The translations under genes and the position numbers were made by a program. A DNA stretch of 64,000 nt, from NCBI GenBank assembly GCA_944389545.1, contig CALXMT010000002.1, forward strand, positions 108,645 through 172,644, in the 5' to 3' direction. Source of the stretch: an uncultured Kiritimatiellota bacterium. GTDB lineage: Bacteria > Verrucomicrobiota > Kiritimatiellia > RFP12 > DVOR01. This document shows, piece by piece, positions 1 to 64,000 of the stretch. Each line of letters begins with the position of its first letter. Within the stretch, counting starts at the first letter, position 1. The notes under the pieces were generated by a model. That model worked only from the letters and a program-made list of their open reading frames with translations. It did not search any database and was not told the origin of the DNA.

Positions 1-698
1 CAGACAGTGGCGGGGGTGAGGCAACCCCAGCGATGTTGGAAGTCGAGGCGGACAGGGGCGTTTGCGTGGCGGAAGCCGCCATCGTGGGCGACGGCGAGAA
101 ACTCGAGGTCAAAGGCGAAGCGTTTGACGAGGAGGCGCGGGGCGGCGTAACGGAGGACCTCGGCGCGGACCAGCTTCATGCCGCACTGAGTGTCGGAGAC
201 GGGCAGGCGCAGGAGCGCACGGACCAGCCCGGCATAGAGGGCGGAGGCAATCCTGCGGCGCAGGGGATAGCGGACCTGGGATTGGGGGTGGCGTTTGTCG
301 CCAAGGACAAGGTCGGTGCCGGAGGCGTGGGCGACGTCCGCGAAGGCCGGGAGAGCGGCGGGGTCGAGGTCAAGGTCGCCGTCAAGGAGGAGCACCCAGG
401 GGTGGCTGACCCGCTCGAGGCCGGCGAGCAACGCGGCCCCCTTGCCGGCGTTGGCGGGGAGGAGGACCGGCAGGACGGCGGGGAGCCTCTCCGCGGCCCG
501 GCGCAGGGCCTCCGCCGTACCATCGGCGCTGCCGTCATCGACGGCGATGATGCGATAGGGGAAGCCGTGGGGGCGGAGGAGCGCGTCGAGGCGGGCGAGG
601 TTGGCTTCGGCGCGGTCGGCGAGGTTGTGGAAGGGCAAAACAACAGAAAGGCCCTCGGCGAAGAGGGCCTCGGCGTTTGTCCAATCCGTGAGGTTCAC
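1..698 (-). CDS. family-2 glycosyltransferase (dolichyl-phosphate mannosyltransferase-like); GTG start ~698, 3' end beyond window
   Basis: Minus-strand frame reads ...FPYRIIAVDDGSADGT...LLLDGDLDLDP...QCGMKL... (GT2 DxD architecture). Antisense to the listed 33..1283 ORF. Not in ORF track because the stop lies outside the window. Confidence 0.5.
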   Translation of the reverse strand, partial: MNLTDWTNAEALFAEGLSVVLPFHNLADRAEANLARLDALLRPHGFPYRIIAVDDGSADGTAEALRRAAERLPAVLPVLLPANAGKGAALLAGLERVSHPWVLLLDGDLDLDPAALPAFADVAHASGTDLVLGDKRHPQSQVRYPLRRRIASALYAGLVRALLRLPVSDTQCGMKLVRAEVLRYAAPRLLVKRFAFDLEFLAVAHDGGFRHANAPVRLDFQHRWGCLTPATV

Positions 699-704
699 GG
701 CGCC

Positions 705-1133
705 TTAGGGATCCAGGTTGGTGAGGGTGACGCCGTCGTCCATGTTGATGGAGCGGTAGTAGCAGTTGCGGGGCTTGCCGTCTTTGTTCTTGGTGTGGCA
801 GATGGCGCCTCGACGGGGACGGACGAAGTAGACGAGGGAGTTCTGCTCGCAGTTAACGCGGGCCTCGAGGACCTCGAAGGACTCGCCGGAGGTCTTGCCC
901 TTCTCCCAGAGCACGTTGCGGGAGGTGGACCAGAGGGTCAGGGTGCGGGTCTTGAAGGTGAGCTCCATGGCCTGACGGTTGGTGTAGGCGATGAGGATGA
1001 CCTCCTTGGTGTCGATGTCCTGAACGGCCACGGGGATGACGTTGTCCTTGTCCTCGTGGATGTTGGCGGCGACCTTGGCGATCTTGGTGAAGTCGAGGTT
1101 GAGGGTGAGGCCCTCTTCGAGTTCGTGGCTCAT
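705..1133 (-). CDS. hisI: phosphoribosyl-AMP cyclohydrolase
   Basis: 142 aa; VIPVAVQDIDTKEVILIAYTNRQAMELTFKTRTLTLWSTSRNVLWEKG matches the HisI core. Confidence 0.8.
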   Translation of the reverse strand: MSHELEEGLTLNLDFTKIAKVAANIHEDKDNVIPVAVQDIDTKEVILIAYTNRQAMELTFKTRTLTLWSTSRNVLWEKGKTSGESFEVLEARVNCEQNSLVYFVRPRRGAICHTKNKDGKPRNCYYRSINMDDGVTLTNLDP

Positions 1134-1147
1134 GGCGGTCCTTTCGG

Positions 1148-1747
1148 TTACTTGGCGGCAGGGAGGCCGGTCTTGGCGGGCGGGGCGAGTTCTTCGCCGT
1201 CCTTGGCGGTATCCGCCTTCGGGGGGATGCCGCCGCAGAGGACGATGATGCGGTCGGTGATGTCGCAGTCGGGCTTCACGTAAGGGACGGCGTCCTTGTA
1301 GAGGACGACGTCGTAGCCCTTCTTCTCGGCCTCGGCCTTGATGTGGGCCTGGATTTCATCGGTGGTGCGCTTGATGAAGCGGCGCTCCATCTCGGAGAGG
1401 GTGCGGGAACGCTCGGCCATCTGGGCCTCGGCGCGCTGGGCGGCCTCCTGGAGGGCGCGGTCCTGCTGGGCGGCCTTCTGGCGGAGCTCCTCGGCCTTGG
1501 CGGCGGCGAGCATGGGGTTCTGCGCGTCCTTGATGGTCTGGTCGCGCTCACCGGCCAGGCGCTCGAGCTCCACGCGGAGGGCGTCGCGCTCCTTGGAGTA
1601 GTCGGCGAGGGTGGCCTCGAGGGTCTTCTGGTCGTTGGGGGTGTTGGGATGGTTGGCGAGGACGCGCTCCATGTCCACCACGGCGATGGATTGGGCGAGG
1701 AGGGCGCAGGGGAGGGCGAAGGCGAGTGCCAGGAGGGTGGTTTTCAT
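1148..1747 (-). CDS. skp: periplasmic chaperone Skp/OmpH (start at internal MKTTLLALAF; upstream part of listed ORF overlaps bamA and is not coding)
   Basis: Signal peptide followed by a long charged coiled coil (EELRQKAAQQDRALQEAAQRAEAQ...). Sits immediately downstream of bamA, the classic bamA-skp arrangement. Confidence 0.7.
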   Translation of the reverse strand: MKTTLLALAFALPCALLAQSIAVVDMERVLANHPNTPNDQKTLEATLADYSKERDALRVELERLAGERDQTIKDAQNPMLAAAKAEELRQKAAQQDRALQEAAQRAEAQMAERSRTLSEMERRFIKRTTDEIQAHIKAEAEKKGYDVVLYKDAVPYVKPDCDITDRIIVLCGGIPPKADTAKDGEELAPPAKTGLPAAK

Positions 1748-1760
1748 GGTGTCCTTTCGA

Positions 1761-4127
1761 TTAGTCGATGCCGATCCAGAAGGTGAAGGTCTCTTCCTCG
1801 GTGTCGTCGTCGTTGACGATGGGCTTGGCGAAGTCGAGGCGGATGGGGAAGCCCGGGAGGTTGAGGCGCAGGCCGCAACCGGCGGACCACAGGAGGTCAC
1901 CGCCGATGTCGAAGAAGTCCTCGCCCACGGAACCGATATCGGTGAAGACGGCGAAGGAGACGGCGGAGGCGAGCGGGATGGAGTATTCCAGCGTGCCGCA
2001 CCAGAGGGTCTGGCCGCCCACAGGGACGACGCCGGAACCCCTGGCCTTGGGGCCGCCCTCGCGGAACTCGAAGCCGCGGACGGTGCGGCCGCCGCCGATG
2101 AAGAAGCGGTCGAACATCGGCACATCGCCGCTGTAGGCCTCGATGGTGTCGAAGCGGAAGCGGGCCATCAGCACGTGGTCCTTCCAAGGATTGAAGTACT
2201 TGGTGACGTTGAAGCCCAGACCATAGTCCTTGGCGTCGCCGCCGAGACCGACCTCAACATAGGCGAGGCTGTTCCAACCTGCGGTGGGGAAGAGCGGGCG
2301 GTCGCGGTGGTCTTCCTGCCAGAAGAAGCGGAGCTTGCTGTTGATGCCGTCGTCCTGGTCGGTGAAGCGGAAGGGCGAGCCGTCCTTCATGTACCACGTG
2401 CCCTCGTCGGGGTCATCGTACTCCACCTTCTCGAAGGTGTAACGGATGCCGATGCGGTCGAGCTGCAGGTCGCCCCACGGGGTCTCGATGGGGACGGGCT
2501 TCCACGCGAGGGTGAAGGCCGCACCCGTGCGGATTTCGTCGTAGTAGTCGCGCCAGCGCATGCGGCGGTAACCATCGACGGTGAAGGAGAGCGGCATGTC
2601 GAAGAGCCAGGGCTGCGTCCAGCTGAGCAGGACGGACTGGCGGCGGCCGCCGAGTTCGGCCTCGGCGGTGGCGCGCTGACCGCCGCCGCGGAAGCCGTTG
2701 CCGGGGTTGAAGAGGTCGAAGTTGCGCTGGGTGGCCTTGCCGTAGACGAAGAAGCTGTCGACGGTGCTCACGCCGATGCCCAGACTGGTGTCGAGCGTGC
2801 GGCTCTCACGCACCTCGAAGACCAAATCGCGCTCGCCCTTGTTGGGCGTCTTGATGGTGTAGGAGGTGACGCCGCTCTCGGGCTGGAAGTAGTTGAGGTT
2901 GCGGATGCGGGCCTCGGAGCGCTTGACCAGACGGCTGTCGTAGTCCTCGCCGGGCTGGATGGCGAGCTCGCGGCGGATGACCTTGTCCTGCGTGATGGAG
3001 TTGCCGCGGATCTGGATGTCGCGGATGCGGACGCGCTCGCCCTCGGAGAGGTGATAGGTGATGTCCACGACGGGCTCGTCCGCGCGCGCCACCATCACGG
3101 GATTGGCGAAGGTGTCCACGTAACCGCGCGAGCCGTAGTAGTCCTCGACGGCGGCGCGCACGGCGGCGAGGGTGGCGGCGGTGGCCACCTTGCCGTCCGG
3201 CGCGGTCTCGAGGGCGTTCTTGGCGGCGGCCTCGAGGGCTGCTTTGGGATAGAGCGTCGCGCCTTCCACGACGATGTTGCCGACGGTGTAGCGCGGGCCT
3301 TCGTTGACCTTGAAGATGGCGTCGCATTCGCCGGGGTCGTCGTCGGGACGCTGGCGGAGCTCGGGGAAGGAGATCTCGGCGTCCAGATAACCGGCGTCGG
3401 TGTAGACGGCGTTGGCGGCGGCGCGGGCGTCGTCGAGCTTGGCGTCGGAGAGCGGGAAGTCGGAGAACCAGCTGAGCGGGTTCCAGATGGGCATCCAGCC
3501 GAAGGCCTTGGCCAGCGTGTCGTTGTCAAAGGCCGTGTTCCCCTCGAAGATGTAGTCGTGGATGTCGCGCTCGTTGCCGGGCTCCACCGAGAAGGAGAGG
3601 AAGGCGTAGCCGGGGACATCGGCGTGGCGGATTTCGTAGGTCACCTTGGCGTCGACGTAGCCGTCCTCGGCGAGTTTGTCGCGCAGGCGGCCCGCGGCGG
3701 CGGCGGCGATGGCGTCATCCACGCGGTCGTCGCGCCCCAGTTCCACAGCCTCCTCTGCGGTGCTCTCGCGGATGGCGCCGTCCAGGCCCGAGATGGCCGG
3801 GGCCTCCGCCAGCTGCGGACGGCGGCTGACGGTGTAGACGATGACCCAGTTGCCGTCCTTGTCCTGGCCGATGGCCGCCTCCGCCTTGGCGTAGTTGGGC
3901 GTGGCGAGGAGGGCCTTGACGTCGGCGCTGATGGCGGCCTGCACGTCGGCCTGTTCGGCGGTCATGCCCTTGGTCACCGAGCACATGTCCAGGACCGCTT
4001 CGGTGGGGTCGATGCCGAAGGAGTCGTCGGCGCGCACGCGCACGTCGCTTACGGTCACGCGCGCCGCCTGCGCCGTGGAGGCCAGGCCGAGCATCAAGCA
4101 GAGGGCTAGGGGAAGGATTCGGTTCAC
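1761..4127 (-). CDS. bamA: outer membrane protein assembly factor BamA (Omp85)
   Basis: 788 aa with signal peptide, POTRA-like repeats and a C-terminal beta-barrel ending ...FTFWIGIDF. Confidence 0.85.
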   Translation of the reverse strand: MNRILPLALCLMLGLASTAQAARVTVSDVRVRADDSFGIDPTEAVLDMCSVTKGMTAEQADVQAAISADVKALLATPNYAKAEAAIGQDKDGNWVIVYTVSRRPQLAEAPAISGLDGAIRESTAEEAVELGRDDRVDDAIAAAAAGRLRDKLAEDGYVDAKVTYEIRHADVPGYAFLSFSVEPGNERDIHDYIFEGNTAFDNDTLAKAFGWMPIWNPLSWFSDFPLSDAKLDDARAAANAVYTDAGYLDAEISFPELRQRPDDDPGECDAIFKVNEGPRYTVGNIVVEGATLYPKAALEAAAKNALETAPDGKVATAATLAAVRAAVEDYYGSRGYVDTFANPVMVARADEPVVDITYHLSEGERVRIRDIQIRGNSITQDKVIRRELAIQPGEDYDSRLVKRSEARIRNLNYFQPESGVTSYTIKTPNKGERDLVFEVRESRTLDTSLGIGVSTVDSFFVYGKATQRNFDLFNPGNGFRGGGQRATAEAELGGRRQSVLLSWTQPWLFDMPLSFTVDGYRRMRWRDYYDEIRTGAAFTLAWKPVPIETPWGDLQLDRIGIRYTFEKVEYDDPDEGTWYMKDGSPFRFTDQDDGINSKLRFFWQEDHRDRPLFPTAGWNSLAYVEVGLGGDAKDYGLGFNVTKYFNPWKDHVLMARFRFDTIEAYSGDVPMFDRFFIGGGRTVRGFEFREGGPKARGSGVVPVGGQTLWCGTLEYSIPLASAVSFAVFTDIGSVGEDFFDIGGDLLWSAGCGLRLNLPGFPIRLDFAKPIVNDDDTEEETFTFWIGID

Positions 4128-4142
4128 TGGGTCTCGCTTTCC

Positions 4143-5636
4143 TTATTGCACCGGCTCCATGTCGCCGGACATCATGTCGGGGTTGGTTTCGATGCGGTCC
4201 TTGAAACGCGTCGTGGCGCCGTCGAAGTTCAGGCGCACCTCGCCGGTGGCGCCGTTGCGGTTCTTCGACACGTCCACAATGGCCAGGAGACGGTCATCGT
4301 GCTCCGGCACGCGGCTGCTCATGAAGCTGGGCCGCCGCAACAACAAAATCACGTCCGCGTCCTGCTCGATGGCGCCGGAGTCACGCAGGTCGGAGTTCTT
4401 GGGCTTCTCGTCGCCGCCGCGCTGCTCCGGGTTACGCGACAGCTGGGAGAGGACGATGACGGGCACGTTCAGTTCCTTGGCCATCGCCTTGATCTCGCCC
4501 GAAATCTTCGCCACCATCACCTGCTGCCCCTGCTGGGCGAACTCGCGGTAGGAGAGCAATTGCAGGTAGTCGATAACGATGAGTTCCACGGGGTTGCGTT
4601 TATGGGCGTGACGCGCACGGGCACGCAGTTCCATCACGTCCAGACCGCCCTGGTCATCGCAGAGGATCGGCGTCTCCTGGAGTTCCTTCGCGGCGGATTT
4701 CAGGAGCGGCAAGACCACGTCCTTCTTGACGAACTGCCCCTTCTCCACCTCGCGCGCAGAGACCCCCGCGATACCGCAAAGCATACGCGTGGTCAGCTGC
4801 ATTTGCGGCATTTCCAACGAGAAGACCAAGACCGTGCGCTTCTTCACCCTGCCGTCTTCCGAGGGGAAGGGCCGTCCCATGATGTCGCGGCCGCGCGCCA
4901 CGCACTCGGCGATGTTCATTGCCAGCGACGTCTTGCCCATGGAAGGACGCGCCGCCAAAACAATCATTTCGCCCCGGTGCAACCCGCGCAGTTGGTTGTC
5001 CAACGCCTTGAAGCCCGTCGGGATACCGGAGAGTTCGCCGGGGTGCTCCAGTTGACGCGTCAGCATGGAGAGCGTCTCGTCCACCGAGGTTCGCCAATCC
5101 ACACTGGAGCCACTCTTGGTGCGCCCCTCGCCGATGCCCAGGATGGTCTGCTCGGCCATGCCCAGCACGTAGTCCGCGGACTGTGAGGCATCGTAGACAT
5201 TCGCCTCCACCTCGCGCACCGCGCCCAGGATGCAACGGCGCAGATACTGCTCCATCACCAGCTCGGCATAGTAACTCGCGTGCGCGCTGGTCGGGGTCCG
5301 CTCCATCAGCTCCGTGAGCGCCCGCAGACCGCCCACCGCGTCCAAGTCGCCCGTCCCCTTGAGGAAGTTCGACACCGTGATGCCGTCGACCGGCTGCCCC
5401 TTCGAGGCCAACCGCGTGATGGCGGCATAGATGCTGCGATGGGTCGGATCGACAAAAGCCTCCGCCACCAAACCCTTTGTGGAGCAGATGTCCAACACCC
5501 GCACCGGATCCAAGAGAATCGAACCCAACAACCCCTGCTCGGCCTCAATATCCTGCGGCAATTCACGGCGCAACGGCGCCTCCCCCGCCATCTCGGACAG
5601 GGGCATCTGCATCTCCACTCGCTTTTTTCTAGGCAT
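4143..5636 (-). CDS. dnaB: replicative DNA helicase DnaB
   Basis: N-terminal IEAEQGLLGSILLDP, Walker A ARPSMGKTSLAMNIA, and RecA-like C-terminal ...IVIDYLQLL...SQLSR. Confidence 0.9.
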   Translation of the reverse strand: MPRKKRVEMQMPLSEMAGEAPLRRELPQDIEAEQGLLGSILLDPVRVLDICSTKGLVAEAFVDPTHRSIYAAITRLASKGQPVDGITVSNFLKGTGDLDAVGGLRALTELMERTPTSAHASYYAELVMEQYLRRCILGAVREVEANVYDASQSADYVLGMAEQTILGIGEGRTKSGSSVDWRTSVDETLSMLTRQLEHPGELSGIPTGFKALDNQLRGLHRGEMIVLAARPSMGKTSLAMNIAECVARGRDIMGRPFPSEDGRVKKRTVLVFSLEMPQMQLTTRMLCGIAGVSAREVEKGQFVKKDVVLPLLKSAAKELQETPILCDDQGGLDVMELRARARHAHKRNPVELIVIDYLQLLSYREFAQQGQQVMVAKISGEIKAMAKELNVPVIVLSQLSRNPEQRGGDEKPKNSDLRDSGAIEQDADVILLLRRPSFMSSRVPEHDDRLLAIVDVSKNRNGATGEVRLNFDGATTRFKDRIETNPDMMSGDMEPVQ

Positions 5637-5697
5637 TGTCTACTTCTTGGGCACGTCTCGGAAAATCAGCCCTATAGTTTACCAAAACGTCCCCCTC

Positions 5698-6055
5698 CTG
5701 TCCGTTAGTTTTCCGCAAAGCAATAACGCTTGGGAGAATGGGGACCGAATGGGGACCGCAAAGACGCAATAATGGGCGCGAACCGCTTCGGGCGCCATCG
5801 GTCGCTCTGCGGCTTCGCCGCTGACCGCGACCGCCGCCCTCCGTTTCGCGCCTTGAAGTAAGGAAAGTTGGGAGTAGGGTGAAGCCGCTCCATAAAAGTG
5901 AACATCTAAACTCCCTATCATCCCTTTTGAGCGCCCCTTCAGGGGCGCGATAGCGTGGAAATCCCAAGGGCGGCGCAACCAACGGGAGCGATGGAGCCCG
6001 CCGGGTTTCCAAGCCAAACCGTCTTCGGGCAAAACTTTCCTGGACACTCTTCGGT
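5698..6055. mobile_element. MITE-like non-coding repeat element copy 1 (reverse orientation relative to copy at 52462..52795; left TIR degenerate)
   Basis: ~85-90% identical over >300 bp to the reverse complement of 52462..52795. Ends carry ...GGACCGCAAAGACGCAA... and ...TTCCTGGACACTC (TIR-like). Small ORFs on it are artefacts. Confidence 0.6.
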
Positions 6056-6336
6056 CCTATTGCCTAAACAAAATCATACATTCAGTTGTCAAAGAGCAGC
6101 GCGTGAATGCTTGGTGAACGCACCACGCACCTTTGCCAAAGACCGTCATTCGTCCTCTCTAAATCAATGACAATCCTCTTGCCCAACGCAAGATACGCCA
6201 TCTTCCAGACCTGTCATTTGGTAACGAGATTTGAGGCGCACACCCTATCTCTTATCGGTCTAATAGCGTACTGCTCTACAATAGATATGCGCCATTCAAC
6301 CATTGGTGAACGGCGCACTTGCGGATGTGTTTACTG

Positions 6337-7206
6337 TCACAGCGCGGTAAAACAGTGAGACTCTAAGCAAAAGGCGTCAACATCCGATTTGAGGCTCTTG
6401 GCCGAGCAAGCGTTGTCCGTGTACAAGAAGAATGGGAGTGTTCCCTCATCTACCGTTTGCACGGGGCAAAGGTGCAACGCGGAAGCTTGCCGCTCTTTGG
6501 AAGAAGCACCAAGCGCATGGGCATTCGAGTTGGAGGGGTGAAGGTCTTTCTTCCTTCGCAACTCTTTCAGTTGGTCAGCCAAAAACGCTTGTGCGGACCC
6601 ACTCTCCATCTTACCTTCATAGAGGAAGATTTTGCGTGACCGCAATGTTCTCGCCCAGTCGCGGAAAGCTTGGGCCGTAGGCAATGCGCTCGGTTCCGCG
6701 AGCCTACCGAATCCGCGCGTGGCGCGGAGACCAAGCGCACCAACCCAAACGAAGGCTTGAACCGTCTCTTCTACTTGATCCCATAGGTTTGTCGGCACTG
6801 GGCGTACGGCTCGAATCTTGAGCGTGAACGTGCTTCCTGCGCCGATGTAATGTCCCTCTGTTGTACGGTAAACATTCTGCTTGTTGCCGGAGACCCGCGC
6901 GAAATACCCGATATAGCCCATCGGCGTGTCGTTGGGCAATGAGACAGCCCGCTGGTTGTTGACGATGTTGGTGTCTTCCACTCGCACGGCAATTGCCGAA
7001 GCGACGGCCCTAGATTCACCGTGGACACCGCCGAACAACACCTTTTCCTCTTCACGGACATCGCGATTTCCAGCCAAGACGCGGAACCACCAACGCAACG
7101 CTCCGCGGATGGAGGGCGCACGGATTTCAGGTTTGTTCTGGTCTGCCCCTGCAAGGAAGGTCGACGTGATGAAGGTCAGTTTTTTGGTGATTTCCTGTTC
7201 GTTCAT
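6337..7206 (-). CDS. cmr1: type III-B CRISPR RAMP subunit Cmr1
   Basis: 289 aa; KPEIRAPSIRGALRWWFRVLAG (Cmr1 RxxxRGxxRxW motif) and a glycine-rich loop GALGLRATRGFGRL. Last gene of the cmr operon. Confidence 0.7.
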   Translation of the reverse strand: MNEQEITKKLTFITSTFLAGADQNKPEIRAPSIRGALRWWFRVLAGNRDVREEEKVLFGGVHGESRAVASAIAVRVEDTNIVNNQRAVSLPNDTPMGYIGYFARVSGNKQNVYRTTEGHYIGAGSTFTLKIRAVRPVPTNLWDQVEETVQAFVWVGALGLRATRGFGRLAEPSALPTAQAFRDWARTLRSRKIFLYEGKMESGSAQAFLADQLKELRRKKDLHPSNSNAHALGASSKERQASALHLCPVQTVDEGTLPFFLYTDNACSAKSLKSDVDAFCLESHCFTAL

Positions 7207-8531
7207 GCTTGGCCTCCTTGCTTGGCTTTCATGGCCTCACGGATTGCCTTTTGTGCATCGCCGGGGAATCCTTTCACGCCATTGCGAATCTTGGCGTAGA
7301 CTTGCGCAGGAAGCGACCCGGCCTCCGAGAAGAGGGAGAGCATGGCTTCTCGACGTTCCGTGTTCGCCTTCAAGAATCCCTTGGCATCGTTAAGGATGCG
7401 TTTTTCGCTGTTCCAGGAGCGGCGCAGGATATCGACGGCGGATTCCTTAGGTAGGGCATTGTTGCACTTGGCTTTGAACTCGCGTAAGCGTTGGTTAATC
7501 GACTCATCTGCCTTTAAGGTTTCCGCTTCGGCCATCAGCGTTTCAGCCTGGCATTGCAGAGTGTGCGCGGTTTCGGGGGTAGGGGCCTCTTCCAAGAGCA
7601 TATTGACTGCCGTCCGGAGTGCGTCCAGACGGGCTCGGACTTGTTTGGCGGCAAGTACCTTTTCTCGCAACGCCTCGCGCTCTTGCGTGACGTTCTTGAA
7701 CCAACCGTAACCGGCGGCGGTTTTGGCGCCGGCGCCGTTCACGGTGATGGCCTCGATGAGCCACCGCTTGGCATCCGCCATGTTCGTTTCTTTGCAGTTA
7801 CGCAGGGGGACGAGAGGGAAGCAGAAGGTCACACCCGACTGGACAACAGGGAAGGCCTGGACATTGGGGTTCTCATCGTCCGTCGCTTGTGGCTTCTTTT
7901 CACCGTAATAGTCTTTGTGGTGGCAGGTGAGCACGTCGACTTCCAGATTCGCCTTGCCATCCGGGAAAGCACCCAAGAAGGCGACGCACCCGGCGTGATC
8001 TTGAACCTTTTTCCCTTCTTTCTCCCACATGGCCTTCAATTCCGCGTCCAATCCATCTTTGTCGTTGGTGGGATAGCCAAAGACCGTGGCGATGCGTTGG
8101 GCGATGGCCTTTTTCGTCTCGCCTTCTTCAGTCTTATTCCACTCGCACCAGGCTGCGTGGCGGGCGATGCCCTTCACCGCGCTCCCGGGCAGGTAGGGAT
8201 AGCCGAAGTGTGGGTGCAGGCAGATGTTCGCGTTCTCCAAGATGCCGCCGGCCAGGTTCACGGTCAGACGGCTCTGCAACTGTCCCCAGACACATTCAGC
8301 GCCTTTCGGCACGTCGTCCAAAAACGGTGTCTCCCCATACTTTTCCTGACACGCGCAGACCGCCTTCAATTCCTCCTGCTTGTTCCCACCTTCGCCGCCG
8401 ACCGTCACGAACTTCGTCAGGCGCAGCGATGGATTTTCGCATACGCGCTCGACGTCGCGCACGTTTTCCGGTGCACACCACCACGTCTTGGCCTTATCTC
8501 CCATCGCCATCCTCCTTACTGTTCTTTGCAA
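7203..8531 (-). CDS. cmr6: Cmr6 (Cas7-family RAMP) with ~150-aa C-terminal coiled-coil extension
   Basis: PYLPGSAVKGIARHAAW (Cas7 GSxxKG motif) and G-rich loop AKTAAGYGWF. C-terminal LREKVLAAKQVRARLDALRT...KAKQGGQA is extra relative to typical ~300-aa Cmr6. Confidence 0.65.
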   Translation of the reverse strand: MQRTVRRMAMGDKAKTWWCAPENVRDVERVCENPSLRLTKFVTVGGEGGNKQEELKAVCACQEKYGETPFLDDVPKGAECVWGQLQSRLTVNLAGGILENANICLHPHFGYPYLPGSAVKGIARHAAWCEWNKTEEGETKKAIAQRIATVFGYPTNDKDGLDAELKAMWEKEGKKVQDHAGCVAFLGAFPDGKANLEVDVLTCHHKDYYGEKKPQATDDENPNVQAFPVVQSGVTFCFPLVPLRNCKETNMADAKRWLIEAITVNGAGAKTAAGYGWFKNVTQEREALREKVLAAKQVRARLDALRTAVNMLLEEAPTPETAHTLQCQAETLMAEAETLKADESINQRLREFKAKCNNALPKESAVDILRRSWNSEKRILNDAKGFLKANTERREAMLSLFSEAGSLPAQVYAKIRNGVKGFPGDAQKAIREAMKAKQGGQA

Positions 8532-8904
8532 AACGGCGGAAGAAGGTCAGATAGGCCAGCACTTCTGCGGTGGTGACGCGCAACTGCATGGAGTCGGCTT
8601 TGGTCAACTCCTCGAACCACGTTGCCACATCCGTGGCTTTTCGCGCCGTCGCGTCATTGATGGCGGGGTCTTTCAAGTGGCGGAGGACGGCTTCGAAGAC
8701 TGCACGGTGTCCCTTCTTGTTGTCATCCGACAGCGCGAAGGCCATCGCGCCCAACAAGCCATGCATCACCACCATGCCGGGCACCTTCTTGGCGACGTCG
8801 CCGCCATCTTTGGCCTCAAACGTCTGGTCCTTGGACGCGGCGTAGGCGTTGAGCGCGCGGACTTGGTCGAGGCTTCTTTTGACTGCGGAGAGCGAAGCGA
8901 TCAT
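8494..8904 (-). CDS. cmr5: Cmr5 (Cas11 small subunit); start at internal MIASLS
   Basis: ~136 aa, all-helical small protein between cmr4 and cmr6. Its start abuts the cmr4 stop. Confidence 0.6.
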   Translation of the reverse strand: MIASLSAVKRSLDQVRALNAYAASKDQTFEAKDGGDVAKKVPGMVVMHGLLGAMAFALSDDNKKGHRAVFEAVLRHLKDPAINDATARKATDVATWFEELTKADSMQLRVTTAEVLAYLTFFRRFAKNSKEDGDGR

Positions 8905-9707
8905 TGCGCGTCCTCCTTGCAAGTGATGGTGCACCAACCGAGGCCCGTCGTGGCGTCTGCGCCGACTTGGAGCAGGTTATTTTCCTTCGTCAGTTGCTCT
9001 TGCAACTGCGTCAAGAGGGCGGGTTCATCGGCCATCAATTGCCCCACGAAGAGCGTTTCGGAGGGGACGTTCTCCTGCGCGAAGAGCGCACCGTTCGCGA
9101 CGGTACCGGTCGTGTCATCGATACGGTTGTGGTAGGCGATTTCGCAAGCGTTCTGCGCGAAGTGGGGCAGCACCGTGTCCGAGACCACGACCAGGCGGTT
9201 GTCCAAGGAACCCTGCCACAGCGTGTGCCCACAGAGCGGCTTCAAGGCGGCTTTCAGGTTTTCCGGCAAGTCTCCGGTGCGTTTCAGACGATACTCTTCC
9301 AACACCACATCGTTCTCAATGGCGACCAACCCTTCCGGCGCGAGCACGGCGTCTTCGCCCACTGCTGGGCAGTCAATGCCGAGCCGCGCCAAGGTCAGGG
9401 GCGAGGTCAACCACGCGAATCCACCCTTGGCCGAGCGCACGGGGAAGGCTACTAACCGAGCCTCGCCCACCAAAATCTTGCCGCGTCCGTTTTGTTCCCC
9501 AAAGAGCAAGTTTTGCGTCTGGGGATCGGTAAACAGGTCGCGCAACACGCCCTTCAGCGCAGAGCCGGGCACGGTCGGGAAGCCGGTGGCACGCTCGCGC
9601 AGGACGGGCAAGTCCACCACGCCCACAGAACTGCCACATCCCACATGGAGCGGCGTGCGCGTGAACAACGAAAAGGTCAGCGTCTTCATCTCAGTCTCCT
9701 CAATCAA
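8901..9707 (-). CDS. cmr4: Cmr4 (Cas7 backbone subunit)
   Basis: MKTLTFSLFTRTPLHVGCG...FPTVPGSALKGVLRDLF (Cmr4 signature) and G-rich loop GADATTGLGWC. Confidence 0.75.
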   Translation of the reverse strand: MIEETEMKTLTFSLFTRTPLHVGCGSSVGVVDLPVLRERATGFPTVPGSALKGVLRDLFTDPQTQNLLFGEQNGRGKILVGEARLVAFPVRSAKGGFAWLTSPLTLARLGIDCPAVGEDAVLAPEGLVAIENDVVLEEYRLKRTGDLPENLKAALKPLCGHTLWQGSLDNRLVVVSDTVLPHFAQNACEIAYHNRIDDTTGTVANGALFAQENVPSETLFVGQLMADEPALLTQLQEQLTKENNLLQVGADATTGLGWCTITCKEDAQ

Positions 9708-10845
9708 GGTGCAAATAGGAACACACGCCTAGGCCGAAACCCTTTTCGCCCAGGTCGGAACGTTGGCTCAGGTGCAGGACTTCAATCAACTTCGCAGCCT
9801 CGGCCGTGTCGGCGCATTCAAAGACGTAGCAAGCCCCTGCGGGGACGGCCAGTTCTGTGGGCTTGGCCCCATCCAGGGAGTCCCACCCTGAAAAGACCAC
9901 GGGAGTGCCGATGCGCGCGGCGATGAGGTGTGCGGAAGGGAAGGGTTTCAATTCCGCCTTGGCCCGTGCCCGCCAGGCCTTGCGCGATTCACCGGGGTGC
10001 CGCTCCACTTCGTTCATAGGAATCATTACGTGCCCGGCCTCATCGAGCCAGTTCGGATACCATCCCTTCATGAAGAGGGCCGGCGCCAAGAGCGTCCACC
10101 GCACGAACCGCGAGGGCGTTCCCTGCGGCAGAGCCTTCAAGCGCGCATCGAGGCTCGCACCTCGCACCGCGTCAAAGCGCACTGTGCCGCCCTGCCCGCC
10201 GAAACGCACGTCGTGTCCGGCCAACGTCGCGGACTTCTCCTGGCGCACATCGCACAGCATGGAGACACCCGGGGTCAACCGCAACGTCTCCATCCACCAC
10301 TGTCCGCTGAGTGCATTCTGGTCCCGCACCGACGTGTGCTTGGTGTCGTCAAGCGTTGTCCCTACGCGCGGTTCCCTGTGGTATAGTTCCGGGATTTTAG
10401 TCTCCACGCCTGCAACCGTCTCCCCGCGCAGATAACATGCGTATCCTTCGGTCGAAACCCATGCGGGGAGCGACTTCTTGCCTTCGGTGTTGTCCAGGAA
10501 ACCATGCGTCAGCGGCGCGGGCAGGTCTGTTGTCTCCTTTGTGATGGGGATTAGCTTCATGTCCCAGTCCAAAGGCCTTGGTAGGTAGAGCGTTCCCTCG
10601 CGCAGGGGGAAAGGGCCGCGAACCGCCAAGTCGGTCACGCTTCCATAGTGCTGAACCTCCGGTTTATCCGGGTCACCGAGCAACGTGTGGATGACGGCAC
10701 TGAAGAGCAGGTCCGGTCGCGGCCAATTGGCCCCGTGGCCCACCATCCGCAGGTTGGTACTTTGGCGTTTTTGGGTATCCATGGGTCGCGCGTCTCGGAA
10801 AAAGAGCACGTCCCGCGGCGTCAGTTCATAAGAGAGTGCATCCAT
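9700..10845 (-). CDS. cmr3: Cmr3 (Cas5-family subunit)
   Basis: 381 aa; N-terminal LTPRDVLFFRDARPM typical of Cmr3 and C-terminal glycine-rich loop GEKGFGLGVCSYL. Confidence 0.7.
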   Translation of the reverse strand: MDALSYELTPRDVLFFRDARPMDTQKRQSTNLRMVGHGANWPRPDLLFSAVIHTLLGDPDKPEVQHYGSVTDLAVRGPFPLREGTLYLPRPLDWDMKLIPITKETTDLPAPLTHGFLDNTEGKKSLPAWVSTEGYACYLRGETVAGVETKIPELYHREPRVGTTLDDTKHTSVRDQNALSGQWWMETLRLTPGVSMLCDVRQEKSATLAGHDVRFGGQGGTVRFDAVRGASLDARLKALPQGTPSRFVRWTLLAPALFMKGWYPNWLDEAGHVMIPMNEVERHPGESRKAWRARAKAELKPFPSAHLIAARIGTPVVFSGWDSLDGAKPTELAVPAGACYVFECADTAEAAKLIEVLHLSQRSDLGEKGFGLGVCSYLHLD

Positions 10846-12212
10846 TATTTATCCTCCCCCTGGCGCCACAGGAACGCCACACTCAGGAAAAGTCCCAGGA
10901 AGTCCTCCGCACGTGTTTTGCATTCCATCTTTAGGAAGGTTGCCAGCTTCGCCATGTCCAGCTTTCCTTTCATACCGTCCGTTCGCTCGATGGCGAAAGT
11001 CGTCTCCGCCAAGATAAGATCGGCCAAATCAGACGGCAACTCTCCTTTCAGTCCATAGGGCTGCAACAGTGCGGCCAACTTGTAGGGGAAACGCCCTGCC
11101 ACGTCCTTGCCGCATTGCGCGAAGGCATCAAAGAGGTCCAAACCGCAAGCGTCCCACGCTTCTCCATCTTGCTTGTATTTCCATTTGCTTCCCCACCATA
11201 GGATTTCACCTGACCGCTTGTGGATGGCCAGCGCCAACGCATTGCGGCCATAGGCCTCCTTTGCGCGGTGTTCCGCTTCCCGGGCGCGATTCACCAGTTC
11301 TTGCAAGGGCACGCTCTTGTGCCCGATGGCCACCCCCGCCGAGGCCGTCCCGCCGATCTGCGCGGAGAAATCTGCGGCCAACGCTTTCGCGCATGCCACA
11401 GCCAGATGCGCCGGCAACACTGCCAGCACATCGTCCCCGCCCACGTAGATGGATTGGCCTTGATAGTCTTTGATACGAGCTTCCGCCTTCGGGGCGAAGT
11501 TCAACAACAGTTCGCTGAATGCTTGGTGCTCCGCCTCGGTCTTGAAGGCACTCAAGCGCTTCCCCATTGTGTCGCCGTCCATCATGAGGACCGCCACGTA
11601 ATCGTCTTGTTTCACGGGGTCGTCAAAGGGAGCTTCTTCCGCGTGCAATCGCTTGATCAAGTTCATCGCGCCGAAGCCCAGCTTCTTGTCCAACACCGTC
11701 TCTTTGCCAGAGAGGATGTCCTTTGGATACTTGGTCGCCTCTTCCGGCCATGCGTCAAACTCGCGCGTGTTACGCCGTGCGGCCAACAATGCGCCGATGG
11801 TCTTGTAATCCTGACCCATATCGCCGGAGGGCTCCTCCAGGATTGCCCAAGAGGTTTGCGGGAAGGCCTTCACCTGCAGCAGAAAGGTCCCATCATGCGA
11901 CCACTCTGGGTGCACCTTCAATGCGCTTTCCGCCATTTCTCGCAACGCCGTTCGGAGCGCATCCGCCATCGCGCGCGCTGTTTCCGTAGCTGTTTCGCGC
12001 GGCACAAAGGCCAAGACGCGGTTCGGTAGACCAGGCCCCTCTCGTTTTGCCGGGAAGACCTCTTCGGCGCCCTCGGGCAATACCTTGAGCACTGTCTCTG
12101 TCAACTTTGACAACAAATCCGACCCCGCCCACAAATCTTGCGCGGTCTCGGCCTGTGCGATGAATCCCTGCACAGGCCCAAACTGAAAAAGCAACAACGC
12201 CTTGTCCTTCAC
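10845..12212 (-). CDS. cas10: Cas10/Cmr2, minimal form lacking HD domain, with intact GGDD cyclase palm (GTG start)
   Basis: 455 aa; LLLFQFGPVQGFIAQA (Cas10 post-HD motif), AVLMMDGDTMGKRL (palm metal-binding D) and IYVGGDDVLAVLP (GGDD). No H-HD-H-D motifs. Confidence 0.7.
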   Translation of the reverse strand: MKDKALLLFQFGPVQGFIAQAETAQDLWAGSDLLSKLTETVLKVLPEGAEEVFPAKREGPGLPNRVLAFVPRETATETARAMADALRTALREMAESALKVHPEWSHDGTFLLQVKAFPQTSWAILEEPSGDMGQDYKTIGALLAARRNTREFDAWPEEATKYPKDILSGKETVLDKKLGFGAMNLIKRLHAEEAPFDDPVKQDDYVAVLMMDGDTMGKRLSAFKTEAEHQAFSELLLNFAPKAEARIKDYQGQSIYVGGDDVLAVLPAHLAVACAKALAADFSAQIGGTASAGVAIGHKSVPLQELVNRAREAEHRAKEAYGRNALALAIHKRSGEILWWGSKWKYKQDGEAWDACGLDLFDAFAQCGKDVAGRFPYKLAALLQPYGLKGELPSDLADLILAETTFAIERTDGMKGKLDMAKLATFLKMECKTRAEDFLGLFLSVAFLWRQGEDK

Positions 12213-12225
12213 GGCAAGCCTCCTC

Positions 12226-12684
12226 TCAAATCCGTTTCATCCACCTCAGACGCAACACGTGCCACCCTGTGATTGCCGACGGCGCCGCCGCCTGGCCCGG
12301 GGCCGGTCGGCCTCCCCCTGCCACATCCGGCGACAACACATAACATTCCGCGAAGCATTCCCCGTCCAATTCCGGCAATCCCTCCGCGTTCAACCGCAAT
12401 GCCGGGCGCGGCACCCGCGGCTTCAACGTTCCCGCCGACACCCCCAGAAAGGCCTCCGCCGCACCCTGCGTCTCCGCGTGTCCCCAGAACGACCGAACCA
12501 CCGCCCCAGACGCCAACGCCTCCCGCAAGGTCTCCACCCTTATTTCCTCGATCTCCACACGCCACCCCCGCACCAACGTCAACGGGAAGGTATTTCCAAT
12601 CAACAACGTCCCACTCACGCCTTCGCCTCCCACTTTCCTGGCCTCCAGTTCCGGATGGCCTGGACGACATAATCGTTTGGGCAT
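12226..12684 (-). CDS. hypothetical protein (152 aa) between card1 and cas10; coding status uncertain
   Basis: ATG-initiated ORF in a locally GC-rich 400-bp gap. Overlaps the card1 3' end by ~70 nt and has no recognisable motif. Several alternative frames are also open. Confidence 0.3.
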   Translation of the reverse strand: MPKRLCRPGHPELEARKVGGEGVSGTLLIGNTFPLTLVRGWRVEIEEIRVETLREALASGAVVRSFWGHAETQGAAEAFLGVSAGTLKPRVPRPALRLNAEGLPELDGECFAECYVLSPDVAGGGRPAPGQAAAPSAITGWHVLRLRWMKRI

Positions 12685-13811
12685 GGCATCGGTAACTCTA
12701 GCAACATCAAATTACCGGCATCTTCGATTCGGGTCAATAGGTTTTGATAATCGGTCTCTACGTTTCCTTTGGTGTGCCCCAAGTTCTTGGAGGATGTCAC
12801 CAAGATTCCGCGTCCAAATGTACCACCATACTCATCAACAATATCACTGAATCGCTGAATTTGCTCGGAACTCACATACCCAGACTTACACTCTACAAGG
12901 TAAAGGCAGAATCCATCCGTGAATGAAACGTCAAATTCTTGCCTAGGCACACTTGTATCCTCAAAGGAGATACTTGCACCCCGTTGAAAATCATAACATC
13001 CTGGCAACCGTTTCACTTGACAGAGTACGTATGTCTCCAACCAAAGCCCTGTCACAAAACGGCAGGTCTCGATATCCCCTTTTGTCTGGCGCACGTTACT
13101 CAACAATCTCACACACCGCTCCGTTGCGGCACGGTCACGTGTTTTGTCCAAGAAATGTTTGGCTAAAGCGTCCAAATCTCCAGATAATACAGACTTAGCA
13201 TATTTTTGCATATCGCCTAGATGGTCGCTCATCTTACCGATATAACCACGGAATCCCCATCGATGTGCGCAAAGGGCACCTGCCAATTCCTCTTCTTCTT
13301 GAGAAACACCCCACTCGCCTGGGACGAAGATATCGGAAGAGCAGAGGCGCACGAATTGTTCTACGGTGGAGAATCCGCGTCTCAGATGCACTTCGCGGTC
13401 TCCACCCACATCAAGTACCCTGCGCGACTGTGTGTCTACATAAAAACACGATAATCCCGTCCAAGCATTAACTAAAGACAATGCCATCAGCTTGGTTCCG
13501 CCCGTGACGTTCGCGGCCACGGATTGCCCCTTATACTCCTCGTGTAGAGCAACAAAATCTTCTCGTAGACGCCGTTGGTTATACGAATCCACCAACTTAA
13601 TCGCTATCGGCATTTCGGCAGTGGCAAACACTGACACTAATCGTTTCGCGACCACCTCTGTCTTTTCTGTTGCCAATAAGATATGCGTTTTGGCCGGAAC
13701 ATTCAGAATGGCGAATGCCACCGGTAATTCCTGTTCGCCAATCAAATGCAATACGACATCAAACACAGACAGATTCTCTCCAAGCTTACTCATCGATCGC
13801 TCCTTGCTCAT
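12615..13811 (-). CDS. can2: CARF-domain + PD-(D/E)xK nuclease, Card1/Can2-like cyclic-oligoadenylate-activated effector
   Basis: ~398 aa; N-terminal Rossmann-like CARF with VTGGTKLMALSLVN. C-terminal EFDVSFTDGFCLYLVECKSG supplies the D...ExK catalytic triad. First gene of the cas operon next to the array. Confidence 0.65.
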   Translation of the reverse strand: MSKERSMSKLGENLSVFDVVLHLIGEQELPVAFAILNVPAKTHILLATEKTEVVAKRLVSVFATAEMPIAIKLVDSYNQRRLREDFVALHEEYKGQSVAANVTGGTKLMALSLVNAWTGLSCFYVDTQSRRVLDVGGDREVHLRRGFSTVEQFVRLCSSDIFVPGEWGVSQEEEELAGALCAHRWGFRGYIGKMSDHLGDMQKYAKSVLSGDLDALAKHFLDKTRDRAATERCVRLLSNVRQTKGDIETCRFVTGLWLETYVLCQVKRLPGCYDFQRGASISFEDTSVPRQEFDVSFTDGFCLYLVECKSGYVSSEQIQRFSDIVDEYGGTFGRGILVTSSKNLGHTKGNVETDYQNLLTRIEDAGNLMLLELPMPCPNDYVVQAIRNWRPGKWEAKA

Positions 13812-13847
13812 CAAACATCGTTAATCCTACCCCAAACTCCCAAAAAA

Positions 13848-16394
13848 GTCAACCATCCTCGCCTTTCGGTTGAAGGATGGTTGCGAGTCGTACGGGAAGT
13901 AGGACGACCCCGATGCCCTGTCGCAACGGGCTCTTGGCTGAGGGATGGTTGCGAGCTAAGTCATTGGTACAAGGAAGTCGAGTTGTCGCAACCGCCTTTC
14001 GGCTGAGGGATGGTTGCGAGGGCACGGCTCCCCAAGGAACCTACGTTCTTCAAGGTCGCAACCGCCTTTCGGCTGAAGGATGGTTGTGAGGGAGGGCAAG
14101 CTCTGCGCTCGACTCTCCATCTACGTCGCAACCGCCTTTCGGCTGAAGGATGGTTGTGAGACCATGCCAGAAAGGTATGGAGAGCTCGCCACAAGTCGCA
14201 ACCGCCTTTCGGCTGAAGGATGGTTGTGAGCTTAGTCGAGAAGACTAAGAAATTTTGGAAGGAAGTCGCAACCGCCTTTCGGCTGAAGGATGGTTGTGAG
14301 ATGGTCTCACGGCCTCAACCCGCAGCCCTGCAAAGTCGCAACCGCCTTTCGGCTGAAGGATGGTTGTGAGTCATCATCCACAACGGCTGCCTCACCCGCG
14401 CCGAGTCGCAACCGCCTTTCGGCTGAAGGATGGTTGTGAGTTACATCCAATGGATATGGATTTGATGAGGCTGTGTCGCAACCGCCTTTCGGCTGAAGGA
14501 TGGTTGTGAGACAAGGTCCAAAGAACGATTCATAAGGTCCATGTGTCGCAACCGCCTTTCGGCTGAAGGATGGTTGTGAGTTAAAGGTGTGGACCCCAGC
14601 TCCCTCTCGGAGTCTGTCGCAACCGCCTTTCGGCTGAAGGATGGTTGTGAGCCTATGGCTTTGACGAAAACGCCATCTTCCACATGTCGCAACCGCCTTT
14701 CGGCTGAAGGATGGTTGTGAGTTAAAGGTGTGGACCCCAGCTCCCTCTCGGAGTCTGTCGCAACCGCCTTTCGGCTGAAGGATGGTTGTGAGCCTATGGC
14801 TTTGACGAAAACGCCATCTTCCACATGTCGCAACCGCCTTTCGGCTGAAGGATGGTTGTGAGACTGATGCAGATTGAACTCGCCGCCCTGATGGAGTCGC
14901 AACCGCCTTTCGGCTGAAGGATGGTTGTGAGATGGGTGCCACCAAACCGCTTTCGACTTCTTTGAGTCGCAACCGCCTTTCGGCTGAAGGATGGTTGTGA
15001 GTGTGCGGCTATCCCGTGTTTATCTGTCAGCTGACGTCGCAACCGCCTTTCGGCTGAAGGATGGTTGTGAGCCAACAGAACCCGTTTCATAGATGAGAGC
15101 TCCAGTCGCAACCGCCTTTCGGCTGAAGGATGGTTGTGAGTTCTTGGCCTGGTCGCGTTTGTCGGAACGGATGTGTCGCAACCGCCTTTCGGCTGAAGGA
15201 TGGTTGTGAGTGCGGGGGCCTTGAGCGTCGCCGAGCTTGTCTGTGTCGCAACCGCCTTTCGGCTGAAGGATGGTTGTGAGAGCTCAACGCCCTCCTCAAC
15301 GCGCGCGCCGAGGAGTCGCAACCGCCTTTCGGCTGAAGGATGGTTGTGAGCACGGAGCGCCGGAGGCGCCCAAAAATCGCAGATGTCGCAACCGCCTTTC
15401 GGCTGAAGGATGGTTGTGAGGCCGAAAAGAAGCCCGAGCCCGCCGCCAAGCCTTGTCGCAACCGCCTTTCGGCTGAAGGATGGTTGTGAGACGTCAAGCC
15501 AGTTCGTCGTCGCGTTCTCCTGCGTGTCGCAACCGCCTTTCGGCTGAAGGATGGTTGTGAGTCGGAGGATGGCACCCTCCAGTTGCGCAATCTGGGTCGC
15601 AACCGCCTTTCGGCTGAAGGATGGTTGTGAGGTCACGGAAGAGACCGAGACGCTCTACGAGAGCGTCGCAACCGCCTTTCGGCTGAAGGATGGTTGTGAG
15701 TTGGCGACACCGTCCCCGTCTCCGCCACCGAGACGTCGCAACCGCCTTTCGGCTGAAGGATGGTTGTGAGTGGCCGGCGTGACCGCCAACGACGCCTTGG
15801 TCCGGTCGCAACCGCCTTTCGGCTGAAGGATGGTTGTGAGTCGTCTCCAATGCAGTTCAGTGTCGTGGCTCAAGTCGCAACCGCCTTTCGGCTGAAGGAT
15901 GGTTGTGAGCCGTCCAGAGGCGCGTCGTCCGGCCCTGGTCTGTCGCAACCGCCTTTCGGCTGAAGGATGGTTGTGAGCGGAAAAATCCGCGGCCTCGGCT
16001 CCACCGACGCGTCGCAACCGCCTTTCGGCTGAAGGATGGTTGTGAGTTTCCCCATCGGGCCTCGCCACGATGGGCACCAGGTCGCAACCGCCTTTCGGCT
16101 GAAGGATGGTTGTGAGTCCCGCTCGACGTGCTCATGCTTTGGTTTTCCGAGTCGCAACCGCCTTTCGGCTGAAGGATGGTTGTGAGGGGAATGCCGCATG
16201 ATGCCCTATGACGTTTGCGCGTCGCAACCGCCTTTCGGCTGAAGGATGGTTGTGAGTTGGAGTTAATGGAGACCACTCCGGTGGACATGGTCGCAACCGC
16301 CTTTCGGCTGAAGGATGGTTGTGAGCGCCAAGGCGCAGAAGCTCGCCGAGGAGGCGGGGTCGCAACCGCCTTTCGGCTGAAGGATGGTTGTGAG
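13848..16394 (-). CRISPR. CRISPR array, 37 repeats of 36 bp (GTCGCAACCGCCTTTCGGCTGAAGGATGGTTGTGAG), 36 spacers of 29-37 bp; leader at 16.4-kb end, degenerate repeats at 13.85-kb end
   Basis: Direct repeats every 69-72 bp. The three leftmost repeats are mutated (trailer end) and an AT-richer leader lies right of 16394. Inferred transcription is toward lower coordinates, co-directional with the cas genes. Confidence 0.95.
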
Positions 16395-16620
16395 TATATC
16401 AAAAAATCGGGTTGATTGCATGGGGGTTATTTGGCGATTTGCGCGAACCTCTGGGGAAAAGGGAGATTTTGTTTGGGATGGGCAGGCGTATTTTTTTTGG
16501 AAGGGAGAGACAACTTCTTCTGTGATAAGCAATTCTTATGTTTGTGCGGCGTGCGCGAACCTCCCAGGGTTTGAAGGGGGGTGATGGGTTCGCGCAGGGA
16601 AGGGGCGGAGAGGCCTTTTA
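16395..16620 (-). promoter_or_regulatory. CRISPR leader with internal GCGCGAACC(T)C repeats
   Basis: AT-rich start (TATATCAAAAAATCGGG...) and three copies of GCGCGAACCyC in direct or inverted orientation. Adjacent to the youngest repeat. Confidence 0.45.
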
Positions 16621-16631
16621 GAAGGGGTGTT

Positions 16632-16768
16632 GGCGGACCACTATAGGGTCTCGGTGTGGACCCCTATAAGGGTTGACCGCGGACCCCTATAAGGGTTGGC
16701 CGCGGACCACTATAGGGTCTCATCTGCGACCACTATAGGGGTCGGGGCGGACCCTTATAGGGTCTGAA
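16632..16768. repeat. iteron cluster A: six tandem ~22-bp units with near-palindromic core GACCACTATAGGGTC / GGACCCCTATAAGGGTTG, preceded by AGGGGTGTTGG
   Basis: Read directly from the sequence; cognate cluster at 47262..47400. Confidence 0.8.
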
Positions 16769-16782
16769 GGGCGGCTGGCGCC

Positions 16783-16855
16783 GCCCCGGAGAACGGAGAA
16801 CAGAGAACGGAGAACGGAAACGCCCCTGCGGGGCGACGGGCGAAGCTCCGAGAAG
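16783..16855. repeat. GAGAACR heptad tandem repeat + CCCCTGCGGGGCGACGGGCG module (mosaic intergenic repeat family)
   Basis: Same module at 22622-22735, 25995-26125, 33045-33215, 53487-53600 and inverted at 53700-53765. Confidence 0.7.
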
Positions 16856-16985
16856 ACCAAGCCGCTAAATTTCTAAACTTTTCTAGAGCGTCCTGCGTGC
16901 GGTAGCACGCCATTAATCTGCTCAAAATCTGCGAAAGCTGCGTTTTTCGGAGATTCGGGGTGCAAATGCATGACGGGTGAAGGCG

Positions 16986-17031
16986 GAACCAAACTTCTAA
17001 ACTTCCAAACTTCTAAACTTCTAAACTTCCA
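16986..17031. repeat. AAACTTCY octamer tandem repeat
   Basis: aacttctaaacttccaaacttctaaacttctaaacttcc; related copies at 26245-26275, 33476-33510 and 52600-52630. Confidence 0.7.
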
Positions 17032-17047
17032 TTTGCGGGTGCAAAAA

Positions 17048-17092
17048 AAAGGCCCCCGGGGGGCCGGGGGCTTTTTGGGGAGTGAGGGGTGG
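17048..17092 (-). terminator. Rho-independent terminator of glgP (GC hairpin GGCCCCCGGGGGGCCGGGGGC flanked by A/T runs, bidirectional)
   Basis: Perfect GC stem directly after the glgP stop codon, with an A8 run on one side and a T5 run on the other. Confidence 0.7.
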
Positions 17093-17095
17093 GCC

Positions 17096-19600
17096 TTACT
17101 TGACCTGGAAGGAGGGGAGGTGCCAGATGTCTTCGGCGTATTCGCGGATGGTGCGGTCGCTGGAGAACTTGCCGGCGGAGGCGACGTTCATCAGGGAGGC
17201 TTTGTTCCAGGCGGTCTGGTCGCGGTAGAGGGCTTCGACGCGGTCTTGGGCCTTGATGTAGTCGGGCAGGTCTTTGAGGAGCATGTAGTAGTCGTTGTAG
17301 TCCAGGAGGTTCTGGAGGAGGGGCTCGAAGATTCCGGGGGCCATGAGGGAGAAGACGTTGCGGCGGATCATGTCGAGCGCGCGCTTGATCTCGGGGTTGC
17401 TCTCGTAGATGGCCTTGGAGTTGTAGGTGGGGCGGAGTTTGGCGACTTCTTCGGTTTTGAGGCCGAAGATGACGATGTTGTCGTCGCCGACTTCCTGGGC
17501 GATTTCGACGTTTGCGCCGTCGAGGGTGCCGAGGGTGATGGCGCCGTTGAGCATGAGTTTCATGTTGCCGGTGCCGGAGGCCTCGGTGCCGGCGAGGGAG
17601 ATTTGCTCGGAGACGTCGGCGGCGGGGATGATTTTCTCGGCGAGGGAGACGCGGTAGTCGGGGAGGAAGGCGACGGCGATGCGGCCCTTGACGAGGGGGT
17701 GGGAGTTGACGACGCTGGCGACGCCGTGGATGAGGCGGATGATGAGCTTGGCGACCCAGTATCCGGGGGCGGCTTTGGCGCCGAAGACGAAGACGCGGGG
17801 GTAGACGTCGAGGTCGGGCTTTTCAATCAGGCGATTGAAGAGGATGATGATGTAGAGGACGAGGAGGAGCTGGCGCTTGTACTCGTGGAGGCGCTTGACC
17901 TGGACATCGAAGATGGCGTCGGGGGAAACCTGGAAGCCGAGGGTGTTGAAGATGGTGTTGGCGAGGATTTCCTTGTTGGCGCGTTTGATTTCGGCGAAGC
18001 GCTTGAGGAAGGCTTTGTCGTTGACCTTGGCTTTGAGCTTGGAGAGCTGGCTGAGGTCGGTGACCCAGCCGTCGCCGATGGTCTCGGTGATGAGGGCGGC
18101 GAGGCGGGGGTTGGCCTTGAGGAGCCAGCGGCGCTGGGTGATGCCGTTGGTCTTGTTGGAGAAGTGGGTGGGCATGATCTCATAGAAGTCCTTGAAGATG
18201 GTCTTCTTGAGGATCTCGGTGTGGAGTGCGGCGACGCCGTTGACGGCGGAGGTGCCGACGAGGCAGAGGTTGGCCATGCGGACGAATTTATCGCCGCTTT
18301 CGTCGATGAGGCTCATGCGGGCGAGGCGGGCGACGTCGCCGGGGAAGAGGGTGGCGACCTGCTGGAGGAAGCGTGCGTTGATCTCGTAGATGATCTGCAT
18401 GTGGCGGGGGAGGACGCGCTCCATGAGGGGGACGGGCCACTTTTCGAGGGCTTCGGGGAGGACGGTGTGGTTGGTGTAGCCGGTGCAGGCGCGGACGTAG
18501 GTCCAGGCGTCGTCCCAGGTGAGGCCTTCGACGTCCACGAGGATGCGCATGAGCTCGGGGATGACGAGGGTGGGGTGGGTGTCGTTGAGCTGGATGAAGA
18601 CGTACTTGGGGAGGTGGCGCCATTCGTGGCCTTCCTCGCGGAAGCGGCGGAGGATGTCGTGGACGGAGGCGGCGACGAAGAGGTATTGCTGGCGGAGGCG
18701 GAGCTCTTTGCCGGCGGTGGTGGAGTCGTTGGGGTAGAGGACTTTGGTGAGGTTCTCGGCGAGGACTTTGCTTTCGACGGCTTCGACGTAGTCGCCGCGG
18801 TTGAATTCGTCGAGGGAGAATTCGTTGGTGGCTTTGGCGCTCCAGAGGCGGAGGGTGGAGACGGTTTTGCCTTGGTAGCCGACGATGGGGAGGTCGTAGG
18901 GGACGGCCTGGACCTGTTGCGCGGGGACCCAGACCCATTCGTCGCGGCCGGTGCGGCCGGTGTAGTGCTCGACGTGGCCGCCGAAGCCGATGAGGCAGGC
19001 GTATTCGGGGCGCTGGATTTCCCAGGGGTAGCCGTATTTCAGCCAGTTGTCGGGCTCTTCGCGCTGTTCGCCGTTGACGATGCGCTGGCGGAAGATGCCG
19101 TAGTCGTAGCGCAGGCCGTAGCCGGTGGCGGGGAGGTTGAGGGTGGCGAGGGAATCCATGAAGCAGGCGGCGAGGCGGCCGAGGCCACCGTTGCCGAGGC
19201 CGGCGTCCATCTCGTAGTCGCGGAGGCGGTTCCAGTCCAGGCCGAGGGAGTCCATGGCTTCGCGGCACTGCTGCTCGAGGCCGAGGTTGATGACGTTGTT
19301 GCCGAGGAGGCGGCCGATAAGGAACTCGAGGGAGAGGTAGTAGACGCGGCGGACCTTGGCGGCGCGGTAGGCGTCTTGGGTGGCCATCCAGCGGTCGACG
19401 ATGCGGTCGCGCACGGCATAGGCGAGGGCTTTGTAGCAATCGCGTTCGGTGGCTCGGTCGCCGCTCTTGGCGAGGGAGAAACGCATGTTCCAGAGGAAGT
19501 CCTGGGCGAGGCCCTCGGCGGTGAACTCAGCGGAGGGGTGGTTGCCGGGCAGGACGACCTTTTCGGTGGTTTTGTCCTTGGTCTTGGTGGACGTGCTCAT
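17096..19600 (-). CDS. glgP: glycogen/maltodextrin phosphorylase
   Basis: 834 aa; EFLIGRLLGNN, NGGLGRLAACFMDSLATL and the pyridoxal site EASGTGNMKLMLNGA. Confidence 0.95.
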   Translation of the reverse strand: MSTSTKTKDKTTEKVVLPGNHPSAEFTAEGLAQDFLWNMRFSLAKSGDRATERDCYKALAYAVRDRIVDRWMATQDAYRAAKVRRVYYLSLEFLIGRLLGNNVINLGLEQQCREAMDSLGLDWNRLRDYEMDAGLGNGGLGRLAACFMDSLATLNLPATGYGLRYDYGIFRQRIVNGEQREEPDNWLKYGYPWEIQRPEYACLIGFGGHVEHYTGRTGRDEWVWVPAQQVQAVPYDLPIVGYQGKTVSTLRLWSAKATNEFSLDEFNRGDYVEAVESKVLAENLTKVLYPNDSTTAGKELRLRQQYLFVAASVHDILRRFREEGHEWRHLPKYVFIQLNDTHPTLVIPELMRILVDVEGLTWDDAWTYVRACTGYTNHTVLPEALEKWPVPLMERVLPRHMQIIYEINARFLQQVATLFPGDVARLARMSLIDESGDKFVRMANLCLVGTSAVNGVAALHTEILKKTIFKDFYEIMPTHFSNKTNGITQRRWLLKANPRLAALITETIGDGWVTDLSQLSKLKAKVNDKAFLKRFAEIKRANKEILANTIFNTLGFQVSPDAIFDVQVKRLHEYKRQLLLVLYIIILFNRLIEKPDLDVYPRVFVFGAKAAPGYWVAKLIIRLIHGVASVVNSHPLVKGRIAVAFLPDYRVSLAEKIIPAADVSEQISLAGTEASGTGNMKLMLNGAITLGTLDGANVEIAQEVGDDNIVIFGLKTEEVAKLRPTYNSKAIYESNPEIKRALDMIRRNVFSLMAPGIFEPLLQNLLDYNDYYMLLKDLPDYIKAQDRVEALYRDQTAWNKASLMNVASAGKFSSDRTIREYAEDIWHLPSFQVK

Positions 19601-19629
19601 GGTGAGTCTCCTTGGGGGGATGAAGGGGG

Positions 19630-20004
19630 TTAGCGGGCGGACTTGGCGTTGCGGGCCTCGTTGCCGCGGGATTTGCGGCCCATGCCGGGTTTGCCGTTGC
19701 GGGCTTCGTTGACGCGGAGTTCGCGGCCCATGACGGTTTTCTTGTTGAGGGCCTTGATGGCCTTTTCGGCCTCGACGCGATAGACCATCTCGACGAAACC
19801 GAAGCCTTTGCTCTTGTTGTTGAAGCGGTTGGTGATGACACGGGCGTCGCGGACGGTGCCGTATTTGGCGAAGAGCTTTTCGAGCTGTTCGTCGGTCATG
19901 TCATAGTTCAGGTTGCCGGCGAAAATCTCGATGCGTTCCTGGGGGCCGGTGGGGGCCTTCTTGCGGATGCCGAAGAGGGCGAGCAAGGGGGAGAAGATGC
20001 TCAT
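19630..20004 (-). CDS. RRM-type RNA-binding protein
   Basis: IFAGNLNYDMT (RNP2), KGFGFVEM (RNP1) and a C-terminal RG-rich tail. Confidence 0.8.
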   Translation of the reverse strand: MSIFSPLLALFGIRKKAPTGPQERIEIFAGNLNYDMTDEQLEKLFAKYGTVRDARVITNRFNNKSKGFGFVEMVYRVEAEKAIKALNKKTVMGRELRVNEARNGKPGMGRKSRGNEARNAKSAR

Positions 20005-20048
20005 GGTGTCTGGGGTTCTTTCTGTCTGTCTTGGTCTGGGGTGGGGGC

Positions 20049-22469
<2,421 letters not shown>

Positions 22470-22506
22470 GGGTTGACAGACGCTCCCTTTGGGGTTTCGG
22501 TGGATG

Positions 22507-22524
22507 TTATCACGGATGTGATAA
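22507..22524. promoter_or_regulatory. perfect inverted repeat TTATCAC-GGAT-GTGATAA upstream of rpoD (candidate operator)
   Basis: 7-bp arms, about 40-60 bp upstream of the rpoD start codon in an AT-richer stretch. Confidence 0.3.
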
Positions 22525-22621
22525 ATTGCCTATAATTTTAGCAAAACCGCATGCCATTCGGCAAAACTTTTAGTGCATTTCCAATCGTCTCCGGGGAATT
22601 TCCACAAAGACGATTTGGGCG

Positions 22622-22860
22622 GCTTATGCCGCCCCGGAGAACAGCGAACGGAGAACAGAGCGTGCAGGCCCAGAGGGCCAAACCTTCCACGGCCACGGAA
22701 CGCCCCTGCGGGGCGACGGATGGAGTTCCCAAGAAAATGATAAGGCACGAAACGGAGGGCGTCGGTCGCGGTCAGCGGTGAAGCCGTCGTCCAATCAGCT
22801 AATCAGCTGGATGCTCCGCTAGAGCACCCTTTCTTCGCGGTTTCCATTTTCCCGGACACA
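22622..22860. repeat. mosaic intergenic repeat: GAGAACR heptads + partial MITE-like element with one TIR (CGCGGTTTCCATTTTCCCGGACA)
   Basis: Shares modules with 25995-26262, 33045-33215 and 52462-52795. Confidence 0.65.
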
Positions 22861-22863
22861 ATT

Positions 22864-22895
22864 CATCCCTAGGGGCACGCGTGCCCTTAGGGATG
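22864..22895 (-). terminator. hairpin CCCTAGGGGCACGCGTGCCCTTAGGG downstream of second sigma gene
   Basis: Imperfect palindrome directly after the stop codon at 22913. Confidence 0.5.
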
Positions 22896-22912
22896 GGATG
22901 ATCGGCTGGGCA

Positions 22913-24580
22913 TCAGCGTTCGCCGAGGAAGCCGTCGAGTTTCTTGATGCGCGAGGGGTGACGGAGCTTGCGCAGGGCCTTGGCTTCGATTTGGCGGATG
23001 CGCTCGCGCGTGACGTTGAATGCCTTGTTGACCTCGTCGAGGGTGTGCACGACGCCGTCCGTGAGGCCGTAACGCATATCGAGGACCTCGCGATCGCGCT
23101 CATTGAGAACAACGAGTACTTCGCGCAGACGCTCTTTGAGTTGGGCGAAGGCGGCGGCATCCTCGGGGCGCTCGGCGTCTTCGCCGTCGTCAACGGGGCT
23201 CTGCAGGGAGCTGGGTTGCTGGGCCATGCGGCAGATGTTGCGGATGCGTTCGACGGGCATGCCCATTTCCTCGGCGGTCTCCTCCGGAGTGGGCTCGCGG
23301 CCGAGTTCCTGGAGAAGCTTCTTCTGCGCACGGAGGAGCTTGTTGATGGTCTCAATCGTGTGCACGGGGATGCGGATGGTGTGGGCTTGGTCGCCGGTGG
23401 CACGGGTGAGGGTCTGGCGGATCCACCAAGTGGCGTAGGTGGAGAACTTGTAGCCGCGCTTGTACAGGTCCACGAACTTCTCGACGGCCGTCATGAGACC
23501 GGTGTTACCCTCTTGGATGAGCTCGAGGAGGCTGAGACCGCGGTTCATGAACTTCTTGGCGATGGAGACGAGAAGGCGGAGGTTCGCCTCGATCACTTTA
23601 CTTCGGTTCTGGGTAATCAAGTGGAGTGCTTGGCGAAGCTCTTTGAACTTCTCCATGAAGAGGTCAGCGGGCATGCCGAGGGCCTGTTCGGCCTCATCTC
23701 GGGCGGCTTCGGCCTTGGCGACATGCTGGGCCTTAGTCTTGCTCTCGGCCTTCTGGGCCTTTTTGAGAGCCGCGATGGCGCTGGCGTAGGGCTTGTAATA
23801 GCACTTCTCCGCTTCGATGCAGATGTCCTCCAGTATCTTTTGCTTGAAGTGGAGCGAGTCGTACTTGGTACGCAACGCCTCGCACAAGGCTTCGATTTGC
23901 TTGTCAGCCTTGTCCAGGGCGTCGGTGTCCTCGGGATTGAGATTGGCGCGGGCCATGTAGGCCTCGGCCATGCGGTCGCCCAAGCGGTTGAGCGCCTCTT
24001 GCTCCGGGTGCATCGTCTCGACGTACTCGTCGCGTTTCTTGTCGGTCTTGGCGACCACGCGGTTGAACCTCTCGCGGCCGGCCTCCAGGTCGCTCAAGAC
24101 TTGGGCGTAGAGGCGCGGGGCCATGGGCAACTGGTTGAAGACCTCGAAGATGACCCTTTCGCCGGCCTCGATGCGCTGGAAGATTTCCACCTCCTGCTCG
24201 CGCGTCAGTAGGGGCACTTTGGAAATTTGGCGCAGGTAGATGCGGATGGCGTCGTCGCAGTGATCCTCGCGTTTGGCGGAGGCCTCCCCCTTATATTCAT
24301 CGAGCGCGTCCAAATCTTTCTGGTCGTGGGCCCTCTTGGCTTCTTTTTCGGATTCGTTGAAGACCGCGCGCAGGACAGACCCTTCGCACAGACCGTCGAG
24401 GGACTCCTCGTCGTCGGCCATGTCCTCCGCGTCGGTGTACGCATTGTCTAGCGATTCCTTCTCGAGGTCCATCCTCGAGTCGGCGACGGCAGGCTTTTGG
24501 GGCTCAGTTTCCGGTTTGTCTTGCTTCGTAGCCATAGGTGAGAAACGCTCCTTGGGGGTGTTCGGTTGGTTTTGCCACAA
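22913..24580 (-). CDS. second sigma-70 family factor, RpoD paralog (tandem to rpoD)
   Basis: 555 aa; C-terminal 300 aa nearly identical to the upstream RpoD (…[34 protein letters not shown]) with a divergent N-terminus. Confidence 0.85.
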
Positions 24581-24654
24581 GAAGTGTGGGACGCTGTCTC
24601 TTAGTATAATAACCGCACCAGCACTAGGAACCTTTTTCTAAAAATTATAAAACC

Positions 24655-24690
24655 AACGTGGGGCACCGTCAGGCGCCCCACGTTGGCTGA
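24655..24690 (-). terminator. metK terminator hairpin (CCAACGTGGGGCGCC..GGTGCCCCACGTTGG)
   Basis: Long GC-rich inverted repeat immediately after the metK stop. Confidence 0.6.
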
Positions 24691-24719
24691 TTGGATAGGC
24701 GGAAGTCCGCTCCGGACGG

Positions 24720-25901
24720 TCAGAGGAGGGCCTCGCGGAGGGCCTCGGCGCGGTCTTCGCGCTCCCAAGGGACGCCGGTACGGCCGAAGTGGCCGTAGAC
24801 GCAGTTGTCGGCGTAGTTCCAGCCGGTGGGGGTGAGGAGGCCGAGGTCGCGGATGATGGCGGCGGGACGGAAGTCGAAGAGTTCGCCGCTGAGGAGGAAG
24901 TCCGCGATGCGGGCCTCATCGACCTTGCCGGTGCCGTAGGTGGAGACGTTGATGCTCATGGGGCGGGCGAGGCCGATGGCATAGGCCACCTGGATTTCGC
25001 ACTTGTCGGCGAGGCCGGCAGCGACGATGTTGCGGGCGATGTAGCGGGCGTAGTAGGCCGCGGAACGGTCGACCTTGGAGGGGTCCTTGCCGCTGAAGGC
25101 GCCGCCGCCGTGCGAGCCGACGCCGCCATAGGTATCGACGATGATTTTGCGGCCGGTGATGCCGGAGTCGCCCGCGGGGCCGCCGATGACGAAGCGACCG
25201 GTGGGGTTGATGTGCAGGGCGGTGTCCTTGGAGAGGAGGCCGGTGTCGGCGAGGACCTCATGGATGACGTCACCGATGGCCTGGTGGATGGTCTCGGTTT
25301 CGACTTCTTCAATGGTCTGGTGGGAGCAGACGATGTCGGTGATGGCCTGGGGCTTGCCGCCATCGTAAAGGACGGAGACTTGGGCCTTGGCATCGGGGCG
25401 GAGCCAGTCGAGCTTGCCACTGTGGCGGAGCGCGGCCAAGCGCTTGAGGATGCGGTTGGCACAGACGAGGGGGAGCGGGAGGCGCTCGGGGGTCTCGTTG
25501 GTGGCGTAGCCGAACATCATGCCTTGGTCGCCGGCGCCCTGTTCCTCGGGGTCTTCGCGCTCGACGCCTTGGTTGATGTCAGGGGACTGGGCGTGGAGGT
25601 TGTTGATGTAGGTGAAGTCCTGCCAGCAGAAGCCTTCTTCGGGACGGTCGTAGCCAATCTTCTGAATGACACGTTGGGCGATGGCCTTGGGGTCGAGCGT
25701 CTCGAAACCTTTGCAGGTGATTTCACCGAGGTTGACGACCAGATTCTTACCACAGGCGGTTTCGCAAGCGACGTGGGCATGGGGATCGAGCGCGAGGCAG
25801 GCATCAAGGATGGAGTCGGAAATAGCATCGGCGACCTTGTCGGGGTGCCCCTCAGAGACGGATTCAGAGGTGTAGATGTGTCTGGTGGCAAGCTTGCTCA
25901 T
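24720..25901 (-). CDS. metK: S-adenosylmethionine synthetase
   Basis: 393 aa; GHPDKVADAISD, GAGDQGMMFGYA and DTYGGVGSHGGGAFSGKDPSKVDRSAAY. Confidence 0.95.
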   Translation of the reverse strand: MSKLATRHIYTSESVSEGHPDKVADAISDSILDACLALDPHAHVACETACGKNLVVNLGEITCKGFETLDPKAIAQRVIQKIGYDRPEEGFCWQDFTYINNLHAQSPDINQGVEREDPEEQGAGDQGMMFGYATNETPERLPLPLVCANRILKRLAALRHSGKLDWLRPDAKAQVSVLYDGGKPQAITDIVCSHQTIEEVETETIHQAIGDVIHEVLADTGLLSKDTALHINPTGRFVIGGPAGDSGITGRKIIVDTYGGVGSHGGGAFSGKDPSKVDRSAAYYARYIARNIVAAGLADKCEIQVAYAIGLARPMSINVSTYGTGKVDEARIADFLLSGELFDFRPAAIIRDLGLLTPTGWNYADNCVYGHFGRTGVPWEREDRAEALREALL

Positions 25902-25974
25902 GTCGGTTCCTGTCGGTTCCTTTTTGATAAAACGGAACTAATTATATCACATTTGTGTGCGTCCTCTATTTTCT

Positions 25975-26265
25975 TCACAAAAAGGTAATCGTGGGGCACC
26001 TCGGGTGCCCCGGAGAACGGAGAACAGAGAACGGAGAACGGGAGGGACGCTGACGCGTCCCGGAGAACAGAGAACAGAGAACAGAGAACAGAGCGCGCGG
26101 CAAGCGCGCGACGGGTGGGGTTTCTGGAAATTGACCAGACGCGAAACGGAGGGCGGCGGGCGCGGTCAGCGGCGGAGCCGCAGAGCGACCGATGGAGCCC
26201 GAGGCGTTTCGCGCCCACAGTTGCGTCTTTGCGGTCTCATTTCAATGAAAGACCAAGCCTCTAGA
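25975..26265. repeat. mosaic intergenic repeat: GGGGCACC-TCG-GGTGCCCC hairpin, GAGAACR heptads, GCGCGCGGCAAGCGCGCGACGGGTGGGG module, partial MITE-like element with TIR
   Basis: Near-identical modules at 53487-53600, 33045-33215 and 22622-22860. Confidence 0.7.
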
Positions 26266-26289
26266 CTTCTAAGCTTTCCCCTGTGGTAA

Positions 26290-27543
26290 TCAAGGGGCGA
26301 GGAGGGTAGCGGAGGCGGTGCGGGCGGCGGCGAGGATGTCGGCTTCGCCGGGGACTTGGTGGGCGCGCATGAGGAGGCGACCGGCACAGGCAACGGTGTC
26401 GACGCAGGAGGAATCGGCGGCGTAGATGAAGTTGGCGTCGGGGTCGCCGCCACCGGCGAAGGCAGGGGTTTCGAGGTCGATGAGGATGAAGTCGGCGTCG
26501 GCACCCGGGGCGATGCGTCCGGCGTTGGGGAAGCCGAGGGCGGCGGCGGCCTCTTCGGTGACGGCGCGGTCGAGGTCGGCGAAGCGGAGGGCATCCGGCG
26601 CGCCGGCGCCGAGTTTGGCGGAGAGGGCGGCGGCCTTGGCCTCGGCGATCATGGAGAGGCCGTTGTTGGAGGCGGCGCCATCGGTGCCGACGGTGATGCG
26701 GACGCCTGCGGCGGCGGCCTTGGCCCAGGGGAAGACGCCACTGGCGAGCTTTTGGTTGGACTGCGGGCAGTGGGCGACGAAACACCCGCGCGCGGCGATG
26801 AGGGCCAGGTCGGCCTCGGTGGCGTGGCAGCAGTGGGCGAGGATGGTGCCGGGGCGAAGGATGCCGCAGGCATCGAGGTAGGCGATGGGGGAGTCGAACC
26901 CGAAGCGCTCCTTGGCGATGGCGGTTTCGGCGGCGGTTTCGGCGGCGTGGATGTGGAGGGGCAGGCCGAGGGATTCGGCTTGGTCGGCGACGCGGCGGAG
27001 GAGTTCCGGGGAGGTGGTGTAGAGGGCGTGGGGGGCGATGGAGAGGCCAATGGTGGGGGGCAGGGCGTCGCGGAGGGCGAGGGTGGTGTCGTTTTCGATG
27101 TGGTCGCTGACCTGATCCATGTACATCAAGCCGATGCGGGCGCGGACGCCCATTTCCTCGGCGGCGCGGATGACGGCGGGTTGGTGGAAATACATGTCGT
27201 TGAAGGCGACGCATCCGCTCTTGAGGCCTTCGAGGATGGCGAGGCGCGTGCCGGCGTAGACGGCATGGGGGGTGAGGCGGGCCTCGCGGGGCCAGATTTC
27301 GCGGGTGAGCCAGTCCATGAGGGCGCAGTCGTCATCGATGCCGCGCAGGAGGGTCATGGCCTGGTGGGTGTGGGTGTTGTAGAAGGGGGCGCGGAGGAGG
27401 AAGCGGGAGCAGTCGAGGCGTTCGCGGGCTTCGGCCTGGGCGAGCGTGCCGGCGGGCTCGACGGCGGCGAAGGTGGAGCCTTGGATGGCGACATCGACGC
27501 GGCGGCCTTTGAGGAGCGCGTTGGAGAGGAGGAGGTCAAACAT
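26290..27543 (-). CDS. amidohydrolase-family deaminase, likely 5-methylthioadenosine/S-adenosylhomocysteine deaminase (MtaD-like)
   Basis: 417 aa; metal-binding FYNTHTHQAM and HIHAAET, TIM-barrel amidohydrolase layout. Sits next to metK and the SAHH-like gene. Confidence 0.7.
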   Translation of the reverse strand: MFDLLLSNALLKGRRVDVAIQGSTFAAVEPAGTLAQAEARERLDCSRFLLRAPFYNTHTHQAMTLLRGIDDDCALMDWLTREIWPREARLTPHAVYAGTRLAILEGLKSGCVAFNDMYFHQPAVIRAAEEMGVRARIGLMYMDQVSDHIENDTTLALRDALPPTIGLSIAPHALYTTSPELLRRVADQAESLGLPLHIHAAETAAETAIAKERFGFDSPIAYLDACGILRPGTILAHCCHATEADLALIAARGCFVAHCPQSNQKLASGVFPWAKAAAAGVRITVGTDGAASNNGLSMIAEAKAAALSAKLGAGAPDALRFADLDRAVTEEAAAALGFPNAGRIAPGADADFILIDLETPAFAGGGDPDANFIYAADSSCVDTVACAGRLLMRAHQVPGEADILAAARTASATLLAP

Positions 27544-28594
27544 GGGAGACTCCTTGTTGCTCGGACTCGAAGGCGGTCAATTCGTCCAAGAGGCCTTTGG
27601 GGAGGGTGGCGAGGATGGCGGCTTCGTCTTCCGGGGCGGGGAGGAGAAGGCCGGGGGCGTAGGCGGTCTGGGCCAGGCGGAGGGCGGCGAGGCTGTGGAG
27701 GGCCATCGTTGGGTCGATGTAGCGCATGCGGGTGGGATCCGGGAGCGCGAAGTTGAGGGGGGCTTTGGCGTTGAGGACGCGGTCGGCGGGGATGGCCGGG
27801 CCGAACTCGTCCTCCACGCCCATGTTGGCGAGGATGGCGCGAGAGGCGAGGATGGCAGGGGCGTGGGACGCAGCGGCGTCTTTGATGCCGGTGGCGGTGA
27901 CGATGAGGTCGGCACCGCGGAGGAGTTCGTCCGGGGCGTCCGCGCGTGTGACGCCTTGCGGGGGGTGAGGGCGGGCGGGGTCAACGACGAAACAGTGCGC
28001 GCCCTCGCGGATGAGGCGGAAGAGGATGCCGCGGCCGACCTTGCCACACCCGAAGACGACCGCGGTCTTGCCGCGCAGGTCGTCCACGCCGAAGTGGCGG
28101 AGGCCGCGGATGAGTCCATCGCCGGTGCCGAGGGCGGTCTCGAAGGTCTTGATTCTGCTCCCATCCACGTTGAAGACGGGCTTCGTCTTGGCGACCGCAC
28201 AGTAACCGGCGACACCGGAGCGGGTGAGCTCCGCATAGCCGAGACGCGCGGGGATGTCCGCGAAGGCGGCGGCACAGTCGACGACAACGTCAAAGCCCTG
28301 TGCCAGACGCGCGGCATCCGGGATGTTCAAGCCCAAGGCGGGCGCCATTTCGGCGGCCATGGGATCGAAGGGCATGGCACGACCGTAGCCGACCCAGACC
28401 TCCGCGCCCGCGGCTTGGAGGGCGAGGTGTTTGACCAAGGTGTTACGGAAGAGCGGCGTGGCGTCCAGGACGGTCAGCCCGGCAAGTGGCCGGGTTTGGG
28501 CCCATGCGTTGCGTTGGGCGGTGAGGGCAGGGCACTCGGAGGGGGGATAGTCCCGCGCGAGCGTACCCTCTGCCTCCTGCCGCGTCATGGTCAC
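27536..28594 (-). CDS. short adenosylhomocysteinase-like NAD-binding protein
   Basis: 352 aa; PLAGLTVLDATPLFRNTLVKHLALQAAGAEVW resembles the SAHH substrate domain and GKTAVVFGCGKVGRGI is a Rossmann NAD site. Shorter than canonical SAHH. Confidence 0.5.
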   Translation of the reverse strand: MTMTRQEAEGTLARDYPPSECPALTAQRNAWAQTRPLAGLTVLDATPLFRNTLVKHLALQAAGAEVWVGYGRAMPFDPMAAEMAPALGLNIPDAARLAQGFDVVVDCAAAFADIPARLGYAELTRSGVAGYCAVAKTKPVFNVDGSRIKTFETALGTGDGLIRGLRHFGVDDLRGKTAVVFGCGKVGRGILFRLIREGAHCFVVDPARPHPPQGVTRADAPDELLRGADLIVTATGIKDAAASHAPAILASRAILANMGVEDEFGPAIPADRVLNAKAPLNFALPDPTRMRYIDPTMALHSLAALRLAQTAYAPGLLLPAPEDEAAILATLPKGLLDELTAFESEQQGVSHV

Positions 28595-29877
28595 TTCTTG
28601 TCGTCCCCGGAGAAGAGTTTGAGCGCGCCGCCGATGAGTCCACCGGTCGTTTCCGAGACGGACTTGGCGCCCTCGCCGAGTGCGCCCCCGGCGGAGCCGA
28701 GGACTTCCGTGGTGGTGTCGATGAGGGCCCCGACGGCCTTGCCGGTACGCTCGATGGCGGCGTTGGCGGTGTCGATGGCGGTGCGGATGGGCGTCATGAT
28801 GGATTCGATTTGATCCTGCACTTCCTTGGTGCTCATGTCTTCCATGAGGAAGTTCGGGATGGGGCAGGGGATGGAGGCCGGCATGGCACCGGCGATGACC
28901 CAGCGGACGGTGACGTTGTTGTCCTTGAAGTCCGCCAAGCGGACACGCACGTTTGTCTGCGGCGCCTTGGGGGCATCCTCGGCGGGTTGGTCGGCGGACG
29001 CACCCTGGGATTCAGGGGCGGGGGCGGGTTCAGGCTCGGGTACGGGGGCCGGGGCGGATTCGGCTGCCGGCGTGGGCTCCGACTCCGGTTTGGGCGGCAC
29101 AAGCTGGGTGGTGAGGGCCGTGACGTTGTCGGTGTCGTAGTCGAGCGCGTAGAGGACATTCAGCCCATGGACGCGAATCAAGTCGATGACAATCTCGTCA
29201 GCGTTGAGGGAGTCGAGGTCGACCTTGACTTCGGCCAACGTGAGCGTGAGGAAGGGATTTTCGGCGTAATAGTCGTCACCGTCCTCGGCGTAATGGAAGG
29301 CGTCCGGATTGCCGATGCAGAGGTTGTCGACCCGGATGTAGCCTTCCAGGGGCTTGCATTGGAAGGCGTCCAGGGTGATGAGGGCGTCTTCGGTGCCGAT
29401 GCGCGGGGAACCGACGGTGTCGAGGCGGAGCCCGGCGATGCGGATGTCGTCAGCGAGCGGCTTGACGACGCATTCTTGGATGGAGAGATCGTAACCGACG
29501 GTGTGAGCGATGGGCGGCGCAAGCCAACGAATGAGCGGACCGAAGGCCCCGCAGAGGAAGAGGATAATCAGCAGAATCAGCAGGAGCAGAACCCAGAAGA
29601 GCACGCAGGCCAGGACGAAGATCAGCGTGCGCACCACGCGCATGGGCGTCGAGGCATAGACGCGCGCCGCGCCGTCTTGAATGCATTTCGGCAATTTCTT
29701 CCAGAGGAGCCCCACCCAGCGAAAGCACCAGAGCAAGCCTCGGCCGACCCATCGCGGCGGGATGGAGAGCCAATAGAACACCTTGCAGAGGCCAAGCCAG
29801 AGCGGGCGCAACACTTTGCCCAAGGGGCGGAAGTATTTTTGGAGGACGGGAGAGAGTTTGAGCGTGGAACGAGGCAT
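28591..29877 (-). CDS. hypothetical membrane protein with proline/glutamate-rich linker
   Basis: 428 aa with N-terminal TM helices, a PESEPTPAAESAPAPVPEPEPAPAPE linker and a Gly/Ala-rich C-terminus. Translationally coupled within the operon. Confidence 0.4.
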   Translation of the reverse strand: MPRSTLKLSPVLQKYFRPLGKVLRPLWLGLCKVFYWLSIPPRWVGRGLLWCFRWVGLLWKKLPKCIQDGAARVYASTPMRVVRTLIFVLACVLFWVLLLLILLIILFLCGAFGPLIRWLAPPIAHTVGYDLSIQECVVKPLADDIRIAGLRLDTVGSPRIGTEDALITLDAFQCKPLEGYIRVDNLCIGNPDAFHYAEDGDDYYAENPFLTLTLAEVKVDLDSLNADEIVIDLIRVHGLNVLYALDYDTDNVTALTTQLVPPKPESEPTPAAESAPAPVPEPEPAPAPESQGASADQPAEDAPKAPQTNVRVRLADFKDNNVTVRWVIAGAMPASIPCPIPNFLMEDMSTKEVQDQIESIMTPIRTAIDTANAAIERTGKAVGALIDTTTEVLGSAGGALGEGAKSVSETTGGLIGGALKLFSGDDKK

Positions 29878-29880
29878 AGG

Positions 29881-30804
29881 TCAGAGCGAAGTGATGAGGA
29901 GTTTGGTGGGGGCGAAGGGGTGGAGGACGATTGTTTGGCGCGCCGGGACGAGCACGGAATCGCCCGGCATGAGGGTGAGGGGGTGGGGGCCATCGTGCTC
30001 GAGGGTCGTCTTGCCTTCGGCGCAGAAGAGAATCATGAAGCTCTGGCCCGTGGTGTGGAGGGTGCGGCTACGGGAGAGGTTGAGGGTGGCGAAGTCGAAG
30101 ATAGGCGTGGAGAGGCGCGGACGGAGGTCCCGCTTGGTGGCGGGCGGCGGGAGGGCCATGGTTTGGAGCTCTGTGCGGATGGCGACACGGGCGGCCTCAG
30201 GTTGGGTGGGGCGCCCCCGCCCCCAGTCGTGCACACGCAGGGTGGTGTCGCTGGATTGCTGGACCTCGTAGAGCAAGTTACCGGGACCGATACAATGAAC
30301 CAGGCCCGGGGGGATGTCGTAGACCTCGCCGGGATGGGTCACATGGGAGACCAGGGAAGTCTCTGCGAGGTTGGTGAGGTCGGCGTTCGGGCGGAGGCCG
30401 GCCCAGAGCATGGCGTTTGGCGCGGCATCGAGGACGTACCACATCTCGTGCTTGGGGTTCCCACCGATGACTTTCGCGGCCTCGGCATCCGGGTGGACCT
30501 GGACGGAGAGCCGGCTATGGACGTCCAAGATCTTGATGAGGAGCGGGAAGCGCTCCGGGTCCGGAGCCTTGGTACCGATCAAGTCGCGGCCAAAGGTTTG
30601 GGTGAGCTTCCCGAGGTCGACCCCTTCGAAGGGACCGTTCGTGACGATGCTTTCGTGCCCGGGCAGACCGCAAATCTCCCAGCTTTCCGCGCAGGGACGC
30701 GGGGTGTTGGCGCGGTTGTAACGCGTGGCAATGGCATCGCCGCCCCAGATGTAATCGCGATACTGGGGGCGGAACATGAGCGGATAGAGCGAATGGGTCT
30801 TCAT
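29881..30804 (-). CDS. manA: mannose-6-phosphate isomerase, class I (cupin)
   Basis: LMFRPQYRDYIWGG, SVQVHPD and PGLVHCIG motifs. Confidence 0.7.
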   Translation of the reverse strand: MKTHSLYPLMFRPQYRDYIWGGDAIATRYNRANTPRPCAESWEICGLPGHESIVTNGPFEGVDLGKLTQTFGRDLIGTKAPDPERFPLLIKILDVHSRLSVQVHPDAEAAKVIGGNPKHEMWYVLDAAPNAMLWAGLRPNADLTNLAETSLVSHVTHPGEVYDIPPGLVHCIGPGNLLYEVQQSSDTTLRVHDWGRGRPTQPEAARVAIRTELQTMALPPPATKRDLRPRLSTPIFDFATLNLSRSRTLHTTGQSFMILFCAEGKTTLEHDGPHPLTLMPGDSVLVPARQTIVLHPFAPTKLLITSL

Positions 30805-31946
30805 GATGCGGCGAAACGGTCTACGGAAGCCTCGGCCTGGCGGAGGATGGCGTCGAAGGGGGCCGGTCCGGCGGCCAAGGCTTCCTCGATGACGGCTGCG
30901 ATACGGTCAGCGGTGATACGGCCGGCGAGGAAGGCGCGCACGGCGACCTCGTTGGCCAGGGTCAGGATCGGGTGCGTCCACGTGCCCTGTGGCAAGGCCT
31001 CGAAGACCAGGTGCAGGCAGGGGAAACGCGACAAATCGGGTTCGATGAACTCCAAGCCTTGCATCTGTGCAAGGGACAAGGGCTCGACGGGCGCATCGGC
31101 GGCGCGGTCCGGCCACGTGAGCGCGTATTGGATGGGCAGGGCCATGTCCGCCACGCCAAGCTGGGCCAGGAGCGCCCCATCGCGGAAGCGCACGAGGGAA
31201 TGGACAATGCTCTGCGGATGGATCCAGACGCGGAGTTGGTCCGGACGGAGGTTGAAGAGGTGGATGGCCTCGATGAGCTCCAGGCCTTTGTTCATCATGG
31301 TGGCAGAATCGATGGTCACCTTCGGCCCCATGCGCCACCGCGGGTGATTGAGCGCCTCGGCAACAGTGACACGCTTCCAATCCAACTCCTTGCGTCGCAG
31401 GAAGGGCCCTCCGCTGGCCGTGAGGATGGCCTCCGCAACACGCGCCTCCGCGGCCGGCTCATCGGCCGTGCGGACGCAGGCGGGGCGGTAGGCCTCGCCT
31501 TGGAGGGCCTGGAAGAGGGCGGAGTGCTCGGAGTCCAAGGGCAGGATTCGCACGCCCTTGGCGGCACGGCGGCGCATGACCTCCTCGCCGGCCATGACGA
31601 GCACCTCTTTGGTGGCGAGGGCCACATCATGCCCGGCCTCGATGGCCGCGAGGGTCGGCTCATAGCCCGCCATGCCGGCGATGGCCATCACCGTCAAATC
31701 GGCGTCCGGGTGTGCGGCCAGGTCGCAGAGGGCTTGCTTGCCGTGGGGGATGGTGGGGTCGTCGGAGTCCGCGAGGGCCAAGTTGCGCACGTTGAAGCGT
31801 GCGGCCAACTCCCGCAATTTCGCGGTGTCGCGTCCTGCGGCCAGGCCGACGACCTCGAAGAGGTCCGGATGCGCGGCGATCACGCGGAGCGTGCTCGCTC
31901 CGATGGAACCTGTTGCGCCAAGGATGACCAGGCGTTTTCTTCGCAT
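30801..31946 (-). CDS. dxr: 1-deoxy-D-xylulose 5-phosphate reductoisomerase
   Basis: LVILGATGSIGASTLRVIAAHPDLFEVVGLAAGRD, DSEHSA and the full DXR C-terminus. Confidence 0.9.
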   Translation of the reverse strand: MRRKRLVILGATGSIGASTLRVIAAHPDLFEVVGLAAGRDTAKLRELAARFNVRNLALADSDDPTIPHGKQALCDLAAHPDADLTVMAIAGMAGYEPTLAAIEAGHDVALATKEVLVMAGEEVMRRRAAKGVRILPLDSEHSALFQALQGEAYRPACVRTADEPAAEARVAEAILTASGGPFLRRKELDWKRVTVAEALNHPRWRMGPKVTIDSATMMNKGLELIEAIHLFNLRPDQLRVWIHPQSIVHSLVRFRDGALLAQLGVADMALPIQYALTWPDRAADAPVEPLSLAQMQGLEFIEPDLSRFPCLHLVFEALPQGTWTHPILTLANEVAVRAFLAGRITADRIAAVIEEALAAGPAPFDAILRQAEASVDRFAAS

Positions 31947-31952
31947 GCCGTC

Positions 31953-32981
31953 TTAGCCTAGGATGAGCCCACCCAGCGCGACCATGAAGATGAAGGCCGC
32001 CGGAACGAAGATGAGGCTGTCGAAGGTGTCGAAGAAACCGCCCATCGCGGGGAAGAGCGCGGAGGAATCCTTCACGCCGCACTGGCGCTTGAAGAGCGAT
32101 TCCAGCAGATCCCCGCAGATGCCCACCGTCACCAACACGATGACCGTCAGCAAGGCCCACATGACCTTCGCAGGCGTATTCGTCAATGCCCGAACAAAGT
32201 CCAAGCAGGCGGCCTCCTTAAAGATATAAGCCGCAGCGATGATGACAAGCGCGCCGATTAGGGAGACGACATAACCGCCAAATGTCCCTTCCCAGGTTTT
32301 GCCCGGGGAAAGGCGCGGGCACATCTTATGGCTACCCAACATCGTCCCTACGAAGTAGGCCCCCGTGTCGGAGAGCTTGGTGACCAAGACCAACGAGAAG
32401 GCCATGAAGATACCCGCCGAGACATCAAATTTCGGGCAGAGCGCAATCGGGACGAGGAAGGAGAGCAGATAAGGCACATAGATGAAGGCGCCGACGGCCA
32501 AAGCCGCCGTCTCCATCGGCTTCTGCGCGCGCCGGGAGAGAAGGACGCGGAAGAAGAGCACCATCACAAAGATGGGGAGCAACACAAAGGGCAGGAGTAT
32601 CGTCAGGCCCAACTCGTTCGGCGTTTTGTTGGCATAGTGCATCGTCAGGTACATCGCGGTGTACCACAGCGCCGTCATGACGGACATCCAGAAGAAGGGC
32701 AAGACATAACCCACCCGCTTGAGCATGGAGCGCAACTCAAAGAGGCAGATCAGCGCGGAGAGCGCCAACAAAATCACCAACGACCAGGGCGGTAGGAAGA
32801 AAATGGCCAACACCCATAGTGCCGCCACGACGAGTCCGCAAAGGATACGCGCCGGATTGGGCTTCCGAATCGCAACCTTCGGCTGCTCATCCTGCGGTTG
32901 TGGTCCCTCCAGACGCGGCGGTTGCGTATCGGCGGGGTTCGCACCGTTCGCGGTCGTATCGGGTATCAAGTCGTTGGACAT
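31953..32981 (-). CDS. cdsA: phosphatidate cytidylyltransferase (start at internal MSNDLIPD; upstream part of listed ORF runs through a repeat region)
   Basis: SPGKTWEG and KRQCGVKDSSALFPAMGGFFDTFDSL motifs; the cdsA-dxr arrangement is classical. Confidence 0.8.
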   Translation of the reverse strand: MSNDLIPDTTANGANPADTQPPRLEGPQPQDEQPKVAIRKPNPARILCGLVVAALWVLAIFFLPPWSLVILLALSALICLFELRSMLKRVGYVLPFFWMSVMTALWYTAMYLTMHYANKTPNELGLTILLPFVLLPIFVMVLFFRVLLSRRAQKPMETAALAVGAFIYVPYLLSFLVPIALCPKFDVSAGIFMAFSLVLVTKLSDTGAYFVGTMLGSHKMCPRLSPGKTWEGTFGGYVVSLIGALVIIAAAYIFKEAACLDFVRALTNTPAKVMWALLTVIVLVTVGICGDLLESLFKRQCGVKDSSALFPAMGGFFDTFDSLIFVPAAFIFMVALGGLILG

Positions 32982-33039
32982 CGTTCTGCTCCTTTCTCGG
33001 ACTTCACAATAAATGATACCAGAATGGCGCAGTAAAGGA

Positions 33040-33215
33040 AAGTCGGGCGCAGACGCGCCCCGGAGAACAGAGAACAGAGAACAGAGCGTGCAGGCCCAAA
33101 GGGCCAAACCTTCCACGGCCACAGAACGCCCCTGCGGAGCGACGGGCGGAGCGGTGGGAGGGTGTGGAAGATTTACCCTGCGGGGCTGACACGAAGAACA
33201 CGAAGGACCACAAAG
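33040..33215. repeat. mosaic intergenic repeat (GGGCGCAGACGCGCCC hairpin, GAGAACA heptads, CAGGCCCAAAGGGCCAAACCTTCCACGGCCAC module)
   Basis: Same module at 22640-22735 and a partial copy at 33395-33475. The hairpin can serve as the trkH terminator. Confidence 0.65.
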
Positions 33216-33512
33216 ACACACGAAGGACTGCCAGAATAGGGGACCGCAGATGTTGCTTCGTTTCGCTCGAAAGACCTTCGGGAGTTGCAGATTTTGGCAA
33301 ATTAAGGGCGTACTATCGCACGCAGGACGCGTGATTGGAAGTTTGGAGGCTTGGACAGGTTCCACGCTACGCGACTATCACAAAGGACTCAAAGAAGCAC
33401 CGTGCAGGCGCAAAGCGCCAACCTCCCACGGCCACAGTGAACGGAACACCCCTGAGGGCGATGGGCGGAGCCGAAACTCAAGCCTCTGAGCTTCCAAATT
33501 TCTATTTGGGGA

Positions 33513-35078
33513 TTAGCCGACGGAGACGGTTTCCTCGGGATAGCGGACGTGTGGGGCTTGGGCGCGGGAGGCCATCATGAGGGCGAGGGAGACGGGGCCG
33601 ATACGGCCCAGGAACATGGCGAGAGAGATGAGCAGTCGGCCAATCTGGGAGAGGTCGCCGGTGGCATCAAGGGTGACGCCGACAGTGCCGAGCGCAGAGG
33701 AGACTTCGTAGAAGAGGGCGAACTCGCCGTGTTTGGCGATGAGGGTGTGTTCGGTGAAGAGGAGGATGAAGTAGAGCAGGAAGAGGGTGGTGAGGTAGAA
33801 GAAGAGGATGACCATGGCCTCGCGGCAGATGGAATCGGGGATGGTGCGGCGGTGGAGTTGGACGTCCGGATTGCCGCGAATATAGGCACGGATGGTGAGG
33901 AGGACGACGACGAGGGTGGTGGTCTTGATGCCGCCGGCCATGGAGCCCGGCGCGCCGCCAATGAGCATGAGGAGGACGGAGAAGACGTTGGCGGGGTGAG
34001 AGACTTCTCCCATGGGGATGGCGTTGAAGCCGGCGGTTCGGAAGAAGACGGTTTGGGCGACGCCGGCGCAGGCCTCCTCGAAGTCCGTGCCGAGGGCGAT
34101 GAGGGCGTCGCGCCAGGCACCGTCCGTGAGGGAGGCCCAGAGGCCTGGGGCGGAGGGGTCGTGGACGAGGGAGCCGTTCCACTCGAGGGCGGAGAAGAGA
34201 ATGCCGCCGCCGATGGAGAGGATGAGACTCATCCAGAGGACAATGCGGGCCTGGAGGATGATGTGGCCGCGTCGGCGGAGATCGCGCCGCCAGAAGCGGT
34301 AGCGGAAGACGTTGGAGAGGACGAGGAAGCCGATGCCGCCGGCGGCGACGAGCAGGGCGATGATAATCATGTAGGCCGCATCGCCACGCATGTCCAAGAG
34401 ATTGTTGGGATGGAGGGAGATGCCGGCGTTGCAGAAGGCGGAGACGGCGTGGAAGACGGAGAACCAGACGGCTTTGCCCAATTCGTAGCCGTGGGCGAGA
34501 TAGTATCGGAAGAAGAGGAGGATGGCGCCGGCGATCTCGAAGGTGAGGACGTAGCGGAAGGTCTGGGAGAGGAGGCTGGCGGGGCGGCCGCTCGAGCCGA
34601 AGCTGATGGCGATTTGACGTTCGCCGCCGAATGGAACGCGGCCGAGCAGGATGGAGACGATAAGCGTGCCGAGGGCGACCAAGCTGATGCCGCCGAGCTG
34701 GATGCAGCCCAGGAGGACCAACTGACCGAAGAAGGTGTAGGTCTTGGGGACGGAGACGACGGTGAGGCCCGTGACGCAGGAGGCCGAGGTGGCCATGAAG
34801 AGGTTGTCGATGAGGGCCTCGGCGACTTTGGCCCAAGTGAAGGGGCGCCCCGGGGAGAGCCAGGCCCAACAGTGGTCGCTTTGGGCCCAGGGGGAGCAGA
34901 GGAGGAGGGTGCCGATGGCGATGAGCGCCAGGAAGGTGACGGCGAGGGTGCGATAAGGGTTGAAGGGGGCACGCTTCGCGGGACCCGCGCGGCGCGTTGG
35001 CTGGGGGGTGGGAAGATCGCGGAGGCGGTCGCGATAGTCGCGGAGCGCCTGGGCCTGCGAAGTGGTGTCAAGAGTCAC
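33513..35078 (-). CDS. trkH: Trk/Ktr-type potassium uptake transporter membrane subunit
   Basis: 521 aa polytopic protein with repeated M-P-M units and selectivity-filter-like glycines (e.g. GFNA..G, GGAPGSMAGGIKTTT). Confidence 0.75.
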   Translation of the reverse strand: MTLDTTSQAQALRDYRDRLRDLPTPQPTRRAGPAKRAPFNPYRTLAVTFLALIAIGTLLLCSPWAQSDHCWAWLSPGRPFTWAKVAEALIDNLFMATSASCVTGLTVVSVPKTYTFFGQLVLLGCIQLGGISLVALGTLIVSILLGRVPFGGERQIAISFGSSGRPASLLSQTFRYVLTFEIAGAILLFFRYYLAHGYELGKAVWFSVFHAVSAFCNAGISLHPNNLLDMRGDAAYMIIIALLVAAGGIGFLVLSNVFRYRFWRRDLRRRGHIILQARIVLWMSLILSIGGGILFSALEWNGSLVHDPSAPGLWASLTDGAWRDALIALGTDFEEACAGVAQTVFFRTAGFNAIPMGEVSHPANVFSVLLMLIGGAPGSMAGGIKTTTLVVVLLTIRAYIRGNPDVQLHRRTIPDSICREAMVILFFYLTTLFLLYFILLFTEHTLIAKHGEFALFYEVSSALGTVGVTLDATGDLSQIGRLLISLAMFLGRIGPVSLALMMASRAQAPHVRYPEETVSVG

Positions 35079-35761
35079 AGCTTGAGCTCCTCCGGGGAGG
35101 GTGGGCGCAGGTGCGCGCCGGGATAGGGGATGCCGAGGGCCTCGTATTTATGGATCCCGAGCTCGTGGTAGGGGAGGCGGTCGATGCGCTGGACATTGAG
35201 GCCTTGGAGGAGGGCGCGGGTGGCGTCTTTCTCGGCGGGGGTGTCGTTGAGGCCGTGCGCAACGACCTGGCGGACCCAGATGGGTTTTTGCGTTGCGCGA
35301 AGGTGGTCCAGGTTGCGCCAGTAGGGCGCGGGGTCGGCGCCGGTGACGGCACGGAAACCCTCCTGTGTGGGGCTTTTGACGTCGAGGAGGATGAGGTCGG
35401 CGGCATCAAGGACGGCGCGGGTGTCCGGGGTGTCAACACCGCCGGAGGTGTCGACGGCGACGTGGAAGCCTTCGTCGTGGAGCGCCTGGATGGCGGCGAG
35501 GAGGGGCTTGGCCTGGAGGAGCGGTTCCCCGCCGGAGAAGGTGACGCCGCCATCTTGACCGAGGTAGGGGCGCATGCGGACGGCCCTGCGGACGAGGTCG
35601 GGAATCGTCGTCTCGGTGCCGCCTTGGGGCGACCAGGTGTCAGGATTGTGGCAGAAGAGGCAACGGAGGGGACACCCCTGGAGGAAGACGACGAGACGAA
35701 TGCCGGGGCCATCGACGGCACCGAAACTCTCGTAAGAATGGACGCGGAGGGTGGGGGTCAT
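35075..35761 (-). CDS. pflA: glycyl-radical enzyme activating protein (pyruvate formate-lyase activase-like, radical SAM); start at internal MTPTLRVHSYESFG
   Basis: HSYESFGAVDGPGIRLVVFLQGCPLRCLFCHNPDTW, the CxxxCxxC radical-SAM cluster in PflA context. Confidence 0.75.
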   Translation of the reverse strand: MTPTLRVHSYESFGAVDGPGIRLVVFLQGCPLRCLFCHNPDTWSPQGGTETTIPDLVRRAVRMRPYLGQDGGVTFSGGEPLLQAKPLLAAIQALHDEGFHVAVDTSGGVDTPDTRAVLDAADLILLDVKSPTQEGFRAVTGADPAPYWRNLDHLRATQKPIWVRQVVAHGLNDTPAEKDATRALLQGLNVQRIDRLPYHELGIHKYEALGIPYPGAHLRPPSPEELKL

Positions 35762-36531
35762 GGGGCGCGACGGAGCAATTCGAAGACTTTGTAGATGTAT
35801 TTCGGGGCCATCATGGGCAGGCAACAGCGGATGCCGTTGAGACGGTTGGCGCGGACAATCTCGCGGTTGAGGCGGATTTTGGCTTGGAGACCATCGGTGG
35901 AGAGTCCACCCAGGCGCATGGCGGTGGTGCAGAAGGGGAGGTAACGGGCTCGGGCGCCGGAGCGGAAGAGGCGGACGAGGAACTCGTGGTCGGCGGCGAT
36001 ACGCATATCGGTGCGATAGCCGCCCAAGCGCAAGAGGACCTCGCGGCGGATGGCAAAACTCGGGTGCGGGGGGATGAGTCCCCAGCGGAGCATCCAGGGG
36101 CGCCAGAAGCCGCCGGCGTAGTAGCGGCGGGTGGGGGCGTCACGCGTGGTGGCGTCGCGGGCGATGAAACGGATGTCGGCATAGACGGCATCGAGTGACG
36201 GATCTTCGAGGAAGGGGGCGCACCAACGGGCGAGCACGTCGTCGGCATTGAGGATGTCATCGGCGTGAAGGAGCACGATGAGGTCGCCGGAGGCACGGGT
36301 GATGGCCTTGTTGAGGGCATCGTAGAGGCCGGCGTCCGGTTCGCTGACCCAACGAAGGCGTCCGTTGAAGCGGGGCTCCCACTCACGGAGCAGATCGAGC
36401 GTGCCATCGGTGGAGAGACCGTCCTGGACGAGCAGTTCGTAGTCCGCGCCCTGCTGACGGGACAGGCTGTCGAGGGCGGTGGCGAGGGTGGCGACGTTGT
36501 TGCGGCAGGCGGTGATGACGGAGAGCTTCAT
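35758..36531 (-). CDS. family-2 glycosyltransferase (start at internal MKLSVITAC)
   Basis: MKLSVITACRNNVATLATALDSL...LVQDGLSTDGT...HADDIL (GT2 DxD fold); ATGA-coupled to the pflA-like gene. Confidence 0.7.
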   Translation of the reverse strand: MKLSVITACRNNVATLATALDSLSRQQGADYELLVQDGLSTDGTLDLLREWEPRFNGRLRWVSEPDAGLYDALNKAITRASGDLIVLLHADDILNADDVLARWCAPFLEDPSLDAVYADIRFIARDATTRDAPTRRYYAGGFWRPWMLRWGLIPPHPSFAIRREVLLRLGGYRTDMRIAADHEFLVRLFRSGARARYLPFCTTAMRLGGLSTDGLQAKIRLNREIVRANRLNGIRCCLPMMAPKYIYKVFELLRRAP

Positions 36532-36839
36532 GGCGTCACTCCCATTTCTTTCAAGTCGTTGCAGTTGGCGAAGGCCGGGTCGCCTGCACCGGATTCCAAG
36601 ACACTCCGGGCGCGCCAACCACCCCAGACCCACAGACGGCCCGGCTTGACGCCAAGGGTTTGGCGGACGAGTTTGCCACGGCGGTCGTAGAAGCGCACAT
36701 CGATGGGGAAGCGCATGCCGAGCGTGTGGATGGCGCGGCAGGGCGCGATGAGCAAAGCCTGGCCGGCGGGCAAGGCATCCCGACCCAGCAGGCCTCGCAT
36801 TCGGGACAAAGGCGTACGTGCGACCTCCACCTTAGTCAT
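36528..36839 (-). CDS. DUF192 family protein
   Basis: 103 aa; RGLLGR...GQALLIAPCRAIHTLGMRFPIDVRFYD matches the DUF192/COG1430 core. Confidence 0.6.
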   Translation of the reverse strand: MTKVEVARTPLSRMRGLLGRDALPAGQALLIAPCRAIHTLGMRFPIDVRFYDRRGKLVRQTLGVKPGRLWVWGGWRARSVLESGAGDPAFANCNDLKEMGVTP

Positions 36840-38355
36840 GGGGCATCTTTCCTTCGGCCCAGAGGGTTGGCCACCACACTTGCATGAAGCGGCGGAGCGT
36901 CTCCTCGCCCTCCGGCGTGCGGAAGTCCACGGAGTCGCAACGGATGGTAACCATGGCCCAACGGCGGATACGGTTGTGGAGCGAGCGTTCCAAGGTGTCG
37001 CCGACCACGCGGCGGAGGTTGGAGACGGTGGCGCCGTCGGAGTTGAGGAAGACGTAGGCGAAGCCGCTCATGCGGGTCTCTTGCTCGCGGTGGATGGAGA
37101 AGAGGGCTACGGGCACGCCGGGCAGGATGTCGCGGACATCGCGTTCGCTGAGGATGTAGCCTTGGGCGGGAAGGCAGAGCTCGGGGCGGTGGATGGAGCG
37201 ACGGCTGTGGCCGGCAATGACGACGGCGATGGTGAAGGAGGTGCCGTCCGGAAGGGTGTAGATGGCCTTGCGGGTGGTGGTGTCGGCGGGGAGGATGTCG
37301 CGCTCGGCGCGGCTCATGCGGTCAAACTCGTGGCCACCGCAAAGGGGGCAGGACTCCGGCGGATTGCCTTCGACCTCGTAGGCCTGTTCCCAAGGGCAAT
37401 CGCGGCCTTGGCAGAACCAGGGATAGCGCAGGGTGCACCTCTCGAGGGGGGCAAAGTCGGGGGCGATGAAGTCGGCGTCCTCGTAGACGGGTTCGGGCAT
37501 GGTGCCGACCCAGGCGCGGAAGGTTGGCAAGGCGCAGGCCAGGACGCAGAGGAGCGAGACGCTGAAGCGGAGATAGCGGGGAGAGGGGGGCGGCGGCGGG
37601 GTGGGGGTGGGCACCTCCGTTTTGTCGTTGCGGCGAAGGCGGTCGGCCAGCCAGAAGACACAGAGGGCGTAGACGGGGGCGACAATGAAGAGGGCGTTGT
37701 CGTGAAGCACCATGCCGGCGCTTTGGCCCCAGAGCTTGCACGTGAAGGCGGTGAGCAAGAGACGCAGGATGTTGCCCAAGAAGGCGATGGGCAGGCTGGA
37801 GAGGAAGAGCGCCCAGCGACGCCAGACGCCGCGCAACATAAAGGCGCCGTAGGCAGCCGTGCCCACGAAGAGGGCGACGAGCGACCGGATGCCGCTGCAG
37901 GGGTCGGCGACGTCGAGCTGGAAGGGGGGCACGCCGGTGGAGATGATGGCGGTGCCCTGCTGATGGACCTCGATGCCCAGGCCGTTCAGGATGACCGCCG
38001 TGACGGTGACCGAGGCCTTGCGCAGGGGCACGGTGAAGTTGTCCAGGAAGCCCACGGGCATCACGAAGGCCAGCAGGATGATGGGGAACCAAGCGACCTT
38101 GAAGGCGCTTTTCCCGTAGCACGCCAAGGGCGCGGCCAAGAGGAGCAAGACGGCGGCGGTCTGAATGAAACGCGATTGGCCGCCGCGCGCACCCAGGAAG
38201 AAGAATGCCGCAGCCACCAGAATGATGGGTAGGGCGGCCAAGGGGTTGGGCGCGCCCAACGAAGCCAGGAGCGGTTTGCGTCGTGCCCAGAGCACGGCGG
38301 CGGCCAAAACCGGCACCAGCCAGACATATTCCATGTTCTGAGAGGCGTCTGTCAT
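36832..38355 (-). CDS. exosortase (XrtA-like) fused to C-terminal EpsI-family domain; start tentatively at MTDASQ
   Basis: Eight TM helices with DPCSGIRSL (exosortase Cys motif) and NILRLLL (conserved Arg). C-terminal soluble domain carries CxxGxxC...CPLCGGHEF. The listed ORF N-terminal extension overlaps the upstream gene. Confidence 0.65.
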   Translation of the reverse strand: MTDASQNMEYVWLVPVLAAAVLWARRKPLLASLGAPNPLAALPIILVAAAFFFLGARGGQSRFIQTAAVLLLLAAPLACYGKSAFKVAWFPIILLAFVMPVGFLDNFTVPLRKASVTVTAVILNGLGIEVHQQGTAIISTGVPPFQLDVADPCSGIRSLVALFVGTAAYGAFMLRGVWRRWALFLSSLPIAFLGNILRLLLTAFTCKLWGQSAGMVLHDNALFIVAPVYALCVFWLADRLRRNDKTEVPTPTPPPPPSPRYLRFSVSLLCVLACALPTFRAWVGTMPEPVYEDADFIAPDFAPLERCTLRYPWFCQGRDCPWEQAYEVEGNPPESCPLCGGHEFDRMSRAERDILPADTTTRKAIYTLPDGTSFTIAVVIAGHSRRSIHRPELCLPAQGYILSERDVRDILPGVPVALFSIHREQETRMSGFAYVFLNSDGATVSNLRRVVGDTLERSLHNRIRRWAMVTIRCDSVDFRTPEGEETLRRFMQVWWPTLWAEGKMPHD

Positions 38356-38444
38356 CGCGCCGATGGTCTCATTCACCGCCGGGAAGACCCACGCCAGCGA
38401 GCACAGCAAGAAGAATGCGCAGGGCAGATGACGCAAATATCGAC

Positions 38445-39875
38445 TCACTGGGCACCCCCTTTCGCGTGCGATGGAAGGTCTGCAAAGACATGGAAGATCC
38501 GGTCCTTGCGCAGTTCGACCGTGCCCAAATAGTGTTGGCGCGGTTCCCAAGGGGTTTTCTCCGGTACGATGGAGATGTCGGCCTCGGTGTAGGAATAATC
38601 GCAAGTCACGCTGGTGGCCACCGACCGCAGGGGCCAAAGGAGGGCGGCACAGTCTTCGGGATTCCAGAGGTTTGGGGCATCCGCGAGGATTCGGATCCGC
38701 GGGCTGTGGGTGGCCGGGGCCGTGTGAGCCTTGGCCAAGCACTCAATGGCGGCCTTTTGCGTGCCACGACTCGGGATTCTTTCCCAGGCCTCACCGGTGG
38801 TCCAGAAGAGCCAAACCGTGAGGAAGACGAGCACCAATCCACCGAGGATCCCGCGGCCCCAGGGTTTCGGGATGGTGGAGAGCGCCACGCCGCCCATAAG
38901 CGGCGTCAGGCAGGCCAACGGCACGGCCAGTGCGCCACCTTTGTCGAAGAAGAGAGAACCGATGAGGCAGAACGGAAAGGCCGCGGCCATCAAGCGTGCC
39001 CAGCGACGGTCGTTGCGCCACCCGCCCCAGATTGTGAGCCCCAACCAAGCCAACACCGCCAAACCGCCCGCGCAGAGCCAGACCAACCGCCAAGTGGATT
39101 CCCGCAACCAGTCCCCTGCGACGGTGTTGAACGTGGGCAACTCCAACGCGCCGCCGCACCATCCCGTCCAGGCCAGTGCCCCCCACACGAGGGCCAATGC
39201 CGCGACCATCGCCACGATGTGTGTCGTGCGCCAATAGAGGCAGAGACGCGTCCAGCCCACGCCGATGGCCATTGCCGGAGCCAAGGCCAAGAGGACCCAG
39301 ACGACGTTGGGGTCAACGGCTATCCCGATGGCCACAATTGTTCCGAAGAGGATGGCGGCCACATAGGTCGGCCATTGTGCATAGGCCCGAGCCGCAATCA
39401 AAAGCGCCAAGAAGGCGAACGCTTGCCCCGCAAAAGGCGTAAAGAGCGTACCGGACCAGACCAACGCCGGCGAAACGGCGGCGAAGGCCATCGCCCACAG
39501 CGGCCCATCGGCGGTCTCGAAGACGCCGCCACGTCGCCGCAAGCCGAGCGCCGGGATGAGCGCCAAGAAGAGCACGGAGAGGGTTAACCCGAAGGTGCGA
39601 TAACATCTGGCGGTTGGCGGAGTCTCGGTGCCTTCATGGAGGAAGCGCGCAAAAAGCGCGGAAGAAAGGAGGAAGGGGGAGGGGCGCTCCACCACGCCCT
39701 CCGGCCAATCAGTCGTGTCCAAGCCCTCGCCAATCGTAGCCGCACCCAAGAGCGCGGGGGCTTCTTCCGGTACCGGCAGGGGCGCGTTCACGTTCTGCGA
39801 ACGGAACCCTATGCCCATGGCCACAATCGCCAAGAACACCAGAATCTCTATCGAGACAATCCAAAGTTTGCGCAT
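38445..39875 (-). CDS. hypothetical polytopic membrane protein (possible glycosyltransferase/ligase-like)
   Basis: 476 aa, at least 10 predicted TM helices, adjacent to the exosortase; no diagnostic motif. Confidence 0.4.
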   Translation of the reverse strand: MRKLWIVSIEILVFLAIVAMGIGFRSQNVNAPLPVPEEAPALLGAATIGEGLDTTDWPEGVVERPSPFLLSSALFARFLHEGTETPPTARCYRTFGLTLSVLFLALIPALGLRRRGGVFETADGPLWAMAFAAVSPALVWSGTLFTPFAGQAFAFLALLIAARAYAQWPTYVAAILFGTIVAIGIAVDPNVVWVLLALAPAMAIGVGWTRLCLYWRTTHIVAMVAALALVWGALAWTGWCGGALELPTFNTVAGDWLRESTWRLVWLCAGGLAVLAWLGLTIWGGWRNDRRWARLMAAAFPFCLIGSLFFDKGGALAVPLACLTPLMGGVALSTIPKPWGRGILGGLVLVFLTVWLFWTTGEAWERIPSRGTQKAAIECLAKAHTAPATHSPRIRILADAPNLWNPEDCAALLWPLRSVATSVTCDYSYTEADISIVPEKTPWEPRQHYLGTVELRKDRIFHVFADLPSHAKGGAQ

Positions 39876-40117
39876 AATTACTCACCATTTTAGCAAACCA
39901 TGCCGCCTTCGTGCCCGTTGCTTTTTTGTAAGCAATAGTATCCGGGGAAATCGACAAGCCTCCTTTTCCCGCAAAAACGCCAATGTGCGCGAAGCCAGAT
40001 GGGCTAACGCCGGTCGCTTTGCGGGCTAAACGCCCGCTGATCGCACCCTCCCGCCCATCGTCTTCGCGCTTGGGCCGTCTTAAGAAGTCCTTTTGGCGCA
40101 GGGAAGTGGGGCGCGGG

Positions 40118-40140
40118 AGGGCGCACGACCGTGCGCCCGG
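40118..40140 (-). terminator. hairpin GGGCGCACG-ACC-GTGCGCCC after arginase-family gene
   Basis: Perfect 9-bp GC stem; a solo MITE TIR lies at 40168-40206 between it and the arginase-family gene stop at 40239. Confidence 0.5.
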
Positions 40141-40238
40141 CGTTAGCGCCCCACTTTTCCTGCAAGATTTGCGTCTTTGCGGTCTCCATTTTCCCCGGAC
40201 ATATTGTTTTGTAAACGAGCGTCACTTGCTGGACGCGC

Positions 40239-41108
40239 TTAGGAGAGGAGCGGGAGGGCGGCGAGCAGACGCTGGAGGCGGAGCGCGTCGCGGGGCATGG
40301 GCTCGGCGATGGTGAGGCCGATGATGTCGAAGTCTTGCTTGAGCGCCTTCATGAGGCGGGTGAGGGCGGCGAGGGAGAGCTTGCCGGAGGTGCCGACCGC
40401 GAGGCGGATTTCGGCGGGGTCAAGGACGTCGAGGTCAAGATGGATGAGCAGTTTGCGCGCACCGGTGGCGCGGAGGGCGTCAAGCGCGGGGGCCGGGCTC
40501 TCGTTGAGGGATTCCGGAGGGAGGTGGCGGAGCCCAAGCGCTTTCTGGCGGGCACGGATTTCGTCACGCTCCCAATCGCAGAGTCCGCCCAGGAGGACTT
40601 TGTCTGCGGGGAGTTTGGCGGGGAGGGTGGCCAGCAATGTGGGGTCGCCGTGACCGAGGCAGGCGGCGAGGGCCATGGCGTGCCAGCCCGGATAGGGGTC
40701 GCCGGGAAGGGTGATGTCGGGGTGGGCGTCGAGCCAAAGGAGGGCGAGGGGCTCGGCGGTGTGGGCGGCAAGCCACGTGAAGGGGGCGACGCTGGCGGAA
40801 CAGTCGCCGCCGAGGGTGACGATACGGGCCGGGGCGCGAGCGTCGAGCATCGCGAGTGCGGCCTGGGTTTGGCGCAGGATGGGGGCGCGATCCAGGACGC
40901 CCTCGGTGACCGTGCGCGGACCGGGGGCAAGATCCACGGGGACGGTGAGGGTTTCCTGGCCGCTGTTCGGGGCGAGAGCATCCAAGAGGCGTGCGCCAAG
41001 GGCGTAGCCACGGGAGACGAGCGTTTTGTCATCGAACTCGTCGAACCAACGGGCAATGTCGCCCCCTTGCCATTGGGGATAGACCAGTCGGATGGTGTCG
41101 GGCTTCAT
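40239..41108 (-). CDS. arginase/agmatinase/formiminoglutamase-family ureohydrolase
   Basis: LGGDCSASV (GGDHS-like), LWLDAHPD and LIHLDLDVLDP manganese-binding motifs. Confidence 0.7.
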   Translation of the reverse strand: MKPDTIRLVYPQWQGGDIARWFDEFDDKTLVSRGYALGARLLDALAPNSGQETLTVPVDLAPGPRTVTEGVLDRAPILRQTQAALAMLDARAPARIVTLGGDCSASVAPFTWLAAHTAEPLALLWLDAHPDITLPGDPYPGWHAMALAACLGHGDPTLLATLPAKLPADKVLLGGLCDWERDEIRARQKALGLRHLPPESLNESPAPALDALRATGARKLLIHLDLDVLDPAEIRLAVGTSGKLSLAALTRLMKALKQDFDIIGLTIAEPMPRDALRLQRLLAALPLLS

Positions 41109-42430
41109 GGGGTGGGTTCCTTGGGTTGCGCTTGGGTGGGGGCGTCAAGGAAAATCCATTGGGTGGGGCAAGCTTCATTGAGGGCGGCGGCGAAGGGCGC
41201 GAGCTCGCCGACGGTGACATCGGGCGCGGCATAGAAAAAGGCGACGTAGACGCGTCCGGCATTGACATCGACCTGCCGCAGGACGGTCGCGATGGTGGCG
41301 GGGGTGACGCCGGGATAGCATTTGCGGGTGAGGGCGGGGTTGGGGCCGGGGACGGTCCAGTCCTCAAGGATTTGGCAGAGCGTGACGGTGGGCGGGGCGC
41401 CGTCTTTGCCGTGGGCGATTTCGATTTCCCAGGGCTGGAAGACGCGCGTGGAGCGGTCGAGCCAGTCGGGGTTGGGCAGGAAGGCGCGGAGGTTGAGCTG
41501 GCCCGGGGCCGGAACGTCAAGGACGAGCCCGCCTTCGGCCTCGAGCGCGACGAGAAGCGCGGCGAAGGGGCGGACCTGGGCAAGGGTGAGCGAGGGGTCG
41601 AGGCGGACGTCAAGGAAGATGTCGCGGGGGTCTTCGCAGAGGGCTCGGAGCTCAGCGAGGAGCGGGTCGGCGTCGGCGATGGCCTTGGCGTCCACGGTGA
41701 CTTGGCGCTTGAGGACGCGGGCTTGGCCATCGGGGAGGCGTTGCCAGTTGAGCGCGACGACGACGGGCGTGCCGGCGGGATAGGAGACCTTGCTGCGGAA
41801 GAGTCCGTAGACATTGCTCTTTGGGGCACCGTAGGGGAGGCCAAGGATGGCGTAGGGCTCGGTGTAGGCGGCGATGATGGAGGCCGGCATGGCGTCGTCG
41901 AAGCCTGTGGTGCCGATGTAAGGGAAGCCGCGCTCGAAGAGGGCTTGGGCGGGGGTGGAGCACTGATCGTCAACGAAGTCCGAGAGGGGACGGAAGTCGG
42001 TGTCTTCGCCGAGACGCTTGATGGTCATGGTGACGCGTTCGCCCTGTGCCATGGCGCGGCCCCTTTGGGGGTCGGCCCGGGAGCCGGTGGGCATGCCGAG
42101 GGCGGAGAAGGCCTTGACGATGGTGGAGGGGGCGTCCCAGGCGATGGCAAGCCCCTCATAGGCGCGGTCGCTGAGGGCACCCAAGAGGAAGAATTCGACC
42201 TCGTAGCCCTCGTCCAGCCCGCACAGTTCGGCAAGCAGATAGACGGCGCCTTTGGAGGGGGAGTAGACGCAGGTGGGTGTGATTTCCTTGCAGTCGGCGG
42301 GGAGACCTTCGCGCCAAGCGGCTTTGGCATCGGCACGGGTGAACGTATAGGCGGCCGGGCCGGATTCGGTCGGCGCGGCGAAGAGGGGCGCGAGGGCCAG
42401 GGCGAAGAGGATGGAGAGGAGGCGTTTCAT
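41105..42430 (-). CDS. secreted hypothetical protein (signal peptide)
   Basis: MKRLLSILFALALAPLFAAP... has no recognisable domain; translationally coupled to the flanking genes. Confidence 0.4.
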   Translation of the reverse strand: MKRLLSILFALALAPLFAAPTESGPAAYTFTRADAKAAWREGLPADCKEITPTCVYSPSKGAVYLLAELCGLDEGYEVEFFLLGALSDRAYEGLAIAWDAPSTIVKAFSALGMPTGSRADPQRGRAMAQGERVTMTIKRLGEDTDFRPLSDFVDDQCSTPAQALFERGFPYIGTTGFDDAMPASIIAAYTEPYAILGLPYGAPKSNVYGLFRSKVSYPAGTPVVVALNWQRLPDGQARVLKRQVTVDAKAIADADPLLAELRALCEDPRDIFLDVRLDPSLTLAQVRPFAALLVALEAEGGLVLDVPAPGQLNLRAFLPNPDWLDRSTRVFQPWEIEIAHGKDGAPPTVTLCQILEDWTVPGPNPALTRKCYPGVTPATIATVLRQVDVNAGRVYVAFFYAAPDVTVGELAPFAAALNEACPTQWIFLDAPTQAQPKEPTP

Positions 42431-42762
42431 GGGGTGGCTCCGGAGGCGCGCCGATAATCGATGACGGTGCGCAGGGCTTGGTCGGCGGGCGTGCCGCCTG
42501 CGATGAGAGCATGCCAGGCGGCGATGTCTTCGCGGCGGAGGGTAACGTGGAAAGTGGTGAGAACCTCGGCTGCGACGGCGGCCGGCGCGGGGTTTTCGGG
42601 AAGACGCGCGACGAGGGCGGCGTAGGGGTCGGATGGCGTGGCGGGTTGCGTGACGGGCTCAGCAATGGTCTCGGGTTGCGAAAGGGCACGGGCGAGGCAC
42701 CACGCGAGCACAAGGAGTGCGGCGAGGATGGGGAGCGGCCAGAGCGCGGCGAGACGTCTCAC
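42427..42762 (-). CDS. small hypothetical exported/membrane-anchored protein
   Basis: 111 aa with an N-terminal hydrophobic segment LAALWPLPILAALLVLAWCLA. Confidence 0.3.
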   Translation of the reverse strand: MRRLAALWPLPILAALLVLAWCLARALSQPETIAEPVTQPATPSDPYAALVARLPENPAPAAVAAEVLTTFHVTLRREDIAAWHALIAGGTPADQALRTVIDYRRASGATP

Positions 42763-43460
42763 TGGTCGGCTTCCTCCAGCATGGCCAGCACAATGCGGGC
42801 GGATTGGTCTGCCGCACGTTCGATGAAGTCATCATAAGTGGCATCGGCGTCGTCATCGGCGCAGTCGCTCATGGTGCGAATCACGAGGCAGGGTTTTCCG
42901 GCGGCGAAGGCGACATGGGCGATGGCGGCGCCTTCCATCTCAACGCAGTCTGGGGCGCAGTCGGCAACGATGCGATCGCGGGTGGTGCGGTCAGCCACAA
43001 AGCGGTCGCCGGTGGCGATGCGTCCTTCGCGATAGGCCCCCTCGAGGATGCCGGGTTTGGCGCAGACGCGCCGGCAGAGCGCGAGGAGGTCGGGGTCGCC
43101 CTCGAAGAAACGGCGCGCGGGGAAATATTTGAGCATCACGGGGTCTTGGTCGTGGAAGCAGAGTTCGCGCGAGGCGACGACGTCGAGGGTACGCAGGCCG
43201 TGGCCGACTGCCCCGGCGATGCCGGCGTTGAGGATGAGGTCGCACCCTCGGGCGCAGAGCAACCACGTGGCGCAGGCCGCGGCGTTGACCTTGCCCACGC
43301 CGCAACAGGCCACCGCGACGGGCCGCCCCATGAGGGTGCCGAAGGCGAATTCCGTGCCCATGGCTTGTTCGATGTGATCGATCTCCATCCGGTCACGCAA
43401 GAGCGCGACCTCGCGGTCAAGCGCGCCAAGAATGGCCCAAGTGCATGCTGTCTCTTCCAT
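42759..43460 (-). CDS. mtnN: 5'-methylthioadenosine/S-adenosylhomocysteine nucleosidase (start at internal MEETAC)
   Basis: CGVGKVNAAACATWLL...MEGAAIAHVAFAAGKPCLVIRTMSD fits the MTAN fold; the listed N-terminal 84 aa are an upstream read-through. Confidence 0.65.
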   Translation of the reverse strand: MEETACTWAILGALDREVALLRDRMEIDHIEQAMGTEFAFGTLMGRPVAVACCGVGKVNAAACATWLLCARGCDLILNAGIAGAVGHGLRTLDVVASRELCFHDQDPVMLKYFPARRFFEGDPDLLALCRRVCAKPGILEGAYREGRIATGDRFVADRTTRDRIVADCAPDCVEMEGAAIAHVAFAAGKPCLVIRTMSDCADDDADATYDDFIERAADQSARIVLAMLEEADQ

Positions 43461-43554
43461 GACGCACAGTATAGCAAAGCAAAAAAAACTTGCCAAAAGG
43501 GGCATGAAGGTGCTATTTGTTATGGATATCCATTGAAAGGACGGTAAAGCGGCA

Positions 43555-46011
43555 ATGGCTGGCAAGAAGGAAAACAGTTCGTTGGTTATTGTGGAGTCGC
43601 CGAGCAAGGCGCACAAGATTGCTTCGTATGTGGGGCCGGATACGAAAGTTATGGCCTCCGTGGGACATGTGCGCGACCTGCCGACGTATCGCTTGGGTGT
43701 GGCGGTGTCCAATGGTTTTGCCCCGCACTATGAGGTGCCGCGCGACAAGCGCGAGGTGGTCGACTCCCTGCGCAAAGCCGCCGCGAAAGTCTCCACCGTC
43801 TATCTGGCAAGCGACCCTGACCGCGAGGGGGAGAGTATCGCCTGGCACCTGCGCGAGGTGCTCAAAGACGTGCCCGGCGACCGCAAGTTCTACCGCGTGC
43901 GCTACAACGAGGTGACCAAAGGCGCGGTGCTTGATGCGTTGGCTCATCCCACGGAAATTGACCAAAACCTGGTGAATGCCCAGCAGGCGCGCCGCATCGA
44001 GGATCGCCTTTCCGGTTTCAAGCTCTCCAAGTTGGTTTCCCAGTCCATCCGCGGGGCGAAGAGCGCCGGGCGTGTGCAGTCTGTGGCGTTGCGTCTGATT
44101 GTCGACCGCGAGCGTGCGGTGCAGGCCTTCCGCCCCACGCCCTACTGGCTTATCGGCGCACGGCTCTCCAAGGGGCCGACGATGTTTGTGGCGCGCCTTG
44201 CTTCGGTCGACGGCAAAGCGCCCAAATTCATGGCCTATGACAAAGAGGTGCAGGGCATCTGGGACGAGGCCACCGCCGATGCCTATATTAAGGACCTCAC
44301 GGGGCGTAACGCCGCGGTCATCGGCATCGACCGCAAGACGCTCACGCGCCGTCCCCAGCCGCCCTTCATCACCTCCACCCTTCAACAGTCTGCCGCCACG
44401 CACCTGGGCTATTCGCCCGATCAGACCATGCGCTTGGCGCAAGCCCTCTACGAAGAGGGGCATATCACCTATATGCGTACCGACGGCTACACTGTCAGCG
44501 CCTCCATCCGCAGTGCCGTCGAGGCCGAGATTGAGAAGCTCTTCGGCCGCGAGTGCGTCCCCGCCAGCCCCAACTTTTACGGCAACAAGGTCAAGAACGC
44601 CCAAGAGGCGCACGAGCCGATTCGCCCCACGGATGTGACCAAGCGGGAGATTTCCGGTCTGGACCCCCAGCAGGCCAAGCTCTATGACCTCATCTGGAAG
44701 CGCTTTGTCGCCAGTCAAATGGCTCCGGCCAAGGTCGAGCGCACCACGCTGACCTTCGAGCCCACAACGCCCCCGCCCACGCAGCATGCCTACCGACTGA
44801 CGGCCTCCGCGCAACAAGTCATCTTCAAGGGCTTCCTCTCTGCGTGGGACGGCAAGGAGAAAGCCCAAGCCCTGCCGCAGGAGGAAGGCGACGCCACGAG
44901 GCTTCCCATCGTCAATGTCGGCGATGTCCTCACCTGTGAGGAGTGGCTCTGCGAAGGCAAGGAAACCCAACCGCCTGCGCGCTACAACGAGGCCTCTCTC
45001 GTCAAGGCGCTCGAAGAGAACGGCATCGGGCGCCCCTCCACCTACGCGTCCACCATTCGCACCCTGCTCTCCCGCGAGTACGTCAAGAGTGGCCGCGGCC
45101 ATGTCCTCACCCCCACAGAGATGGGCATCGCCACCATCGATTACCTCCTCCAACAGACGCCCGACTTCGTCAACGTCGAATTCACCGCGCAGATGGAGGA
45201 TGCGCTCGACAAGGTGGCCGAGGGCGCCCTGGACTGGGAGCGTGAGGTCGCGGATTTCTACGCCAAGCTCACCGAGTGGCTTGCCGCCGATCCGGTCCGC
45301 GTCACGCCCATCATGGAGCAACTCGCCCACGTCACCCAATGGCGGGAGCCCACTGTCGGTAAGTCCGGCAAGGTCACGTGGGATGATCAGGCCTTCTACA
45401 ATGACATGAAGGCCCAGCTTGAGTCCGGTGAGCCGCTCTCCAAGACCCAGCTCGCCATCCTCACGCGTATCGCCGTCTCCTATCGCGACCAACTCCCCGG
45501 CCTGGAGGCCGTCGTCGAGTTGCCGCCCGCTGTTGACCGCGCCGAGGTGGAGCGTCTCTTTGCCGCACTGGCCGATCGCGAGCTCACCCCCTGGGAACAA
45601 CGCTTTTTCGAGTCCGTCAAGATTCAGTTTGAGCGCAAGGGCGACCTTTCTCCCAAGCAGCTTGCCATGCTCAAGCGTATCGCCGATCCGGGTGAGTCTG
45701 CCGCCAACCAGGCCGACCCCGAGGCCGCCCGCGCCCTGCTCGAGGCCATCGCCAACGTCAAGGATTGGAACGAGCCCGTCACCCGTGGGAAGCGCGTCTA
45801 CGATGACCGCGCCTTCGTTCAGAGCCTCACCGAGCAGCTCGACACCCGTAAGTTCCTGACGGAGCGTCAGTTCTCTGCGCTCAAGCGACTGGTCGTCGGT
45901 TATCGTGCTCAGATTCCCGGCTATGTCGAGCTTGCCGCCAAGTATGGTCTCAAGGAACCCGCCAAGCGCGCGGCCAAGGGGACCAAGCGCGCTCCCAAGA
46001 AAAAGGAGTGA
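43555..46011 (+). CDS. topA: DNA topoisomerase I with C-terminal repeat domains
   Basis: MAGKKENSSLVIVESPSKAHKIASYVG (TOPRIM), active-site region GHITYMRTDGYTVS, and three C-terminal ~55-aa repeats (QLAILTRIA..., QLAMLKRIA..., QFSALKRLV...). Confidence 0.9.
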   Translation: MAGKKENSSLVIVESPSKAHKIASYVGPDTKVMASVGHVRDLPTYRLGVAVSNGFAPHYEVPRDKREVVDSLRKAAAKVSTVYLASDPDREGESIAWHLREVLKDVPGDRKFYRVRYNEVTKGAVLDALAHPTEIDQNLVNAQQARRIEDRLSGFKLSKLVSQSIRGAKSAGRVQSVALRLIVDRERAVQAFRPTPYWLIGARLSKGPTMFVARLASVDGKAPKFMAYDKEVQGIWDEATADAYIKDLTGRNAAVIGIDRKTLTRRPQPPFITSTLQQSAATHLGYSPDQTMRLAQALYEEGHITYMRTDGYTVSASIRSAVEAEIEKLFGRECVPASPNFYGNKVKNAQEAHEPIRPTDVTKREISGLDPQQAKLYDLIWKRFVASQMAPAKVERTTLTFEPTTPPPTQHAYRLTASAQQVIFKGFLSAWDGKEKAQALPQEEGDATRLPIVNVGDVLTCEEWLCEGKETQPPARYNEASLVKALEENGIGRPSTYASTIRTLLSREYVKSGRGHVLTPTEMGIATIDYLLQQTPDFVNVEFTAQMEDALDKVAEGALDWEREVADFYAKLTEWLAADPVRVTPIMEQLAHVTQWREPTVGKSGKVTWDDQAFYNDMKAQLESGEPLSKTQLAILTRIAVSYRDQLPGLEAVVELPPAVDRAEVERLFAALADRELTPWEQRFFESVKIQFERKGDLSPKQLAMLKRIADPGESAANQADPEAARALLEAIANVKDWNEPVTRGKRVYDDRAFVQSLTEQLDTRKFLTERQFSALKRLVVGYRAQIPGYVELAAKYGLKEPAKRAAKGTKRAPKKKE

Positions 46012-46014
46012 CCC

Positions 46015-46416
46015 ATGCTCCCTTATCATTACCTCCATCGCATTCGTGTCCGCTACGGCGAGACCGACCAGATGGGCGTCTGTTGGCACGGTAATTACCT
46101 CCTCTACCTTGAGGAGGCCCGCGGAGAGGCCATCCGTGCCGCTTGTGGCTCCTACGCCGACATCGAGGCCGAGGGCATCATCACACCCGTTGTCTCCGTC
46201 AACCTCCGTTATCACCACCCCGCCCACTACGACGAGGTGCTCGACATTCACGTCTACGTCGACGAGCCACCCCGCGCCACCGTCCGCTTCCGCTACGAAA
46301 TCTTCAACCCCGCCGGCGACCATGTCCTCGACGGCACCGTCGACCTCGCCTTTGTGAACAAGGCCTCCGGCCGGCCCTGCCGTCCGCCCCTTGCCATGCG
46401 CAACGCCTTCCAGTGA
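46015..46416 (+). CDS. 4HBT/YbgC-type acyl-CoA thioesterase
   Basis: 133 aa; YHYLHRIRVRYGETDQMGVCWHGNYLLYLEEAR is the hot-dog fold signature. Confidence 0.75.
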   Translation: MLPYHYLHRIRVRYGETDQMGVCWHGNYLLYLEEARGEAIRAACGSYADIEAEGIITPVVSVNLRYHHPAHYDEVLDIHVYVDEPPRATVRFRYEIFNPAGDHVLDGTVDLAFVNKASGRPCRPPLAMRNAFQ

Positions 46417-46423
46417 GGCACCC

Positions 46424-47158
46424 ATGAACGATCTTATCCCGCTCCACGAAACCATTCTCGCACGCATCGCCGCCGCCGCCCAACGCGCCCACCGCGACCC
46501 CGCCGAGGTCACTTTGGTCGCCGTCACGAAGACCCATGGTCCCGAGGTCGTCCGCGACGCCATTGACGCCGGCATGACCCTCTTCGGCGAGAATAAGGTT
46601 CAAGAAGCCGCTTGGAAGATCCCGCTCTGTCCCTCTTCCGCCCATTGGCATCTCATCGGCCACCTCCAGAGCAATAAGGCCCGCCACGCCGTCCGTCTCT
46701 TCGAGGCCATCCATTCGGTTGACTCCGCCAAACTCTTTGACGTCCTCGAGTCCGCCGCCCGTCAGGCCGGCACGCGCCCCGAGATCTTCCTGGAGGTCAA
46801 CGTCTCCGGCGAACCCTCCAAATACGGAGTCACCCCGGAGGCCCTCCCCGCGCTCATCGATCACATCCTCAATGGCGCTCAGGCCCTCACGCTCACCGGC
46901 CTCATGACCATGGCGCCCTTTGACCCCGAGCCCGAACACGCGCGTCCCCACTTCGCCCGTCTTCGCGAGCTCCGCGACCGGATGGAGGCGCAGTTCGCCA
47001 TCTCGCTCCCGAACCTTTCCATGGGCATGACCAACGACTTCGAGGTCGCGGTCGAGGAGGGCGCCTCCCATGTCCGCATCGGCACCGCGCTCTTTGGCGC
47101 CCGCCCCAAAATCTCTCGCCCCGCGCTCGACGCCGACACCACCTCCGGCATCCTCTGA
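46424..47158 (+). CDS. yggS: YggS-family PLP-binding protein
   Basis: [33 protein letters not shown]...[12 protein letters not shown] is the YggS signature. Confidence 0.8.
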
Positions 47159-47184
47159 CATAGGAGTATATGACCCCTTTGTGG

Positions 47185-47213
47185 CACGCCTCGTGGCGTG
47201 CCTTTTTTATGTT
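47185..47213 (+). terminator. yggS terminator (GGCACGCCTCGTGGCGTGCC + T-run)
   Basis: Perfect hairpin followed by TTTTTTAT. Confidence 0.7.
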
Positions 47214-47261
47214 TACTTACGCGACGCCTCTGCCCTGGAAAAGGGGTGTTGGAGAAACCCT

Positions 47262-47400
47262 TAAGGGTCCGAGGTGAGACCCTATAGTGGTCGGGGTCGA
47301 GACCCTATAGTGGTCGGGGTCGAGACCCTATAGTGGTCCATGGTCGACCCCTATAGTGGTCCAGAACGAACCCTTAAGGGGTCCGCAACAGACCCCTTGC
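47262..47400. repeat. iteron cluster B: six tandem ~22-bp units (core GACCCTATAGTGGTC, flanking AACCCTTAAGGGGTCC), preceded by AGGGGTGTTGG
   Basis: Cognate of the cluster at 16632-16768; followed 12 bp later by a solo MITE TIR at 47412-47455. Confidence 0.8.
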
Positions 47401-47499
47401 TCTCGTACAAACCAATAGTGTCCGGGGAAAAAGAGATGGACCGCAAAGACGCAACTCTTGCAGGAAGATGAGGCGTCATTGAATCTTCTAAGTTTCTTG

Positions 47500-47640
47500 T
47501 GCGCCTGGGGTTGTTTCCAAAGAAATGATGGAAACACAAGGGAAGGGCACGGTAGAGAGGCCGTAAGGCCGAACGGTGAAGTGCCCAGGCCCTTGTGTTC
47601 CTTTCGTGTTTTCGTGGAAACATCCTCGGACAGTGTTGGC
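47500..47640 (+). ncRNA. candidate structured RNA / cis-regulatory leader upstream of PNPOx/Nim gene
   Basis: Nested helices are visible: GTTTCCA..TGGAAAC, ACAAGGG....CCCTTGT enclosing GGGCAC..GTGCCC and a GGCC-GUAA-GGCC tetraloop hairpin, then GTTCC..GGAAC. Lies in the untranslated gap before 47702. Confidence 0.3.
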
Positions 47641-47701
47641 CTAGCAGTGTGATAAAATAGGGCCAAAGCTCTAGACGGGACTTTTGAGTGAGGACGCGAC
47701 C

Positions 47702-48184
47702 ATGAGAAGAAAAGAACGTGAAGTGACAGATCTCAACGAGATTAAGGATATTCTGACACGGGCCGAGGTTCTCCGGGTCGCCTTGAACAACGGCGACTAT
47801 CCCTATCTCTTCCCGGTGAACTACGGATTTGTCATGGATGGCGCACAGTTGGTGCTCTTCTTTCATGGGGCGAAGGAGGGTGCCAAACACGCCATTATCG
47901 CGCGGGACAACAAGGTCACCTTTGAGGTCGATTGCGGCCATGCGCTGATGCAACCGCTCGGCGAGGAATCCTGCACTAGCAGTTTCGCCTATGAAAGCGT
48001 CATCGGAACCGGCACGATTGAAAAGGCCGCGGACTCAGAAAAAGAAGCCTTACTGCCCCTGTTGCTGGAACATTATGGAATCACGGCAAAGCATTTCAAT
48101 CCCGTACATCTGGCCAATACGGTCGTCTACAAAATCACGGCAACGACCTACACGGCCAAGCGCAGAGTCAACGACCGACTCTGA
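47702..48184 (+). CDS. pyridoxamine 5'-phosphate oxidase-family FMN-binding protein (Nim-like); start at MRRKEREV
   Basis: ILTRAEVLRVALNNGDYPYLFPVNYGF and the split-barrel PNPOx pattern. Confidence 0.7.
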   Translation: MRRKEREVTDLNEIKDILTRAEVLRVALNNGDYPYLFPVNYGFVMDGAQLVLFFHGAKEGAKHAIIARDNKVTFEVDCGHALMQPLGEESCTSSFAYESVIGTGTIEKAADSEKEALLPLLLEHYGITAKHFNPVHLANTVVYKITATTYTAKRRVNDRL

Positions 48185-48512
48185 TAGATGCCGATAAAGT
48201 GTAAACCCGCAAAGCGACCGGTGTTACTCCATCCGGCGTCGCGTGTACTGGTGTCTTCGCGGAAAGACTTCCTCGAATGCTCTTGTGCTTGACGGGGTGG
48301 TGCGGGATGATATAAACTAACCACATCAGTACGAAGGGACTCGTAAATGGCGTTCACTGCAATGTGTTTGAAGCTTGGCGTTGTGGCGATGCTCACGGCG
48401 CAGGGCAACGCCGTGCGGAGGGCGTTTGTGTGGGATTTCACGAAGCCGGTTGCCACACTGCCCTTTTCGTTGAGATAGGTGCAGTGGGTGAAGTCAACGT
48501 CACGACTGTTGA

Positions 48513-49661
48513 TTGGTGTCACTGATGAAGAAGTCGCAATCACGGAGGACGCATCGAGGTAAAGTGGCCTCGTTGTTGCTTCGTGTCGTGCTTGTCATCT
48601 TTGCTTTGTGTGCAACGATAACGCTCTATCTTGTACATGACGAGACGATGCGTGAACGCCGCAATGCACCCCAGCGGGAAGTCGAGGTGCACGAATTGTT
48701 GCAGGTTCGTGAGGGAGGTGTTTTTCCACCACGGGTACAGGACCAACCTTGTCTGCGGACAAGTGATGGTGAGATTGTGCATTGGGAGGCTTCATTGGGA
48801 GAGTTGGCGGAGTTTTGCCGCCAGGGATTGCCCTTTAGGATGAACGTGTATGAGATGTATGGAGGGCTGTATTATTATTCTTCTTATGCAGCCAGAGGGT
48901 GGTTGATTTTCTCGATGTCCTTGTTTCTTTTCTCTTTACACATTCTGTTTTGGCCTGTCAAACGGTCGAAAGTGGAACCCGTCGCTTGTATATCCAAGCG
49001 GGGAGCTTCCATTGGCATGGCCGTTACGGACAAGATAACGTTTGACCTGTCTCAACACGAGCGTCGTCGCCGTATTGTGTTCCAAGTAGTGATTCAGGGT
49101 GCCTTTGCCGTCCTCTTCGTCGGGTGGATGACGTATGCATGGGGATGGTCTTGGTTATTGTTGGCGGTAGCGCTTCCGGTTTTACTGAGCACGGCGCTTG
49201 TTTGTTGGCCAGACGCTCTCGTCCGTTTCATAGGTGGGGCGTTACTCCTATGCGTTCCCTTTTTGGCAGAGGCTTTCGGACACGGTTTGTATTGGCGGGA
49301 AACGACGCGTATTGAAGCAATTCCGCGATATGTGCGCTACGACATGAGCCATTCTGCCGACAAAAAGCATGGGGCGCCTGAGGAGGTTTACGAAGTGCTC
49401 TTCAGCTATGATTGGGCGGGAAGAGAACGTTATGGGTTTATACGCCTTCGCTCAAATCAAGCCGCAGAATGTGCTTTGATCCGTCAGTTGAGAGGGGGTC
49501 ACCTTCAATTGTTGCGTGATCAGTCGCCTGAGGGTCGCTTTTTTGCCTTTGACGCGGCTTGGGCCATCAGCCAACTTGTCAGTGGGGCGGGCGCGCTCTT
49601 TTGCTTCTTGTGCGGAGGTGCCATGCTCTTGCTGGGGCAGAAGAAGCGGAGGACCGAATGA
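48513..49661 (+). CDS. hypothetical polytopic membrane protein (low-GC island)
   Basis: 382 aa with at least 5 TM segments and no recognisable motif. Local GC is ~42-50% versus ~67% background. Confidence 0.45.
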   Translation: MVSLMKKSQSRRTHRGKVASLLLRVVLVIFALCATITLYLVHDETMRERRNAPQREVEVHELLQVREGGVFPPRVQDQPCLRTSDGEIVHWEASLGELAEFCRQGLPFRMNVYEMYGGLYYYSSYAARGWLIFSMSLFLFSLHILFWPVKRSKVEPVACISKRGASIGMAVTDKITFDLSQHERRRRIVFQVVIQGAFAVLFVGWMTYAWGWSWLLLAVALPVLLSTALVCWPDALVRFIGGALLLCVPFLAEAFGHGLYWRETTRIEAIPRYVRYDMSHSADKKHGAPEEVYEVLFSYDWAGRERYGFIRLRSNQAAECALIRQLRGGHLQLLRDQSPEGRFFAFDAAWAISQLVSGAGALFCFLCGGAMLLLGQKKRRTE

Positions 49662-49893
49662 GACGGAACGCGCGGAACCAGAACATTGCCATCGCCCCCT
49701 TCGGCGCTGTCATCCGTATCCTTCAGGCATTTGAGAGGGTACACCAATGATGTACGTAAAAGAACTTGCCCCAAAAGAGTGGACGCTTCGATTCTGGTTG
49801 CATGGGCCACTGGCAACCCTTCGGGAGTGGAGGCATGAACGGGTCGAGTAGCATGGAAGACCGCAAAGATGGGTTTATGAGTGGAAGGACTAC

Positions 49894-50376
49894 TTGTTCA
49901 ACCTTATCGCAGGACTTCCTATTTTCCTGCTAGGATGTGGTCTATTCTATTATCATGCCTGTGTGGAAGAGAGTATCGCGGTTGGCGTTGTGGTGGCTGC
50001 TATCCCTTTTTGCGGAGGGGCGTGGATGGTTCTGGCTCCTCTTCGCTCTTGGCTTGGGCATTTCGCCCTTCATTATTATCTGACGCCATCAACAATCCTT
50101 GTCGTTTTCAGGTTTCTCTTCTTCAGCGTTTCCCTGTCCGCCCCAAAGCAAAGGATTGGCTTTGTTCTGATTGATCGGTATGAGGAGGTGGCCGTCATCA
50201 AGTTCGCGAATCTTTCGTTTACCCCCGTTGATAGACTTGATGATATCACCGTAGAACTGAAGTTTTATGGGTTGACCTTGTCTGATTGCCTGGCGTTGCG
50301 GTCTTATTTCAGCGGTAAGGCGTTTTATGTCTCCGGTGAGCATCCGGATGAGTATAAGGCGTACCGCGGCGGTTGA
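49894..50376 (+). CDS. hypothetical membrane-anchored protein (low-GC island)
   Basis: 160 aa with two N-terminal TM helices then a small soluble domain. Confidence 0.4.
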   Translation: MFNLIAGLPIFLLGCGLFYYHACVEESIAVGVVVAAIPFCGGAWMVLAPLRSWLGHFALHYYLTPSTILVVFRFLFFSVSLSAPKQRIGFVLIDRYEEVAVIKFANLSFTPVDRLDDITVELKFYGLTLSDCLALRSYFSGKAFYVSGEHPDEYKAYRGG

Positions 50377-50500
50377 CAAGTGTTGGTGAGCGGTGTATCC
50401 TATGAAACATGAGGATGATGTCTATGGGAACCGCATCAAGACGGCGACCTTCTTGGATAAGGAAGGGAATGGGACATCGTGGTTGAATAAGTGAGGCGGA

Positions 50501-51718
50501 GTGGCTTTCATGAGATTCGTGATTTTATTGCTTGGGTTTTGTTTGACTGGCTTGTCTTGGGCCTCGTGTGTGCAATTCATATGGATTGATGAAGACGGCA
50601 ATGAGGTAGAGCTCCCTATTGGGCCAACGTTTTATGAACGCTTTTCAAGAGGGATGGATAGAGAAACTGTCGCTCAAGCCCTGAATGAAGGGTGTCCCAG
50701 ACGAACACGAGAAATCTCGTTCGAGGAGGCATGTGCGGAGTTTTTCGACCTGAGGCAATCGGTTCCTTTTCTATTTAGGGAAGGGCGCACTGTCACGGCC
50801 TATCAAGAAATCCCTGTAGAGAATCAGCGTGGCGGCTCCTTGCCGCAGAGCGATGTGGATGAGGAGCAATTTTACTTCTTTATATTTGATGAACAGGGGC
50901 AACTGACAGATGCGGTTGAAGTACCGCAGAACAGAGGGGAACCGCTCTTCTTCATAGAGGGCGAATTTGTCGATGAACTATTATCCCTCAAGCAAGGCGA
51001 GGAATCAGAGGCGGTGTTTGCGAGATTCGGGACCCGTCGGCCAATCCAGCATTTGCAAACGCAAGATGGGCGATGGTATGTTATCTATAACTATGAGTGT
51101 GTCGCAAATGGGCGACGCGGGGTCTTTTGCAGGGTATGGATTGGTGGCGGTACGGGGCGAGTGGAGTATGTCGAAGGAGGAATGCTAGGTCGAAAATGGA
51201 CCGGTGGGCAATCTGACGCGAAAGATGTGGAGGCCATTTTGCAGGAAGCCATCCGTGAATGTGAGAGGAAATCAGGAGGTCAGTGGAAGGAATCCTTAGA
51301 CACTGTGCGGTTACGATTGGTTTTATCCCGTTACCGGAGTGAGTCAGGCAAGGTCTCCGCGGATGACGAGAGAGGGCTTTGCCAACAGGTTGAACGCATA
51401 CTGGTCAAGGAAAGCAAAGACGCTGCGAGCGATGCCGCAAGTGGTTTCGGGAGTGATTTGGTCGCGGCGCGTCTGCGCGAGAGACTGACGCGGTTTAGGT
51501 GCGAAGAAAGCCAGACGCTTTATTCGCTTTTCCCCGGTGACACGGTTGATTTGTCGCCTTTGTTGTGGGAACATCGGCGTGCGGCGGAAGCGCTTGTCAA
51601 ACTGTCGTATCAAGCGTATCAAGCCGGGACGATAGACGAACGAGAGTTCATAGATGCGCTCTTATTGTTGAACCCTCCTTCTCCCCGTATCGTTCCGGAG
51701 ACAGAGGATACATTATAG
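50501..51718 (+). CDS. hypothetical secreted/lipoprotein (low-GC island)
   Basis: 405 aa; signal peptide MAFMRFVILLLGFCLTGLSWASC (possible lipobox) and an acidic domain with no known motif. Confidence 0.45.
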   Translation: MAFMRFVILLLGFCLTGLSWASCVQFIWIDEDGNEVELPIGPTFYERFSRGMDRETVAQALNEGCPRRTREISFEEACAEFFDLRQSVPFLFREGRTVTAYQEIPVENQRGGSLPQSDVDEEQFYFFIFDEQGQLTDAVEVPQNRGEPLFFIEGEFVDELLSLKQGEESEAVFARFGTRRPIQHLQTQDGRWYVIYNYECVANGRRGVFCRVWIGGGTGRVEYVEGGMLGRKWTGGQSDAKDVEAILQEAIRECERKSGGQWKESLDTVRLRLVLSRYRSESGKVSADDERGLCQQVERILVKESKDAASDAASGFGSDLVAARLRERLTRFRCEESQTLYSLFPGDTVDLSPLLWEHRRAAEALVKLSYQAYQAGTIDEREFIDALLLLNPPSPRIVPETEDTL

Positions 51719-51883
51719 TCAGAAGAAGCAACGAACATGTCTATGCTGACACGTTTTGGAGTTTCGTCAAATCGCGCAATGATACGGTCGCCTCGCAGTA
51801 CAACGATATGAACAATCTGCTCGGCCACCCTGTGTGGATGTGCTAAAGCAAGGGTGATGGGATAACCAAGGAGGAGCGGTGAT

Positions 51884-52354
51884 ATGCACGTTTACCTCAA
51901 GTATGGGTTTGTGCTTTTCCCTACAGAGCAGATGAAGTTGACGAGATTGTCGAGCGAAGGTGTTTATTTGTACAGTGGTTGCATCTTATCCCATCTGTTT
52001 GGAAACGCTCGGGGTCGGTCATGGGTTGTATTTTCACGTAATCGTGTACGTCTTCATGGTGTGACACCGTTCAATAGCGGGAGCATGGATTACTGTTTTT
52101 CCAAAAGGGAGATTCGATCCATCTATACAAACGATTCGCCCTCCGTTCCTTTCTTGGGGACGGGCTATGGGCTCGATTCGAGGCCTCCGTTTCTGACAAG
52201 AATGTATTATTTTTATACCGCTCCAGCGCTCAGATATCGATGGCCTATGCGGTACAGGTTTCTGATCATCGAGATGGTATCCTTCTATATCCTCATGTTT
52301 GTCGAGTCTGAACGTGAAGTGCGTCTATATCAAGAGCAGCTCAAAAAACGATAA
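51884..52354 (+). CDS. hypothetical protein (low-GC island)
   Basis: 156 aa, Tyr/Arg-rich, C-terminal hydrophobic helix. Confidence 0.35.
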   Translation: MHVYLKYGFVLFPTEQMKLTRLSSEGVYLYSGCILSHLFGNARGRSWVVFSRNRVRLHGVTPFNSGSMDYCFSKREIRSIYTNDSPSVPFLGTGYGLDSRPPFLTRMYYFYTAPALRYRWPMRYRFLIIEMVSFYILMFVESEREVRLYQEQLKKR

Positions 52355-52461
52355 AGATTCTCTTAAATGGCAATCTCGCAGATTGTTTGTCCTTGGTGAA
52401 GAATGCGGTTGTCAAATAACCGCACTTCCCTTGCTCTTTGACAATGGCATCGTGTTTGTGG

Positions 52462-52795
52462 CAATAGTGTCCGGGGAAGTTTTACCGCGAAAACGGTCTT
52501 GCGTGGAAACCCTGCGGGCTCCATCGCTCCCGTTGGTCGCGCCGCCCTTGGGGTTTCCACGCTATCGCGCCCCTGAAGGGGCGCTCAAAAGGGGAATGAG
52601 GAAGTTTGGAAGCTTGGAAGTTCAGCTTTTACGGTGGGGCTTCGCCTCACATCCTCTACATTCCTTACTTCAAGGCGCGAAACGGAGGGCGGCGGTCGCG
52701 GTCAGCGGCGAAGCCGCAGAGCGACCGATGGAGCCCGAAGCGGTTCGCGCCAATTGTTGCGTCTTTGCGGTTCCCATTTTCCCCGGACAGTATTG
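52462..52795. mobile_element. MITE-like non-coding element copy 2, complete, with ~38-bp terminal inverted repeats CAATAGTGTCCGGGGAAnnTTTnCCGCGAAAACGG... / ...TTGCGTCTTTGCGGTTCCCATTTTCCCCGGACAGTATTG
   Basis: TIRs read directly from the sequence. The interior matches 5698-6055 (reverse complement), and fragments or solo TIRs occur at 22745-22860, 26115-26262, 40168-40206 and 47412-47455. No ORF of transposase size. Confidence 0.7.
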
Positions 52796-52834
52796 TGTTT
52801 GTGGTGGGCGATTGACCCGAGCGTGGTCTTATTA

Positions 52835-53464
52835 TTATAGAGCGGGGAGGAGGGCGATGAGGCGGCGGGCGAGGTCGAGTTTGGAGAGGAGGGGGAGGGC
52901 CTCGCGGCGGCCATCGGGGTAGAGGAGGGTGACGCGGTTGGTCTCGACGGCGAAACCGGCTCCGGGAGCGGTGACGTCGTTGGCGACGATGAGGTCGAGG
53001 CCCTTTTCACGGAGTTTGCGCCCGGCCTCGGCGGTCGGTTCGCCGGTTTCGGCGGCGAAGCCGATGAAGCGGCGGTTCCCCTTTTGGGGACGGATGGTCT
53101 TGAGGATGTCGGGATTGGGGACGAGGCGGAGGACGCCGTTCATGCCGGACTTTTTGAGTTTGGTGGAGGAACAGGTCTCGGGACGCCAGTCGGCGACGGC
53201 GGCGGAGGCGATGAGGACATCGGCCTGAACCAGTTCACGCTGGACGGCGGCAAGCATATCGCGGGCGGTAACGACATCGACACGGCGGACGTTGGGCGGG
53301 GTGGGGAGCTCAACGGGGCCGGCGATAAGGGTGACGGTGTGGCCGGCCTCGGCGGCGGCCTGGGCAATGGCGAAGCCCATACGGCCGGTGGAACGGTTGG
53401 AGAGGAAGCGAACGGGGTCAATGGGCTCGCGCGTAGGGCCGGCGGTGATGAGGATGTGTGACAT
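52835..53464 (-). CDS. coaB: phosphopantothenate--cysteine ligase (CoaB domain only)
   Basis: [27 protein letters not shown]...[10 protein letters not shown] is the CoaB signature; 209 aa with no CoaC flavoprotein half. Confidence 0.8.
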
Positions 53465-53486
53465 GGGAGGGACTGTTGGAGGGGTG

Positions 53487-53790
53487 GCCTGAAGTTAAGG
53501 AGAACGGAGAACAGAGAACGGAGAACGGAGCGCGCGGCAAGCGCGCGACGGGTAGGGTGGAGGGAGAACAGTGGAATGTTTGCCTTGCGGGGCTGACACG
53601 AAGGGGCACGAAGAACCACGAAGGTCTACAGAGAAAGAACGTATACGGCTTGACGGGACGTGCCACAAAGGGAACGAGGACGTTCGCCCGTCGCCCGTAA
53701 GGGCGTTCTGTTCTCTGTGGCCGTGGAAGGTTTGTCCCTTCGGGCCTGCACGCTCCGTTCTCTGTTCTCTACTAAGTCGGGCTGGCCCGA
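53487..53790. repeat. mosaic intergenic repeat (GAGAACR heptads, GCGCGCGGCAAGCGCGCGACGGGTAGGG, inverted partner module) ending in hairpin AGTCGGGCTGGCCCGACT that can terminate panD
   Basis: Near-identical to 25995-26125; the hairpin at 53766-53786 sits just after the panD stop. Confidence 0.65.
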
Positions 53791-53791
53791 C

Positions 53792-54151
53792 TTAGTAGGC
53801 CTGGGCGATGACGTTGTTGTCGGCGTCGAGGCGGACGACTTTGGGTTGGTGGGTGGGGGCGTCTTGCTCGGGGACTTGGGCGAAGGCCATGACGATGAGG
53901 CGGTCGCCGACCTTGCCCATGTAGGCGGCGGCGCCGTTGAGGCAGGCGATGCGGGAGCCGCGGACGCCGGGGATGACGTAGGTCTCGAGGCGCTGGCCGT
54001 TGTCGAGGTTGGCGACGAGGACCTTTTCGTAGGCGCGGATGCCGACGGCATCCATGAGGTCTTCATCGACGGTGAGGGAGCCGAGATATTCGAGGTCGGC
54101 TTGGGTGACACGCAGGTGGTGAAGCTTGGCGTGGAGAAGAGTCAGGGTCAT
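53792..54151 (-). CDS. panD: aspartate 1-decarboxylase (start at internal MTLTLLHAKLHH)
   Basis: 119 aa; LHAKLHHLRVTQADLEYLGSLTVDEDLMDAVGI and ERGSRIACLNGAAA (pyruvoyl self-processing G-S site). Confidence 0.85.
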   Translation of the reverse strand: MTLTLLHAKLHHLRVTQADLEYLGSLTVDEDLMDAVGIRAYEKVLVANLDNGQRLETYVIPGVRGSRIACLNGAAAYMGKVGDRLIVMAFAQVPEQDAPTHQPKVVRLDADNNVIAQAY

Positions 54152-54152
54152 G

Positions 54153-57100
54153 TTAGGGTTTCCAATCCCACTTGTAGGTGTTGGGGACAAAGGGTTTGTG
54201 GGAACGTTCGAAGGCATCGACTTCACTGGTGAGGACATCGATGGCGGCATCCAGCTGGGGGTCTCTGCCGGCGACGGCGTCGGCGGGGGTCGTTTCGACG
54301 ATGACGTCTGGGATGGCGCCGTGGAGCTCCATATCGGTGCCATCGAGGGTGTACCAGCCGTAGTGGGCGTGGCGGAAGGTGCCAACGTCAAGGAGGGGGC
54401 GATCGTTGGTGGCGATGACACCGCCCTGGGTCTGGACGCCGACGAGCTTGCCGCGGCCGAGCTGCTTGATGGCGTGGGAGAAGATTTCGCCGTTGGAGAC
54501 GGTGTTTTGGTTGCAGAGGACAACGATGGGCTTGTCGAAGACGGGGCGGCCCCAGTAGCCGGCGAGGTAGGCGGGGGAGCCGTGGCGGGGGACAGACCAG
54601 GAGTGGCGCTGGATGCCGAGGATGTTGAGGACGCGGTCGGCGGTGAAGCCGCCGGTGTTGTCGCGGACATCGATGACCATGCCGGCCTTGTCGAAGCCTT
54701 CGGCGAAGATTTCGCGCTCGAAGCGGTTGTATTCGTCGTTGTTCATCTGGGTGATGTTGATGTAGCCGAAGGCGCCGCCGGAACGGCGGTGGACGTAGTC
54801 GCGGCGGTCGGCGTACATGGCCTTCTGGAGAAGGTTGCGGGCTTGGCCGTAGGTGATGGCCTCGATGTAGACCTTGCGGGTGGTGTCACCGGTGCGGACC
54901 TCGATGGTGAACTTGCCGGGGCGGGGGCCGTTGAGAAGGAGGGTGGGGTCCATGCCGTTACGGATGGGCTTGCCGTTGATGGAGACGATGAGGTCGCCGG
55001 GCTTGAGATTGATTTGCGCGGAGTCCGCGGGGCCGTCCGGGATGACGCGGCGGACCATCCAGCCGACATCGCCGGTGTAGGTGTTGTCGAACTGGATGCC
55101 GAGGTGAGAGGTGACGGGCTCCCAGGCGTTGGCGGAGGTGTCGCGCTCCCATTCCTTGCGAGAATTCTCGGAGGGATAGAAGCCGAGGTGAGAGGCGTTG
55201 AGCTCGCCGTTGAGGGCCTGGAGGATGCGGTTGAAGACGGAGGCGTTGGGGGCGTAGCGGGCGGCGGCCTGGTATTTGAGGCGGACGCGCTCCCAGTCGG
55301 CGCCGTGGTGGTTGGCGTCGTAGAACTCATCGCGCAGGCCACGCCAGGCTGAGAGGAAGGCGAGCTCTTGGTAGTCCGGGAGGTAGAGCTCCTGGTAGAC
55401 GTTGAAGGGATAACGCTCGTTGAGGGTGCCGATGCGGTTGTCGTTGGTGATCATGATGAGGCGGTCCGGGGTGGCGCCGGGCTTGCCGAACCAACCGATG
55501 GGATAGCCCCAAGTTGCGTTGAGGAAGCGGGGGGTGATGGCGTCCGGGATGGTGACTTCGTAGGTGCCGGCGCGGCCATCGATGGTGGCGGGGAAGAGGA
55601 TGCGACGGCTGTCCGGGGCGAAGGTGGGGGCACCCATGGCGGCGACGGGCTTGGCGTGGACGCGCTCGTGGAGGTCGGCGAAGTCGACCACGACGGGTTT
55701 CGGGCCGGGGCGCTGTGGCGCTGCGGCGTCTGCGTTGGGGCTGTTGGGGTCGGGGGCGTCCAGCGCGGTGGCGCCGAGGAGCTCGGAGGTCTCGGGGCGA
55801 TCCTGGAGGCTCAGGCCCATGTGTTCGATGGCCTTGCGGTAGGATTGGGCCTTGAGAGCCTCTTCGTCGTGGCGGTTGAGCCAGACGTAGAAGAGGGTGG
55901 TGCCGGAGCCGACGCGTTGGCCGTTCCAGGCGATGATCTTTCCGTCCGGAGACCAGGCCGGGGTGCCATCCCACGTGAAGGAGCGGGAGAGGTTGTAGGG
56001 CCGTTGGTTGGGGTCATCGATGGGGAGAACCCAGATGTCGCTGTTGACGTAGTCGTCTTCCATGGCGGCGACCAGCCAACGGCCGTCCGGAGACCAGTCG
56101 TAGGTGTTGACACGCTTGACCTGCGGCATGGTTCGGATGACGTTCGCATCGAGGTCGGCGACGACGATGCGGCAGGTGTTCTCGACCCAGGCGAGGCGAG
56201 AGCCGTCCGGCGAAACGGAAAGCATGGAACGATTGACGGGGTCGTCCTTGAGGGGACGGACGTTGAAGTCTGAGTTTTCCCACCAGAAGTGGTCGGGGCG
56301 GGCTTTTTCGGCAAGGAGGAGCGCGGTGCCGTCGCCGCGATCGGAGAGGATGTAGAGGCGGGTGGCGTCCTTGGAGAAGACGGCCTCGCGTTCGTGCGTG
56401 CGGGAGTCGCCGTAGACCAAGCGGGGCTCGCGGAGGACGGTGTCCATGACGTAGACATCGCCGCCGGCGGTGAAGGCGAATTGGAGGCCGTCCTCGGTGG
56501 CGGCGAGGGAGCCGATGGCATCGTTGTTCCAGAGGGTGTCGTAGTAGCGGCGACGGATGGTGGGGCGAGCAAGGCCGGTGTCCTCCGGAAGGAGGTCGAT
56601 GCGGCGAGGGGCGCGGCCGGGGCGCGTGGGGTCGAAGGACCAGAACCAAAAGCCTTGGCGGAAGACCATGGTGCGGCCGTCTGCGGAGAGGGTGGGGGCG
56701 ATGACACTGTCGCCTTCGAAGAAGGTCAGCTGGCGTTCCTCGGTGCCGGGGAAGGCGTGCCACCAGATGTTTTGGGTGCCGCCCTGGCCGGAGACGTAGT
56801 AGAAGCCGTTGCCGTCCGGGCACCAAATGGGGGAGAGGCTCTCGGTGGGGTGCTTGACGGCGAGGGCAAAGGTACGGGTCTGGGTGTCGTAGCACCAGAT
56901 GCGGGCGGCGTTCTCGCCGGTGAACCCTTTGCGATAGAGGCTTTCGCCTTCTTGGACAAAGAGCAGGTAGCGACCGTCCGGAGAGAGGGAGGGATCATTG
57001 CCCATGGCGTCGAAGACCTGGCGTTCTGCGGCGCGTTCGTCGACGGGGAGCCAAGCCAGGCGCCCTTGCTCGAAGACTGAGCCGTTGTCGTCGCGCAGGA

Positions 57101-57584
57101 CGTAGCAGAGCAACTCGGAGTCGTCGGCCGACCAGAGGTAGGGGCGCTCGCCTTCGGAGTTGAAGCCGATTTGGCGCGCCTCGGCGCCTTCGTCAATGTC
57201 GGCGACGAAGACGTGCCAGCCGCCGGCGCGGTTGGACTGGAAAGCGAAGCGCTTGCCGTCGCGGGAGACGACGGGCCAGGCATCGTGGCCGGTGGAGTGC
57301 TGGAGAATCTTGGCCGTGCCGCCGGAGACGGGCGCAATCCAGATGGCGTCGCACCACTCGAAGATAAAGCGCTGGCCATCCGGCAAGAGGGAGGGACGGC
57401 TGGCAAGGTAAATATGGGAAGGGTCGAAGCCCTGGGGCAGGGGAGCCTCCGGAGGGCGGCAAGACCATGTCTGGGTCGCGGCCGGCCGGGTCTGCGCCTG
57501 GGGGTGTTGGGCGCCGAAGGCAAGTGCGGACGTGACGCAGAGGAGGAGTGCGGTGGCAAACCTTTTGGTGCGAAGGATGCGCAT
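54153..57584 (-). CDS. tricorn protease homolog (S41-family peptidase with tandem beta-propellers and PDZ)
   Basis: 1143 aa with signal peptide, many TolB-like WD/PD40 repeats, a PDZ (…KPGDLIVSINGKPI…) and a C-terminal S41 catalytic region (…TVSNGEIFSHAIK…). Confidence 0.75.
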   Translation of the reverse strand: MRILRTKRFATALLLCVTSALAFGAQHPQAQTRPAATQTWSCRPPEAPLPQGFDPSHIYLASRPSLLPDGQRFIFEWCDAIWIAPVSGGTAKILQHSTGHDAWPVVSRDGKRFAFQSNRAGGWHVFVADIDEGAEARQIGFNSEGERPYLWSADDSELLCYVLRDDNGSVFEQGRLAWLPVDERAAERQVFDAMGNDPSLSPDGRYLLFVQEGESLYRKGFTGENAARIWCYDTQTRTFALAVKHPTESLSPIWCPDGNGFYYVSGQGGTQNIWWHAFPGTEERQLTFFEGDSVIAPTLSADGRTMVFRQGFWFWSFDPTRPGRAPRRIDLLPEDTGLARPTIRRRYYDTLWNNDAIGSLAATEDGLQFAFTAGGDVYVMDTVLREPRLVYGDSRTHEREAVFSKDATRLYILSDRGDGTALLLAEKARPDHFWWENSDFNVRPLKDDPVNRSMLSVSPDGSRLAWVENTCRIVVADLDANVIRTMPQVKRVNTYDWSPDGRWLVAAMEDDYVNSDIWVLPIDDPNQRPYNLSRSFTWDGTPAWSPDGKIIAWNGQRVGSGTTLFYVWLNRHDEEALKAQSYRKAIEHMGLSLQDRPETSELLGATALDAPDPNSPNADAAAPQRPGPKPVVVDFADLHERVHAKPVAAMGAPTFAPDSRRILFPATIDGRAGTYEVTIPDAITPRFLNATWGYPIGWFGKPGATPDRLIMITNDNRIGTLNERYPFNVYQELYLPDYQELAFLSAWRGLRDEFYDANHHGADWERVRLKYQAAARYAPNASVFNRILQALNGELNASHLGFYPSENSRKEWERDTSANAWEPVTSHLGIQFDNTYTGDVGWMVRRVIPDGPADSAQINLKPGDLIVSINGKPIRNGMDPTLLLNGPRPGKFTIEVRTGDTTRKVYIEAITYGQARNLLQKAMYADRRDYVHRRSGGAFGYINITQMNNDEYNRFEREIFAEGFDKAGMVIDVRDNTGGFTADRVLNILGIQRHSWSVPRHGSPAYLAGYWGRPVFDKPIVVLCNQNTVSNGEIFSHAIKQLGRGKLVGVQTQGGVIATNDRPLLDVGTFRHAHYGWYTLDGTDMELHGAIPDVIVETTPADAVAGRDPQLDAAIDVLTSEVDAFERSHKPFVPNTYKWDWKP

Positions 57585-57587
57585 GGG

Positions 57588-59615
57588 TCAGGCCTCCAGA
57601 TGCTGCTCGTTTTGGATGTCGCAGAGGCGGCGATAGATGCCGCCGCGCGCGTAGAGTTCCTCGTGAGTGCCACGCTCTTTGATGACACCATGCTCGAGAA
57701 CGAGGATGCAATCGGCGTTGCGAATGGTGGAGAGTCGGTGGGCGATGGCGAAGATGGTGCGGTTCTGCATCAAGTTGTTGATGGCTTCCTGCACCTGTTG
57801 CTCGGTGACGGTGTCAAGGGCGCTGGTGGCCTCGTCGAGGATGAGAATGGGCGGGTTGCGCAGAATGGCGCGGGCGATGGCGACACGTTGGCGCTCGCCG
57901 CCGCTGAGAACAAAGCCCTTTTCGCCGACGATGCGCTCATACCCCTCGGGGTGCGCCATGATGAAATTGTGGGCGTTCGCGAGTTTTGCGGCTTCGATGA
58001 TTTGCTCGCGGGTGGCGTCGGGCGAGCCGTAGGCGATGTTGGCGGCGATGGTGTCGTTGAAGAGGATGGACTCTTGGGTGACGGCTCCGATGACGGCGCG
58101 GATGTCGGCGATTTTGTAGTCGCGGATGTCGTGGCCATCGATGAGAATCTGGCCGGAGGTGACGTCGTAGAAACGGGCGAGGAGGTTGGCGATGGTGCTC
58201 TTGCCGCTGCCGGTTGAGCCGACGACTGCGTACATCTGACCGCGCTTGATGGTGAAGTTGGCATCGTTGACGATGAGGTCCCCGGAGCCCGCGTAGAGGA
58301 AGGAGACGTGGTCGAAGACGATGCTGTCATTGAAGGACTTGATGGGCAATGCGTCCGGCTTCTCGATGAGTTCCTCGTGGACATCAAGCAACGAGAAGAT
58401 ACGCTGGAGCGCGGCGCGTCCATTCTCCAAGGCAATCTGGATGCGCCCGATTTGCTTCATGGGCTTGTAGAGAATGAGGAAGGGCGGCAACAAGGGGATG
58501 ATTTCGACAAAGGAGAACCCTCTGAACGCGCACATCATCAAGAAGGCTCCGGCCAAGACCATCGCCACCAGTTCGGTCAACGGTCCGACCAAGATGCTGA
58601 AGCGGACCGCCCGCATGTTCATCTTGTATTGGCGGAGGCTGATGAGTCGGAATTTCTCGGTCTCCGCGGCCTCGGTGTTGTAGGCCTTGATGATGCGGAC
58701 GCACGTGAGGTTCTCATGGAAGTTGGACCCCATGCCCGCGCTTTGTTCAAGCATACGGGCCGTCCAACGACGGATTTGACGGCCGAGCCACACCACCGGC
58801 ACCATGCAGAGCGGATAGCCGAAGACGGTGATGAGCAGGAGGCTCAGCATGCCATTTTGGATGGCATAGGCACTGACGAAGACGATGGCCGTGAGCACCT
58901 CGAAGGGCGCCCGGCACAGGTCGCTCATCGTGGAGGAGATGATGGTCTGGACAATGGCGGGGTCGCCGGTGGCGCGGCTCATCAGCTTGCCCACATCGCA
59001 ACGCCCATGGAAGGCAAGGGATTGTTGTTGCAAGTGGGCAAACATGGTGTTGCGCAGATCCAACACCACCTTCATGCCGGCCTTCGTCAGGAAGTATTGG
59101 TTCAGATATTGCGTGACCATCTTCAGACCGACGGCACCGGCAAAGAAGAGGAGAAGAATGATCAGAATGCTGGTTCGTGCACTGCCGTCGTCGTTGGAGA
59201 TGGAGATGCCGAAGCGTTCGAAGAGGCGTTCTGCCTCGGAAAGGTTTTTCTTGGCCTTTTCGGCTTCTTTCTTGCCGGTTTCGGCCAACTGTTCGGTCGC
59301 CGTGGGCTGCTTCTTGGCCGCTGTCTCCGGTTGCGTTACGACCGGCGTCTCTTGTTGGGGCGCTTCAGGGGAGACGCTCTGTTCGACCTGCTGCGGGATG
59401 AGTTGCTCGGCCATGGGGCGCACCATCATGAAGATGGGAGTCCACGCGCCGCCGGTAAGCATGCCTAGGAGCATACCTGCAATGATGATTCCCCGATATT
59501 TTCGTGTGTATCCCCACAGACGCCGATAAACCGTTTTCGCGTCATAGTCTCGGTCAAACCATTCCCGGCCAAACTGTTCGGGGGCTGGCATATGCTTTTT
59601 CTGTTTCCGCGGCAT
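57588..59615 (-). CDS. ABC exporter, fused permease/ATPase (MsbA-like) with ~90-aa insertion in first extracytoplasmic loop
   Basis: Walker A GSTGSGKST, signature LSGGERQRVAIARAIL and Walker B ILILDEATSALD. A Glu/Lys/Pro-rich insert lies between TM1 and TM2. Confidence 0.85.
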   Translation of the reverse strand: MPRKQKKHMPAPEQFGREWFDRDYDAKTVYRRLWGYTRKYRGIIIAGMLLGMLTGGAWTPIFMMVRPMAEQLIPQQVEQSVSPEAPQQETPVVTQPETAAKKQPTATEQLAETGKKEAEKAKKNLSEAERLFERFGISISNDDGSARTSILIILLLFFAGAVGLKMVTQYLNQYFLTKAGMKVVLDLRNTMFAHLQQQSLAFHGRCDVGKLMSRATGDPAIVQTIISSTMSDLCRAPFEVLTAIVFVSAYAIQNGMLSLLLITVFGYPLCMVPVVWLGRQIRRWTARMLEQSAGMGSNFHENLTCVRIIKAYNTEAAETEKFRLISLRQYKMNMRAVRFSILVGPLTELVAMVLAGAFLMMCAFRGFSFVEIIPLLPPFLILYKPMKQIGRIQIALENGRAALQRIFSLLDVHEELIEKPDALPIKSFNDSIVFDHVSFLYAGSGDLIVNDANFTIKRGQMYAVVGSTGSGKSTIANLLARFYDVTSGQILIDGHDIRDYKIADIRAVIGAVTQESILFNDTIAANIAYGSPDATREQIIEAAKLANAHNFIMAHPEGYERIVGEKGFVLSGGERQRVAIARAILRNPPILILDEATSALDTVTEQQVQEAINNLMQNRTIFAIAHRLSTIRNADCILVLEHGVIKERGTHEELYARGGIYRRLCDIQNEQHLEA

Positions 59616-59669
59616 AGACGCTCCAAAGGGAAGGAGGGGGCCGCCGATAGACGGCCCCCTCGTGAGGCT

Positions 59670-61526
59670 TTACTCGATTTCGGCCAGGGGTTCGCCCTTC
59701 TGGACGGTCTCGCCGGGCTTGACCAAGAAGCGGACGATCTTGCAATCCTCGGTCGCCTTGACGGGATTGAAGAGCTTCATGGCCTCCAACACGCAGACGG
59801 GCTGGCCGGCCTTCACGGTTGCGCCTTCCTCGACCATGTTGGGCTTGCCGGGGGCGTCGGCGCGATAGAAGGTGCCGGTGAGGGTGGCGTTCAGCGTCTT
59901 CTTCGGCGCGGCGGCAGGCGCAGGTGTGGCCTCCGCGGGGGCGGCTTCAGCCGTCGGCGCGGACGTCGCGGCCAGGGCGGAGGCATCGACCTTGATGTTG
60001 CCACCGAGCGACCCGAAGAGGGCCACGAACTGCTTGCCGATGACAGCGAACTTGGCGTCGTCCGCGGAGAGCGGCGCGGGTTTGGGCGCTTCCTCGGCCT
60101 TCTTGGCCTGCTCGGCGGCCTTGGCGATGGTGAGTTCGCCATCGGCGGGGATGGGGTCGCGTTCGCCTTCGGGTTTGGCGCGCCACTTGAAGTAATCCAG
60201 CGCCACGGCCGGGAACATGCAGTAGGAGAGGATGTCTTCCTCGCTCTTCACCAGCTTGGGGTCGAGCTCCTTGGCGGCCTTGGCCAAGCCGGGCTCGAGC
60301 AGGTCGGCGGGACGGCAGGTGATCTTCTTTTCCTTGCCGAGGATCTTCTTCTCGAGCTTGGGATCGACCGGCGCGGGGGAACGGCCATAGTAGCCGGCAA
60401 CGTACTGGCGCGTCTCGTTGGTGACGGTCTCGTAGCGCTTGCCGGTGAGGACGTTGAGGACGGCCTGCACGCCCATGATTTGCGAGGTGGGCGTGACGAG
60501 CGGGGGATAGCCCATGTCCTTGCGCACGCGGGGGAGCTCTTCGAGCACCTCGGGCAACTTGTCGAGGGCGCCCTGCTGGGCCAGCTGGCTGCGGGTGTTC
60601 GAGATCATGCCGCCGGGAATGTGGTGGATGAGCACCTGCACGTCCACGACCTCGGCGTTGGCGTTGGCCTGGAGGGCGCGCTGGGGCTTGAGCTTCTTGA
60701 AGTACTCGTCGATCTCGGTGATGCGGTCGACCTTCACGCCGGTCTCATAGCCCAAGCCTTCGAAGATGGCCTTCATCGTGCCGTGGGCCGGCTGCGAGGA
60801 GAAGCCCGAGAGGGTGGCGACGGCGCAGTCGATGGCGCCCGCACCGGCCTCGACGGCGGCCATGTACATCGCGGGGGCCATGCCGCTGGTCATGTGCGAG
60901 TGCACCTCGATGGGGAGGTCGGGGAGGGCCTTCTTGAGGGCGCCGACGAGCTCGCGGGCGGCGGCGGGCGTCAGGATGCCGGCCATATCCTTGATGGCGA
61001 GGGAGTCAATGCCCAGGTCGACCTGCTCCTTGGCGAACTTCACGAAGTTGGCCGCGGTGTGGACAGGGGAGACGGTGTAGCAAATGGTGCCCTGCGCGTG
61101 GCCGCCGTACTTCTTGACGGCCTTGATGGCGGCCTCGAGGTTGCGCACATCGTTCAGCGCGTCGAAGCAACGGAAGATGTCCATGCCGTTCTCGCACATC
61201 TTCGCGACGCAACGCTCCAGCACGTCGTCCGGATAGTGCTTGTAGCCCAGGCAGTTCTGGCCGCGGAGCAACATCTGCAACGGCGTCTTCTTGCAGACGG
61301 CCTTGATTTGGCGCAGACGCTCCCAGGGGTCTTCACGGAGGAAGCGCATGCAGACATCGAACGTCGCGCCGCCCCAGCACTCAATCGCGTAGAAGCCCGC
61401 GTCGTCCACCGCCTCCAGGATGCCCAAGATATCCTTGGTGCGCATACGCGTGGCCCAGAGCGACTGGTGTGCGTCGCGCAAGGTGGTGTCGACGAAACGA
61501 ACCCGTTTCTTCTCGGTTTTGACCAT
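59670..61526 (-). CDS. biotin-dependent carboxyltransferase 5S subunit with C-terminal biotinyl domain (oxaloacetate decarboxylase alpha / pyruvate carboxylase subunit B)
   Basis: VRFVDTTLRDAHQSLWATRM (TIM-barrel carboxyltransferase) and the biotinyl-lysine motif LEAMKLFNPV near the C-terminus. Confidence 0.85.
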   Translation of the reverse strand: MVKTEKKRVRFVDTTLRDAHQSLWATRMRTKDILGILEAVDDAGFYAIECWGGATFDVCMRFLREDPWERLRQIKAVCKKTPLQMLLRGQNCLGYKHYPDDVLERCVAKMCENGMDIFRCFDALNDVRNLEAAIKAVKKYGGHAQGTICYTVSPVHTAANFVKFAKEQVDLGIDSLAIKDMAGILTPAAARELVGALKKALPDLPIEVHSHMTSGMAPAMYMAAVEAGAGAIDCAVATLSGFSSQPAHGTMKAIFEGLGYETGVKVDRITEIDEYFKKLKPQRALQANANAEVVDVQVLIHHIPGGMISNTRSQLAQQGALDKLPEVLEELPRVRKDMGYPPLVTPTSQIMGVQAVLNVLTGKRYETVTNETRQYVAGYYGRSPAPVDPKLEKKILGKEKKITCRPADLLEPGLAKAAKELDPKLVKSEEDILSYCMFPAVALDYFKWRAKPEGERDPIPADGELTIAKAAEQAKKAEEAPKPAPLSADDAKFAVIGKQFVALFGSLGGNIKVDASALAATSAPTAEAAPAEATPAPAAAPKKTLNATLTGTFYRADAPGKPNMVEEGATVKAGQPVCVLEAMKLFNPVKATEDCKIVRFLVKPGETVQKGEPLAEIE

Positions 61527-61937
61527 GAGTCTACTTCCTTTCGCTGGTCAAGCCATGGGGCTTGGAATCATAAAACGCCTCTCATTATCCCACTTTCCAC
61601 CGCCGGGGTCAAGTTTCAATAGTCGTTTTGGTGAGAGCGTGGGGTATAAAAGTAGGCCGATAGGGACCGGATAAAAGGCGTTTGTTGATTCCTTGGAACG
61701 CGTGACTGTCTGAGTATCATGAGGATAAATCGTGATAGCGTCAGGGAGGCGGTTGGACGGTGCGTTGAATTCGAGCGAGGCGCGAGTGGGCATGGGGGTG
61801 CGGGCTCGGTCTTTGTTAGCTGTTCTCTAACATTTCCAAAACAAAGATTTAACCTAACCTTGAGGTTTGTATGTTGACCCTGTGCGCGGGAATTTGGTAC
61901 AATGCACACATTATCCTTTAAGAAAGGGAACGACAGC

Positions 61938-62513
61938 ATGGAAAACCTCGACGCACTTTTGGAAAAGATCCGAACGGACGGCATTGAAGCCGCGAAGCAG
62001 GAGGCGGCGGACATCGTCGCAAAAGCCCAAAAGGAGGCGGCGGAGACCGTGGCGAAGGCCAAGGCTGAAGCCCAGGCCGAGCGTGACCGGGCGAAGGCCG
62101 ACGCGGAGCGTCTGGCGCAGGGTGCGGAAGCGACCATCCGTCAGGCCGCGCGCGACGTGCTGTTGAAGTTGGGGCAGGACATCGAGGCCCTCTTCGAGCG
62201 GACGCTCGGGGGCGCGGTGGATGAGGCTTTGGCCAAGGGCGCGACGGTGGAGGGTCTCGTCGAGGCCGCCGTCAAGGGTTATATTAAGGAAGGCGACGTG
62301 ACCATCGAGGCCGCGCCCGGGCTGGCGGAGGCGCTGAAGGCGCGTCTGGCCAAGCAGGGTGAGGCGACGGTGGTGACGGACCCGCAGATGGGGACGGGCT
62401 TCAAGGTTCGTCTGGCGGGTGGCCGCGTGGAACACGATTTCTCGGGCGATGCCGTGCGCGAGGCGCTGGCCGGCCTGTTGCGTCCGCAGCTGGCGAAGCT
62501 CCTGGAGGCCTAA
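61938..62513 (+). CDS. ntpE: V/A-type ATPase subunit E
   Basis: 192 aa helical N-terminus (LDALLEKIRTDGIEAAKQEAADIVAKAQKEA...) with a globular C-terminus; RBS AAGAAAGGGA upstream. First gene before subunit A. Confidence 0.6.
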   Translation: MENLDALLEKIRTDGIEAAKQEAADIVAKAQKEAAETVAKAKAEAQAERDRAKADAERLAQGAEATIRQAARDVLLKLGQDIEALFERTLGGAVDEALAKGATVEGLVEAAVKGYIKEGDVTIEAAPGLAEALKARLAKQGEATVVTDPQMGTGFKVRLAGGRVEHDFSGDAVREALAGLLRPQLAKLLEA

Positions 62514-62516
62514 GGC

Positions 62517-63041
62517 GTGAGCCTGGTGTATTTGTTGGCTTCGTTGCCGATGCTGACCTATGGCCGTGCGCCGCAAATCACGGTGTCGGCGTTCGCGGAG
62601 GCTTGCGCCTCGGCGCTTTCGGCGAAGGACGCGGCGTGTGCGGCGGCTTTGGCCGCGGGCGCACCCTGTGATCATCCCGCGGCCCGTCAGTGGCAGGATT
62701 TGGAAGCCGCCATCGATGGGGCCATCGGACGGCGCCGTTTGGCGCGCCGTGCGCAGGGCGGCGGCGAGTTCGCCGCGCCGGAGACGGCCGCGTGCCCCGT
62801 GTGGCTGACGCGAATGGTCGATGCGGCCTTTGAAGGCGCGCCCGACCCGTTGGCCCGGGAAGAGGCGCTTGACCGGGCCCGTTGGGCGGCGGCGGATGAG
62901 CTGGGCGGTTTCGACCCCTTGGCGAAAGGCCAGGTCTTCGCCTATGCGGTGCGGTTGCGCCTGGCGGCGCGGCGCGCGGCGTTGGATGCGGCGCAAGGTC
63001 GGGAACGGCTGGAGGCCGCGCTCCCGAAGCAGACTCTTTGA
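62517..63041 (+). CDS. hypothetical protein conserved between V-ATPase E and A genes (chlamydial-type operon layout)
   Basis: 174 aa, Ala/Arg-rich, co-directional and tightly spaced. Confidence 0.4.
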   Translation: MSLVYLLASLPMLTYGRAPQITVSAFAEACASALSAKDAACAAALAAGAPCDHPAARQWQDLEAAIDGAIGRRRLARRAQGGGEFAAPETAACPVWLTRMVDAAFEGAPDPLAREEALDRARWAAADELGGFDPLAKGQVFAYAVRLRLAARRAALDAAQGRERLEAALPKQTL

Positions 63042-63048
63042 GGTAACT

Positions 63049-64000
63049 ATGGATAAGACGATAGGCAAGGTTACGGGCGTCAACGGCAACATGATTACGG
63101 TGGCGTTCACCGGGGCCGTGGCGCAGAATGAGGTGGGTTACGCCTGCATCCCCGGCAAGGATCGCCCCCTGCGGCTGATGAGCGAGATTGTGCGTATCCG
63201 CGACGGTGTGGCCGATATGCAGGTCTTCGAGGATACGCGTGATCTGCAGGTCGGCGACGCGTTGGAGTTCTCCGGCGACATGCTCGCCGCGGAGCTCGGC
63301 CCGGGCCTGCTCGGCCGCGTTTACGATGGCTTGCTGAACCCCCTCCCCGAGCTGGCCGAGCAGTGCGGCTTCTTCCTGCAGCGCGGCACCTATCTGCCTT
63401 CGCTCGACCGTACCACGAAGTGGGCCTTCACGCCCGTGGCCAAGCCCGGCGATCGCCTGACGGCCGGTGAGACGGTCGGCACGGTGCCCGAAGGCGTCCA
63501 TACGCACCGCATCATGATTCCCTTCGCCTGGCGCGGCGTCTACACGGTGAAGTCCGTGGCCCCCGCGGGCGAGTACACGGTGGAAGATACGGTGGCGACG
63601 GTGACCGACGCCAAGGGCCAGGAGCACGAGGTGAAGCTGATGCAGCGTTGGCCCGTGAAGCTCCCCATCACCTGCTACGCCGAGCGTCTGCGCCCCACCG
63701 AGACCCTCTCCACGGGCATCCGTTCCGTGGATACCTTCTTCCCTGTGGCCGTCGGCGGCACCTATTGCATCCCCGGTCCCTTCGGCGCCGGCAAGACGGT
63801 GATCCAGCACCAGACCTCGCAGTATGCGGACGTCGACATCGTGATCGTGGCGGCCTGCGGCGAGCGCGCCGGTGAGGTCGTCGAGACCCTCCGCGAGTTC
63901 CCCGAGCTCATTGACCCGAAGACGGGCCGCACGCTGATGGACCGCACGGTCATCATCTGCAACACCTCGTCCATGCCCGTGGCGGCGCGTGAGGCCTCCG
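63049..64000 (+). CDS. ntpA: V/A-type ATPase catalytic subunit A (5' part; continues beyond window)
   Basis: MDKTIGKVTGVNGNMITV... (N-terminal beta-barrel) and Walker A GPFGAGKTV at ~63780; no stop codon within the window. Confidence 0.85.
   Translation, partial: MDKTIGKVTGVNGNMITVAFTGAVAQNEVGYACIPGKDRPLRLMSEIVRIRDGVADMQVFEDTRDLQVGDALEFSGDMLAAELGPGLLGRVYDGLLNPLPELAEQCGFFLQRGTYLPSLDRTTKWAFTPVAKPGDRLTAGETVGTVPEGVHTHRIMIPFAWRGVYTVKSVAPAGEYTVEDTVATVTDAKGQEHEVKLMQRWPVKLPITCYAERLRPTETLSTGIRSVDTFFPVAVGGTYCIPGPFGAGKTVIQHQTSQYADVDIVIVAACGERAGEVVETLREFPELIDPKTGRTLMDRTVIICNTSSMPVAAREAS

Follow-up and report, generated by a model that had tools for sequence, protein, structure and literature searches.

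The repeats at the edges of two accessory islands in the window (the whole 64-kb stretch of DNA analysed here) probably represent dispersed intergenic families that occupy operon-end spacers, rather than borders or mobilisers of the islands. They are not a specific signature of island insertion, since two unrelated families, a MITE and a tandem array of 23-bp units, fill most of the long gene-free spacers in this lineage. Neither family delimits or mobilises the islands, and the island borders are operon-end spacers in which gene order already differs between lineages. In the long intergenic spacers of this uncultured Kiritimatiellaeota-like chromosome, several families of dispersed repeats would combine into mosaics, and two of these families happen to lie at the edges of the two accessory segments.

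Two accessory islands and their edges

Island 1 is the CRISPR-Cas island of the initial annotation, in which a type III-B Cmr locus is accompanied by a Card1-like gene and a CRISPR array of 37 repeats. The type III-B genes (6337..13814, minus strand), identified by Pfam, NCBIfam and PADLOC matches, comprise cmr1, cmr6, cmr5, a RAMP gene, cmr3, cas10/cmr2, a 152-aa unknown ORF and a Card1-like CARF nuclease. The CRISPR array (13860..16395, minus strand) holds ~37 repeats of 36-37 nt at a ~70-bp period; the repeat terminates in GGTTGCGAC, and degenerate repeats are found at the 13.9-kb end. Judging from the repeat sequence, the CRISPR array is probably transcribed from the minus strand, with the leader at ~16396-16630. 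One edge of the island is occupied by MITE copy 1 (5698..6055), located between dnaB and the cmr operon, a copy with an intact right TIR (6036-6050) and a degenerate left one. At the other edge lies iteron-like array A (16622..16771, plus strand; tandem part 16632-16768), with six 23-bp units, the core GGACC(A/C)CTATA(A)GGGT(C/T), and a degenerate flank containing AGGGGTGTTGG. Array A is positioned between the CRISPR leader and repeat modules downstream of the glgP intrinsic terminator (17042..17071, minus strand). Two such modules, a hairpin-containing run of the heptamer (GAGAACR)n (16769-16846) and a second dispersed module (16869-16946), recur in a related MAG, and homology with relatives stops at the glgP stop codon, position 17095.

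Island 2 is a low-GC segment, as originally described (0.49-0.55 versus about 0.63-0.65 nearby), and the entire segment is missing in sister species. It carries a Pyridox_ox_2 family gene (47684..48184, plus strand, from a family search), for which the label Nim-like holds at the superfamily level only (35 bits versus the NimABCDEF cut-off of 260), and four low-GC orphan ORFs of 382, 160, 405 and 156 aa (48513..52354, plus strand). The four ORFs had no match in Pfam, PADLOC and NCBIfam searches, and are found in at least two strains of the species. Upstream, homology with the sister species stops at 47159, followed by the intrinsic terminator of the topA-thioesterase-yggS operon (47183..47210, plus strand) and iteron-like array B (47239..47400, minus strand; 6-7 units, tandem part 47262-47400), which is opposite in orientation to array A. 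Both arrays are found directly past the terminator of a core operon. The far end of island 2 is occupied by MITE copy 2 (52462..52795).

The initial annotation had proposed that each island is bracketed by one MITE and one iteron cluster. All of the sequences are present at the coordinates given, but the pattern is not complete and arises largely because repeats are so abundant. For instance, the stretch 47412-47455, which had been taken for a solo MITE TIR, forms the left end of a short but complete MITE of ~230 bp (47412..47642), so that island 2 has MITEs on both sides. Roughly 9 of the 11 window spacers longer than 140 bp carry repeat modules common to the related genome, and the post-hoc chance of the border arrangement, given 2 arrays and ~6 MITE-bearing spacers of ~11, is roughly 0.02-0.07, which is no convincing evidence of an association.

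Nor do the islands resemble integrative genomic islands, for which an integrase gene, insertion at a tRNA or tmRNA and direct att repeats on either side would be expected. Domain searches revealed no integrase or recombinase domain in island 1 or island 2; no tRNA or tmRNA is present within the 64-kb window, and no known RNA family was found. Matching att repeats are absent from the borders of either island, the two borders of which hold different elements. The strain comparison, also suggested by the initial annotation, revealed differences in units (array B) and interior sequence (MITE copy 2).

The 23-bp arrays are a dispersed intergenic family

The two iteron clusters are 23-bp-period tandem arrays, as first described. 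With at most one mismatch allowed, the window has 14 occurrences of the core motif ACCMCTATARGG, all of them inside arrays A and B (0.17 expected by chance). A scan of species-representative genomes identified 35 array loci, of which 34 belong to a single related MAG (CALXOF01) and one to another Kiritimatiellaeota MAG, and at least 36 arrays lie on contigs of the related MAG totalling 1.64 Mb. The genome-wide statements made here on arrays come from the sister species, with ~87% identical DNA across the conserved blocks compared (88% in glgP). The family is confined to a few close Kiritimatiellaeota species, and plasmid, phage and viral collections gave no array match.

Each array consists of 3-8 direct 23-bp units in a single orientation, and each unit combines a variable spacer of ~5 nt with an 18-nt core, (G/C)GACC(A/C)CTATAGGGTCTC, that is conserved and near-palindromic but slightly asymmetric. 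In a logo from 151 units the core is conserved and the spacer near-random, suggesting that the cores are kept by a sequence-specific DNA-binding protein, which could be a transposase, a recombinase or a host protein. Arrays A and B belong to a lineage-specific dispersed repeat. Single strands of the arrays fold well into hairpins (z = -4.5 to -6.3).

Different arrays have unit order and flanks in common, and the same terminal two-unit block is found at many loci, which is suggestive of spread as multi-unit modules; homology between arrays is limited to the array and 10-30 nt on each side. In the case of the 11-mer AGGGGTGTTGG, which precedes both window arrays (at 16623 and 47242) as the initial annotation had noticed, another copy is found at L027 of the related MAG and none at the 36 remaining array sites in the catalogue of loci L002-L036. 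The 11-mer is the flank of an array subfamily. Arrays also gain and lose units locally, in keeping with replication slippage, as evidenced by a 97.7%-identical strain in which array B is short by exactly one 23-bp unit, and by an array with five identical units that shows recent amplification. Since no filled-versus-empty site pair was found for any array, we infer their mobility rather than observe it.

The arrays are all intergenic. All four gene-orientation configurations occur, and array orientation follows no fixed rule with respect to neighbouring genes or GC skew. A terminator is found within 80 bp of 16 of 39 arrays, and arrays may mostly lodge in untranscribed spacer, often directly past an intrinsic terminator. 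Most of the adjoining genes (about 85-88%) have housekeeping functions and a normal GC content, including pgi, pfl, pckG, rpoB, tpiA, groEL, a tRNA synthetase gene and rpsG. Windows of 1 kb with GC below 0.56 make up 13% of those adjoining arrays, 9% of all windows of those loci and 14% of this window.

This distribution can also be read as that of protein-binding arrays with a host function, for example for a nucleoid-associated, insulator or roadblock protein, that are placed at transcription-unit ends and are not selfish. The strongly conserved cores with near-random spacers, the constant 23-bp phasing, the frequent placement directly past terminators and the retention of position between strains all fit such a role. 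However, the arrays are missing at the corresponding sister-species junctions, vary in copy number, obey no orientation rule and are confined to a few close species, and no candidate protein is known, making a host function possible but rather unlikely.

Comparison with known repeat systems

The arrays share features with several known systems. Like BOX of Streptococcus pneumoniae and MIRU-VNTR of Mycobacterium, they occupy dozens of intergenic loci per genome (at least 36 here), are modular, their internal tandem units differing in number, vary in copy number between strains (by one unit at array B), form stable single-strand hairpins and have no coding capacity. They differ in the length of the unit (23 bp, whereas boxB measures 45 bp and MIRU 46-100 bp), in its near-palindromic core with a variable 5-nt spacer, and in their restriction to a few species. 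Like the RAYT-associated REP/BIME elements of Proteobacteria, they are clusters of short near-palindromic units that are extragenic and multi-copy, often past terminators, species-specific in sequence and nested with other mobile elements. Unlike alternating inverted REPs, the array units are direct repeats at a fixed 23-bp phase, and no RAYT/Y1 transposase is found among the 25 most frequent families listed for each of two gene sets, the 68 flanking genes and the 122 nearby ones.

Plasmid iterons (RK2, F, R6K and pSC101) are similar in that their clusters hold 3-7 direct repeats of 17-22 nt, one every 22-23 bp, in which a short spacer of variable sequence accompanies a conserved core. The window arrays, by contrast, have no adjacent rep gene, being flanked by glgP and the CRISPR array and by yggS and Pyridox_ox_2, respectively. 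They also belong to a family of at least 36 chromosomal loci, versus one or two per replicon, with no plasmid or phage relatives found, and a plasmid-type iteron origin was rejected. Neisseria NIMEs with dRS3 repeats, which are linked to rearrangement and insertion, offer a parallel for spacers in which several short repeat families form a mosaic beside variable genes, although here there is no evidence of a phage or recombinase targeting the repeats, and the sequences are unrelated.

Accessory genes beside arrays

The arrays are not neutral toward their neighbours, and accessory and defence genes, notably DUF1703 nuclease-ATPase paralogs, show a modest enrichment directly beside them. By hand classification of family tables, a small-sample and post-hoc measure, accessory or defence-like genes account for ~12% of the immediate array neighbours in the fetched loci, versus ~2.5% of genes at least one position further out. 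Those beside arrays are DUF1703, a Type ISP restriction enzyme, SNF2/ResIII and cas genes, the latter at locus L028 of another MAG (CALXMW), where the array sits inside a type I-C cas operon. A cas4-cas1 spacer likewise adjoins an array. DUF1703 paralogs adjoin 5 of ~37 arrays, and five out of six copies within the sampled loci lie against an array (p about 0.01). In addition, the junction downstream of coaB holds different cargo and an array in two species, and three of three arrays tested fall at gene-order breaks.

Such observations would be expected if arrays, possibly with a DUF1703 ATPase-nuclease as partner, mark or create sites at which accessory and defence genes are inserted or exchanged. 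Against this stands the preponderance of housekeeping genes among array neighbours, and the presence of an array at only one border of each island. Moreover, gene-order boundaries after yggS and after glgP are found in three lineages, and relatives have spacers of 70-223 bp without an array at these junctions. The DUF1703 genes are found on either side of the array at varying distance, with no DNA common to gene and array, and the enrichments are small-sample and post hoc. A role of arrays as hotspots is doubtful; of the hotspot signature envisaged by the initial annotation, little survives beyond the accessory enrichment beside arrays, and a signature specific to the islands does not.

The MITE inserts copy by copy

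The MITE is a true non-autonomous transposon that inserts copy by copy into spacers. It is small (230-355 bp), non-coding and multi-copy, with a TIR of about CAATAGTGTCCGGGGAA and 8-9-bp target duplications. At least five TIR-bearing copies are present in the 64 kb, where a 3-mismatch search returned nine TIR matches versus 1.08 expected, with inverted ATAGTGTCCGGGGAA-type pairs at 22584/22862, 39935/40205 and 52464/52793. The first pair delimits a copy (22582..22864; TIRs at 22584 (+) and 22862 (-)) that separates two rpoD paralogs. A fragment of the internal module (26137..26243) is 89% complementary to 5747-5853. The 275-bp copy at 39932..40206 is surrounded by an 8-bp target duplication, TTTTGTAA (39924-39931 and 40207-40214), whereas the orthologous spacer of the sister species (locus L047) has a single TTTTGTAA and no MITE, and thus represents the empty site. 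Together, the target duplications and this empty site show that the MITE transposes on its own.

The remaining copies adjoin the islands. The left TIR of MITE 47412..47642 is an exact ATAGTGTCCGGGGAA match, whereas the right TIR is degenerate; the TIR at 47415 pairs with this more degenerate end at ~47640, which falls outside the 3-mismatch search. Its internal module recurs ~10 times in loci of the related MAG, three of these copies being 10-30 nt or less from an array. MITE copy 2 is inverted relative to copy 1, as initially annotated, with arms that are 86-96% complementary, and has its own 9-bp target duplication, TGTTTGTGG (52453-52461 and 52796-52804). The interior of copy 2 varies between strains, one lacking 161 bp and another 72 bp. 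Several contigs break at 52653, inside copy 2, and contigs from other samples break within copy 1 (5698..6055).

Because copies have common ends and different internal modules, the family is a mosaic. This sets it apart from bacterial MITEs such as Correia elements, RUP and Nezha, which it otherwise resembles in length, terminal inverted repeats, 8-9-bp target duplications, multiple copies in spacers and insertions that are polymorphic between species. In the related MAG, 20 TIR-like matches were found in 264 kb versus 4 in shuffled sequence, and the MITE frequency is about one per 8-13 kb. No transposase adjoins a TIR in the fetched loci, and an exact TIR scan of JGI metagenomes gave no match.

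The arrangement of island 2, with same-family MITEs (47412-47642 and 52462-52795) inverted and with like ends inward around a 4.7-kb low-GC cargo, and the absence of the whole segment from sister species, are reminiscent of a composite transposon in which the two MITEs jointly moved the Pyridox_ox_2 gene and the orphan ORFs. However, MITE copy 2 has a perfect 9-bp duplication on both its sides, and hence inserted alone, and the outer flanks of the pair, ...CGTACAAAC and TGTTTGTGG..., do not form a direct repeat, as a single target duplication outside the pair would. Flanking pairs are moreover expected by chance given the frequency of the MITE, and joint movement is very unlikely. Nor is there support for the insertion, mobilisation or recombination mechanism that the initial annotation had proposed to be shared by both islands. 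The two border families are unrelated and behave independently, with MITE copy 2 carrying its own target duplication, the copy at 39932-40206 a simple insertion and the arrays scattered through the related MAG, mostly beside housekeeping genes; integrase, tRNA and att repeats are lacking, as is a duplication outside both MITEs of island 2.

A single large Tn7- or Mu-like element with the mutually inverted arrays A and B as its ends is hardly credible, as is the notion that these arrays are remnants of plasmid origins: clusters of 4-7 direct repeats of ~18 nt, one every 23 bp, do recall the Tn7 right end and plasmid iterons, but the 30 kb between A and B holds only housekeeping genes (glgP, two rpoD, metK, dxr, cdsA, topA and yggS) with no transposition or rep genes, which led to rejection of Tn7- or Mu-like ends, and such arrays number at least 36 per genome, with no match in plasmid, phage or viral collections.

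Implications for accessory DNA in this lineage

Under the preferred reading of dispersed families in operon-end spacers, the simplest explanation would be that accessory genes, MITEs and arrays all accumulate in spacers that are permissive. A bolder proposal, and an improbable one on present data, is that the 23-bp arrays are both recognition platforms for a lineage-specific protein, and landing pads for accessory genes. The best candidate for the protein would be the multi-copy DUF1703 AAA-ATPase/PD-(D/E)XK nuclease, as its paralogs are found beside arrays much more frequently than expected. If so, defence cassettes, DUF1703 genes and MITEs would be preferentially inserted or exchanged beside arrays, and the two islands of the window would exemplify a hotspot system guided by repeats.

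Organisation of the window and its repeats

The window is chromosomal DNA of ~62-65% GC in which the majority of genes lie on the minus strand. As read from Pfam matches, bamA and dnaB precede the spacer holding MITE copy 1 (5698-6055), which is followed by island 1, a type III-B cmr operon with a Card1-like nuclease gene (6337-13814) and a CRISPR array of ~37 repeats (13860-16395). A leader, array A (a 23-bp iteron-like cluster near 16632-16768) and two other repeat modules separate the CRISPR array from glgP, and then come an RRM protein gene, two rpoD paralogs, metK, an amidohydrolase gene, dxr, cdsA, an arginase-family gene, a nucleoside phosphorylase-superfamily gene, topA, a thioesterase gene and yggS. 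Array B (near 47262-47400) and a short MITE occupy the spacer between yggS and a Pyridox_ox_2 gene, which together with four low-GC orphan ORFs makes up island 2, and MITE copy 2 (52462-52795) lies between these ORFs and coaB, panD and a gene for a tricorn-like protease. The orphan ORFs have no match in Pfam, PADLOC or NCBIfam, and an exact look-up of the window's DnaB returned no record.

Several features of the layout are recorded here for their own sake. Within the window, the type III-B locus (6337-16395) is accompanied by neither cas1 nor cas2 nor cas6, and an unassigned 152-aa ORF (12226-12684) separates cas10 from the Card1-like gene. The stretch from MITE copy 1 to the 3' end of the cmr operon contains a ~110-nt module (6113-6223, beginning ATTCAGTTGTCAAAGAGC) that recurs at three loci in a related MAG, CALXOF01. 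The tandem rpoD paralogs (20049-22469 and 22913-24580) share 84-88% DNA identity over ~1.5 kb and are separated by a spacer that holds a MITE (22582-22864); only one rpoD is found at the corresponding place in relatives whose glgP is 94% and 89% identical.

All elements listed in the initial annotation, which held that each island is bracketed by one MITE-like element and one iteron cluster, are present. The two MITE-like copies are mutually inverted, with arms 86-96% complementary, and both clusters have a 23-bp period, with all 14 occurrences of the iteron core (at most 1 mismatch) falling inside the two arrays (0.17 expected by chance). The bracketing scheme is nevertheless incomplete, as island 2 is flanked by a MITE at either end. 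The sequence at 47412-47455, previously taken for a solo terminal inverted repeat (TIR), belongs to a complete MITE of ~230 bp (47412-47642) as its left end, since the TIR at 47415 has a partner at ~47640, a more degenerate right end that fell outside a TIR search allowing 3 mismatches.

A transposing MITE family

The TIR search with ATAGTGTCCGGGGAA gave 9 matches in the window, relative to 1.08 expected, including inverted pairs at 22584/22862, 39935/40205 and 52464/52793 and the right end of MITE copy 1; the end sequence is of the type CAATAGTGTCCGGGGAA. A perfect 9-bp target duplication, TGTTTGTGG, surrounds MITE copy 2, and the copy at 39932-40206 has the duplication TTTTGTAA on either side. 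In a sister species that is collinear with the window over 36160-47159 at ~87% identity, TTTTGTAA occurs just once at the position of the latter copy and the element is absent, leaving a clean empty site. The MITE transposes independently, with target duplications. The interior of MITE copy 2 is unstable within the species, one strain being short of 161 bp and another of 72 bp, and numerous metagenome contigs break off at 52653 or within MITE copy 1. A scan of JGI metagenomes with the TIR pattern gave 0 matches.

The window has roughly one TIR-like end every 8 kb and the related MAG one every 13 kb. At this density, finding a MITE in the long spacer at an island's edge is what one should expect. 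Of the window spacers exceeding 140 bp, about 9 of 11 proved to contain repeat modules in a comparison with 264 kb of the related genome. As several repeat families are represented in most long spacers, bracketing by chance is to be expected, and the architecture seen around the two islands is largely coincidental, though the sequences themselves are real. Another such dispersed family, found in the related MAG too, consists of GAGAACR heptamer runs beside GC-rich hairpins (16783-16828, 22631-22676, 26007-26102, 33057-33102 and 53494-53539), and resembles the cyanobacterial STRR repeats.

Distribution and structure of the arrays

When one genome for each of 185,579 species was scanned with two adjacent cores as the query, 35 array loci were found, 34 in the Kiritimatiellaeota MAG CALXOF01 and one in another MAG of the phylum. 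CALXOF01 is a close relative of the window genome (95% DNA identity in coaB, ~87-88% in longer conserved blocks), and with second arrays at some loci counted its contigs, 1.64 Mb in total, carry 36 arrays or more, a spacing of about one per 45 kb. In JGI metagenomes, matches to the array pattern were limited to simple repeats and to unrelated two-unit repeats of low GC, with no true relatives among them, and a literature search on the core sequence and on Kiritimatiellaeota intergenic repeats returned nothing relevant.

The arrays are dispersed and all intergenic, with flanking genes in all four orientations, and are often directly 3' of terminators. An intrinsic terminator lies within 80 bp of 16 of 39 arrays; array B, for instance, begins 30 nt past the yggS terminator, whereas array A is ~270 nt past that of glgP, with two other repeat modules intervening. 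Array orientation shows no link with GC skew, and its agreement with the majority gene strand (24 of 36 arrays co-oriented) is not significant.

Within one array all units run in the same direction. A logo of 151 units gives an 18-nt core, (G/C)GACC(A/C)CTATAGGGTCTC, with 1-2 bits per position, and a spacer of ~5 nt between cores that is near-random. This conservation of cores amid near-random spacers is suggestive of maintenance by a putative sequence-specific protein. Many arrays have one unit order in common, in which a CTTAAG-type unit comes first, at least one standard unit follows and the block GACCACTATAG(T/G)G(G/A)TTGACCTC-GGACCACTATAGGGTCTC comes last. Because this unit order and terminal block are shared, the arrays would appear to spread as multi-unit modules. 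Homology between arrays ends within 10-30 nt of the array edge.

Unit number changes. In a strain 97.7% identical to the window, array B is shorter by exactly one 23-bp unit. Between two strains (window 47100-47720 and locus L038), the 620-nt spacer is 100% identical except for one 23-bp unit, while the flanking DNA differs by ~2.4%; the identity of the spacer may reflect recent recombination or a sweep. An array in the related MAG (L003:966-1143) has five units identical even in their spacers, which, judged from the sequence, indicates very recent local amplification.

The arrays are apparently an undescribed variant of dispersed intergenic tandem repeats, similar to BOX, MIRU and REP elements in genomic behaviour and to plasmid iterons in form. 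The commonest unit (16636-16765, 47280-47361) includes CACTATAGGG, which in the T7 class III promoter spans positions -7 to +3. That promoter is as long as the array period, 23 bp, but differs at positions -11 to -8; the match is probably a coincidence. A role as promoters was rejected, as there is neither a bias towards downstream genes nor a sigma-70-like site. Arrays A and B were rejected as the ends of a 30-kb Tn7/Mu-like element, since housekeeping genes lie in between. No array relatives were found in viral contigs or in phage and plasmid records, and a phage, plasmid or viral origin was rejected on that ground.

Island borders as gene-order boundaries

The island borders are gene-order boundaries with or without an array. 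For instance, what comes after the topA-thioesterase-yggS block is hcp in one relative and a nucleotidyltransferase gene in another, across spacers of 70 and 95 bp that hold no array, and the rpoD-RRM-glgP block is followed in relatives by rnhB or a GH97 gene. In the sister species an array lies between a GH31 gene and prmA, where a third species has a 50-bp deoC-prmA spacer. Models of simple insertion were rejected for island 1 (into a dnaB-glgP junction) and for island 2 (into a yggS-coaB junction), as relatives have other neighbours there and thus offer no clean empty site.

For a shared mechanism of island mobilisation, as proposed from the bracketing, there is no evidence. The hallmarks of integrative or composite elements are absent: the islands have no integrase, tRNA or matching border repeats, and no target duplication was found outside the MITE pair of island 2. 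The 11-mer AGGGGTGTTGG does precede both arrays, but only one array in the related MAG shares that flank, making it a subfamily mark rather than an island mark. A known RNA family or tRNA target at the borders was rejected, with 0 tRNA genes across the window and no Rfam family, borders included, reaching the gathering threshold. All 22 contigs carrying an identical Cmr1 protein have the Cmr island in the same context, with no alternative among them.

Arrays and accessory genes

The proposal that the repeats mark a hotspot for accessory DNA fared somewhat better. At genome scale in the related MAG, the dispersed arrays are mostly not tied to accessory DNA. The 68 array-flanking genes are mostly housekeeping (pgi, pfl, pckG, rpoB, tpiA, groEL, a tRNA synthetase gene and rpsG, for instance), gene order breaks at junctions without arrays too, and 1-kb windows with GC below 0.56 make up 13% of those next to arrays, 9% of all in the same loci and 14% in the window. 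Genes touching arrays are nonetheless modestly enriched for accessory types. In the sampled loci, 5 of 6 copies of DUF1703 (AAA-ATPase_like + PDDEXK_9), a family of unknown function with lineage-specific expansions (PMC6387759), touch an array, against ~2/7 expected (p ~0.01). A Type ISP restriction enzyme gene (1604 aa) and two SNF2/ResIII genes also adjoin arrays, whereas the 122 non-adjacent genes of the same loci include almost none of the DUF1703, Type ISP, SNF2/ResIII or cas families. The DUF1703 paralogs of CALXOF01 (L010, L013, L032, L033 and L036, also L031) have a mutual identity of 55-77%; the five by arrays lie on either side of the array and have no DNA in common beyond gene and array.

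In a second MAG, CALXMW01, a type I-C operon has an array between its cas4 and cas1 genes (L028:1658-1776). Its five units have the variant core GACCCCTATAAGGGTCC and fill the 131-bp cas4-cas1 spacer, and since the array fills a spacer inside the operon it is probably co-transcribed with it.

Beyond coaB, the two species each have an array, and their cargo differs. The related MAG (L033:886-8000) carries a Type ISP restriction enzyme gene, the array and a DUF1703 gene, and the window (47159-52834) carries the orphan ORFs and the Pyridox_ox_2 gene between two MITEs, followed by the array. Given one array per ~45 kb, the probability that both species have an array here by coincidence is estimated at about 0.2. 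Our reading is that accessory genes and repeats co-accumulate in permissive spacers; the same facts underlie the improbable alternative that arrays act as landing pads for accessory genes.

Implications

Repeats at island borders are easily mistaken for att sites or transposon ends, a reading that mostly fails here. With a target duplication and an empty site, the MITE family is well defined, and contig breaks inside repeats limit metagenome assembly of this lineage. The array family belongs to the little-studied Kiritimatiellaeota; its copy number varies between strains, so that it might serve for strain typing in metagenomes, and its link with DUF1703 nuclease-ATPase paralogs and defence genes provides a testable lead.

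Follow-up and report, generated by a model that had tools for sequence, protein, structure and literature searches.

What kind of defence can be mounted by a type III-B CRISPR-Cas locus that has neither cas6 nor cas1 and cas2 beside it, and what does the small gene of unassigned identity inside its operon encode? The locus lies within a window of 64 kb (the whole stretch of DNA that was analysed) and consists of a CRISPR array with 37 repeats (13852-16394) and eight genes that all run in one direction on the minus strand (13814-6337). These genes are ordered card1/can2, a 130-aa ORF, cas10, cmr3, cmr4, cmr5, cmr6 and cmr1. The features, in the direction of transcription, are as follows.

16395..16630 (extent approximate), minus strand: putative CRISPR leader, placed in the AT-richer flank beside the perfectly conserved repeats
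13852..16394, minus strand: CRISPR array, 37 repeats of 36 nt with 36 spacers
12615..13814, minus strand: card1/can2, 399 aa, CARF sensor and PD-(D/E)xK nuclease (PF09002, PF23400, padloc)
12226..12618, minus strand: predicted crn2-like ring nuclease gene (earlier 'orf152'), 130 aa from the GTG at 12618, with a 4-nt GTGA stop/start overlap with card1
10845..12212, minus strand: cas10/cmr2, minimal form, 455 aa, with Palm1, Palm2 (GGDD 258-261) and a C-terminal helical domain
9700..10845, minus strand: cmr3, Cas5 family, 381 aa (PF09700 1e-24, full length; TIGR01888 2e-13)
8901..9707, minus strand: cmr4, Cas7 backbone and predicted target RNase (TIGR02580 2e-50)
8494..8937, minus strand: cmr5, Cas11 small subunit (PF09701 2e-15; 136 aa in the gene calls of the identical contigs L059-L062)
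7203..8531, minus strand: cmr6, 442 aa (TIGR01898 5e-29; padloc Cmr6 2e-31)
6337..7206, minus strand: cmr1, 289 aa, the final operon gene (TIGR01894 3e-13; padloc Cmr1 3e-19)
6287..6318, minus strand: terminator-like hairpin directly after the cmr1 stop, with a 12-pair stem found by a consensus scan and a weak T-tail; suggestive of a cmr1 terminator

All elements of the III-B locus that a preliminary description had reported were found at their positions, and profile searches of the ORFs (Pfam, NCBIfam/TIGR and padloc) showed each of its gene calls to be correct, with all seven known Cas proteins placed in families. The Cmr3, Cmr4, Cmr5, Cmr6 and Cmr1 subunits that define III-B membership are held by one operon; Cmr4, Cmr6 and Cmr1 passed the NCBIfam cut-offs, whereas Cmr3 and Cmr5 passed those of Pfam and fell short of the NCBIfam equivalog cut-offs. 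The position of cmr1 at the end, previously taken as atypical, proved to be the rule, as the order cas10-cmr3-cmr4-cmr5-cmr6-cmr1 is conserved across the 34 related III-B loci of PVC bacteria. The host is a PVC-group bacterium, and the closest relatives of the locus are in Lentisphaeraceae and Kiritimatiellia. Flanked by dnaB on one side and glycogen phosphorylase on the other, and forming a low-GC3 island, the locus is a genuine, intact, chromosomal type III-B (Cmr) CRISPR-Cas island with cyclic-nucleotide signalling. We consider it highly probable that it is a signalling-only island with a Card1/Can2 effector and a Crn2-type off-switch. The type of locus is ordinary; its small gene very probably encodes a highly diverged ring nuclease, predicted to turn the alarm signal off.

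Cas10 matched TIGR02577 (9e-41; score 140 against a cut-off of 79) and the palm2 family PF22335 (4e-32). Its lack of an HD nuclease domain, as described before, was confirmed: the protein begins at the Cmr2_N motif (residues 6-46), which in long Cas10 proteins comes after the HD domain, and its AF2 model (pLDDT 91) superposes on the HD-less DtCmr Cas10 (9arw_A) with a TM of 0.83, residue 1 being aligned with residue 17 of 9arw. The inter-palm insert is absent as well, with ~110 aa missing between the two Palm domains. D212, G213 and D214, together with GGDD 258-261, do not vary among 40 homologues, and the homologues are 399-506 aa long in all 120 cases among the matches listed. As this Cas10 has the cyclase residues but no HD domain, interference is expected by cyclic-nucleotide signalling only, and the defence would operate purely via cyclic oligoadenylate. 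The 455-aa protein is ~150 aa shorter than the characterised HD-less Cas10 proteins with every cyclase residue kept, which makes it a handy minimal scaffold for structural work and type III-signalling diagnostics.

Among the other subunits, Cmr4 aligned with P. furiosus Cmr4 (9e-37) such that VVDLPVLRE is paired with VVDQPIQRE and the Asp of VVDLP with D26; the catalytic Asp is therefore conserved, and Cmr4 is predicted to cleave target RNA. Gene callers start cmr4 at the ATG at 9689, giving 262 aa. Cmr6 consists of a RAMP core (86-279) and a C-terminal tail of ~160 aa, which can be aligned over its whole length in the closer relatives only and varies in the others.

The assignment of the first gene as a Card1/Can2 effector was borne out by matches above the Pfam cut-offs (Card1_endonuc PF09002, 36 bits against 26.4; CARF_Card1 PF23400, 30.5 bits against 24.6) and by padloc (CARF4--CARF_PDDEXK, 6e-44). 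Its top PDB match is Can2 (7bdv, 6e-9), with the ExK motif aligned (LVECKSG and VIECKTR). Card1/Can2 and Crn2 are both described in the literature as cA4-specific families; given this family membership and the co-encoded cA4-type ring nuclease, the effector is predicted to be activated by cA4.

In the array, 34 of the 37 repeats are identical (minus-strand sequence CTCACAACCATCCTTCAGCCGAAAGGCGGTTGCGAC) and three, at 13852, 13920 and 13985, are degenerate. The 36 spacers are mostly 34 nt long, and a 141-nt unit at 14538-14819 accounts for the duplication of two of them. The degenerate repeats adjoin card1, at the end opposite the putative leader; this end cannot hold the leader because just 37 bp separate it from the card1 start. 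A promoter scan of the putative leader (16395..16630) identified none. On the strand of the cas genes, nearly all arrays of related III-B loci have GCCGAAAGGC and then ~9 nt with GAC at the end, and the present array, adjoining the cas genes and co-directional with them, has repeats that end in GUUGCGAC. Two observations were used to assign the array strand, namely the degeneracy at the trailer end and the 3′ end of the repeat, which relatives conserve; both uphold the earlier view that array and genes are transcribed in the same direction. The array does not, however, follow the operon as had been stated: on the transcribed minus strand it lies upstream (5′) of the genes. Nothing was found when GTDB genomes and JGI metagenomes were scanned for the repeat, and protospacer searches with the array spacers gave no match.

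The preliminary description was right that 'orf152' is a gene, which we read as 130 aa from the GTG, but had left it without identity; we now predict a diverged ring nuclease of the Crn2/AcrIII-1 type (DUF1874). The modelled monomer has the DUF1874 fold. H47, in the GH motif, aligns to the GH of SIRV1 gp29 and AFV3-109 in HMMER and hhalign alignments, the catalytic His of gp29 being H47. The family has motifs of its own, LIGNTFPL, SFWGH and VLSPDY..G.RP. The Pfam DUF1874 model (PF08960) gave no match to the window protein at E <= 1 and matched just one of the 32 family members (E = 0.008), and profile-to-PDB sequence matches were sub-threshold (E = 0.16 and 1.3). The AcrIII-1 C-terminal loop residues could not be mapped onto the protein. 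A precomputed PF08960 match is attached to one member of the family (P0038). Csx16 (Cas_VVA1548) was considered as an identity and rejected, as PF09652 was matched by none of the 32 members at E <= 1. At 50% identity the branch falls into 180 clusters, and it occurs in 48 GTDB species; among GTDB species it was found only in the PVC group. Of the 48 GTDB-species loci recovered, nearly all that have enough flanking DNA show the gene within or beside type III modules; here it sits between card1 and cas10, in a cellular type III locus, the setting that distinguishes Crn2 from an Acr. Natural fusions join the domain to Csx1-type, Can2-type and other CARF proteins.

These features have to be weighed against the notion that the protein has the DUF1874 fold and yet is no ring nuclease, serving instead as a cA4-binding sponge or regulator, or as a structural accessory of the Cmr complex. 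The marginal sequence similarity to DUF1874 would agree with such a role, as would the residue after G108, which is Ala in the sub-clade of the window and Glu (G-x-E) in most family members, and some DUF1874 proteins, such as STIV B116, have no known role. We nevertheless regard it as unlikely, since none of the 32 aligned members departs from the GH-motif His, which is the catalytic residue in AcrIII-1, and since the domain occurs fused to effectors that cA4 activates, the same arrangement as in the characterised Csx1-Crn2 fusion, which is reportedly self-limiting. We therefore favour the ring nuclease, with cA4 as its predicted substrate for degradation. A reading that concerns the whole locus is that it is in decay: an orphan interference module left as a remnant, which ceased to function after the loss of its adaptation and processing genes. 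Its 64 kb without cas1, cas2 and cas6, the three degenerate repeats, the two duplicated spacers and the want of protospacer matches are what decay would leave; all eight ORFs, however, are intact and of conserved length across many samples, 34 repeats are identical and the catalytic motifs are intact. In addition, contigs with 100% identical Cas10 differ entirely in their spacers: L060 and L061 share none of 17, and the only ones that L062 has in common are the three at the trailer end. Wholly different spacers beside an identical Cas10 indicate ongoing acquisition or turnover, and we hold decay to be very improbable.

The missing genes bear on how an intact island obtains its crRNA. PVC Cas1 and Cas2 HMMs, searched against each of the 829 six-frame segments of >= 40 aa that the window contains, gave best E values > 1, and the best hit of the PVC Cas6 HMM to the same segments (E = 0.098) was on Cmr4. 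Pfam and padloc searches of most called ORFs outside the cas locus, a set that left out five large high-GC3 ORFs (428-636 aa), found no cas1, cas2 or cas6 either. The reported absence of the three genes from the 64 kb was thus confirmed by both searches, but it is not an unusual trait, being normal for type III: according to Makarova 2025, most type III systems rely on Cas6 supplied in trans (PMC12669027), and an HD-less III-B system without adaptation genes, VmeCmr, has already been characterised (PMC8682760). About 15 of the 34 related III-B loci also have cas1, cas2 and an array. Clusters c3, c4 and c5, tried as novel Cas6 candidates, were rejected as antisense shadow ORFs.

Maturation without any Cas6, with a housekeeping RNase or a Cmr subunit cutting at the GCC-GAAA-GGC hairpin throughout the PVC III-B clade, is conceivable but rather doubtful. 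It would fit the finding of no Cas6 among the matches listed for the 34 related loci, and the same genome set has a recognisable Cas6 only beside a different type III module with a different repeat hairpin (L001); nor was a conserved unknown gene found that might serve as a novel Cas6. Moreover, nearly all related III-B arrays, though from distant PVC bacteria, have the very same GCCGAAAGGC hairpin and diverge elsewhere in the repeat, which fits a conserved, non-co-evolving processing factor. Against this, cas6 is missing from most type III loci, which use a Cas6 in trans (PMC12669027), each related locus was viewed through fetched DNA of at most 10 kb per side, and the repeat has a canonical Cas6-type 8-nt handle at its end (GUUGCGAC, AUUGAGAC). 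Were Cas6-free maturation true, the PVC III-B clade would be a second instance of type III processing independent of Cas6, one that spans a whole bacterial lineage and in which the minimal 455-aa Cas10 and the lineage-specific Crn2 would round off a very compact signalling system. The 34 loci, in which no cas6 was found among the matches listed and nearly all of whose repeats share one hairpin, offer a concrete test case for crRNA processing in Cas6-less type III systems.

With Cas6 in trans as the preferred route of crRNA maturation, the system would work as follows. The leader (~16395-16630) would drive minus-strand transcription of the array toward the cas operon, and each pre-crRNA repeat would be cut just 3′ of the GCC-GAAA-GGC mini-hairpin by a nuclease encoded outside the window, most likely Cas6, leaving an 8-9 nt 5′ handle, (G)GUUGCGAC. 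A Cas10-Cmr3-Cmr4-Cmr5-Cmr6-Cmr1 complex would bind the crRNA, and a complementary transcript, once bound, would be cut by Cmr4 through its conserved Asp, while the two Palm domains of the HD-less Cas10 would produce cyclic oligoadenylate, predicted to be cA4. Binding of cA4 to the CARF dimer of Card1/Can2 would render its PD-(D/E)xK nuclease active on DNA and RNA, and the Crn2/AcrIII-1-type ring nuclease, encoded directly after card1, would break down cA4 and reset the system. New spacers would be acquired by a Cas1-Cas2 encoded elsewhere.

Among known systems, subtype III-Bv (CRISPR3) of Synechocystis sp. PCC 6803 is said to be a III-B-type locus without cas6, cas1 and cas2, like the present one, and Behler et al. 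2018 reportedly found its crRNA to be matured by host RNases, RNase E making the cut. The window repeat, in contrast, resembles a Cas6 substrate. VmeCmr shares with our locus a Cmr1-6 effector complex, the absence of adaptation genes from the locus and a Cas10 without the HD nuclease in which the cyclase residues are retained. Vme Cas10, however, has ~600 aa against 455 aa here, where ~110 aa between the Palm domains are additionally absent; Vme uses cA3 and NucC and has its own Cas6f, whereas the window locus has Card1/Can2, a ring nuclease and no cas6, and Vme is on a prophage, whereas our locus lies between chromosomal housekeeping genes. The nearest solved structure is the DtCmr Cas10 (9arw), likewise an HD-less III-B protein, which gave both the best sequence match (4e-24) and the best structural TM (0.83 over the query). 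It has 612 aa, of which the 455-aa protein covers ~65% (TMt 0.65); its stretch 177-323 corresponds to just 34 residues of the window Cas10, and its GGED is aligned with GGDD.

Can2 of Thioalkalivibrio sulfidiphilus (7bdv) and Card1 of Treponema succinifaciens have, as here, one CARF and one PD-(D/E)xK domain in ~370-400 aa, with the ExK aligned, but the sequence similarity to 7bdv is low (E = 6e-9), and the ligand and substrate specificity of the window protein are putative. As a CRISPR locus, the island adds little to what is known, since HD-less signalling-only III-B systems with Can2/Card1 and Cas6, Cas1 and Cas2 in trans have already been described. What is noteworthy is a diverged Crn2 family widespread in PVC bacteria. 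It differs from AcrIII-1/Crn2, including Marinitoga Csx1-Crn2 (6scf, 8y7g), in that the Pfam DUF1874 model misses the window protein and that the conserved motifs are distinct. Just seven prokaryotic loci with Crn2 were counted in a 2025 census, and this rarity was used as an argument for a viral origin (PMC12409355); the diverged PVC branch, missed by current HMMs, alters that count of seven cellular loci, and its natural Can2-Crn2 and Csx1-Crn2 fusions provide material for study.

Directly below the CRISPR array lie eight minus-strand ORFs (13814 to 6337), which overlap slightly or are separated by small gaps. Pfam, NCBIfam and PADLOC agreed on seven of the eight: Card1/Can2 (CARF plus PD-(D/E)xK), Cas10/Cmr2, Cmr3, Cmr4, Cmr5, Cmr6 and Cmr1. 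The profile check that the preliminary description had proposed thus placed all but one of its ORFs, and repeat searches, ORF calls and profile searches bore out its coordinates, gene order and repeat count; the terminal position of cmr1, which it had considered atypical, proved to be conserved in the clade. In the long Cmr6, a normal RAMP core (residues 86–279) is followed by a C-terminal tail of ~160 aa, which aligns over its full length in close relatives only and is variable elsewhere. Housekeeping genes flank the locus: BamA and DnaB lie at one end, and glycogen phosphorylase, an RRM protein, two sigma-70 paralogues and MetK at the opposite end. The GC3 of the cas genes (0.51–0.78) is below that of these neighbours (0.83–0.93), indicating that the locus is a chromosomal island. 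The insertion site is the same in closely related contigs, and more than 20 public contigs encode a Cas10 identical to that of the window. The locus is judged to be genuine and is, apparently, a working type III-B system of the cOA-signalling kind.

The two sigma-70 paralogues (20049–24580) are adjacent and unusually long (806 and 555 aa) and lie beside the 124-aa RRM-domain protein, an arrangement kept in the relative L004. A second stretch of low GC3 (0.51–0.66; GC 0.50–0.53) extends over 47684–52354 and may likewise have been acquired as an island; neither Pfam nor PADLOC matched its ORFs 48513–49661, 49894–50376 and 51884–52354.

The array was delimited by tandem-repeat and direct-repeat searches and by an explicit fuzzy match:

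13852–16394, minus strand, CRISPR array

It contains 37 copies of a 36-nt repeat, 34 of which are identical in the fuzzy match, and 36 spacers, mostly of 34 nt. A 141-nt unit comprising two adjacent spacers and two repeats is tandemly duplicated within it (14538–14819, 99% identity). At the low-coordinate end, the repeats at 13852, 13920 and 13985 carry 9, 6 and 2 substitutions, respectively; they lie 37 bp from the card1 start, leaving no space for a leader at that end, and the opposite end adjoins ~240 bp of AT-richer sequence. When 34 related III-B loci were oriented by cas-gene direction, the arrays detected among them had cas-strand repeats ending in GCCGAAAGGC plus ~9 nt (for instance, ATTGAGAC, ATTGCGAC and GTTGCGAC), 3′ ends that appear to be of the classical type III 8-nt handle form. 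These three features point to transcription of the array on the minus strand, upstream of the operon. Transcription in the same direction as the genes, as described previously, fits the trailer degeneracy, the AT-rich end and the repeat strand of the relatives; the earlier placement of the array after the operon has to be reversed on the transcribed strand. The crRNAs would be produced from the minus strand with a predicted 8–9-nt (G)GUUGCGAC 5′ handle.

The whole array had no blastn match among 50,697 phage records, the three leader-proximal spacers had none in IMG/VR, and the spacers had none in the rest of the window at up to five mismatches. Rfam gave no family at gathering score over the whole 64 kb, and its miRNA-like matches on the array were attributed to chance. 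Since a promoter scan yielded sites no more numerous than in shuffled sequence, no promoter is claimed.

Tandem repeats of 23 bp with a palindromic core, GGACC(A/C)CTATA(G/A)GGGTC (6 matches vs 0.03 expected), occur at 16633–16765, with ~6 copies just past the putative CRISPR leader, and at 47254–47395, with ~6 copies in the opposite orientation 30.5 kb away beside unrelated genes. The motif is also found upstream of the array in the close relatives L004, L005, L008 and L062. Since housekeeping DNA separates the two sets, they are not the ends of a mobile element; protein-binding sites or a dispersed intergenic repeat are possible explanations. Other short intergenic tandem repeats (16787–16822, 26011–26093, 53499–53530 and 16991–17029) are built of the heptamer CGGAGAA/GAGAACA (three sites) or the octamer AAACTTCT (one site).

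The reported absence of cas6, cas1 and cas2 from the window was upheld by Pfam and PADLOC searches of most called ORFs and by HMMs of PVC-group Cas1, Cas2 and Cas6 run against every six-frame segment of 40 aa or more. Exact or degenerate repeat scans of the GTDB genome and JGI metagenome contigs revealed neither a second array nor cas6, cas1 or cas2 in trans, and extension beyond the left window edge via BamA reached only 5.5-kb contigs with housekeeping genes (OmpH, HisI and a glycosyltransferase). Such an absence is normal: in the 2025 classification (PMC12669027), the majority of type III systems depend on a trans-acting Cas6. On contigs whose Cas10 is 100% identical to that of the window, the spacers are wholly different (L060 and L061 have 0 of 17 in common with the window); one identical-Cas10 contig shares just the three oldest spacers. 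Spacer turnover is thus ongoing in the lineage, an argument that a functional adaptation module is encoded elsewhere. L060 and L061 also encode a Card1 of 376 aa and a Cmr1 of 269 aa, lengths unlike those in the window, and their differences from the window suggest that arrays turn over rapidly or that recombination occurs within the species. In 22 related loci, cas1-cas2 adjoin the III-B module, in some cases together with a reverse transcriptase. Three conserved clusters of 'unknown' proteins in the relatives (c3, c4 and c5) were dismissed as shadow ORFs lying antisense to NE0113, Cas2 and Cas1, and long 'Cas2' ORFs were treated as over-extended on the evidence of the longest one, found in L012, whose overlap with cas1 is in a different frame.

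No Cas6 was among the matches listed for the III-B loci of the clade (34 loci, with fetched DNA of up to 10 kb on each side); where it was listed in relatives, it lay beside a different type III module. The GCCGAAAGGC mini-hairpin, ~9 nt from the repeat 3′ end, is identical in almost all related PVC III-B arrays, whereas divergence is unrestrained in the 5′ half of the repeat. Two examples from L009–L056 are:

L013, 11107–11989, array with the GCCGAAAGGC hairpin
L049, 15847–18455, array with the GCCGAAAGGC hairpin

The apparent lack of Cas6 in cis and the near-invariant hairpin raise the possibility that crRNAs mature independently of Cas6 in this clade, which we consider unlikely because the examination covered fetched flanks of at most 10 kb.

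The 455-aa Cas10 begins at the Cmr2_N motif, which in long Cas10 proteins comes after the HD domain. Its residues 1–159 and 193–346 align with residues 17–177 and 323–495, respectively, of the 612-aa HD-less DtCmr Cas10 (9arw); the gap between them shows that the region linking the two Palm domains is also short of ~110 residues. D212, G213, D214 and G258-G259-D260-D261 are invariant in 40 homologues, and the AlphaFold model (pLDDT 91) superposed on 9arw_A with a query TM score of 0.83 and a target TM score of 0.65. The short form is populous, with at least 120 clusters listed, all of 399–506 aa, one of them already named Cas10/Cmr2 by NCBI; relatives of the same clade have either this form or one of 800–920 aa. 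HD-less III-B Cas10 proteins of ~600 aa are known and thought to be signalling-only (PMC8682760).

The remaining ORF (130 aa; orf152 in the preliminary description), between card1/can2 and cas10, likely starts at GTG 12618, forming a GTGA overlap with the card1 stop; an overlap of 4 nt is similarly present in related contigs. An alternative 153-aa frame (12209–12670) is Gly-rich and unconserved, whereas the 12618–12226 frame has 39 homologues, mostly of 122–144 aa, with identities down to 45%. None of these is named in any source, and a Pfam domain (PF08960, DUF1874) is recorded for P0038 alone. The aligned family members share the motifs LIGNTFPL, SFWGH and VLSPDY..G.RP, with S43, W45, G46, H47 and R71 invariant. 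The window protein itself had no Pfam match, and HMMs did not place it in DUF1874; PF08960 matched one of 32 family members (E = 0.008). A profile search of the PDB retrieved only AFV3-109 (E = 0.16) and SIRV1 ORF114 (AcrIII-1; E = 1.3), and hhalign against gp29, the SIRV1 AcrIII-1, gave E = 0.002. In all three alignments, the GH motif was paired with the AcrIII-1 GH that holds H47, the catalytic residue of AcrIII-1 (10.1101/778746). With the AF2 model (pLDDT 91), the top 16 Foldseek matches were all DUF1874 proteins (STIV B116, AcrIII-1, AFV3-109 and Csx1-Crn2), and this modelled structure settles a kinship barely visible by sequence. An assignment to Csx16 found no support, as there was no PF09652 match.

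The nearest GTDB species with a homologue belong to Lentisphaeraceae and Kiritimatiellia, and all 48 matching species are of the PVC group; in nearly all of their loci, the gene is inside or beside a type III module. On the basis of its predicted fold, catalytic His and type III context, the protein is a predicted ring nuclease of a diverged Crn2 type. Linkage of Crn2-like genes extends to a second type III module of a different kind (525-aa Cas10, large RAMP fusions and Cas6) and to a conserved accessory cassette, c6-c13/c26-c7-c8 (L001, L033, L039, L042, L046 and L053), in which CARF similarity is confined to c8 and c13; c6 and c7 had no Pfam or PADLOC match.

Because Card1/Can2 and Crn2 are both of cA4-specific families, a cA4 circuit is most likely. 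Target RNA bound to the Cmr complex would be cleaved by Cmr4, whose catalytic Asp aligns with P. furiosus D26, and its binding would also cause Cas10 to make cA4. This would switch on Card1/Can2, whose ExK motif aligns with that of Can2 (7bdv), and the Crn2-type enzyme would then break down the cA4. The useful additions here are three: a description of the minimal Cas10, the identification of an unnamed gene as a putative diverged, PVC-wide Crn2 and an apparent lack of cas6 in cis across the clade.

A search of 1.84 billion representatives enlarged the Crn2-like family to 180 clusters, including natural fusions (P0197, P0199, P0290, P0213, P0166 and P0253). The partner domains are Csx1 (CARF-HEPN; P0197 and P0199), Can2-type CARF-PD-(D/E)xK (P0290 and P0213) and another, uncharacterised CARF protein. 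In P0184, the partner is a DegT aminotransferase, probably through an unrelated fusion or an error of gene calling. The Crn2-like/CARF fusions share the logic of the characterised Csx1-Crn2 fusion and, by analogy with it, look like self-limiting effectors.

Follow-up and report, generated by a model that had tools for sequence, protein, structure and literature searches.

An unusually short, HD-less Cas10/Cmr2 with intact cyclase motifs in a type III-B CRISPR locus of a Kiritimatiellota bacterium

We found that a 455-aa open reading frame in a 64,000-nucleotide stretch of DNA from an uncultured Kiritimatiellota bacterium (hereafter the window; Table 1) encodes a genuine, intact, and unusually short Cas10/Cmr2, the large subunit of a type III-B system that is unremarkable in its other parts; this identification was confirmed by family profiles, gene context, and conservation. 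Both palm domains and the helical tail are still there, whereas the HD nuclease, zinc finger, and D2 domain are gone, which makes the protein a compact form of a familiar enzyme and not a new kind of protein. Its most likely function would be target-RNA-activated synthesis of cyclic tetra-adenylate (cA4) that drives a neighboring Can2/Card1 effector. An earlier note on this DNA had described a frame with a GTG start, the motifs MMDGDTMGK and YVGGDD, and no HD motif; reading the frame directly confirmed this description and placed the motifs at aa 210-218 and aa 256-261. The core reading of the note, a reduced Cas10 without HD but with the cyclase retained, is likewise supported.

Table 1. Features of the type III-B locus, numbered from the first letter of the window.
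Feature	Position	Strand	Remarks
cmr1	6337..7206	-	289 aa
cmr6	7203..8504	-	433 aa; helical C-terminal extension of ~160 aa
cmr5	8494..8904	-	136 aa
cmr4	8901..9689	-	262 aa; catalytic-loop Asp in VVDLP
cmr3	9700..10845	-	381 aa
cas10/cmr2	10845..12212	-	455 aa; GTG start 12210-12212; stop 10845-10847
D4 helical C-terminal domain	10848..11147	-	aa 356-455; conserved RFPYK and C-terminal R450
Palm2 cyclase domain	11148..11603	-	aa 204-355; also invariant S291, G293, E314, K318
GGDD catalytic hairpin	11430..11441	-	aa 258-261; invariant in 60 clade members
Metal-binding D212-G-D214	11571-11579	-	invariant in 60 clade members
Inter-palm linker	11604..11762	-	aa 151-203, 53 aa; Cys-free zinc-finger remnant KDxLSGKE and one helix (GAMNLIKR) in the place of D2
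Palm1	11763..12212	-	aa 1-150; ferredoxin-like beta-alpha-beta-beta-alpha-beta fold; invariant FQxGPVQxFIxQA, PNR, RRNxRxF
Shine-Dalgarno GAGGAGG	12219..12225	-	6 nt upstream of the cmr2 GTG; shares bases with the upstream gene's stop codon; read directly
135-aa gene, predicted DUF1874 (AcrIII-1/Crn2-like) fold	12226..12633	-	candidate cA4 ring nuclease
can2/card1-like CARF and PD-(D/E)xK nuclease effector	12615..13814	-	gene callers start at 13793
CRISPR array	13985..16394	-	35 x 36-nt repeats, 34 spacers of 32-35 nt

The 455-aa protein scores 140.2 bits against TIGR02577 in a profile search (cutoff 79.4), 111.7 bits against the Pfam family Cas10-Cmr2_palm2 (PF22335; cutoff 27, E=3.7e-32), and 51.8 bits against Cmr2_N (PF12469; cutoff 25, E=9.8e-14), and it has 294 homologues, of which the best 120 are nearly all equally long. 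Judged by these sequence comparisons, the frame is far beyond chance. Its surroundings are those of a Cas10/Cmr2 gene: the order runs from the CRISPR array through can2/card1 and a Crn2-like gene to cmr2, cmr3, cmr4, cmr5, cmr6, and cmr1, and cmr2 ends in a stop codon that shares bases with the start of cmr3 (TAATG at 10845). The genes glgP and dnaB flank the locus. Read on the minus strand, the last bases of the repeat are GTTGCGAC, an 8-nt tag that reads GUUGCGAC in the crRNA; the degenerate repeat of the array is the one next to card1, which places the array leader at 16395 onward. We found no cas6, cas1, or cas2 flanking the locus or in a low-GC island at 47-52 kb; both the processing of crRNAs and adaptation must therefore be provided from elsewhere. 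Five spacers compared with a viral contig collection gave no exact protospacer. Overall, the system is a conventional III-B system with Can2/Card1 and a candidate ring nuclease.

The protein starts exactly at the Cmr2_N/Palm1 beta-1 motif LLLFQxGPVQxFIAQA and consists of two cyclase/palm ferredoxin-like domains followed by the helical D4, with Palm2 beginning at about aa 204. Structure prediction and comparison with Cmr2 structures, which the earlier note had proposed as a check, agree with this architecture: an AF2 model folds the first 150 residues into a beta-alpha-beta-beta-alpha-beta domain, and 429 of its 455 residues superpose on the Cmr2 of DtCmr. A single recognizable palm is thus not a distinguishing trait, since Palm1 is present too. 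To our knowledge, Palm1 lacks GGDD in every Cas10. The H..HD..D motif of the N-terminal HD nuclease is absent from the 455 residues; HD-bearing relatives carry about 190-240 additional N-terminal residues with an LHDPP motif. The zinc finger and helical D2 that lie between the palms in the canonical architecture (10.1101/2020.06.24.163345) are missing as well: the protein has no CxxC and no conserved Cys, and its linker holds a single helix and is shorter than the 80-117 aa found in longer PVC relatives. The 600-900 aa that the earlier note took as a baseline is too high, since only 437 of 1,113 type III loci (39%) in one survey have a recognizable HD domain in Cas10 (PMC11229360), the TIGR02577 model has 510 positions, and Cmr2s of about 500-610 aa that lack HD are common. 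What truly sets this protein apart is that roughly 50-150 aa more are gone, most of them from the zinc-finger/D2 insert between the palms.

Solved Cmr2 structures bring out the same difference. The DtCmr type III-B Cmr2 (PDB 9arw, 612-aa construct) is HD-less like ours, but the stretch left unaligned between the Palm1 and Palm2 blocks of the profile alignment is about 143 residues there and only about 30-32 here, and our protein, unlike DtCmr2, has no Cys at the zinc-knuckle position (KDILSGKE). In Pyrococcus furiosus Cmr2 (PDB 4w8y, full length; 3w2w/4h4k, Cmr2dHD), an HD domain of about 215 aa forms the N-terminus, and about 210 aa separate the palms and hold the zinc finger and D2; our protein lacks all of these parts. 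We considered whether Cmr6, Cmr3, or Cmr5 compensates for the lost parts. This was not supported: long Cmr6 proteins (400-550 aa) and Cmr3 proteins of similar size also occur beside Cmr2s of 800-890 aa, and Cmr5 lengths overlap between loci with short and long Cmr2s.

Immediately upstream of the Cas10 gene and its neighbor lies the likely effector of the system. The can2/card1-like product matches PF23400 (30.5 bits, cutoff 24.6) and PF09002 (36 bits, cutoff 26.4), and its best PDB match is Can2 (7bdv), with D...ECK aligned. Between the two genes, the 135-aa protein matched neither DUF1874 nor any other family in Pfam, NCBIfam, PADLOC, or PHROGs, 16 of its homologues had no match in Pfam either, and a phmmer search against PDB sequences returned nothing. 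Its AF2 model (pLDDT 85), however, gave Foldseek PDB matches with E <0.1 that were all to 2j6b, 2j85, 6scf, 2x4i, or 8y7g/8y7f (probability 0.77-1.00). With modest E-values (3e-4), these matches make the protein a candidate cA4 ring nuclease; Csx16 likewise resembles 2J6B (10.1101/2024.09.24.614671). N14 (in GNTF) and H52 (in SFWGH) are invariant and spaced in the sequence like N8 and H47, the latter being the catalytic histidine in SIRV1 gp29.

Taking the motifs and the neighboring genes together, we consider it probable that the protein is a functional compact Cmr2 of a type III-B Cmr complex that makes cA4 for Can2/Card1 and is reset by the candidate ring nuclease. In this mechanism, crRNAs from the adjacent 34-spacer array, encoded on the same strand, would guide the Cmr1-6 complex to complementary transcripts, with Cmr4 as the presumed RNA cutter. 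Target binding would switch on the composite Palm1/Palm2 pocket of a large subunit built from Palm1, the short linker, Palm2 with its GGDD, and D4, and this pocket would polymerize ATP into cA4. The messenger would then activate the Can2/Card1 CARF nuclease, and the DUF1874-fold protein may degrade it and so reset the response. As there is no HD domain, immunity must rely entirely on signaling and on RNA cleavage by Cmr4. The Vibrio metoecus VmeCmr system offers a parallel, as its Cas10 is HD-less too and immunity is expected to run through a cOA-activated ancillary nuclease (PMC8682760). There the effector is NucC rather than Can2/Card1 with cA4, and our Cas10 is probably the shorter of the two and lacks the zinc finger and D2.

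An active cyclase could instead make another signal, such as cA3, cA6, or SAM-AMP. The range of products differs among Cas10 enzymes and is not predictable from sequence, and one HD-less III-B Cas10, that of Bacteroides fragilis, is a SAM-AMP synthase (PMC10600005). Against this, the sole effector in the locus is Can2/Card1-like and thus of a cA4-activated class (PMC11229360), the locus contains no CorA, NrN, or SAM-lyase genes, and the adjacent protein has the predicted fold of AcrIII-1/Crn2, which is cA4-specific (10.1101/778746). We therefore regard a different messenger as improbable.

Less likely still is that the cyclase is dead or vestigial, that the protein is a structural large subunit only, and that the system works by Cmr4 RNA cleavage alone. 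The loss of the HD, zinc-finger, and D2 domains would fit such decay, but all catalytic motifs are invariant across the clade, whereas inactive subtypes have these residues replaced (PMC12669027). In addition, many loci still carry both a CARF effector and a candidate ring nuclease beside cmr2, a pairing that is sensible only with signaling. [quoted passage not shown] With GGDD intact, HD absent, and Can2/Card1 present, it does not belong to these subtypes as they are defined (PMC12669027).

We also weighed whether a frameshift or an error in assembly has cut a longer Cas10 in two, leaving this frame as its C-terminal piece and 12226-12684 as the missing N-terminus; the earlier note had named such a split, through a sequencing frameshift, as one finding that would overturn its reading. 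The upstream frame does abut cmr2 (a 13-nt gap, in a different frame), and many PVC relatives have Cmr2s of 760-890 aa with an N-terminal HD domain. However, gene calls on 18 contigs of independent assemblies give exactly this 455-aa protein, and clade members down to 44% identity share its length and start; in alignment, the N-terminus of our protein falls on residue 1 of the solved HD-less DtCmr2, and a strong Shine-Dalgarno site precedes the GTG. The upstream region is a separate gene whose homologues are conserved stand-alone genes of 124-153 aa, with the predicted DUF1874 fold, and this family also precedes long HD-bearing Cmr2 genes, such as the 823-aa one of locus L017. The short length is therefore not an artefact, and a fusion with the upstream frame is refuted. 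Equally negligible is the idea of a solitary, constitutive minimal polymerase outside any Cmr complex, like mCpol of Panoptes (PF18182), since the match to that family (23.2 bits) falls below the cutoff of 26.4 and since mCpol has a single homodimerizing palm, makes 2'3'-c-di-AMP without a crRNA complex (PMC12657230), and pairs with a 2TM-beta effector, in contrast to our two-palm Cmr2 with D4 in a cmr operon.

The homologues, mostly 440-495 aa, form a short clade that is monophyletic in a small distance tree and rare, accounting for about 17 of roughly 3,500 representative Cmr2s; its hosts are gut Lentisphaerota, Kiritimatiellota, and Verrucomicrobiota MAGs, and the best species-representative match to our protein (54% identity) comes from a Kiritimatiellaeota MAG. 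A second group of Cmr2s of about 500 aa occurs mainly in Chloroflexota. One major Cas10 census dropped all proteins shorter than 500 aa as non-functional (PMC11229360), so that the short clade and the Chloroflexota-rich group would be wholly or partly invisible to it. Our findings thus expose a blind spot in at least one large Cas10 census. When we searched the literature for Cmr operons whose Cas10 is described as short, compact, or minimal, mCpol and engineered truncations were all that emerged.

In the complexes studied so far, both the zinc finger and D2 touch the Cmr3 stalk loop and the 3' anti-tag of the target and change position upon activation (10.1101/2020.06.24.163345; PMC11734703). 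A Cas10 that lacks them could have altered or weaker self/non-self control. We tentatively raise a stronger reading, which we hold to be possible but rather doubtful: that this PVC-group clade has the smallest natural Cas10 that is cyclase-competent and still works within a type III effector of several subunits, that target-RNA-gated cOA synthesis can do without the zinc finger and D2, that Palm1, Cmr3, and D4 alone provide self/non-self gating, and that the clade has a sequence-orphan branch of DUF1874 ring nucleases as its partner. Should the enzyme be active, Palm1, Palm2, and D4 (~450 aa) would represent a natural minimal core sufficient for RNA-gated cOA synthesis. It would then help in asking which parts of Cas10 transmit activation and anti-tag discrimination, and it may offer a route to smaller type III diagnostic or signaling modules.

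The short length of this Cmr2 is genuine. Gene calls on 18 contigs of independent assemblies give an identical 455-aa protein and, among the best 120 of 294 homologues (down to 44% identity), nearly all are 440-495 aa with query coverage of 98-100%. Searching 1.84 billion representative proteins with a profile, we obtained 3,557 representatives with E<1e-30, in which about 17 clusters of 445-510 aa at >460 bits are followed by a jump to 536-1059 aa. The GTG start (12210-12212) proposed in an earlier note was confirmed: the Shine-Dalgarno sequence GAGGAGG (12219-12225) lies 6 nt 5' of it and shares nucleotides with the upstream gene's stop codon, and the cmr2 stop overlaps the next start (TAATG at 10845), placing cmr2 within a translationally coupled operon. 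We ruled out the possibility, also raised there, that 12226-12684 is a Cas10 N-terminus lost through a frameshift, on four lines of evidence: this region holds a separate, conserved 135-aa gene in another frame; its product has a predicted DUF1874 fold; relatives also have this gene ahead of long Cmr2 genes that include the HD domain (e.g. 823 aa at locus L017); and the Cas10 N-terminus aligns with residue one of the solved HD-less DtCmr2 (PDB 9arw) and with Pyrococcus furiosus Cmr2 (PfCmr2) directly after its HD domain.

The protein has all testable defining features of Cas10/Cmr2 and lacks two frequent accessory modules. It matches Pfam Cas10-Cmr2_palm2 (E=3.7e-32) and Cmr2_N (E=9.8e-14), the NCBIfam Cas10/Cmr2 equivalog TIGR02577 (140.2 bits, cutoff 79.4) and PADLOC Cas10 profiles (~1e-60), and PGAP names a relative of the same short, HD-less clade (MGN0891152.1, Candidatus Spyradenecus, Lentisphaerota) "type III-B CRISPR-associated protein Cas10/Cmr2". 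It is set apart from mCpol, whose model scored 23.2, below its cutoff of 26.4.

The structure prediction that the earlier note called for, an AF2 model built on a 60-sequence alignment (pLDDT 91.9, pTM 0.90), gave Palm1, a linker, Palm2 and D4. The 455-aa ORF contains no HD motif, as had been noted, and its sequence no CxxC. In profile-to-PDB alignments, the main deletion lies between the palms, where ~32 residues (169-201) stand against ~143 in DtCmr2 (183-327) and ~210 in PfCmr2. In canonical Cas10 this segment comprises the zinc finger and helical D2 (10.1101/2020.06.24.163345); here, the zinc-knuckle position reads KDILSGKE, cysteine-free, and the short-clade alignment has no conserved Cys column. 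Compared with HD-less relatives of the same phyla, the short clade has a smaller Palm1 (145-155 vs 176-222 aa) and linker (49-61 vs 90-117 aa), an essentially unchanged Palm2 and a mostly unchanged D4 (100-109 aa, with 146 aa at locus L011, vs 105-144 aa). The catalytic and substrate-binding motifs do not vary among the 60 sequences (45-93% identity): FQxGPVQxFIxQA, PNR and RRNxRxF in Palm1; KDxxSGxE and GAxNLxK in the linker; D212-G-D214, G258-G-D-D261, S291, G293, E314 and K318 in Palm2; and RFPYK and R450 in D4. From their similar spacing, we infer that the last two correspond to the conserved Tyr/Arg pair of SisCmr2 D4, which contacts the Cmr4 catalytic loop. One 399-aa short-clade member (P0097, on a 3.5-kb ENA contig) is missing the entire linker, RRK running straight into YVAVLAMDGD; this single occurrence, which takes out the KDxLSGKE and GAMNLIKR invariant elsewhere, may be a natural form reduced still further, or else a deletion or assembly artefact.

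Features of the cmr locus and its surroundings (nt unless marked aa)
Feature	Position	Strand	Remarks
dnaB	4143-5636		housekeeping flank
bamA			housekeeping flank
cmr2, cmr3, cmr4, cmr5, cmr6, cmr1	3' of 135-aa ORF	-	in that order
cmr6	7203-8504	-	433 aa
cmr2	10845-12212	-	455 aa
Palm1	aa 1-150		beta-alpha-beta-beta-alpha-beta
Linker	aa 151-203		isolated strands, one helix
Palm2	aa 204-355		MMDGDTMGK, aa 210-218; YVGGDD, aa 256-261 (GGDD, nt 11430-11441)
D4	aa 356-452		five helices
135-aa ORF	12226-12633	-	gene callers; between can2/card1 and cmr2
Can2/Card1-like	between array and 135-aa ORF	-	CARF + PD-(D/E)xK nuclease; best PDB match Can2 7bdv
CRISPR array	13985-16394	-	35 repeats, 34 spacers; degenerate gene-proximal repeat
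Duplicated spacers	14581-14826		14581-14615 = 14722-14756; 14652-14685 = 14793-14826
23-nt unit clusters	16633-16765; 47278-47362
Short tandem repeats	16787-16822; 16991-17029	+	(CGGAGAA)x5; (AAACTTCT)x5
glgP	17096-19600		housekeeping flank
RRM-domain protein	19630-20004
Sigma-70-family paralogues	20049-22469; 22913-24580	-	806 and 555 aa
Low-GC island	47351-52354
Island ORFs	48513-49661; 49894-50376; 50501-51718; 51884-52354		some transmembrane-rich

On the minus strand, the locus reads array, can2/card1-like gene, 135-aa ORF and cmr2-3-4-5-6-1, at a GC content (0.53-0.60) below that of its flanks (0.63-0.68); no adjoining cas6, cas1 or cas2 was found. On this strand, the array repeat terminates in GTTGCGAC, an 8-nt tag typical of type III systems, and an exactly duplicated two-spacer block indicates repeat-mediated duplication internal to the array. 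Cmr6 carries a predicted-helical C-terminal extension of ~160 aa past its RAMP domain (the TIGR01898 match stops at aa 279), which does not compensate for the short Cas10, since long Cmr6 (400-550 aa) also accompanies long Cmr2 in relatives.

In many loci of Lentisphaerota, Kiritimatiellota and Verrucomicrobiota, the 135-aa gene is again found beside cmr2, encoding a stand-alone protein of 124-153 aa with invariant GNTF, SFWGH, RP, SPD and GxRPA. It has no match in Pfam, NCBIfam, PADLOC, PHROGs or PDB sequences, and the only significant matches of its AF2 model (pLDDT 85) are DUF1874 structures (AFV3-109, STIV B116, AcrIII-1 6scf and Csx1-Crn2 8y7g). By fold similarity, it is a sequence-orphan ring-nuclease candidate that would escape HMM-based surveys of ring nucleases. 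It could be nearer Csx16 than Crn2, because Csx16 likewise resembles 2J6B (10.1101/2024.09.24.614671).

Elsewhere in the window, two clusters are formed by a tandemly repeated 23-nt unit whose core is palindromic (GACCCTATAGTGGTCC; 8 matches observed, 0.34 expected). One is just past the CRISPR leader and the other borders a low-GC island (0.50-0.53 vs 0.62 for the whole window); the unit could be an intergenic element of REP type or an insertion-site marker. The island ORFs have no matches in Pfam, PHROGs or PADLOC. Short tandem repeats lie between the leader and glgP, and an RRM-domain protein adjoins two neighbouring sigma-70-family paralogues.

Among species-representative genomes, we observed the short form in MAGs labelled Kiritimatiellaeota, Candidatus Spyradenecus, Lentisphaeraceae and Verrucomicrobia UBA740; one more contig, binned as Faecalibacterium, looks like a mis-binning. 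Next come relatives within the same phyla, some without an HD domain (535-604 aa) and others with one (760-890 aa, carrying an LHDPP motif). In a small neighbour-joining tree (431 shared columns, without bootstrap support), the short clade is monophyletic and HD-less forms are intermixed with HD-bearing ones, an interleaving that suggests repeated HD loss. The order crn2-like, cmr2, 3, 4, 5, 6, 1, with can2/card1 nearby, recurs in these PVC relatives at any Cmr2 length. A separate GGDD-bearing Cmr2 lineage (mainly Chloroflexota, ~496-530 aa) includes sub-500-aa members, which puts 455 aa at the lower end of a continuous size range with no break.

We propose that Cmr with its crRNA guide would bind a complementary transcript, that Cmr4, which has the catalytic-loop Asp, would cut the bound RNA, and that the Palm1/Palm2 pocket would make cOA. 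The likeliest product is cA4, given that Can1-2 effectors are cA4-activated (PMC11229360), in loci that contain effectors, ring nucleases are found exclusively alongside cA4 effectors (10.1101/2024.09.24.614671) and AcrIII-1/Crn2 is cA4-specific (10.1101/778746). The Cas10 DNase arm would be absent, as there is no HD domain. In SisCmr-beta and EiCsm, the zinc finger and D2 contact the Cmr3 stalk loop and the anti-tag (10.1101/2020.06.24.163345; PMC11734703).

HD loss is common in Cas10, with no recognisable HD in 61% of type III loci in one census (PMC11229360). In the literature searched, we found no description of joint zinc-finger and D2 loss with an intact active site. The same census covered complete genomes only and removed all proteins <500 aa, so the MAG-only short clade lay outside its view. 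The reduced Cas10s of III-G and III-H show the opposite pattern, with the cyclase dead, HD kept and effectors lost. The Cmr2 described here is a compact variant of a known enzyme, Cas10/Cmr2.

Follow-up and report, generated by a model that had tools for sequence, protein, structure and literature searches.

A divergent Can2/Card1-like nuclease gene in an exchangeable slot of a type III-B operon, beside a candidate off-switch gene

The can2/card1-like gene that heads a type III-B operon in the 64-kb stretch of DNA analysed here (the window) very probably encodes a functional ancillary nuclease of the Can2/Card1 type, which would act in a cA4 signalling module equipped with an off-switch and was probably acquired as a cassette. 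Judged by sequence profiles and a predicted fold, the protein, though divergent, is an ordinary representative of this well-characterised family of signal-activated nucleases, which reinforce type III CRISPR immunity, and adds to it a member probably from the PVC group. This reading is carried by the domain architecture, the conserved catalytic and ligand-contact residues, the fold, the operon context and the cassette exchange, and it confirms the standard architecture of a type III-B complex, cA4 signalling and a nuclease. Its immediate neighbour, ORF2, is a candidate for a previously unrecognised 'off-switch' gene.

Domain architecture and catalytic residues

The sequence-only reading had placed the protein in the Card1/Can2 family of CARF-PD-ExK nucleases, and the Pfam, PADLOC, PDB sequence and fold searches on which the assignment now rests agree with it. 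That reading had also suggested a profile search for CARF and DUF1887/Card1 families, holding a lack of CARF or restriction-endonuclease homology to be fatal; both domains were found above their gathering thresholds. PF23400 (CARF_Card1) matches residues 13-126 of the 392-aa protein with 30.5 bits against a threshold of 24.6 (the scan used a 399-aa version of the ORF, in which the match covers residues 20-133), and PF09002 (Card1_endonuc) matches with 36 bits against 26.4. These single-sequence Pfam scores lie modestly over the thresholds. The PADLOC model CARF4--CARF_PDDEXK matches at 1.8e-43, and searching PDB sequences with a profile of the family retrieved SthCan2 (7.6e-56), VC1899 (7e-41), Card1 (1.2e-36) and Cdn1 (8Z4I/9U49; 4.6e-23). 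With an AF2 monomer model (pLDDT 89.3), the best Foldseek match is Can2 (7BDV; E 2.8e-21, TM 0.68/0.77), followed by VC1899, Card1 and other Can2 structures. Similarity to Can2/Card1 is thus far beyond chance, although identity to characterised members in structural alignments is low (14-18%).

The motifs named earlier, a GGTK loop and a D...ExK site formed by FDVSFTDG and LVECK, are present and invariant in 24 homologues (alignment A1), where the invariant columns comprise the whole TGGTK loop and the catalytic set GxWxE253, E286-x-D288 and E301-x-K303 (Table 1). The catalytic columns align with E276/D278 of SthCan2, D294 of Card1 and E302/K304 of TsuCan2; Card1 D294 is mutated to N in structure 6XL1, and mutation of the aligned residues inactivates SthCan2 and TsuCan2. 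Close relatives are scarce, with 24 matches among 5.8 billion sequences. The nearest named relatives, which point to the lineage, come from Kiritimatiellaeota and other PVC-group MAGs.

Two other effector types were considered and rejected. As the sequence-only reading had anticipated, the protein is not a CARF-HEPN effector of the Csm6/Csx1 kind: no HEPN family is matched in Pfam or NCBIfam, the C-terminal half is PD-ExK, and Csm6 structures match the CARF part of the model alone (TM 0.26). The PADLOC models labelled 'Csx1' that match the full length are CARF+nuclease models (description 'ARF+Nuclease'). Can1 (TTHB155-type) is a single polypeptide of ~640 aa in which two CARF domains are joined by a nuclease-like and a nuclease domain, whereas this 392-aa protein has just one domain of each kind, CARF and nuclease; the Can1 structure 6SCE gives a partial match over the CARF domain (2.6e-18; TMt 0.36).

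The operon and its exchangeable effector slot

The operon is compact and lies behind a 37-repeat CRISPR array in the order can2-like, ORF2, cas10, cmr3-4-5-6-1 (Table 1). The can2-like gene belongs to one long - strand ORF spanning 12615..13814, with in-frame starts at 13814 (TTG), 13811 (ATG) and 13793 (ATG). The earlier span of 12615-13811 therefore does begin at an in-frame ATG, but the ATG at 13793 is the better-supported start: it follows an AAGGAG Shine-Dalgarno sequence after 6 nt, its 392-aa product is identical to a database protein (P0001), and in a sister locus (L003) an in-frame TAA follows the upstream ATG.

Table 1. Features of the can2-like gene, its operon and the adjoining CRISPR array (positions in the window)
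Feature	Position	Strand	Basis or remark
can2/card1-like gene	12615..13793	-	392 aa; stop codon 12615-12617
CARF domain, ~residues 10-135	13389..13766	-	PF23400, TGGTK, SthCan2 contact alignment
TGGTK loop, T97-K101	13491-13505	-	in NVTGGTKLM
PD-(D/E)xK nuclease domain, ~residues 240-342	12768..13076	-	PF09002 and invariant columns
E286-F-D288	12930-12938	-	in EFDVSFTDG
E301-C-K303	12885-12893	-	in LVECK
ORF2, candidate ring nuclease of DUF1874 fold	12226..12633	-	130-135 aa; fold and profile-profile comparison
cas10/cmr2, compact	10845..12212	-	455 aa; Pfam Cmr2_N and Cas10-Cmr2_palm2; TIGR02577 9.4e-41
cmr3	9700-10845	-	Pfam, NCBIfam; gene calls in identical contig L001
cmr4	8901-9707	-	Pfam, NCBIfam; gene calls in identical contig L001
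cmr5	8494-8937	-	Pfam, NCBIfam; gene calls in identical contig L001
cmr6	7203-8531	-	Pfam, NCBIfam; gene calls in identical contig L001
cmr1	6337-7206	-	Pfam, NCBIfam; gene calls in identical contig L001
Terminator-like hairpin	6287..6318	-	directly after cmr1
Promoter-like site TTGACT-17-TAGGAT	13824..13852	-	within last degenerate repeat, upstream of can2
CRISPR array	13852..16394	-	35 repeats of 36 nt, <=3 mismatches, and 2 degenerate repeats

Cas10 lacks an HD domain, keeps an intact GGDD motif and finds its best PDB sequence match in Cmr2 of 9ARW; for so unusually short a protein, cyclase activity is predicted from the GGDD motif only. The CRISPR repeat, read on the - strand, ends in GTTGCGAC. 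Since the two degenerate repeats adjoin can2, the leader of the array probably lies at the other end, near 16400. The promoter-like site occurs in a number not above chance for the region, and its sequence is conserved in L003; the hairpin after cmr1 likely marks the end of the operon.

In the examined parts of the window (~1-39 and 46-53 kb), neither cas6, cas1 or cas2 nor any further CRISPR-related gene was found. Pfam scans of the 28-39 kb and 46-53 kb regions, taken with neighbourhood annotations, identified housekeeping genes alone, apart from four ORFs that could not be annotated. A tblastn search with proteins of two related contigs (L008 and L009) revealed no second card1-like gene or cas1 remnant in the 700 bp that separate cmr1 from dnaB, the ORFs at 5629-6012 and 5679-6047 have no family matches, and Rfam at gathering thresholds returned nothing for the whole window. 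A + strand ORF at 16970-19633, opposite the glycogen phosphorylase gene, was discarded as spurious (its look-up was empty).

The can2-like gene stands out by composition, as the sequence-only reading had recognised from its GC content of ~48%: GC is 48.3% and GC3 49.9%, compared with 55-62% and 62-78% in the cmr genes, a GC of 64.9% in ORF2 and 62.0% across the window. Modular acquisition, which that reading had proposed, gains its main support from the sister locus, where the body of this gene alone is exchanged. Between the two loci, ORF2 and the cmr genes are 85% identical in DNA and the flanking genes 84-95% identical in protein, whereas the can2 bodies have no detectable DNA similarity and 41% amino acid identity. 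Homology to the sister locus resumes over ~105 nt at the start and ~46 nt at the end of can2; the exchange breakpoints fall inside the gene ends. The drop in GC3 from 71-78% to 50% coincides exactly with the borders of the gene. In related loci, the slot holds another CARF family (Cas_NE0113), or card1-like genes lie elsewhere in the locus. The effector gene was thus probably swapped into the operon as a cassette, at an exchangeable slot flanked by the array on one side and ORF2-cas10 on the other. As a near-identical pair of cmr operons with can2 bodies that are non-homologous in DNA, the two loci present a clean natural case in which the effector cassette is exchanged and its slot stays fixed.

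Alternatively, low GC and 41% identity could reflect rapid diversifying evolution in situ, for instance in escape from phage inhibitors. An ancillary effector is a plausible anti-CRISPR target, and the homology retained at both gene ends would fit such a history. Yet flanks that alike beside a gene body without DNA similarity, a GC3 step exactly at the borders and related loci in which the slot is differently filled form a pattern for which point mutation alone is no plausible source, making diversification in situ improbable compared with cassette replacement.

ORF2, a divergent Crn2/AcrIII-1-like neighbour

ORF2 starts with GTG at 12633 or 12618, overlapping the can2 stop codon (GTGA), and is translationally coupled to the can2-like gene. 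It has no match in Pfam (to E<=10, PF08960 included), NCBIfam or PADLOC, and its family profile retrieved from PDB sequences only a spurious HpaC match (E 0.5). With the family libraries empty, it is a fold search and a profile-profile comparison that link it to DUF1874. An AF2 model (pLDDT 87.6) gave Foldseek PDB ranks 1-16 that are all DUF1874 (2J85, 6SCF, 2J6B, 2X4I, 8Y7G, 8Y7F), with TM 0.49-0.66 for the stand-alone DUF1874 proteins (ranks 1-11 and 14); hhalign of the ORF2 family against DUF1874 PDB sequences reached 93.6% probability (E 2.2e-7), and 19 of 58 family members match PF08960 at E<=1 (best 3.6e-6). H47 in the motif SFWGH, at least 90% conserved, aligns with the catalytic H47 of AcrIII-1 (6SCF is the H47A variant), as do R71 with R66 and R104 with R85. 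On these profile and model comparisons, ORF2 is a remote Crn2/AcrIII-1 (DUF1874) homologue rather than a member at the level of the PF08960 model, and ring-nuclease activity is expected by analogy. Compared with Crn2/AcrIII-1 (PF08960; 6SCF, 2J85, 8Y7G), it shares a length of ~130 aa, the fold, the His of the GH motif and, like published crn2 genes, a place adjoining can2 in a type III locus; it differs in having an identity of ~12-17%, the lack of a direct Pfam, NCBIfam, PADLOC or PDB sequence match and a family of its own.

Two other families were tried for ORF2. Crn4 (Unk01) came into question because Crn4b is associated with Can2, but ORF2 lacks the conserved N-terminal T-x-H and C-terminal Arg of that family and has no PDB sequence match to it; Crn4 entries are also absent among the 50 of 109 ORF2 fold matches (E<=10) that were listed. 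Csx16 was rejected, as neither PF09652 nor TIGR02620 matches.

Clustering at 50% identity divides the ORF2 family into at least 176 clusters. Its usual place is immediately upstream of cas10, as in several type III-B loci (the window, L003, L008, L009 and L011) and one III-D-like locus (L006); homologues in a few other genomes adjoin card1-like genes and not cas10. In a genome scan, ORF2-like genes adjoin card1-like genes in five independent genomes (L011, L014, L036, L038 and L084), and the pair shares a type III-B locus in the metagenome contigs L008 and L009. Some members of the family are fused to CARF-like, PD-ExK or transmembrane modules. In one of them (P0109), an ORF2 domain with its catalytic His replaced by Thr is fused to a Card1-type PD-ExK nuclease at the usual CARF position; in others, the ORF2 domain follows CARF-like or transmembrane modules. 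Scans of the N-terminal portions of these fusion proteins against Pfam and PDB were mostly empty.

Can2 has been reported to lack ring-nuclease activity and often to adjoin crn2, so that the can2-crn2 pairing is already published and not new. With ORF2 as a ring-nuclease homologue, the signalling module would consist of effector and off-switch. The sequence-only reading had called the can2-like protein the sole ancillary effector, which holds for cOA-activated effectors at this locus; ORF2 is a second ancillary gene. ORF2 further shows that current HMMs under-detect ring nucleases of the Crn2 type. Crn2 was recorded at only 7 loci in a recent survey (PMC12409355), and the ORF2 family with its fusions could alter the estimated number of cA4-signalling loci that have an off-switch. 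From the cas10-adjacent loci, the P0109 fusion, the CARF-like and transmembrane fusions and the Gly in place of a cA4-contact Ser in the can2-like protein, one may speculate that the family is a second, non-CARF cOA-binding module, ring nuclease and sensor in one, acting here as a Cas10-linked regulator to which the exchangeable Can2 cassette is coupled; we consider this doubtful.

Ligand contacts and expected activity

The cA4 contacts S19/T42/K99/Y118 of SthCan2 correspond to G19/T42/K101/Y118 in the can2-like protein, so that three of four are kept; Gly replaces Ser19 throughout the closest clade, and S121 of SthCan2 corresponds to T121. This pattern fits cA4 as the ligand, short of proof. 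By homology, the protein is predicted to be a cA4-dependent nuclease and, by analogy, a probable homodimer of CARF + PD-(D/E)xK subunits. In the mechanism we propose, the compact, HD-less type III-B (Cmr) complex would bind target RNA matching one of ~36 spacers, upon which the GGDD cyclase of Cas10 would produce a cyclic oligoadenylate, most likely cA4. Binding of cA4 across the CARF dimer via the TGGTK loop, T42 and Y118 would open or align the two nuclease domains, whose E253, E286/D288 and E301/K303 would then support non-specific, metal-dependent nicking or degradation of DNA and/or ssRNA. The co-translated ORF2, with its conserved catalytic His, would degrade cA4 and switch off a nuclease that presumably reached its slot by cassette replacement. 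Ligand, dimerisation and substrates are predicted here from relatives, among which Card1 is described mainly as a ssDNA/ssRNA nuclease associated with type III-A systems.

The ligand is made uncertain by Cdn1, a related nuclease that responds to cA3 as well as to cA4. A Can2-like nuclease adapted to another or additional messenger (cA3, cA6 or, like Cdn1, both cA3 and cA4) or to other substrates would account for the detectable relationship to Cdn1, the Ser19-to-Gly change and the small number (24) of closest relatives. However, SthCan2 is by far the better profile match, three of the four cA4 contacts are kept, and the linked ring-nuclease homologue belongs with the Crn2/AcrIII-1 family, described as cA4-specific, which leaves a different messenger quite unlikely. 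Least probable of all, to the point of being very unlikely, is a degenerate, 'cast-adrift' DUF1887 protein that has kept the fold and lost cA4 binding and cutting, as VC1899, inactive in vitro and second-best PDB match by profile and fold, and the many 26%-identical relatives away from cas genes (in Pseudomonas and similar genomes) might suggest, given that VC1899 has lost four of four cA4 contacts while the can2-like protein keeps T42, K101, Y118 and the full catalytic set and its gene, translationally coupled to that of a ring-nuclease homologue, stands first in a type III-B operon that is intact and has an array of 37 repeats.

Among characterised proteins, the can2-like nuclease is closest to Can2 of Sulfobacillus thermosulfidooxidans (7BDV; Zhu et al. 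2021, PMC7969007), its best match by profile and fold, with which it shares a single CARF + PD-(D/E)xK architecture of ~370-390 aa, the ExD and ExK motifs, the T42/K99/Y118 contacts, the association with type III-B and a crn2-type neighbour as described for some can2 loci. It differs in its structural-alignment identity of only ~18%, the Gly at position 19, a clade-specific insertion at ~residues 338-350, a partner ring-nuclease homologue too divergent for Pfam DUF1874, and a host that is probably a PVC-group bacterium and not a Firmicute or Proteobacterium. Card1 of Treponema succinifaciens (6WXW/6XL1; Rostol et al. 2021), a type III nuclease that cA4 activates, belongs to the same DUF1887 family (PF23400 + PF09002), its catalytic D294 corresponding to D288 and its ECK motif to E301/K303, but is a weaker match (~14% identity). 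VC1899 of Vibrio cholerae (1XMX), the founding DUF1887 member and an example of how a family member can be inactive, has no CRISPR link, yet aligns over the full length of the protein, including the C-terminal Trp region.

Card1/Can2-type domains and active-site residues

The single long minus-strand ORF spans 12615..13814 and offers three possible in-frame starts. The ATG at 13793 has the best support: an AAGGAG Shine-Dalgarno sequence precedes it by 6 nt, its 392-aa product is identical to a database entry (P0001), and in the sister locus L003, which carries a near-identical cmr operon, an in-frame TAA follows the counterpart of the upstream ATG. The sequence-only reading had described this ORF as a low-GC Card1/Can2-like nuclease, and its coordinates, motifs (NVTGGTKLM, EFDVSFTDG and LVECK all occur in the protein) and composition proved correct. 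The gene has a GC content of 48.3% and a GC3 of 49.9%, compared with 55–62% and 62–78%, respectively, in the six cmr genes, and with GC contents of 64.9% in ORF2 and 62.0% in the whole window.

The family assignment holds as well. An HMM search for CARF and DUF1887/Card1 domains matched both Card1 models of Pfam above their gathering thresholds, namely CARF_Card1 (PF23400; 30.5 vs 24.6 bits, residues 20–133 of the 399-aa ORF) and Card1_endonuc (PF09002; 36 vs 26.4 bits, residues 249–342). The PADLOC model CARF4--CARF_PDDEXK matches at 1.8e-43, and the single sequence finds Can2 7BDV among PDB sequences at 6e-9. A search of 5.8 billion sequences yielded just 24 homologues, with identities of 73%, 41%, 39% and otherwise ≤31%; judged by its sequence, the protein is a divergent family member. 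Run against PDB sequences, a profile of these 24 homologues matched SthCan2 (7.6e-56), VC1899 (7e-41) and Card1 (1.2e-36), and more weakly Can2 8BAO (1.6e-28), Cdn1 (4.6e-23) and Can1 (2.6e-18). Foldseek with an AlphaFold model (pLDDT 89.3, pTM 0.88) returned the same set of proteins, with Can2 7BDV as the best match (E 2.8e-21, TM 0.68/0.77), and Csm6 structures matched in the CARF part only.

Invariant in all 24 homologues are T97-G-G-T-K101, G249-x-W-x-E253, E286-x-D288 and E301-C-K303. In PDB alignments, E286/D288 correspond to E276/D278 of SthCan2, D288 to Card1 D294 (mutated to N in entry 6XL1), and E301/K303 to the ECK motif, whose counterpart in TsuCan2 is E302/K304; SthCan2 E276A/D278A and TsuCan2 E302A/K304A are inactive variants (Zhu et al. 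2021, PMC7969007). The cA4 contacts common to Can1 and Can2 are S19, T42, K99 and Y118, and all four are missing from the inactive VC1899 (Zhu et al. 2021, PMC7969007). The PDB sequence alignment places G19, T42, K101 and Y118 at these positions and T121 in place of S121. Unlike VC1899, the protein thus retains three of the four contacts, consistent with an enzyme that responds to a ligand and not with a relic of the VC1899 kind; the Ser19-to-Gly change leaves some room for changed ligand handling.

Operon layout and exchange of the can2-like gene

On the minus strand, the array is followed by a promoter-like site, the can2-like gene, ORF2, cas10, cmr3, cmr4, cmr5, cmr6, cmr1, a terminator-like hairpin and dnaB.

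Principal features of the locus (window positions)
Feature	Position	Strand	Remarks
CRISPR array	13852-16394	minus	35 repeats with ≤3 mismatches plus two degenerate repeats
Promoter-like site	13824-13852	minus	TTGACT-17-TAGGAT, sigma-70-like; partly built from the last degenerate repeat; directly upstream of can2
can2-like gene	12615..13793	minus	392 aa
ORF2	12226-12633	minus	130-135 aa; GTG start overlaps the can2 stop
cas10/cmr2	10845-12212	minus	455 aa; Cmr2_N and Palm2 domains, GGDD intact, no HD domain
Terminator-like hairpin	6287-6318		beyond cmr1

On the minus strand, GTTGCGAC closes the repeat, as is usual for the 5′-tag-like end in type III systems, and since the degenerate repeats lie on the can2 side, the leader is placed near 16400. 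The promoter-like site is kept in L003. Cas10/Cmr2 is very compact: the closest Cmr2 of known structure (9ARW) has 612 aa, ~150 aa more, and a stretch separating Palm2 from the N-terminal region is missing here. Relatives in sister loci measure 454–494 aa. Between cmr1 and dnaB lies a ~700-bp gap of lower GC (5637-6336) with only two overlapping unannotatable ORFs besides the hairpin; the card1-like or cas1 genes found at this position in related loci have left no remnant there.

Beyond the array follow glycogen phosphorylase, an RRM protein, two sigma-70 genes and metK. In the stretches covered, further ORF scans gave only housekeeping genes or unannotatable ORFs, which leaves the Can2-like protein as the only recognisable cOA-activated effector. 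Its earlier description as the sole ancillary effector should be narrowed: within the parts scanned it is the only effector, but it has an ancillary partner in ORF2, a putative, cryptic Crn2-type ring nuclease. Despite the 37-repeat array, no cas6, cas1 or cas2 was found at ~1–39 kb and 46–53 kb, and the locus probably relies on crRNA processing and adaptation functions provided in trans; the related loci L008 and L006 possess cas1 or RT-cas1, plus cas2.

Modular acquisition of the can2-like gene, first proposed from GC content, is supported by comparison with L003. The operons share 95% identity in ORF2, 89% in Cas10 and 84–89% in Cmr3/Cmr4/Cmr6, and only 41% between the Can2-like protein and its Card1-like counterpart. 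At the DNA level, identity is 85.5% from 12660 down to 6196 and 72% over 13955-13689; between these stretches, ~1 kb of the can2 gene body has no detectable similarity to L003. The GC3 step falls at the gene borders, and the L003 allele is intermediate in GC (52%). In the related locus L009, a Cas_NE0113 CARF protein occupies the slot, and both L008 and L009 carry extra card1-like genes beyond cmr1. Taken together, these sequence comparisons support cassette replacement via recombination within conserved gene ends rather than divergence in situ, an exchange worth following up.

ORF2 as a candidate Crn2-type ring nuclease

ORF2 has no match in Pfam, NCBIfam or PADLOC and only 22 close homologues, among which GNTF, SFWGH and RP are invariant. 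The best 16 PDB fold matches of its AlphaFold model (pLDDT 87.6) are exclusively DUF1874 proteins: STIV B116, AcrIII-1 6SCF, AFV3-109, SIRV1 ORF114a and the Crn2 domain of Csx1-Crn2. An exhaustive profile search expanded the family to at least 176 clusters at 50% identity, and PF08960 (STIV_B116-like) was matched by 19 of 58 diverse members at E≤1 (best 3.6e-6). In hhalign, the family aligned with four DUF1874 PDB sequences at 93.6% probability (E 2.2e-7), pairing H47 with the catalytic H47 of AcrIII-1, and R71 and R104 with its R66 and R85; the AcrIII-1 entry 6SCF carries H47A. Crn4, likewise linked to Can2, was weighed as an identity for ORF2 and rejected.

In at least five further genomes, ORF2 homologues adjoin card1-like genes or share a type III locus with them, and they often lie directly upstream of cas10, including in one III-D-like locus. 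The can2–crn2 pairing is already known, as crn2 was reported as a common neighbour of can2, with Can2 itself devoid of ring-nuclease activity (Zhu et al., PMC7969007). The Can2-like protein adds a new, divergent representative to an established family, in an arrangement that is likewise known; the novelty lies in the degree of divergence of the Crn2 branch to which ORF2 belongs. A 2025 survey (PMC12409355) detected Crn2 in only seven loci. The ORF2 family is also worth following up.

Some family members elsewhere also occur as fusions, whose N-terminal parts have no Pfam matches. Three proteins of 480–620 aa (P0059, P0060, P0143) carry the domain behind CARF-like modules with an FNITSGN loop, and P0076 carries it C-terminal to a transmembrane segment. 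In P0109, the domain precedes a Card1-type PD-ExK nuclease domain and its catalytic His is replaced by Thr, which suggests that the domain serves there as the sensor instead of CARF.

Proposed mechanism and other features of the window

Building on what was observed in architecture, conserved residues, fold and genetic linkage, we propose that the Cmr complex would bind target RNA and the Cas10 GGDD cyclase produce cA4, which would bind to the dimerised CARF domains of the Can2-like protein. Metal-dependent cutting of DNA and/or RNA at the PD-ExK sites would follow, and breakdown of cA4 by ORF2 would reset the system. Because Cas10 lacks an HD domain, no component of the locus other than this nuclease would act on DNA.

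Elsewhere in the window, an 887-aa ORF (16970-19633, plus strand) was rejected as an artefact of base composition, since the real gene at this place is that for glycogen phosphorylase on the opposite strand (17096-19600, minus strand); it is an example of the spurious long antisense ORFs in this high-GC sequence. A low-GC island at ~48500-52500 (46–55% vs 62–65% in the flanks) contains four plus-strand ORFs of 382, 160, 405 and 156 aa without Pfam or PADLOC matches; it may be of foreign origin or a defence island. Finally, a palindromic unit of 23 nt (GCGGACCACTATAGGGTCTCGCC) is repeated in tandem ~5.8 times across 16633-16765, ~240 nt past the leader-proximal repeat; the copies could form a regulatory or REP-like element, and similar units lie upstream of the L003 array (positions 1-90).
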